Of a stretch of 20,484 bases of DNA, positions 1 to 20,484 are shown piece by piece (position 1 is the first letter of the stretch; each line of letters starts with the position of its first letter). Source of the stretch: an uncultured Deinococcales bacterium (GTDB taxonomy: Bacteria; Deinococcota; Deinococci; Deinococcales; JAAFIG01). Where the stretch lies: assembly GCA_964244895.1 (NCBI GenBank), contig CAXTKV010000084.1, forward strand, positions 1 to 20,484, given 5' to 3'. The notes beneath the pieces were generated by a model. The model was not told the DNA's origin and made no database searches. It was given only the letters and a program-made list of their open reading frames with translations. The position numbers and the translations under genes are program-made.

Positions 1-1
1 G

Positions 2-1294
2 CTCGGCATCGGCATGGTGCATCAGCACTTCATGCTGGTCGAACCGTTGACGGTCACGGAGAACATCGTGCTGGGCGCGGAACCCGGCACCAGAACCAAC
101 CTCGATCTGAATAAGGCGCGATCGGAAGTCGCAAAGATCATCGAGCAATTCAATTTTGATTTAAAGCCCGACGACGTGATCGAGAACCTGCCGGTCGGCT
201 TGCAGCAGAAGGTCGAAATCCTCAAGATGCTCTTCCGGCGCTCCAAGATTCTGGTGCTGGACGAACCCACGGCGGTACTGACGCCCTTGGAGACGGAAGA
301 ACTCTTCAAGTTCCTGAAAGAGTACGCCAGTCAGGGCAACGCGGTGATTTTCATCAGCCACAAACTGCGCGAGGTGATCGAGGTATCGTCCCGAATTTCC
401 GTGATGCGCGGCGGGAAAATGATCGGCACGGTAGACACCAAAGGCATCACGCCGCCGCAGATCGCGCGCATGATGGTCGGGCGCGAGGTGATCTTGAGCG
501 TCGAAAAAGACGAGGCGAAACCGGGTGCGCCGTCACTGGAACTGGTCAACCTGACCGTCGGCAAGCGCGGCGAGCGCGCCAAGGTCAACAACGTCAACTT
601 CACCGTGCGCGCGGGCGAGATCGTCGGCATCGCGGGCGTCGAGGGCAACGGGCAATCCGAACTGGTCGAGGCGATCACGGGCTTGGAGCACTACACCGGG
701 GAAATCCGCTACATGGGTCACACGCTCGAGCATCCGAGCGCCAAGGCCGTGCGCTTGGCGGGGGTCAGCCACATCCCGGAGGATCGAAACGAGCGCGGGT
801 TGGTGCTCGAGTACAGCACGGCGGAAAACCTGATATTGGGCGATCAGTACACCGCAAAGTACGCCGGGGCACTCGGGCTCTTGAAGTTCGACGCCATCGA
901 GCGCGAGGCCAGGGAGCGGGTCGAGGAGTTCGACGTGCGCCCGAGATCCACGGCCCTGCCCGCCAAAGGCTATTCCGGCGGCAACGCCCAGAAGATCATC
1001 GTGGCCCGCGAGTTGTCTCGAGATCCGAAAATTCTGATCGCGTCCCAACCGACGCGCGGCGTGGACATCGGCGCGATCGAGTTCATTCACGAGAACATCG
1101 TCAAGGCCAGGGATAAGGGGTTGGGCGTGCTCTTGGTCAGCGCCGACCTGGGCGAGGTCATGAGTTTATCGGACCGCATCCTGGTGATGTACGAGGGCGA
1201 AATCGTCGGAGAAATGCCCGCGTCCGAAGCGACCGAAGAGAAGCTGGGATTGTTGATGGCGGGCGTCCACGACAAGGGGCACGCGGCAGACTAA
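2..1294 (+). CDS. ABC transporter ATP-binding protein, CUT2 nucleoside/sugar type (NupA/YufO-like); 5' end lies outside the window
   Basis: Frame is open from base 2 ([10 protein letters not shown]). Two ABC halves: [47 protein letters not shown]. Confidence 0.92.
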
Positions 1295-1305
1295 GGCTCG
1301 AATGC

Positions 1306-1357
1306 GAGAACACCGTCCAGCACACGAATAAGGAACATTGTTTCAGACGGTGTTCTC
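1306..1357. repeat. Palindromic intergenic repeat, 52-bp form (copy A)
   Basis: gagaacaccgtc-cagcacacgaataaggaacattgtttca-gacggtgttctc; perfect 12-bp terminal inverted arms; 11 nt after the ABC stop codon. Confidence 0.95.
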
Positions 1358-1501
1358 GTGCGGGAGTCAGCGTCTGAACCGTCCGGCTCGAGCGACGGCG
1401 TTCCTATGCGCGCACCCGCCGCAGCTCGAGCCGACGCTCCCGCACGAGGGCGAACGGCAGGATGCGCTTCGCGCGCCAACGCTTGAGGAATCGCGCGATG
1501 A

Positions 1502-2407
1502 ATGGTCTACTCAGGCGTGTTCAACGCGCTCCTGGAAGTCGTGCTGCCCGTGATCGTCGTGACGCTGGCGGGCGTTCTTTTGGGGCGGTACATCAGGCCG
1601 GATCAGGCGGGCATCTCGAAAATCACGCTGTTCGCGCTCTCCCCCGCCCTGGCATTGGACAACCTGGCGCACTCCGAAGTCCGGTTCGGGACGGCATTCT
1701 TGATCATCTTTTGCTACGCCCTCTTCGAGGCGATCATGGGTGCAATCACCTGGTTCTCGAGCCGGGACGTGCCCGAAAAAACCCGGCGCGGCATGGTAGC
1801 GGGCGTGATCACCGGCAACAACGGGAATTTTGGCCTGCCGATCAGCCTGTTCGCCTTTGGACAGGCGGGCTTCGAGCTTTCATTGATTGTGTTCACCATT
1901 AGCGTCTTTTTCACCTTCGTGGTCACGGCAGCCGTGCTTTCCGGCGCAACCGACTGGCGCTTGAGTTTGCGGGCGGTTTTTCGGTTGCCGCTGGTCTGGG
2001 CGGCGCTCTTGGGGATCGCCCTGAACGCGCTGCACGCGACCTTCCCGACCGGAATTGACCGTGGCATTCACCTGCTGGCGCAAGCGGCCATCCCGATGCT
2101 GCTGATTTCGCTGGGCTTGCAGATCGGCGCGAGCGGATTGCCCGCGCTGTCCGGCCCGGTGCTGCGCGCGAGCGGATTGCGGTTGTTCCTGGGGCCGTTG
2201 GTGGCCTTCGCGGTCGGGACGCTGTTCGGCTTGCGCGGCCTCGAGCGCGGCGTGCTGGTGCTCTCAAGCGCCATGCCGACGGCGATCAACGCGTTCTTGC
2301 TGGCCGGGGAACTCGGTGCGGACGCGAAGACGGTCGCAGGCACGGTCGTGCTCACGACCTTCGGTTCGATTGCGACGATTGCGCTGGTCGTGTCGCTCTT
2401 GCGTTAA
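1502..2407 (+). CDS. AEC (auxin efflux carrier) family membrane transporter
   Basis: About 10 hydrophobic segments, GNNGNFGLP and SSAMPTA motifs. An alternative in-frame GTG start exists at 1517. Confidence 0.9.
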   Translation: MVYSGVFNALLEVVLPVIVVTLAGVLLGRYIRPDQAGISKITLFALSPALALDNLAHSEVRFGTAFLIIFCYALFEAIMGAITWFSSRDVPEKTRRGMVAGVITGNNGNFGLPISLFAFGQAGFELSLIVFTISVFFTFVVTAAVLSGATDWRLSLRAVFRLPLVWAALLGIALNALHATFPTGIDRGIHLLAQAAIPMLLISLGLQIGASGLPALSGPVLRASGLRLFLGPLVAFAVGTLFGLRGLERGVLVLSSAMPTAINAFLLAGELGADAKTVAGTVVLTTFGSIATIALVVSLLR

Positions 2408-2455
2408 ACACCGTCCAGGACGTGAATCTCGAGACGCGTCACGGACGGTGCTCCT
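2404..2455. repeat. Palindromic intergenic repeat, 52-bp form (copy B, degenerate ends)
   Basis: ttaaacaccgtc-caggacgtgaatctcgagacgcgtcacg-gacggtgctcct; overlaps the TAA stop (2405-2407) of the AEC gene. Confidence 0.88.
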
Positions 2456-2492
2456 GTGATCTACGCCCCGTATACCGGGCGCAACCCTTTGC

Positions 2493-2533
2493 TAGACTGG
2501 GTTCAAACAAATCGCCCTCGAGCCGCAAGGAGG
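2493..2533 (+). promoter_or_regulatory. Putative -10 box (TAGACT 2493-2498) and RBS (AAGGAGG 2527-2533) of the acyl-CoA dehydrogenase gene
   Basis: Motifs seen directly upstream of ATG 2538. TAGACT recurs upstream of several genes in the window. Confidence 0.6.
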
Positions 2534-2537
2534 CCGT

Positions 2538-3683
2538 ATGCCCCTCGATTTCAGGTTGACCGAAGAACAACTTCAGCTTCAGGCGCTGGCTCGAGAGTTC
2601 GCGCAGCGCGAGATCATCCCGGTGGCCGCCGAGTACGACCGCAGCGAAACCTACCCGGAGAGCGTGATCGCCAAAGCCGCCGAGGTCGGGCTTTTGAACT
2701 CCATTGTGCCCGCGCACGCGGGCGGCTTGGGGCTCGGGATGCTCGAGGAGAGCATTCTGGGCGAGGAGATCGGCTACGGCTGCATGGGCATCTACAGCAT
2801 CATGATGGCCTCGGAACTGGGCATCACGCCGATCAACGTGGGCGGCACCGAGGAACAGCAAAAACGCTTCCTGACGCCGTTGACGGACGGGCCGCGCCTC
2901 GCCTCGTTCGCACTCTCCGAACCGAACAACGGTTCAGACGCCGCCGCGATGCGAACCAAAGCCGTGCAGGACGGTGACGATTGGGTCATCAACGGAACCA
3001 AAATGTGGATCACCAACGGTGGCATCGCGGAATTCGCGGTCGTGTTCGCCACGGTGGACGCGAGCCTGCGGACGAAAGGTTCCGTCGCCATCGTCGTGCC
3101 GCGCGGAACGCCAGGATTCGCGTTCAACAAAATTCACCACAAGATGGGCCAGCGCGCCGCGCACACCGCCGAACTCGTGTTCGAGGACGTGCGCGTGCCC
3201 AGGGAAAACATGCTGGGCGGCGTCGGAGACGGATTCAAGATCGCCATGAAGACCCTCGACAAGACGCGCGTGCCCGTCGCGGCGGGCAGCGTCGGCATCA
3301 TCCGGCGCGCGCTCGAGGAATCGGTCAAATACGCCAAATCCCGCGAAGCCTTCGGCAAACCGATCTCCGAATTTCAGGCCATCCAGATCAAGCTCGCGGA
3401 GATGTACATGAGCCTCGAGAACGCGCGGTTGGCGACGTACCGGGCGGCCTGGCTGGTGGACAACGGGATGCCGCACGCGATGGAGGCCGCCGCCGCGAAA
3501 GCCTACGCATCTGAGGCCGCCTTCAACGCTGCGAACGAAGCCATTCAGGTTCACGGCGGGTACGGTTACGTCGGCGAGTACCCCGTCGAGAAGCTGCTGC
3601 GCGACGCGAAATTAAACATGATCTACGAGGGCACGAGTGAGATTCAACGCGTCGTGATGGCGAGAGGGTTGTTGAAGGATTGA
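2538..3683 (+). CDS. Acyl-CoA dehydrogenase (short/medium-chain type)
   Basis: FALSEPNNGSDA, INGTKMWITNG, REAFGKPI, QVHGGYGY, IYEGTSEIQ; strong RBS. Confidence 0.96.
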   Translation: MPLDFRLTEEQLQLQALAREFAQREIIPVAAEYDRSETYPESVIAKAAEVGLLNSIVPAHAGGLGLGMLEESILGEEIGYGCMGIYSIMMASELGITPINVGGTEEQQKRFLTPLTDGPRLASFALSEPNNGSDAAAMRTKAVQDGDDWVINGTKMWITNGGIAEFAVVFATVDASLRTKGSVAIVVPRGTPGFAFNKIHHKMGQRAAHTAELVFEDVRVPRENMLGGVGDGFKIAMKTLDKTRVPVAAGSVGIIRRALEESVKYAKSREAFGKPISEFQAIQIKLAEMYMSLENARLATYRAAWLVDNGMPHAMEAAAAKAYASEAAFNAANEAIQVHGGYGYVGEYPVEKLLRDAKLNMIYEGTSEIQRVVMARGLLKD

Positions 3684-3734
3684 AGAACACCGTTCCACAC
3701 GCGAATCTTAAAATGCGTGCTGGACGGTGTTCTC
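3683..3734. repeat. Palindromic intergenic repeat, 52-bp form (copy C)
   Basis: aagaacaccgtt-ccacacgcgaatcttaaaatgcgtgctg-gacggtgttctc; begins in the TGA stop of the acyl-CoA dehydrogenase gene. Confidence 0.93.
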
Positions 3735-3768
3735 GCAACGCGTGAACGCAAAAGGATAAACTGACTGC

Positions 3769-4014
3769 ATGGAAACAATCGGGAAAGGTCACATCAGCGC
3801 AAGGATTCGAGTCGAGCTTTTCGACTTTCTCGAGGACTACCAGAGACGCCACGACCACTCGAGCCGAACGGCAGCGCTCGAGGAAGCGATTCGTGCCCTA
3901 CGAGCACGCGAATATGAGCGGGAATTGCGCGATGCCTACCGAGCTGCGAACAAACAATGGGACTCGAGCGAAGATGCGAAGTTGTGGGATCGAACCGTTG
4001 GGGACGGATTGTAA
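3769..4014 (+). CDS. Ribbon-helix-helix antitoxin, MazE-like (resembles mycobacterial MazE9 type); no cognate toxin adjacent
   Basis: N-terminal RHH pattern (HISARI...FLEDY...SSRTAALEEAIRAL) and C-terminal L..AY...W......WDRTVGDGL tail typical of this antitoxin group. TAAACT at 3757-3762 lies 6 nt before the ATG (leaderless arrangement). Confidence 0.8.
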   Translation: METIGKGHISARIRVELFDFLEDYQRRHDHSSRTAALEEAIRALRAREYERELRDAYRAANKQWDSSEDAKLWDRTVGDGL

Positions 4015-4028
4015 ATGCCGATCTAAGA

Positions 4029-4080
4029 TAGAACACCGTCCTACACACGAATTACAGAATGCGTTCCAGACAATATTCTC
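4029..4080. repeat. Palindromic intergenic repeat, 52-bp form (copy D, right arm decayed)
   Basis: tagaacaccgtc-ctacacacgaattacagaatgcgttcca-gacaatattctc; right arm has three G>A changes relative to gacggtgttctc but the length is unchanged. Confidence 0.85.
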
Positions 4081-4116
4081 GAAACTGAATCACATTGAAA
4101 GGCGGAATTCATAATC

Positions 4117-4788
4117 ATGAGTATTGACAGCAAAAACGTAACGAAAATCAAAGCAGAAACTTTAGCCTACTGGTACTTAAGGTTAAACGGTTTCCTCACT
4201 ATTACAAATTTTATTGTTCATCCCAACTCTGGCTACGATCAACGAACTGATGTAGATGTTATCGGAATTCGATTTCCATATCGCGAAGAGTTATTATACA
4301 ATCCGATGCAAGATGACACTATATTCAAAGCAAACTCTGAAAAGCCTTTGTTAGTATTTACAGAAGTTAAATCAAGTATATGTGATTTAAACGGCCCTTG
4401 GACAAAACCTCAAAAAGAAAATATGCAACAGGTACTTCGAGCTATTGGTACATTTAAGACAGCTGAAATCGATACAGTTTCCAAATCACTTTATAAAGAC
4501 GGAAATTACGAAGGAGATCAAATTATTGTCAAGTTATTGTGTGTAGGGGGAACTATAAATCCGAAACTCCAAAGGAAATATAAAGGTGTCCCGCAGATAA
4601 TCTTTGATGATATTTTATCTTTTATTTATAATAGATTTACAAGTTATTATCAACAGAAGGCCAGTCACAATCAGTGGGATAAAGATATCAAAGCCTTGTG
4701 GAATCTTGCAATAAAGTGCTCAGGAGCGGCAAAAAGCTCACAAGACGGATGTACAGCATTTATTTCTGATATCAAGGTGAACCCATGA
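4117..4788 (+). CDS. AT-rich hypothetical protein, putative PD-(D/E)XK (restriction-endonuclease-like) fold
   Basis: 223-aa ORF. Two sampled 60-nt lines are 30-35% GC, versus about 70% in a sampled etfA line. Motif order: E14 in helix ([14 protein letters not shown]), D47 (TDVDVIG), E83-x-K85 (FTEVKS). The stop overlaps the etfB ATG (ATGA). Confidence 0.7.
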
Positions 4789-5543
4789 AAATTCTCTGTC
4801 TCATCCGGCAAGTTCCGGACGCGGAGGCCCGCGTCAAGGCCAAAGACGGCAAGGTCGATCTCGAGGGCGCGACGATGGCGCTGGACGGCATGGACGAGTA
4901 CGGCGTGGAGCAGGCGCTAAGGATCGTCACATCTGATATCGGCGGCGAGGCGGTCGGTGTCGCCCTCGGCCCGCAAGGGTACGAGACGGCGATTCGTCGG
5001 GCGTTGGCGATGGGTCTGGCCAGGGCGATCCATGTCGAGACGGACGGTTTCGTGGATGCCGTGACGCAGGCTCGAGTCATCGCCAAGATCGTGCAGGACG
5101 AAGCCCCAGACATCGTGTTCTGCGGCGGTCAGCACGCGGACACGGATTCTCAGGCGCTCGGCGCGGCGCTGGCGGAGGTGCTGGGATGGCCGCAGGTGAC
5201 GTGGACGACCGCGCTCGAGTTCAACGGCTCGCTCGCGAAGGCCACGCACGACGTGGACGACGGTAAGGAAACGCTCGAGGTGCAACTTCCAGCCGTGATC
5301 ACCACGCAGCAGGGTTTGAACGAGCCGCGCTACCCGACCTTGCCGAACATCATGAAGGCCAAATCCAAGCCGCTCGAGAAGAAGACGCTCTCGGATTACG
5401 GCGTCTCGGGCAGCAAGGTCAGCGTGGTCAGCCAGGAGATCCAGGAGCGCGCCCGGTTGGGCAAGTTGATTGACGGCAAAGACCCCGTGGCGGCGGCGGA
5501 AGCGTTGATCGCGCTGCTGCACGACGAAGCGAAGGTGTTCTGA
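4785..5543 (+). CDS. etfB: Electron transfer flavoprotein beta subunit
   Basis: [51 protein letters not shown]. Confidence 0.96.
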
Positions 5544-6496
5544 TGATTCTGATTCTGGCTGAACACGATGGCAGCAAACTCCGCAAATCGAGCCTCGAGA
5601 TGGTCAGTGCGGCCAGGGGTCTGGGTTCCGGCCCGGTGACGCTGTTGGTGCTGGGCGCGGAGGTGGGCAACGTGCCCGTGGAGGCCGCCCGGTACGCGGA
5701 TCAGGTGCTGGTCGGGCAGGACGCGGCGCTCGAGCCGGTCAACGCGCAGGTCTGGGCGCAGGCTCTCGCGCAGGTGGCGAAGGACGGCGGCGCGAACGTG
5801 GTGCTGGTGGCGGGCTCGCGCTCGGGTCGGGAACTCGCGCCGAGGGTCGCGGTCAGGTTGGACGCGCCGTACCTGGAAGATGCGATCAGGCTCGAAAGCG
5901 TACCTGGCGGCGTGCGCGCCACGCATTACGCGTTCCTGGCGCGGGTCACGGAGACGCTCGAGGGTCTAGGGGCAGTCGTGGTGGCGAGCGTCAAGCCGAA
6001 CACGCAGCCCGCCGCCGGGTTTCTGGAATCCCTGGGCGAGATCTTCGAGGTGGAACTCGCGCTCGAGCCATCCAGGCTGAAGGTCACGGGTCGGGTTCAG
6101 GAGAAATCCGAACGCGTGCCGTTGACGGAGGCCACCGTGGTCGTCACGGGTGGACGCGGCGTGGGTAGCCCGGAGAATTTCAAACTGATCGAGGAACTGG
6201 CGGACGTGATCGGCGCGGGCGTCGGCGCGACTCGGGCAGCGGTGGACGCGGGCTGGCGGCCTTACGCGGAGCAGGTCGGGCAGACGGGCAAGACGGTGCA
6301 ACCGAACGCCTACATCGCGGTCGGCGTCTCAGGCGCGGTGCAGCACCTGTCCGGCATGGCGAAATCGAAGTACATCGTGGCCATCAACAAGGACGCTGAA
6401 GCCCCGATCTTCAAGGTCGCGGATTACGGCATCGTCGGCGATCTGAACGCGATCATGCCCGCGTTGACGGAGGCCGCGAAGAAGCTCAAGGACTGA
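5543..6496 (+). CDS. etfA: Electron transfer flavoprotein alpha subunit
   Basis: [52 protein letters not shown]; coupled to etfB by a TGATG overlap. Confidence 0.97.
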
Positions 6497-6517
6497 ATTC
6501 TCGGGTGTGAACCTCAC

Positions 6518-6579
6518 GAGAACACCGTCCTGGACGGTGTTCTTTCGCTCCGAAGAATGGCGTGCTGGACGGTGTTCCG
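6518..6579. repeat. Palindromic intergenic repeat, 62-bp composite form (copy E)
   Basis: 27-bp palindrome gagaacaccgtcc-t-ggacggtgttctt (6518-6544), a spacer, then a second right arm gcgtgctggacggtgttccg ending at 6579. Confidence 0.93.
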
Positions 6580-6699
6580 TAGGGGCGAACTCCATGCTCG
6601 CCCTGCCCCGAACCCATGTCGAAGCGCTCGTCCAGGAGCGCTTTTCCCGAGTTCTGCGCGAGCATTGCGAGCGCACCTCCAAGCCCTCAGTTGCTCAGC

Positions 6700-6726
6700 C
6701 GGAACGCCGTCTGGTACGGTGTTCTC
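6700..6726. repeat. Palindromic intergenic repeat, 27-bp short form (degenerate)
   Basis: cggaacgccgtct-g-gtacggtgttctc; ends 10 nt before the probable beta-glucosidase start. Confidence 0.75.
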
Positions 6727-6736
6727 AGGTGCGATC

Positions 6737-8158
6737 ATGATTGACCCAGAGCGGCGCTCGAGCCAACCAGACCCGGCGGACTTCCCCAGGAATTTCAAGT
6801 GGGGTGTGGCCAGCAGCGCCTACCAGATCGAGGGCGCGGCTTCCGAAGATGGGAAAGGCGCGAGCATCTGGGATGCGTTCTCGAGGTTGCCGGGAACCAT
6901 CGCGGGCGGCGCGACGGGCGACGTGGCCTGCGATCACTACCACCGGCTGGAATCGGATCTCGATTTGATCGCGGCGTTGGGCGTGAACGCGTACCGGTTC
7001 TCGGTGTCGTGGCCGCGCGTCATTCCGGATGGACGCGGTCAGATCAACCCGATGGGCTTGGATTTCTATCAGCGCCTGGTGGACGGTCTGCTGGAGCGCG
7101 GCATTGAACCGTGGGTCACGCTCTACCACTGGGATTTACCGCTCGCGCTCGAAGAAAAAGGGGGCTGGCCCGTCCGGAACACGGCGTATGCCTTCGCGGA
7201 ATACGCGGAAGTCGTGGCGCGCGCGCTGGGTGATCGCGTGGCGGGTTGGATGACCATCAACGAGCCGTTCAACGCGGCGGCGCTCGGGTACGGGTCGGGC
7301 ATGCACGCGCCGGGCCGAAGGGAGCCCAGCGCAGTGCTGGCGGCGGCGCACCACTTGCTGTTGGCGCACGGTCTGGGCGTGTCCGCACTGCGCGCGAATT
7401 CTCGAGGGCAGGCGGCCAGCAACGTCGGGATCGCGCTGTCCCTCAACCGGGTCGAGGCGGCCAGCGGCAGCGCGGGCGATCAACTCGCGGGGCGCGTGCT
7501 GGAAGGCTTTTTGAACCGCTGGTTCCTCGATCCGATCTTCAAGCGCGCTTACCCGAGCGATCTGGCCATGTTCGTGCAGCAGTTGATGCCGGACTTCCCG
7601 TCCAAGGATCTGGATGATATCGGCGCGGGGATCGATTTCCTGGGCGTGAACTACTACACGCGCGAGCTGGTGCGCGCGCCCAGGCCGGGAACCCCGCGCG
7701 AGGGCATGAACGCGATTTTGAAGCAGCTCGGCTTGCCCCTGGAGGTCGTGCCGGAAGCCGAACGCGGCCATCCGGTCACGGCGATGGGCTGGGAAGTCTA
7801 CCCGGACGGGTTGCTCGAGTTGCTGATGGCACTCCAGCGCAATTACGCCCCGAAATCCATCGTCATCACGGAAAACGGTTCGGCCTTCCCGGACGCGCCG
7901 GATGTGGATGGCATCGTGCAGGACGAAGCGCGCCTGGCGTACCTGAAAGCGCACCTCGAGCGCGCCTCGCGCGCGATGGCGGCGGGCGTGCCGCTCGAAG
8001 GGTACTTCGCGTGGTCGCTGATGGACAACCTGGAATGGGCGGAGGGGTTTGAAAAACGTTTCGGGTTGTACCGCACGGATTTCACGACCCAGAAGAGGCA
8101 TTTGAAGGCGTCCGGGGCGTGGTATCGGGATTTCGTGCGCCAGTTCAGGCTTCGATAA
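6737..8158 (+). CDS. Beta-glucosidase, glycoside hydrolase family 1
   Basis: FPRNFKWGVASSAYQIEG, YRFSVSWPR, TLYHWDLP, TINEP (acid/base), ITENG (nucleophile), WSLMDNLEW. Start moved to ATG 6737 because the ORF-track extension runs through repeats. Confidence 0.95.
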   Translation: MIDPERRSSQPDPADFPRNFKWGVASSAYQIEGAASEDGKGASIWDAFSRLPGTIAGGATGDVACDHYHRLESDLDLIAALGVNAYRFSVSWPRVIPDGRGQINPMGLDFYQRLVDGLLERGIEPWVTLYHWDLPLALEEKGGWPVRNTAYAFAEYAEVVARALGDRVAGWMTINEPFNAAALGYGSGMHAPGRREPSAVLAAAHHLLLAHGLGVSALRANSRGQAASNVGIALSLNRVEAASGSAGDQLAGRVLEGFLNRWFLDPIFKRAYPSDLAMFVQQLMPDFPSKDLDDIGAGIDFLGVNYYTRELVRAPRPGTPREGMNAILKQLGLPLEVVPEAERGHPVTAMGWEVYPDGLLELLMALQRNYAPKSIVITENGSAFPDAPDVDGIVQDEARLAYLKAHLERASRAMAAGVPLEGYFAWSLMDNLEWAEGFEKRFGLYRTDFTTQKRHLKASGAWYRDFVRQFRLR

Positions 8159-8171
8159 ATCGGCGTCTCTA

Positions 8172-8223
8172 GAGCGCACCATCTGGCGCGCGAACCTTAA
8201 AATACGCGCTGGACGGTCTTTTG
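8172..8223. repeat. Palindromic intergenic repeat, 52-bp form (copy F, degenerate)
   Basis: gagcgcaccatc-tggcgcgcgaaccttaaaatacgcgctg-gacggtcttttg; central part closely matches copy C. Confidence 0.8.
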
Positions 8224-8302
8224 GGCGATCGAGGCCGCGATGAGGGTTCTCGCGTCCCGCATTTGGTCGCGCACAGATTGATCGTGTAGACTGACCGGGT
8301 TG

Positions 8303-8391
8303 TTGGGGGAGTAGCCGCCCGAAACGGGAGCGCTCATCGTCAGTACGAAGGCCATCGGTCTTCCGGTGAACGCATCAAAGGCGAGACTCAA
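8303..8391 (+). ncRNA. yybP-ykoY (Mn2+-sensing) riboswitch
   Basis: Hallmark segments GGGGAGTAGC ... CGTCAGTAC ... CCGG ... GGCGAGAC with a closing stem ttggg/ctcaa. It lies directly upstream of a TerC/Alx gene, with TAGACT (-10) at 8287-8292. Confidence 0.9.
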
Positions 8392-8404
8392 ATCGGAGTG
8401 AATC

Positions 8405-9340
8405 GTGGAGATTCCCGTTTGGGTCTGGTTTGCATTCATCGCTGGCGTGCTGGGCGTGTTGGCGCTCGACTTGGGCGTCTTCAACCGAGAGGCGCACGTC
8501 GTGAGCGTCACCGAAGCCGCCCTCTGGACGGGCGTGTGGGTCGCGCTCGGGCTGGGGTTCGCGGGCCTGGTATTCGTCTGGCAGGGTCAGCAAAAAGGCT
8601 TGGAATGGCTGACGGGTTACCTGATCGAGTACTCGCTGGCGGTCGACAACATCTTCGTGTTCGTGCTGGTCTTCGGCGCGTTCGCCGTACCGCCCGAGTA
8701 CCGCCACCGGGTGCTGTTCTGGGGGGTTCTGGGGGCATTGCTCATGCGCGGCGCGATGATCGGCCTGGGGGCGGAACTGATTGAACGGTTCCACTGGATG
8801 CTGTACGTTTTCGGCGGTTTTCTGGTGTTCACGGGATTGCGGATGCTTTTTTCCAGGAAGGATGAACACGCGGATCTCGAGAAGAACCCCGCCGTCAGGC
8901 TGGCGCGGCGATTCTTTCCGATCAGCCGCGACTACGACGGTCAGAAGTTCTTTACCGTGCGGGACGACGTTCGCACGGCGACCCCACTATTCCTGGTGCT
9001 GGTCTTGATCGAGTTCACCGACCTGGTGTTCGCGGTGGACAGCATCCCGGCGATTTTTGCGGTCACCACCGATCCCTTTATCGTCTTCACCTCGAACGTC
9101 ATGGCGATATTGGGTTTGCGCAGCCTGTACTTCCTGCTGGCGGACGTGGTGGAGCGTTTCGTGTACCTCAAGACGGGCCTGGCCGTGATCTTGTCGTTCA
9201 TCGGCGCGAAGCTGTTGCTGATCGATAGCGTCAAGATTCCGACGGCGTACTCGTTGGGCGTGATCATCGGTGTGCTGACGATCAGCGTGATCGCATCGTT
9301 GTTCAAGACCGCCCGACAAAAACCGTTCAAGGCTGGCTGA
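8405..9340 (+). CDS. TerC/Alx family metal-homeostasis membrane protein
   Basis: EYSLAVDNIFVF, HRVLFWGVLGALLMR, IEFTDLVFAVDSIPAIFAVT, SNVMAILGLRSLYF; GTG start with GGAG RBS. Confidence 0.95.
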   Translation: MEIPVWVWFAFIAGVLGVLALDLGVFNREAHVVSVTEAALWTGVWVALGLGFAGLVFVWQGQQKGLEWLTGYLIEYSLAVDNIFVFVLVFGAFAVPPEYRHRVLFWGVLGALLMRGAMIGLGAELIERFHWMLYVFGGFLVFTGLRMLFSRKDEHADLEKNPAVRLARRFFPISRDYDGQKFFTVRDDVRTATPLFLVLVLIEFTDLVFAVDSIPAIFAVTTDPFIVFTSNVMAILGLRSLYFLLADVVERFVYLKTGLAVILSFIGAKLLLIDSVKIPTAYSLGVIIGVLTISVIASLFKTARQKPFKAG

Positions 9341-9554
9341 GCGACCCGAAGCACCGGCGTCTCAACGGTCGGCATCCCCCAAACGCCGACCGTCACGACT
9401 CGAGCCTCTGGCGCGACCGAAACGCACCGAGCTTGGCGGCGCGTGAAAACACGACCTGAGGCGAAAAAGGCGGTCAGGTTTGGAGGCTCGTTGGCGGTTC
9501 TCGATTCATTTCTCGCGTCAGCCGCGAACCGCGCCGGAGCAGCGCGCGGCTCGA

Positions 9555-9573
9555 GCAAATGAATTTCATTTGC
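9555..9573. promoter_or_regulatory. Perfect 9-1-9 AT-rich palindrome, candidate operator
   Basis: gcaaatgaa-t-ttcatttgc, about 40 nt upstream of a TAGACT at 9614. Confidence 0.55.
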
Positions 9574-9754
9574 CAGTGTGAGGACTTCCGCAGACATCCG
9601 AAGAAACGATGACTAGACTGGAATCAATCCAGAGACGATCTTTCGCCTTGGCATTCGTTCCGGTCATTCCCGGAGCGGGTCAATGGACTACTCGTATTTA
9701 CGCGCGTCGGCAGCCCGTTCGCAGGCCATCGCTCAGCTCAACCCGGAGGTTCAC

Positions 9755-10036
9755 ATGGACCGTTCGACCGTGATCCCGCCCGCCCCATCCACCACCGAAT
9801 CTTTCACCACCAAAAAATCCGCCCGCCAGGTGCGGGGACGCTGGGTTCCCGGCACGAGCGATCAGCTCGAATTGCGCCTGATTGAGACGGACGAGTGCGC
9901 TCAGGTTAGCGTGCGCTGGTTCCTGAGCCATTTCGGTCGCGCCGCGATGGATTCGTTGTACTTGCGCGGCAAGTACGAGTTCGAGTGCGACGATGGCACC
10001 TGGAAGGGCGTCAAGAACGCCCGCGAACACGCCTGA
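9755..10036 (+). CDS. Small hypothetical protein (93 aa; longer start at 9683 possible)
   Basis: GGAGG RBS just before ATG 9755; host-like codon usage; followed by a repeat like other real genes here. Confidence 0.7.
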   Translation: MDRSTVIPPAPSTTESFTTKKSARQVRGRWVPGTSDQLELRLIETDECAQVSVRWFLSHFGRAAMDSLYLRGKYEFECDDGTWKGVKNAREHA

Positions 10037-10054
10037 AGGGTTTCGATCTCGGAC

Positions 10055-10116
10055 CAGAAGACCGTCCAGCACGCGTTTTTGGCGCCCTCGAGAACACCGT
10101 CCCAGACGGTGTTCTT
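10055..10116. repeat. Palindromic intergenic repeat, 62-bp composite form (copy G, reverse orientation)
   Basis: Extra arm cagaagaccgtccagcacgc, a spacer, then the 27-bp unit gagaacaccgtcc-c-agacggtgttctt (10090-10116). Confidence 0.92.
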
Positions 10117-10183
10117 TTGATACCGCCTCGAGCAACCTCGAGACGCCGCGATCGTGGGTTCGAGGTTGCGTCTCGAGCGATCG

Positions 10184-11773
10184 TCAGCCGAGCAGGGCGG
10201 ATAGATCCAGCTTGGTCTGGGTGCGCAAATCCACCGTGTCCATCTGCGCGAGTTGCAAGGCGCCCGCGTGATCGTCGTTGACGGCCTGCCAGCGCGTGTA
10301 GGATTCCAGCACCCAGATGCCGGATTCCCTGGAGGTGTTGCCGGAAGCTTTCGTGCCGCCGAACGGCAGGTGCGCTTCCGCGCCGGTGGTCGAGTTGTTG
10401 ATGCTGGTCATGCCCGCCTCGATGCGCTCCTTGAAGCGGAAGGCCCAACCGTGGTTGTTGGTGTAAATCGCGCTGGACAGGCCGTACGGCGCGGCGTTGG
10501 CGGCGGTGATGGCCTCGTCCAGGCCGTCCACCGCGACCAGGTTGATGGTCGGGCCAAAGATTTCCGTCTGGAAGAGTTTCATGCCCACCGTCACGCCCGC
10601 CCAGACGGTCGGCCAGCCGAACATGCCGGTGGCGGGGTCGCCCTTGAAGCCGGATGGTCTGGAATCCGGCGCGATGCGCCCCTCGCCGTAGAGTTTCTTC
10701 GCGCCCTCCGCGCCGCCCCAATCCAGGTGCTCGAGCCACGTGTTCATGAACCGCTCCGACATGAACGGCCCGTACGTCACGCCCGGATGCGCCAACGGAT
10801 CGCCGATCTCGAGGGCGCGCACGCGATCCATGAACATCGCCGTGAAGGCGTCCGCGATGGGCGCGTCCAGGATGATGTTCCCAGCGCTGGTGCAGCGTTG
10901 ACCGCCCGTACCGAAGGCCGCCCAGACCGCACCGGAGACGGCGTTTTCCAGGTCCGCGTCGCGCATCACGACCAGCGGGTTCTTGCCGCCCAGTTCCAAT
11001 GACGGGCTGACCAGGTTGCGACCCGCGACCGCGCCGATCTCGCGCCCGACAGCGCTCGAACCGGTGAAGGCGAACTTCTGCACGCGCCCTTCGTCCATCA
11101 TGCCGACCAGCGCCTTGCCCGCCTCGCGACCGCCGTAGACGACGTTCAGCACGCCGTCCGGCAGGCCCGCCGCCAGGAAGACCTCGAGCATCGCGGCGGC
11201 GCAAGCGGGCGCGTCCTCGGACGGTTTCCAGACGACCGTGTTGCCCGACAGGAGCGCCGGGACGAGCTTCCAACTGGGGACGGCCATCGGGAAGTTGCCC
11301 GCCGTGATCATGCCGACCACACCCAGAGGTCGGCGGTAGGTCATGAGTTCCTTGTCGGGCATCTCGGACGGAACCGTCTGACCGTACAAGCGGCGGCCTT
11401 CGGACTGGAAGAAGCGGCAGGTATCGATGACTTCTTGCACCTCGCCGAAGGCTTCCTTGGCGGTCTTGCCGATCTCTCGGGTGACGAGTTTTTCCAAGGC
11501 CGCACGGTGCGTCTCGATCAGATCACCGATCTTACCGATCAGCGCCCCGCGCACCGGGGCGGGCACGCGCCGCCAGGCGGTATAGGCCGTTCCAGCCGCG
11601 ATGCAGGCTGCACGCACGTCGTCGATGCTCGAATCCGGGAAGGTTCCGACCAGATCGTCCAGCCGCGCCGGATTGCGGGACTCGAAGCTGTTGAGTGCGC
11701 TTTCCCACGCGCCACCGATGCGGTTCTTGCCTTGAATGCTGGGACCGTAAACGCTTTTTGCGCTGTATTCCAT
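10184..11773 (-). CDS. NAD(P)-dependent aldehyde dehydrogenase family protein
   Basis: ITAGNFP, WKPSE, FTGSSAVG, LELGGKNP, GQRCTS (catalytic Cys), EIFGP, LPFGG. TAGACT lies 6 nt before the ATG on the minus strand (11780-11785). Substrate not assignable. Confidence 0.95.
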   Translation of the reverse strand: MEYSAKSVYGPSIQGKNRIGGAWESALNSFESRNPARLDDLVGTFPDSSIDDVRAACIAAGTAYTAWRRVPAPVRGALIGKIGDLIETHRAALEKLVTREIGKTAKEAFGEVQEVIDTCRFFQSEGRRLYGQTVPSEMPDKELMTYRRPLGVVGMITAGNFPMAVPSWKLVPALLSGNTVVWKPSEDAPACAAAMLEVFLAAGLPDGVLNVVYGGREAGKALVGMMDEGRVQKFAFTGSSAVGREIGAVAGRNLVSPSLELGGKNPLVVMRDADLENAVSGAVWAAFGTGGQRCTSAGNIILDAPIADAFTAMFMDRVRALEIGDPLAHPGVTYGPFMSERFMNTWLEHLDWGGAEGAKKLYGEGRIAPDSRPSGFKGDPATGMFGWPTVWAGVTVGMKLFQTEIFGPTINLVAVDGLDEAITAANAAPYGLSSAIYTNNHGWAFRFKERIEAGMTSINNSTTGAEAHLPFGGTKASGNTSRESGIWVLESYTRWQAVNDDHAGALQLAQMDTVDLRTQTKLDLSALLG

Positions 11774-11811
11774 ATCCTCAGTCTACCGCGCGAGCTCGAG
11801 ACTGGTTCGCA

Positions 11812-11863
11812 AGGAACACCGTCCAGCACGCGAACTCGAGAATGTGTCTGGGACGGTGTTCTC
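11812..11863. repeat. Palindromic intergenic repeat, 52-bp form (copy H)
   Basis: aggaacaccgtc-cagcacgcgaactcgagaatgtgtctgg-gacggtgttctc. Confidence 0.94.
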
Positions 11864-11936
11864 GGGATCAGGCTTGAACGTTGTTCCCGGCTCGAAATGG
11901 CGAGGGCGTGATCTTTGTCAGTACAAATCTCTAGAC

Positions 11937-11975
11937 AAAAAAACACGACGAGAGCCAAGGGCTTTCGTGGTGTTT
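11937..11975 (-). terminator. Putative intrinsic terminator of the small minus-strand ORF
   Basis: Minus strand reads aaacaccacgaaagcc-ctt-ggctctcgtcgtgttt running into a 7-T tract; 36 nt after the stop at 12012. Confidence 0.6.
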
Positions 11976-12011
11976 CAGGTTGAATCCAGAAAGCAAAGCG
12001 ACATGGATTCT

Positions 12012-12215
12012 TTAATCGTTCCCGATGTTGAGGGTAGAGCCAGCGCCCACACCCGCGACGAAGGAACCTAACACGAGGACAATGGCTGCCAACGTGTCTT
12101 TTTCCGTCTGCGTCGTCGCATCGATGCGAGGAGCAGCGTGGAAAATAAATGCACTGAACACACTTACAGTCAGGGCAATGCCTGAAAGTATCAAGCGTTT
12201 TTGTACGAAAGTCAT
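12012..12215 (-). CDS. Small hypothetical membrane protein (67 aa, two hydrophobic segments)
   Basis: GGAG 8 nt before the ATG, a downstream terminator-like hairpin, two TM-like stretches; sits in a lower-GC patch. Confidence 0.6.
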   Translation of the reverse strand: MTFVQKRLILSGIALTVSVFSAFIFHAAPRIDATTQTEKDTLAAIVLVLGSFVAGVGAGSTLNIGND

Positions 12216-12301
12216 AAGGATTGCTCCATAAAAATAGTGATCTCATTGTGGACGATCACATCTCGTCTGAGGGAGTCAATCGCACACTCAAAAGTTCCCG
12301 C

Positions 12302-12338
12302 GAAGTCCTCGAGCCGAGCGTCAGAAGTCCTCGAGCCG
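12302..12338. repeat. 15-bp direct repeat (gaagtcctcgagccg x2, 22-bp period)
   Basis: Exact copies at 12302-12316 and 12324-12338. Confidence 0.85.
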
Positions 12339-12359
12339 CCGCGCTCGTTACAATCATTC

Positions 12360-14801
12360 ATGACCGAATCCTTTCCAACTCAGGCGCGCGCCGTGATCGT
12401 CGGCGGCGGCATCGTCGGCTCGAGCGTGGCGTATCACCTGACCAAATTGGGCTGGAAGGACGTGGTGCTGCTCGAGCAGAACGCGCTGGGCGGCGGCACG
12501 ACCTGGCACGCGGCGGGACTGGTCGGGCAGTTGAGAACCAGCAACAGCATGACGAAGATCAACAAGTACAGCGTGGAACTCTACCCAACCCTCGAGGCGG
12601 AGACGGGCGTGTCCGTGGGCTGGAAGACCACGGGCAGCCTGATCGTGGCGACCAGCCAGGACCGCATGGTTCAGTTGCGGCGCACGATGGCGATGGCGGA
12701 ACTGTTCGGCGTCAGCGCCGAGATGATCACGGCCAGTGAAGCCCAGGAAAAATGGCCGTTGATGCGCGTGGATGACGTGCTGGGCGCGGCCTGGTTGCCG
12801 GACGACGGCAAGTGCGTGCCCAGGGACACGGCGCTGGCGCTCTCAAAAGGGGCACAGATGCGCGGTGCGCGAGTTCTCGAGGGCGTGCGCGTGATGGACG
12901 TATTGCGAGAGAACGGTCGGGCGACAGGCGTGCGCACGAACCAGGGCGAGATCAGCGCCGAGGTCGTGGTGCTGTGCGGCGGCATGTGGACGCGAGAACT
13001 GGGCCTGAAGATCGGCGTCAACATCCCGCTGTTTCCGGTCGAGCACCATTACGTCGTGTCCGAACCGATTCCGGGCGCATTCGATGAACTGCCGGTCGGG
13101 CGCGATCCGAACCGCTGCATTTACTACCGTGGCGAGGGCAACCGGATCGTGCTGGGCGCGTTCCAGGCGTACACCAAACCGTGGGATGCCGACCCGATCC
13201 CGGCAGATTTCAGCGACGCGCTGCTCGAGCCGGACTGGGAGAAGTACGCCGATCCGTTGGCGGCGGGTCAGTGGCGCATTCCGGCCTTGCGGGGCGCGAA
13301 GTTCGAGAAGTTCATCAACGGCCCGGAGAGCTTCACGCCGGACAACAACTTCTTGATGGGTGAAACGCCGGAGTTGCGCGGTCTGTTCGTGATGGCGGGT
13401 TTCAACTCGGTCGGCATCGCCAGCGCGGGAGGGGCGGGCAAGTACCTGGCGGAGTGGATTGCGGAGGGCGAACCGACGCTCGATCTGTGGTCGGTGGACA
13501 TCCGACGTTTCGGGAGCGTTGTGAACAACCGCGCGTTCCTGCGCGAGCGCGTGACCGAGGTGCTGGGATTGCACTACCAGATGGCCTGGCCGAACCGCGA
13601 ACCCGCGACCGGGCGCGATCTGCGCGTCTCTGCGTTGCACGCGCAACTGGTGCGAGCGGGCGCGAGCTTCGGGCAGAAGGCGGGGCTCGAGCGACCGAAC
13701 TGGTTCGCCGTGGACGGCGCGAAACTGGAGGTCGAGTACGGCTGGGGCCGGCAGAACTGGTTCGAGGCGCACGCGCGCGAGCACCGCGCGGCGCGCGAAA
13801 CGGTCGCAGTCTTCGATCAGTCCGGCTTCGCCAAGCTTGAAGTGGCGGGGCGAGACGCGCTCGGGTTGCTTCAACACCTGTGCGCCAACGACGTGGACGT
13901 GCCCGTGGGTCGCGCGGTCTACACGGCCATGCTGAACGCGCGCGGCGGCTTCGAGAGCGACCTGACGGTGTTGCGCCTCGGGGAAAACCAGTTCAGGATC
14001 ATCACGGGGTCATCTCAGGCGGTTCACGACGCGGACTGGATTCGCCGTCACGTCGGCGCGATGAACGTCACCGTCACCGACGTGAGCGAAAGTCACGCCG
14101 TGATCGGCGCGATGGGGCCGAACGCGAGGGCTTTGCTCCGGCGACTCACGGACGCGGACATCTCGCACGAGGGGTTCCCGTTTTCTACGGCGCGAACCAT
14201 CGAACTGGGCTCGGTGACGGCGCTGGCGGTGCGCATCACCTACGTCGGCGAGCAGGGCTGGGAGTTGCACGTTCCGACCAGTCAGGCCGCCGGTCTGTAC
14301 GACGCCCTGATGCGCGAGGGCTCGAGCCTGGGCGTCAGGAACGCTGGGCATTACGCGATCAATTCCCTGCGACTCGAGAAAGCGTACCGGGCGTGGGGCG
14401 CGGACATCTCGCCGGAAGACACGGCGCTGGAAGCCGGGTTGGGCTTCGCGGTGGCGTGGGACAAACCGGAGTTCATCGGTAAAGAAGCGCTGCTCGAGCA
14501 GAAACGAATCGGCCTGAGGCGGATGCTCGTCAGCTTTCGGCTCGAGAACCCCGAGCCCGTGCTGTGGGGTTCCGAACCGATCCTGCGGGGCGGCGTGCCC
14601 GTCGGGTACACGACTTCCGGCAGTTACGGGCACACCCTGGGCGCGGCCATCGGCATGGGTTACGTCAAGAACGCGGGCGGTGTGGACGCAGATTGGATTC
14701 GCGCCGGACGTTACGAGATCGTCGTGAACGGCCAGCCTTTCGCGGCCAGACCGCACCTGCGCGCGCCGTATGACCCGGAGCGCAAACGCATCTTGATCTG
14801 A
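12360..14801 (+). CDS. GcvT-family FAD-dependent oxidoreductase (sarcosine/dimethylglycine dehydrogenase-like)
   Basis: VIVGGGIVG Rossmann motif, GTTWHAAG (covalent-FAD His motif), NGPESFTPD, C-terminal aminomethyltransferase domain (RITYVGEQGWE, SLRLEKAYRAWG). Start set at ATG 12360, with TACAAT 5 nt upstream. Confidence 0.93.
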   Translation: MTESFPTQARAVIVGGGIVGSSVAYHLTKLGWKDVVLLEQNALGGGTTWHAAGLVGQLRTSNSMTKINKYSVELYPTLEAETGVSVGWKTTGSLIVATSQDRMVQLRRTMAMAELFGVSAEMITASEAQEKWPLMRVDDVLGAAWLPDDGKCVPRDTALALSKGAQMRGARVLEGVRVMDVLRENGRATGVRTNQGEISAEVVVLCGGMWTRELGLKIGVNIPLFPVEHHYVVSEPIPGAFDELPVGRDPNRCIYYRGEGNRIVLGAFQAYTKPWDADPIPADFSDALLEPDWEKYADPLAAGQWRIPALRGAKFEKFINGPESFTPDNNFLMGETPELRGLFVMAGFNSVGIASAGGAGKYLAEWIAEGEPTLDLWSVDIRRFGSVVNNRAFLRERVTEVLGLHYQMAWPNREPATGRDLRVSALHAQLVRAGASFGQKAGLERPNWFAVDGAKLEVEYGWGRQNWFEAHAREHRAARETVAVFDQSGFAKLEVAGRDALGLLQHLCANDVDVPVGRAVYTAMLNARGGFESDLTVLRLGENQFRIITGSSQAVHDADWIRRHVGAMNVTVTDVSESHAVIGAMGPNARALLRRLTDADISHEGFPFSTARTIELGSVTALAVRITYVGEQGWELHVPTSQAAGLYDALMREGSSLGVRNAGHYAINSLRLEKAYRAWGADISPEDTALEAGLGFAVAWDKPEFIGKEALLEQKRIGLRRMLVSFRLENPEPVLWGSEPILRGGVPVGYTTSGSYGHTLGAAIGMGYVKNAGGVDADWIRAGRYEIVVNGQPFAARPHLRAPYDPERKRILI

Positions 14802-14867
14802 ACGAAACGTGCGTTCGGCTCCTCGAGTACGCGACGTTCGATACGCGCGCTCGAGCGCTCCAGTCAA

Positions 14868-14919
14868 AAGAACACCGCCCTGCGCGCATTCCAATATTCG
14901 CGTGCCAGACGGTGTTCTC
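14868..14919. repeat. Palindromic intergenic repeat, 52-bp form (copy I, reverse orientation)
   Basis: Reverse complement: gagaacaccgtc-tggcacgcgaatattggaatgcgcgcag-ggcggtgttctt. Confidence 0.93.
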
Positions 14920-14969
14920 GAGCGCGAGCGAACCTGAAATGAGAGGCCCGCACGGTGCTCGAGGTCGCG

Positions 14970-15878
14970 TCACCCGAGCGCCGCCAGCCACCCGGCGTAC
15001 CCGTCGGTGGCGACGTTTTGGCGGAACCGATCCAGGTGCTGCGCGCCGTAACCCGCGAAGTCGAACTCGAGGCTCGAGATGCCGGATTGCAGGTAGCCCC
15101 AGAAGGCTTCTCGCAGGTCGGACGCGAGGCGCATCAAATGGAGTTGCGCCGTCAGGGAGGGACTGGTGTGACCGAAGTACATCCGAATCAATTCCTCGCA
15201 CTGGGCAGCGTTCAGTTCAAGATTGACCGCCAGGTTTCCCAGGTCGAAGAAGCAATTCCCGTTCCCTGCGTATTCCCAGTCCACGATCCAGATATCGCGC
15301 CCGTCGTCCAGCAGATTGGCGGGCAAGAGGTCGTTGTGGCACGGGCAAATTTGAGCGCGCCCTCGGAGCGCCGCCTCGATTTCCGCCGCGCGCTCGAGCA
15401 GCCACGACAGGTCGGTTGGGAATTCGACGCCGCGCTCGAGCGCCAACGCGAGGTAATCCCGCACCGTCCGAAACGGGCTGAAGCTGTTTGGGAAAAAGGC
15501 TGCGCCGTGGGCCCGTTTGAGGGTCGCGACGATCCGCTCGAGCCTCGCGGGTTCGGCGGCGCTGGCGGCGGTCAGCGTGGTGGCGTCCGCGATGAACTGC
15601 GTCAGGATCGCACCGTGCTGCGCCAGGAACGCGATGGGTTTCGCGCCGACGCCGACGCCGTGCGCGCCCGTCGCCGCTGCGAATTCGTGCGCCCGGTCGA
15701 TCCCGAGCAACGCCGTCTGTTCGCCCGCCACGCGCAGCATGAAGGCCCCGCGTTCGGCGTCCAGTCGATAATTGCGATTGGTGATGCCGCCACTGATCGT
15801 CGCGATCTCGAGGAGCGCGCCCGTGTGGGCTCGCACGTCGATCAACAGTTCGGGATCAAGGCGTTCGGGAACGGTCAT
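14970..15878 (-). CDS. Choline/ethanolamine kinase-like (APH/ChoK) phosphotransferase
   Basis: SGGITNRNY, GIDRAHE, Brenner motif CHNDLLPAN, IVDWEYAG, FDLGN. Confidence 0.9.
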   Translation of the reverse strand: MTVPERLDPELLIDVRAHTGALLEIATISGGITNRNYRLDAERGAFMLRVAGEQTALLGIDRAHEFAAATGAHGVGVGAKPIAFLAQHGAILTQFIADATTLTAASAAEPARLERIVATLKRAHGAAFFPNSFSPFRTVRDYLALALERGVEFPTDLSWLLERAAEIEAALRGRAQICPCHNDLLPANLLDDGRDIWIVDWEYAGNGNCFFDLGNLAVNLELNAAQCEELIRMYFGHTSPSLTAQLHLMRLASDLREAFWGYLQSGISSLEFDFAGYGAQHLDRFRQNVATDGYAGWLAALG

Positions 15879-16055
15879 GGTTCGGCTCGAGGCTCATCGT
15901 AACGCCCGAGTTACGACCGACCTCACGCGGTGCTCGTGCCTCACCAGATTCGACATCCCGAAGGCGCGCGCCGAAGGATCTTTTGGCCGTCGTGCAGCCG
16001 CCAGTTCCACCGTCTTCGACCATTCGTTCTGCGCGCCAACGCGAGCGTACCGATC

Positions 16056-16107
16056 GAGAACACCGTCCTGGACGCATGCTCGAGTTCGCGTGCCAGACGG
16101 TGTTCTC
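16056..16107. repeat. Palindromic intergenic repeat, 52-bp form (copy J, reverse orientation)
   Basis: Reverse complement: gagaacaccgtc-tggcacgcgaactcgagcatgcgtccag-gacggtgttctc; perfect 12-bp arms. Confidence 0.95.
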
Positions 16108-16148
16108 GTGCGGTTTCAAGAATGGCACATCGACGTAGACTCGAGCCA

Positions 16149-16943
16149 ATGCAGCTCGAGATTCCCATGGACGAACCCATCGCTATCCTCTCGGACATTC
16201 ACGCCAACATCACCGCGCTGGAAGTGGTGCTGAACGACGTGCAGTCCAGAGGCTTGAAACAGATCGTCTGCCTGGGCGATATCGTCGGGAAAGGCCCGAG
16301 CGGGGCCGCGTGCGTGGATGCGATCCGCGATCTGGGCTGCCCGGTGATCATGGGCAACTGGGATTTGCTGGTGGCCGACCCGAACGAAAACCAGCATCCG
16401 TCGATCCACGGTGCGCTCGAGTGGGAGCGCGCCCGGCTGGGGGCGGAACGGATGGCGTTCCTGAGGGCACTCCCCTATCACTTCGATTTGGAACGGCGCT
16501 CGGGGCTGGTGCGCTTGCTGCACGCATCGCCGCAGGGATTGTGGCACCGGGTCGGCATGAAGGCGATCCTCTCGGGGCGGGCTGATCTGCTGGCCGGGAT
16601 GTTTGTTGACACGGAATTCACCGGGTACGCGAACCGAATGCCCAGGGCGGTCGGCTACGGCGATATCCACACGGCCTTCGTGCTGAACCTGCCCGCTTAC
16701 GTGCCGGAACTCGAGCCGGTCAAGCACCGCACGCTGTTCAACGCGGGTTCGGTCGGCAACCCGATGGATGCGAATGTGCCCAGCTACGCGATCCTGGGCG
16801 GCGGTGCGGGCCTGGAAATCAGCATCGTGCGCGTGCCTTACGAGGTTGAGCGCGAGTGCCAGCTGGCGATCCAGTCCGGCATGCCGTACCTGGAGGAATA
16901 CCTCGAGGAGACGCGATTCGCGCGGTACAGACCGCGCGGTTAA
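16149..16943 (+). CDS. Calcineurin-like metallophosphoesterase family protein
   Basis: SDIHAN, LGDIVG, GNWD, LHASP, GDIH, NAGSVG. Start set at ATG 16149 (TAGACT 7 nt upstream); ATG 16167 is an alternative. Confidence 0.9.
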   Translation: MQLEIPMDEPIAILSDIHANITALEVVLNDVQSRGLKQIVCLGDIVGKGPSGAACVDAIRDLGCPVIMGNWDLLVADPNENQHPSIHGALEWERARLGAERMAFLRALPYHFDLERRSGLVRLLHASPQGLWHRVGMKAILSGRADLLAGMFVDTEFTGYANRMPRAVGYGDIHTAFVLNLPAYVPELEPVKHRTLFNAGSVGNPMDANVPSYAILGGGAGLEISIVRVPYEVERECQLAIQSGMPYLEEYLEETRFARYRPRG

Positions 16944-16946
16944 ACC

Positions 16947-17717
16947 TTAATTGTGGGTCACGCCGGAGCGTTTGTGGTGATCCATGCCGACCGCGACCTT
17001 CAAGAGCAGCTGGTCGATCGGCGTGTCGATGGTGCTGCGCTCGCCCGTCGCGGCGTTCAGGCCGCGCAGGACGAATTCCGCGCCCTGATCGGCCTCGACC
17101 GCCGTGAAGGTCATCAAGAGGGCGTCCTCGCCGACCTTGCCCTGGTACGTGGCGTGCGTCACGCGGCCAGAGCGGATCGTGACCCTGGCTTCCGCCTTGG
17201 CCAGTTGAATGCACAGATCGCCCGATTTCTGCCCGTGGGTCAGGGAAACGATCAGGTCGAACAGGCTCAAGACCTCGAAGGTTCCGGTCAGTTGCGGGTC
17301 GTTGGTCGTGGGGCGCAAGCTGCCTTTCTCGAAGCGATCCGCCTCGAGCACGCCGAGGTTGACCAGCATCGTGCGGCAGACGCCAGAAATCTCGTCGGGA
17401 CTGGCCTGCGCCTCCAGGACGACATCGAGCGCACCCGTCAAGCGCGCCGTCGGGTCGAGCATCACGAAGACGGTGTTGGTCAGGTTCGGTTCGCTGCGCA
17501 CGATCTCGTGCATTTCCAGACCGCTCATGCCGCCCGCGTCGGTTCCGCAGATGATCGCGTCGGGGCGCTCGCGTTCCAGCGAAGTCAGGGCTTGAAGCGC
17601 GTCAGACATGGTTTCGCACTGAACATCCTGGCTCGAGAAACGAGCCTCGATCGCCATCGCCCGGTCGATATCACCAGTCAGCACAAGGATTCGAGGTGTT
17701 TTTAGGGCGCTCGTCAC
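16947..17717 (-). CDS. Receiver-like domain plus DUF4388 (PatA-N-like) domain protein
   Basis: CheY-like N-terminus (RILVL...EREPDAII-type segment, GMSGLEM) and LTGTFEVLSLFDLIVSL...KSGDL...GRVTHA...GEDAL typical of DUF4388. GTG 17717 has TACCAT 6 nt upstream; the ORF-track start at 17888 overlaps the neighbouring gene. Confidence 0.82.
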   Translation of the reverse strand: MTSALKTPRILVLTGDIDRAMAIEARFSSQDVQCETMSDALQALTSLERERPDAIICGTDAGGMSGLEMHEIVRSEPNLTNTVFVMLDPTARLTGALDVVLEAQASPDEISGVCRTMLVNLGVLEADRFEKGSLRPTTNDPQLTGTFEVLSLFDLIVSLTHGQKSGDLCIQLAKAEARVTIRSGRVTHATYQGKVGEDALLMTFTAVEADQGAEFVLRGLNAATGERSTIDTPIDQLLLKVAVGMDHHKRSGVTHN

Positions 17718-17799
17718 AACTACATGGTACAAGACGAAAATAAAACTGCAGTAAAGAATACCAACTTGAGTCCAAATTGGATTTTCGTCAGGCGAACAC

Positions 17800-18402
17800 C
17801 TACGGTATGACCGGATCGAGCGAACTCGGGCCACCGTAGGTCGTTCTGATGATGCTCGGCTTGCCTTTTCCCTGCTCTGGTACGACAAAAATCGTCATGT
17901 CCTGATAGCGGTTCGGCGGGTCGCCGACGCCGCCCAGCAGGCGGTAAATGTCTTCCAGGGTGCCGTTCGTGCCCAGGTTCGGCGCGCCCTGATTGCCGAC
18001 CCACAAGACCACACCGCCCGCGTGTTTGCTCAACCACTCCTTGACCAGCGCGTTGGCCAGGTTCTTCGTGTCCACCAGTTGCGTCAAGTCCACGATGGCG
18101 GGTGCCAAACCCAGTTTGTTCGCCAACGGCTGCACCGTCTGGCGGTTCCGGATGTAGTCGACGGTGTAGATCGCGGTCACGCCGTTCTGCCCCAGGACGT
18201 TGGCGAGCACCTGCGCCCGCGCCTGCCCTTCGGCGTTTAACGGCGGGTCACTTCCCGGATCGCGTTCAGCGTGTCGCACCATGATGATCGTGGTCGTCGT
18301 GCCCGGCTGCGAGATGATCGGCGGCGTGGGGACGTTGCAGGCGACCATCGAGCAGGCCAGAAAAAACGCGAGGAACGCTCGAGAAGCACGACTTGAGAGC
18401 AT
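17800..18402 (-). CDS. Histidine phosphatase (SixA/phosphoglycerate mutase-like) family lipoprotein
   Basis: Signal peptide with lipobox-like MVAC, IIMVRHAE, PPLNAEGQARA, RNRQT; TACAGT 5 nt before the ATG. Confidence 0.85.
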   Translation of the reverse strand: MLSSRASRAFLAFFLACSMVACNVPTPPIISQPGTTTTIIMVRHAERDPGSDPPLNAEGQARAQVLANVLGQNGVTAIYTVDYIRNRQTVQPLANKLGLAPAIVDLTQLVDTKNLANALVKEWLSKHAGGVVLWVGNQGAPNLGTNGTLEDIYRLLGGVGDPPNRYQDMTIFVVPEQGKGKPSIIRTTYGGPSSLDPVIP

Positions 18403-18446
18403 GGCTGACTGTACAACCCAGACGGGAACTCTGCGGTTTAGTCCCG

Positions 18447-18508
18447 AGGAACACCGTCCTGGACGGTGTTCTCTGAATTATAGAAAGATCGTGCTGGACG
18501 GTGTAGTC
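18447..18508. repeat. Palindromic intergenic repeat, 62-bp composite form (copy K)
   Basis: aggaacaccgtcc-t-ggacggtgttctc (18447-18473), a spacer, then tcgtgctggacggtgtagtc. Confidence 0.92.
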
Positions 18509-18532
18509 CATAGCCGCCATTCGCACGACTAG

Positions 18533-18560
18533 GGCTCGAGCGTACCGGTACGCTCGAGCC
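18533..18560. repeat. Perfect 28-bp palindrome with no spacer
   Basis: ggctcgagcgtacc|ggtacgctcgagcc equals its own reverse complement. Confidence 0.95.
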
Positions 18561-18678
18561 ACGCGGAAATCTGGGGCGGGACTGGCACCGATTGCGTTTC
18601 GGGATTCGGCGAATTCGAGTTCTCCCCTGCCCGATCCCTGTCGTTGGTTCTCGAGGGCAACTGAACCGTTGTCCTCGA

Positions 18679-18729
18679 GAAAACACCGTTCTGAACGGTT
18701 TACCTGAGAAAAACGCCGTCCTATACGCA
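18679..18729. repeat. Degenerate 27-bp short form of the repeat plus a lone left arm
   Basis: gaaaacaccgttc-t-gaacggtttacct (18679-18705), followed by aaaaacgccgtcctatacgca from 18709. Confidence 0.65.
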
Positions 18730-18736
18730 GCAAATG

Positions 18737-18773
18737 AATCATTTCACAATTATTCCCGGCTTGTGAATTGATT
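18737..18773. promoter_or_regulatory. AT-rich inverted repeat upstream of ilvD, candidate operator
   Basis: aatcatttcacaa-N11-ttgtgaattgatt (12 of 13 complementary); TAGAAT and a GGAGG RBS follow before ATG 18860. Confidence 0.5.
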
Positions 18774-18859
18774 ATCCCGTTTCCAACACGCGAACGCCGA
18801 ACCTCGATTCGAGAACCTTCACCGAGCGCGTTAGAATTCTGACGGAAACGGAGGAAACC

Positions 18860-20484
18860 ATGCGCTCTGACCGCATCAAACAAGGCCCCCAACAGGCCCC
18901 AGCGCGATCCATGCTCCGCGCTGTCGGCCTTCAAGACAACGATTTCAAGATCCCGTGGGTGGGGATCGTCAACACCTGGACGGAAGGCATGCCGTGCAAC
19001 TTTCACCTCAGGGATCTGGCCGTAGACCTCAAGGTGGGCTGCCGCGAGGCTGGCCTGCACCCGTTCGAGTTCGGCGCACCCGCCATCAGTGACGGCATCA
19101 GCATGGGCACGCCCGGAATGCGCGCGAGCCTGGTGTCCAGGGAAGTCATCGCGGATTCGGTTGAACTGATCGCGCAGGGCTACATGTACGACGGCATGGT
19201 CGCGCTGGTGGCCTGCGACAAGACCAACCCCGGCGGCATGATGGGCGTGATCCGCGCCGACGTGCCCAGCCTGGTGCTGTACGGCGGAAGCATCGCGCCC
19301 GGCTACCTGAACGGCAAGGGTCAAACCATCGTCAGCGTCTTCGAGGCCGTCGGGCAGCACGCGGCGGGCAAGATCGACGACGCCGGACTGGACGCCGTGG
19401 AACGCAGCGCCATCCCCGGCGTGGGCGCGTGCGGCGGGCAGTACACGGCCAACACGATGGCGATGGTGCTCGAGGTGATGGGCTTCACGCCCGTCGGGTA
19501 CAACTCGATTCCGGCGGTGTCGCCGGAGAAAAAAGACGCCACCAGGCGCGCGGGGCACGTGCTGGCGGAGGCGATCAAACACAACCGCACGCCGAAATCC
19601 TTCTTGACGCGCCAGTCCTTTCTGAACGCCATCGCTGCGGTGGCCGCCACGGGCGGCAGCACCAACGCCGTGTTGCACCTGCTGGCCGTCGCGCACGAAG
19701 CGAACATTGAACTGTCACTGGATGATTTTGACGAGGTTTCCCGGCGCACGCCTGTGATCGCCAACATGCGACCGTGGGGCACGTACACGGCCTGGGAACT
19801 CTGGGAAGCGGGCGGCATTCCGTTGATCATCAAGCGCCTGATCGAGGGCCAGATGATCGACGGCGAGCAGATGACCATCACCGGAAAAACCCTGCGCGAG
19901 GAATCCGAGAACGCCCAGGAGACGCCCGGTCAGCAGGTCGTGGTGACCCGAGAAAACGCCTTCAAGCCCACCGGCGGATTGTTGGTGCTCAAAGGATCGC
20001 TGGCGCCCGATGGAGCGGTGCTCAAGCTGGCGGGGACGGAACGCTTGCAGTTCAGAGGCCCCGCGCGGGTCTTCAATGGCGAGCCGGACGCGATGAAAGC
20101 CGTGCTGCAAAAACGCATCAAGCCCGGCGATGTCGTCGTGATCCGCTACGAGGGCCCAAAGGGCGCACCCGGCATGCCGGAAATGCTGTCCGTCACCAGC
20201 GCCATCGTCGGTGAGGGACTGGGGCCGGAGGTGGCGCTCGTGACCGACGGGCGCTTCAGCGGCGGCACGAAAGGCTTGATGATCGGGCACGTCTCGCCCG
20301 AAGCCCAGGTCGGCGGCCCGATCGGGCTGATCGAGGAGGGAGACATCATCAGCATCGACTGCGAGACGGGCGCGCTCGAGATCGAAGTCGACGTGGCGAC
20401 CTTCGACGCGCGCAGGCACCTCTGGAAAGCCCCGGAACTCGAGTTCAAACAGGGCCTGTTCGCGCGCTACGCCAGGCTGGTGTC
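18860..20484 (+). CDS. ilvD: Dihydroxy-acid dehydratase (3' end outside the window; absent from the ORF track)
   Basis: Manual translation: MRSDRIKQGPQQAPARSMLRAVG...GMPCNFHL...ACDKTNPG...GACGGQYTANTM...GGSTNAVLHL...YEGPKGAPGMPEML...TDGRFSGG; GGAGG RBS. Confidence 0.97.
   Translation, partial: MRSDRIKQGPQQAPARSMLRAVGLQDNDFKIPWVGIVNTWTEGMPCNFHLRDLAVDLKVGCREAGLHPFEFGAPAISDGISMGTPGMRASLVSREVIADSVELIAQGYMYDGMVALVACDKTNPGGMMGVIRADVPSLVLYGGSIAPGYLNGKGQTIVSVFEAVGQHAAGKIDDAGLDAVERSAIPGVGACGGQYTANTMAMVLEVMGFTPVGYNSIPAVSPEKKDATRRAGHVLAEAIKHNRTPKSFLTRQSFLNAIAAVAATGGSTNAVLHLLAVAHEANIELSLDDFDEVSRRTPVIANMRPWGTYTAWELWEAGGIPLIIKRLIEGQMIDGEQMTITGKTLREESENAQETPGQQVVVTRENAFKPTGGLLVLKGSLAPDGAVLKLAGTERLQFRGPARVFNGEPDAMKAVLQKRIKPGDVVVIRYEGPKGAPGMPEMLSVTSAIVGEGLGPEVALVTDGRFSGGTKGLMIGHVSPEAQVGGPIGLIEEGDIISIDCETGALEIEVDVATFDARRHLWKAPELEFKQGLFARYARLV

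What the first reader, a model, noticed from the sequence alone, without database searches (positions are those of the whole stretch)
1306..18729. Dense intergenic palindromic repeat family (GAGAACACCGTC...GACGGTGTTCTC) with invariant 52-bp length
Seen: eight copies (1306, 2404, 3683, 4029, 8172, 11812, 14868, 16056) align without gaps at exactly 52 bp, despite heavy substitution in some. The approximate consensus is GAGAACACCGTC-YRGCACGC-GAAYnnnRRAAT-GCGTGCWG-GACGGTGTTCTC, a stem of up to 20 bp with a 12-nt asymmetric loop that gives orientation (six forward, two reverse). With the shorter and composite forms there are 13 loci in 20.5 kb, none internal to a CDS (two overlap a stop codon). Established: REP/REPIN elements spread by HUH (RAYT) transposases usually carry a terminal GT(A/G)G or CGTC tag, and D. 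radiodurans has SRE/SNR repeats. I see no such terminal tag and no consistent target-site duplication here, and I do not recognise this sequence. Inference: an undescribed REP/MITE-like family or chromosome-wide protein-binding element, possibly with many hundreds of copies genome-wide, whose mobiliser is encoded elsewhere.
Basis: partly seen in the sequence, partly recalled or inferred. Interest (0 to 1): 0.85.

Follow-up and report, generated by a model that had tools for sequence, protein, structure and literature searches.

The report
Replication-origin bending site amplified genome-wide
An uncultured relative of Deinococcus carries about 1,800 evenly phased pairs of a short mirror-symmetric DNA word between its genes; a looser form of the word sits at one fixed spot in the predicted replication origins of many relatives, so it is likely the docking site of a DNA-bending protein (possibly HU) that has multiplied across this genome.

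Summary
The repeat is real: 13 loci in the window and 2,861 genome-wide (5,523 arms vs 27 control). The unit is not a fixed 52-mer but a dyad box, (GAACAC)CGT-S-YNR-S-ACG, alone or paired at 25/26 or 35/36 bp, one helical turn apart. No target duplication, master copy, RAYT, empty site or RNA-pairing signal was found. Inner bases are constrained, the flanks carry a phased 11-bp A/T pattern, and single boxes are 2-6-fold enriched inside genes. New here: across Deinococcota a looser box lies where IHF or HU acts in E. coli. It centres a 34-35-bp gap between DnaA boxes of the predicted oriC (same register in 16 of 21 genomes). It sits between the inverted iterons of primase elements, and upstream of gyrB and HU genes. 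One Meiothermus-type genome holds a separate ~100-copy expansion. Best reading: the docking site of the phylum's IHF equivalent, probably an HU-family protein, amplified into paired chromosome-wide sites. Binding, the protein and the means of spread are untested.

The parts
1306..1357 (.). paired boxes, centres 1319/1344 (25 bp), 11 nt after ABC ATPase stop
2404..2455 (.). paired boxes 2417/2442 (25 bp), overlaps TAA of membrane transporter gene
3683..3734 (.). paired boxes 3696/3721 (25 bp), touches TGA of acyl-CoA dehydrogenase gene
4029..4080 (.). decayed pair 4042/4067 (25 bp) after orphan MazE-like ORF; does not fold as a hairpin
6518..6579 (.). paired boxes 6531/6566 (35 bp); left box is a perfect palindrome
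6700..6726 (.). single palindromic box, centre 6713, upstream of beta-glucosidase-like gene
8172..8223 (.). decayed pair 8185/8210 (25 bp); left box scores only 2.4
10055..10116 (.). paired boxes 10068/10103 (35 bp) between convergent genes; bridged without a large gap by the X1 relative
11812..11863 (.). paired boxes 11825/11850 (25 bp) with central CTCGAG, between divergent genes
14868..14919 (.). paired boxes 14881/14906 (25 bp) between convergent genes; bridged by the X1 relative
16056..16107 (.). paired boxes 16069/16094 (25 bp) with central CTCGAG, between divergent genes
18447..18508 (.). paired boxes 18460/18495 (35 bp); left box is a perfect palindrome
18679..18735 (.). degenerate pair 18692/18722 (30 bp, minor class) upstream of ilvD-like gene
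61..83 (.). candidate single box inside the ABC ATPase gene (score 15.2); cannot be told from chance on its own
   Evidence: genome-wide excess
2957..2979 (.). candidate single box inside the acyl-CoA dehydrogenase gene (score 15.9); cannot be told from chance on its own
   Evidence: genome-wide excess

Best explanation
The repeat is a pair of 23-bp dyad boxes (core CGT-S-YNR-S-ACG with A/T-rich edges) that likely serve as docking sites for a host DNA-bending protein filling the role of IHF in Deinococcota, possibly the phylum's HU. Shown: box anatomy, spacings of 25/26 and 35/36 bp, about one element per intergenic gap, phased flanks, and a looser box in relatives at a fixed register in the predicted oriC, between iterons of primase elements, and upstream of gyrB and HU genes. 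Inferred: one homodimer covers about 35 bp per box and kinks the DNA at the two CpG steps 9 bp apart. Two dimers would sit on one phase, abutting at 35/36 bp or overlapping by a turn at 25/26 bp. The pairs would bend or wrap DNA at gene boundaries, as IHF-bearing BIME-1 elements are thought to. Inferred and weakest: a two-box unit was first spread by an old copy-and-paste process whose enzyme is not identified, and is now held by selection on the DNA site.
For: Site-like constraint: inner A, C, G of the box, not used to pick copies, are 93, 97 and 87% conserved vs 38-61% in the linker (770 copies); spacings differ by one turn and distances of 50, 51 and 60-62 bp are absent. Flanking AA/TT/AT period 11-11.5 bp is phased to the box (0.567 vs jittered 0.049 +/- 0.018), also in coding flanks (0.33 vs 0.069). 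Single boxes inside 2,885 genes: 486/153/60 at three cut-offs vs 197-243/37-52/6-11 in synonymous shuffles. oriC: 21 of 29 relatives have a 43-44-bp DnaA-box gap; best box position is offset 24 in 16 of 21 and 23-25 in 20; permuted matrices reach that count 1 of 1000 times; this genome has a box of score 15.9 in that gap. IHF binds 30-35 bp between R1 and R5M, and HU binds the same interspace (PMC10325909, passages). Primase elements: 7 of 14 motif-blind iteron clusters hold a box, 0 the control; 12 boxes in 4,952 bp vs 8 in 78,858 bp outside; 30 strong boxes in 247 kb vs permuted mean 4.9, 0 of 200 as high; iterons differ between elements while the box stays; homologous proteobacterial iteron clusters lack it (best score 1.8). 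gyrB upstream 11 vs 1 control in 29 genomes. Thermus-type HU upstream regions 7 of 15 in this family vs 2 of 83 background regions. G202 has one HU-family gene and 107 boxes vs 3 control.
Against: No binding was measured. D. radiodurans HU is reported as structure-specific and otherwise non-specific (10.64898/2026.08.18.745388, passages), and T. maritima HU needs DnaA to find its origin site (PMC10325909). Many oriC scores are low (-5.8 to 17.5), two genomes of genus g13 score -14 and -15, and 8 of 29 origins lacked the gap by my rule. Kin are not independent (7 of 21 are genus g5). HU-promoter enrichment is weak outside this family (5 of 33; 39 of 500 permutations as high) and absent in genus g9; second-type HU 3 of 12. 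Type I-E CRISPR leaders showed no box at a fixed site. Proteobacterial iteron clusters had only one-mismatch IHF-like words, none exact. Arms of the 25-bp class co-vary somewhat (0.55 vs 0.40 and 0.58 vs 0.44 paired), which points to hairpin-templated copying. This genome's three HU genes are not unusual (1-3 in the family), so nothing found explains why it alone amplified the site.
Confidence: 0.62

Rival explanations
1. The pairs are REPIN- or MITE-like non-autonomous mobile DNA, kept by a transposase that is missing from the assembly; the resemblance to origin sites is a carried host-factor site or chance.
For: Inverted doublets with fixed spacing, variable spacer and extragenic position fit the REPIN definition (PMC3116915, passages). 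Restricted to one genus among 364 genomes (2,771 vs at most 55). Some arm covariation. G202 shows a more uniform family with a conserved linker inside heptamer arms. The assembly is 91% complete and holds no multicopy IS, so a transposase could be unassembled.
Against: No Y1_Tnp in G000 or in 99%-complete G202. No terminal GTAG/CGTC tag. No target duplication at 11 boundaries x 7 lengths. No master sequence. Not random in extragenic space: 1,996 gaps with one copy and 186 with more, vs 830 and 537 expected. Six window sites are covered by the X1 relative without a 52-bp gap. Single boxes are enriched inside genes.
Confidence: 0.14
2. The box is bound by a protein other than HU, such as gyrase or an unrecognised nucleoid protein, that wraps DNA at gene ends.
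For: The ~11-bp A/T phasing runs about 90 bp outward, as expected of a wrap; the box lies upstream of gyrB; each of 41 genomes has one gyrB-family gene; DrHU is reported without sequence preference.
Against: The slots between DnaA boxes (34-35 bp) and between iterons (36-38 bp in L220, L224, L226) fit an IHF/HU-sized footprint and seem too tight for a long gyrase wrap (gyrase wrap length recalled). No candidate protein was found.
Confidence: 0.14
3. The pairs act as RNA hairpins (terminators or mRNA stabilisers) at gene ends.
For: Eight of ten window copies fold with z of -3.6 or lower; median distance from a stop codon is 17 nt and convergent gaps are most often filled (483 of 591). Box-centred hairpins after tRNA genes in L501 and L503 look like terminators.
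Against: G-U is not favoured over A-C on the transcribed strand (476 vs 526, 318 vs 400, 106 vs 110); a T-tract follows only 24 of 485 copies, mirror control 21; no strand bias; 344 of 637 divergent gaps are filled; helical quantisation is not needed for RNA. A side role in transcripts is not excluded.
Confidence: 0.06
4. The box is a DNA uptake sequence, like Neisseria DUS, driven into the genome by biased transformation.
For: Density of about one arm per 0.9 kb, inverted pairs after genes and an excess inside genes; the comparison with DUS/USS is recalled and was raised in e1-9942882.
Against: Only 46 of 1,973 complete elements of the five main classes are intragenic; the box is a dyad with quantised pairing; it does not explain the oriC and iteron positions in relatives with few copies.
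Confidence: 0.04

Closest known systems
IHF-binding region of E. coli oriC and HU-bound DnaA-box interspace of T. maritima oriC (PMC10325909, passages read)
   Same: A 34-35-bp interspace between DnaA boxes near one end of the box array, matching the 30-35-bp IHF footprint; the paper lists T. thermophilus oriC among origins reviewed for HU-interactive regions.
   Different: The word is a GC-rich dyad, not WATCAAnnnnTTA; the host's HU-family genes score below IHF cut-offs; here the site is a genome-wide repeat; the passages read name no sequence for the Thermus interspace.
IHF sites in iteron plasmid origins pSC101, R6K, P1 (PMC4980987, passages read)
   Same: A host architectural site embedded in a replicon origin with element-specific iterons.
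   Different: Here it is centred between inverted iterons at the 3' end of DUF927/DUF3987 primase genes, often twice, 144 bp apart; origin function is predicted, not shown.
E. coli BIME-1 (PMC3333891, passages read)
   Same: Single-copy-per-locus extragenic palindromic repeats bearing a site for a DNA-bending protein; the G202 family (long inverted arms around a conserved two-box core) is closest.
   Different: In BIME-1 the repeats are GTAG-tagged REPs and the IHF site is in the linker; here the putative bending site is itself the repeat, paired in helical phase, with no TnpA-REP.
REPINs of Pseudomonas fluorescens with RAYT (PMC3116915, passages read)
   Same: Inverted doublets, characteristic spacing, variable spacer, hairpin potential.
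   Different: No RAYT, no random spread over extragenic space, no excision evidence, spacings one turn apart.
CGTC-tagged REPs (PMC3733652, passages read)
   Same: Contains CGTC, dimeric, no dedicated transposase.
   Different: CGTC is internal and paired, not an unpaired end tag; no 8-9-bp stem with 4-5-nt loop and CCA tail; Deinococcus and Thermus are not mentioned in that paper's main text.
Borrelia Hbb, a sequence-specific homodimeric HU/IHF protein (recalled; PDB 2NP2 listed)
   Same: Precedent for a homodimer of this family with a symmetric site.
   Different: Hbb's site is AT-rich (recalled); no test links Deinococcota HU to the box.

Membership tests
REP/REPIN-RAYT | terminal unpaired GTAG-type tetranucleotide | tested here: not met
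   class consensus starts GAGAACAC or AAGAACAC
REP/REPIN-RAYT | inverted doublets at characteristic spacing with variable spacer | tested here: met
   25/26 and 35/36 bp classes
REP/REPIN-RAYT | Y1 transposase flanked by the repeat | tested here: not met
   0 PF01797 matches in G000 (91% complete) and G202 (99%)
REP/REPIN-RAYT | doublets randomly spread over extragenic space | tested here: not met
   1,996 single and 186 multiple vs 830 and 537 expected among 3,228 gaps
REP/REPIN-RAYT | excision or presence/absence polymorphism | tested here: inconclusive
   one relative, contigs only: six sites covered without a 52-bp gap, two in unaligned gaps of 106 vs 93 and 175 vs 197 nt
CGTC REPs | unpaired terminal CGTC, 8-9-bp stem, 4-5-nt loop, CCA tail | tested here: not met
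   consensus vs definition
MITE of a DDE insertion sequence | target-site duplication | tested here: not met
   no excess at any boundary or length; CTCGAG on both sides 8 vs 18.7 expected
MITE of a DDE insertion sequence | terminal repeats shared with a resident IS | tested here: inconclusive
   five PF01609 loci in G000: three have no box, none shows an inverted pair enclosing the transposase; only PF01609, PF01548 and PF01797 were searched; ISfinder not available
Intrinsic terminator | hairpin followed by a U-tract, strand-biased, G-U tolerated | tested here: not met
IHF-type architectural site | matches WATCAAnnnnTTA | tested here: not met
   no exact match in 11 Deinococcota loci with iteron clusters; box consensus differs
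IHF-type architectural site | occupies the ~35-bp DnaA-box interspace of oriC | tested here: met
   fixed register in 16 of 21 gaps; permutation 1 of 1000; scores often low
IHF-type architectural site | present in iteron replicon origins | tested here: met
IHF-type architectural site | present next to integrase att sites | tested here: inconclusive
   box 15-20 nt from tRNA 3' ends beside integrases in L223, L225, L501; L219/L223/L225 are kin and L501 is also a terminator-like hairpin
IHF-type architectural site | present at a fixed place in type I-E CRISPR leaders | tested here: not met
   30 loci, about half with a readable leader; no score of 7 or more at a shared position; box-like words by eye at -9 in L250 and L269
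IHF-type architectural site | host encodes IHF alpha and beta | tested here: not met
   three HU-family genes, all below NCBIfam IHF cut-offs; best PDB match 5EKA, an HU
IHF-type architectural site | sequence-specific binding and sharp bending | not testable with these tools
   needs EMSA, footprint and bending assays
D. radiodurans SRE/SNR repeats | sequence identity to those repeats | not tested
   sequences not fetched; indirectly, none of 111 genus-g7 genomes exceeds 46 box matches and none of 11 has the pair

The most novel reading that the evidence does not exclude
Deinococcota HU, with its distinctive RTGV(K/R)PGT arm, is a sequence-specific IHF equivalent that reads CGT-N5-ACG at oriC, replicon origins and its own and the gyrase promoter; one lineage has turned that site into about 1,800 helically phased double-dimer platforms, one per gene boundary, giving a bacterium a sequence-programmed, roughly 2-kb chromatin lattice.
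Probability: 0.3. Interest if true: 0.9.

Novelty: new variant of a known kind. Interest (0 to 1): 0.72.

Why it matters
Thermus and Deinococcus are model organisms with HU and no canonical IHF, and how they bend DNA at origins and recombination sites is open. The amplified repeat supplies thousands of examples of a motif too faint to see in other genomes, and that matrix points to one position in oriC and in replicon origins that can be mutated and footprinted in cultured strains. If right, it gives the phylum's architectural binding code, helps define minimal origins for thermophile vectors, and shows a route by which a host protein site becomes a REP-like family without a RAYT.

Tried and rejected
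Rfam: no hit at gathering score in the window; none on the repeat at E up to 1 in 8100-12400. Mobiliser searches in G000: PF01797 0, PF01548 0, PF01609 5 loci not enclosed by boxes, no multicopy IS by self-BLAST, 17 gene-enclosing unpaired arms not followed up; 11 PF00589 matches listed but not examined. Insertion into CTCGAG with a TCGA duplication: rejected, both-side occurrence below expectation; CTCGAG is common across the family anyway. Genome-collection scan covered 25 of 64 parts and showed 8 stretches: one true pair (the G005 copy) and seven unrelated hairpins. Metagenome scan 0. Viral scan 12 single matches, none among iterons, taken as chance. Plasmid BLAST of one copy: one chance hit. 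The G005 copy's flanks have no long match in G000. G095's repeated boxes lie about 300 bp inside a 24-copy unit, within an open frame, so not terminal repeats; the unit is probably an IS but was not confirmed. G202 inverted copies around a 436-aa gene are not an IS: the gene looks like the tRNA GTPase MnmE by eye. No RNA holder listed. Paper searches found no description of this repeat or of a sequence-specific architectural site in Deinococcota; the Thermus REPSA papers were seen only as a listing, and supplements were not read, including Figure 9B and the supplement of PMC10325909.


Full report
Observation. The eight copies are present at the stated places, align without gaps and span 52 bp. 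With three 62-bp forms, one 27-bp palindrome and one 57-bp form there are 13 loci, none inside a gene, two touching stop codons. The window is contig C84 of G000, a 5.12-Mb, 91%-complete assembly in 328 contigs. Its relatives and gene content place it in Deinococcales; family and genus labels below are the tool's codes, and names such as Meiothermus-type (g13) or Deinococcus-type (g7) are my inference.

Anatomy. A matrix scan finds 5,523 arms vs 27 in the reversed genome, in 2,861 loci covering about 128 kb outside genes. The unit is a dyad box, GAACACCGTC-YNR-SACG, whose perfect form is GAACACCGTC-CWG-GACGGTGTTC. Boxes stand alone (291) or in pairs with strong outer and weak inner halves, centres 25 (832), 26 (143), 35 (515) or 36 (192) bp apart; 769 loci are unpaired halves and 119 fall in minor classes. 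Distances of 50, 51 and 60-62 bp, which triplets would give, are absent. Genes were called with my own dicodon script (4,563 genes), so context counts are approximate. Of 1,973 complete elements in the five main classes 46 are intragenic. They fill 483 of 591 convergent, 1,386 of 2,108 co-directional and 344 of 637 divergent gaps of 50 bp or more, nearly always once: 1,996 single and 186 multiple among 3,228 gaps, vs 830 and 537 under length-weighted random placement. They are sparse on contigs C5 and C130, which hold DDE transposases.

Against an active mobile element. 765 of 766 25-bp-class cores and all 435 35-bp-class cores are distinct, and no target duplication appears at any of 11 boundaries and 7 lengths. 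No Y1 transposase or IS110 was found, and five PF01609 loci are not enclosed by boxes. Run X1 holds a syntenic relative about 90% alike. Its contigs run across 2404, 6700, 10055, 11812 (piece ends at 11864), 14868 and 18447 with too few gap letters to hide a 52-bp deletion; 8172 and 16056 fall in unaligned stretches whose lengths (106 vs 93, 175 vs 197 nt) do not fit clean absence. This is one relative and contigs only. For a copying origin: arms of the 25-bp class co-vary at two variable columns (0.55 vs 0.40 and 0.58 vs 0.44 paired), and the family is confined to this genus among 364 genomes (2,771 matches vs at most 55; one pair in G005).

Against RNA function. Most copies fold well, but G-U is not preferred over A-C on the transcribed strand, T-tracts follow only 24 of 485 copies (mirror control 21), and orientation is 243 vs 242 relative to transcription.

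For a DNA site. The inner A, C and G, not used to select copies, are 93, 97 and 87% conserved while linker positions are 38-61%. AA/TT/AT dinucleotides outside the pairs oscillate with an 11-11.5-bp period in phase with the box (0.567 vs 0.049 +/- 0.018 for jittered anchors), including in coding flanks (0.33 vs 0.069). Single boxes inside genes exceed synonymous shuffles about 2-, 3- and 6-fold at rising cut-offs.

A second expansion. G202 (genus g13) has 107 matches vs 3 control; the other 25 genomes of its genus have 0-17. Most of the 30 copies read are two boxes 36 bp apart with a conserved linker, set inside inverted heptamer arrays; the two read in full lie just after stop codons, and one bare pair lies upstream of a response-regulator gene. 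G202 is 99% complete, has no Y1 transposase and has one HU-family gene.

Where relatives keep the box. In genus g13 several lay among iterons at the ends of primase-like genes of integrase-bearing elements. For a motif-blind test I fetched 40 of the 55 DUF927 places in 363 genomes, leaving out 15 that were low-scoring, on tiny contigs or already seen. Fourteen had an iteron cluster by my rule, three of them spurious by eye (L214, L233, L243); 7 of the 14 held a box and none the control matrix; 12 boxes fell in 4,952 bp vs 8 in 78,858 bp outside. Five origins hold two scoring boxes 144 bp apart, each centred in a gap of about 36-38 bp between inverted iterons that differ from element to element. 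Seven related g7 elements hold one box 145-178 nt before the primase stop, between short inverted repeats. Over all 40 loci there are 30 strong boxes vs a permuted mean of 4.9 (0 of 200 as high), while 200 kb of family background gives 4 vs 5 control. A named 7.4-kb Deinococcus plasmid encodes such a DUF927 protein, so these elements can be replicons. Nine proteobacterial DUF927 loci gave four plausible iteron clusters, none with the box (best 1.8) and each with a one-mismatch IHF-like word but no exact consensus; that half of the comparison is inconclusive.

oriC. Downstream of dnaA, 21 of 29 relatives have a 43-44-bp start-to-start gap between DnaA boxes near the end of the array. The best box position is offset 24 in 16, and 23-25 in 20, of the 21; the control matrix scatters from 11 to 35; permuted matrices reach that count in 1 of 1000 and that mean score in 0 of 1000. 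G000 has a box of score 15.9 in the same gap. Scores are often low, G034 and G030 score -14 and -15, eight origins lacked the gap by my rule, and kin are not independent. In E. coli, IHF binds 30-35 bp between boxes R1 and R5M; HU binds the same interspace with DnaA's help, also in T. maritima, and a sharply bent HU mode takes 34 bp (PMC10325909, passages). IHF sites are needed or helpful in pSC101, R6K and P1 origins (PMC4980987, passages). The D. radiodurans oriC paper does not mention IHF in its main text (PMC7988490, passages).

Promoters and att-like places. The 400 bp upstream of gyrB hold 11 boxes vs 1 control in 29 genomes. Upstream regions of the Thermus-type HU gene hold a box in 7 of 15 genomes of this family vs 2 of 83 background regions; the second HU type gives 3 of 12, other families 5 of 33, genus g9 none. 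Boxes lie 15-20 nt from tRNA 3' ends beside integrases in L223, L225 and L501, but these are kin or double as terminator hairpins. Type I-E CRISPR leaders showed no box at a shared position.

Candidate protein. All 60 genomes sampled have HU-family genes. G000 has three, of two types, sharing the arm RTGV(K/R)PGT, all below IHF cut-offs, with best structural-database match 5EKA. A symmetric site with CpG steps 9 bp apart and A/T-rich edges suits a homodimer of this family (inference; the 9-bp kink spacing is recalled). Against: DrHU is described as loop-specific and otherwise non-specific, though the passages read report no sequence-selection test (10.64898/2026.08.18.745388); two HU/IHF surveys say nothing on Deinococcota specificity in the passages read (PMC5683647; 10.1101/057489); three HU genes are not unusual in the family. 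I put about 0.75 on a host architectural protein and about 0.5 on HU itself.

Comparison and verdict. It works like an IHF site and, as a repeat, like BIME-1 (PMC3333891, passages), but it is not an IHF consensus, a GTAG or CGTC REP (PMC3733652, passages) or a REPIN with RAYT (PMC3116915, passages). Ten paper searches found no description; most subscription papers and all supplements were outside what I saw. The scan has noted the repeat many times on this genome; word searches for the iteron and oriC link returned nothing. Verdict: real, a new variant of a known kind, interest 0.72; binding, protein identity and mode of spread remain untested.

Noticed in passing
window 3769-4014: 81-aa ORF with a weak MazE antitoxin match (NF050104, E 7.5e-5, below cut-off); no toxin gene follows, only a 3-codon frame and repeat copy 4029.
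   Followed up: partly
window 4117-4788: AT-rich 223-aa gene with no Pfam or NCBIfam match, missed by my gene model; likely recently acquired.
   Followed up: partly
window 8306-8440: yybP-ykoY manganese riboswitch candidate upstream of a TerC gene, E 0.0046, below the gathering score.
   Followed up: partly
whole genome and family f1: CTCGAG is the commonest hexamer (21,883 copies) and runs at 2.4-8.3 per kb in all 18 relatives sampled; it often abuts the arms or sits at the centre of the 25-bp class.
   Followed up: partly
G202, loci L067-L096: About 100 composite repeats: two boxes 36 bp apart inside inverted heptamer arrays; a few similar copies in G214 (L360, L363).
   Followed up: partly
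L291 (G034) and L292 (G030), oriC gap: These genus-g13 origins carry a different near-palindrome (CGAT-N4-ATCG-like) in the gap instead of the box.
   Followed up: no
L500 (G024:C4 about 197,880-198,970): Two box pairs, 79 and 89 bp apart, each enclosing the same short repeats and together flanking one gene; looks like recombination sites.
   Followed up: no
L150 (G003): Two near-identical box pairs 40 bp apart, about 900 bp from each other, upstream of a GAPDH gene.
   Followed up: no
L464 (G024:C12): Strong box about 45 bp from a DnaA box, away from dnaA; possible secondary replicon origin.
   Followed up: no
window 9683-10036: 117-aa ORF with no Pfam or NCBIfam match.
   Followed up: partly
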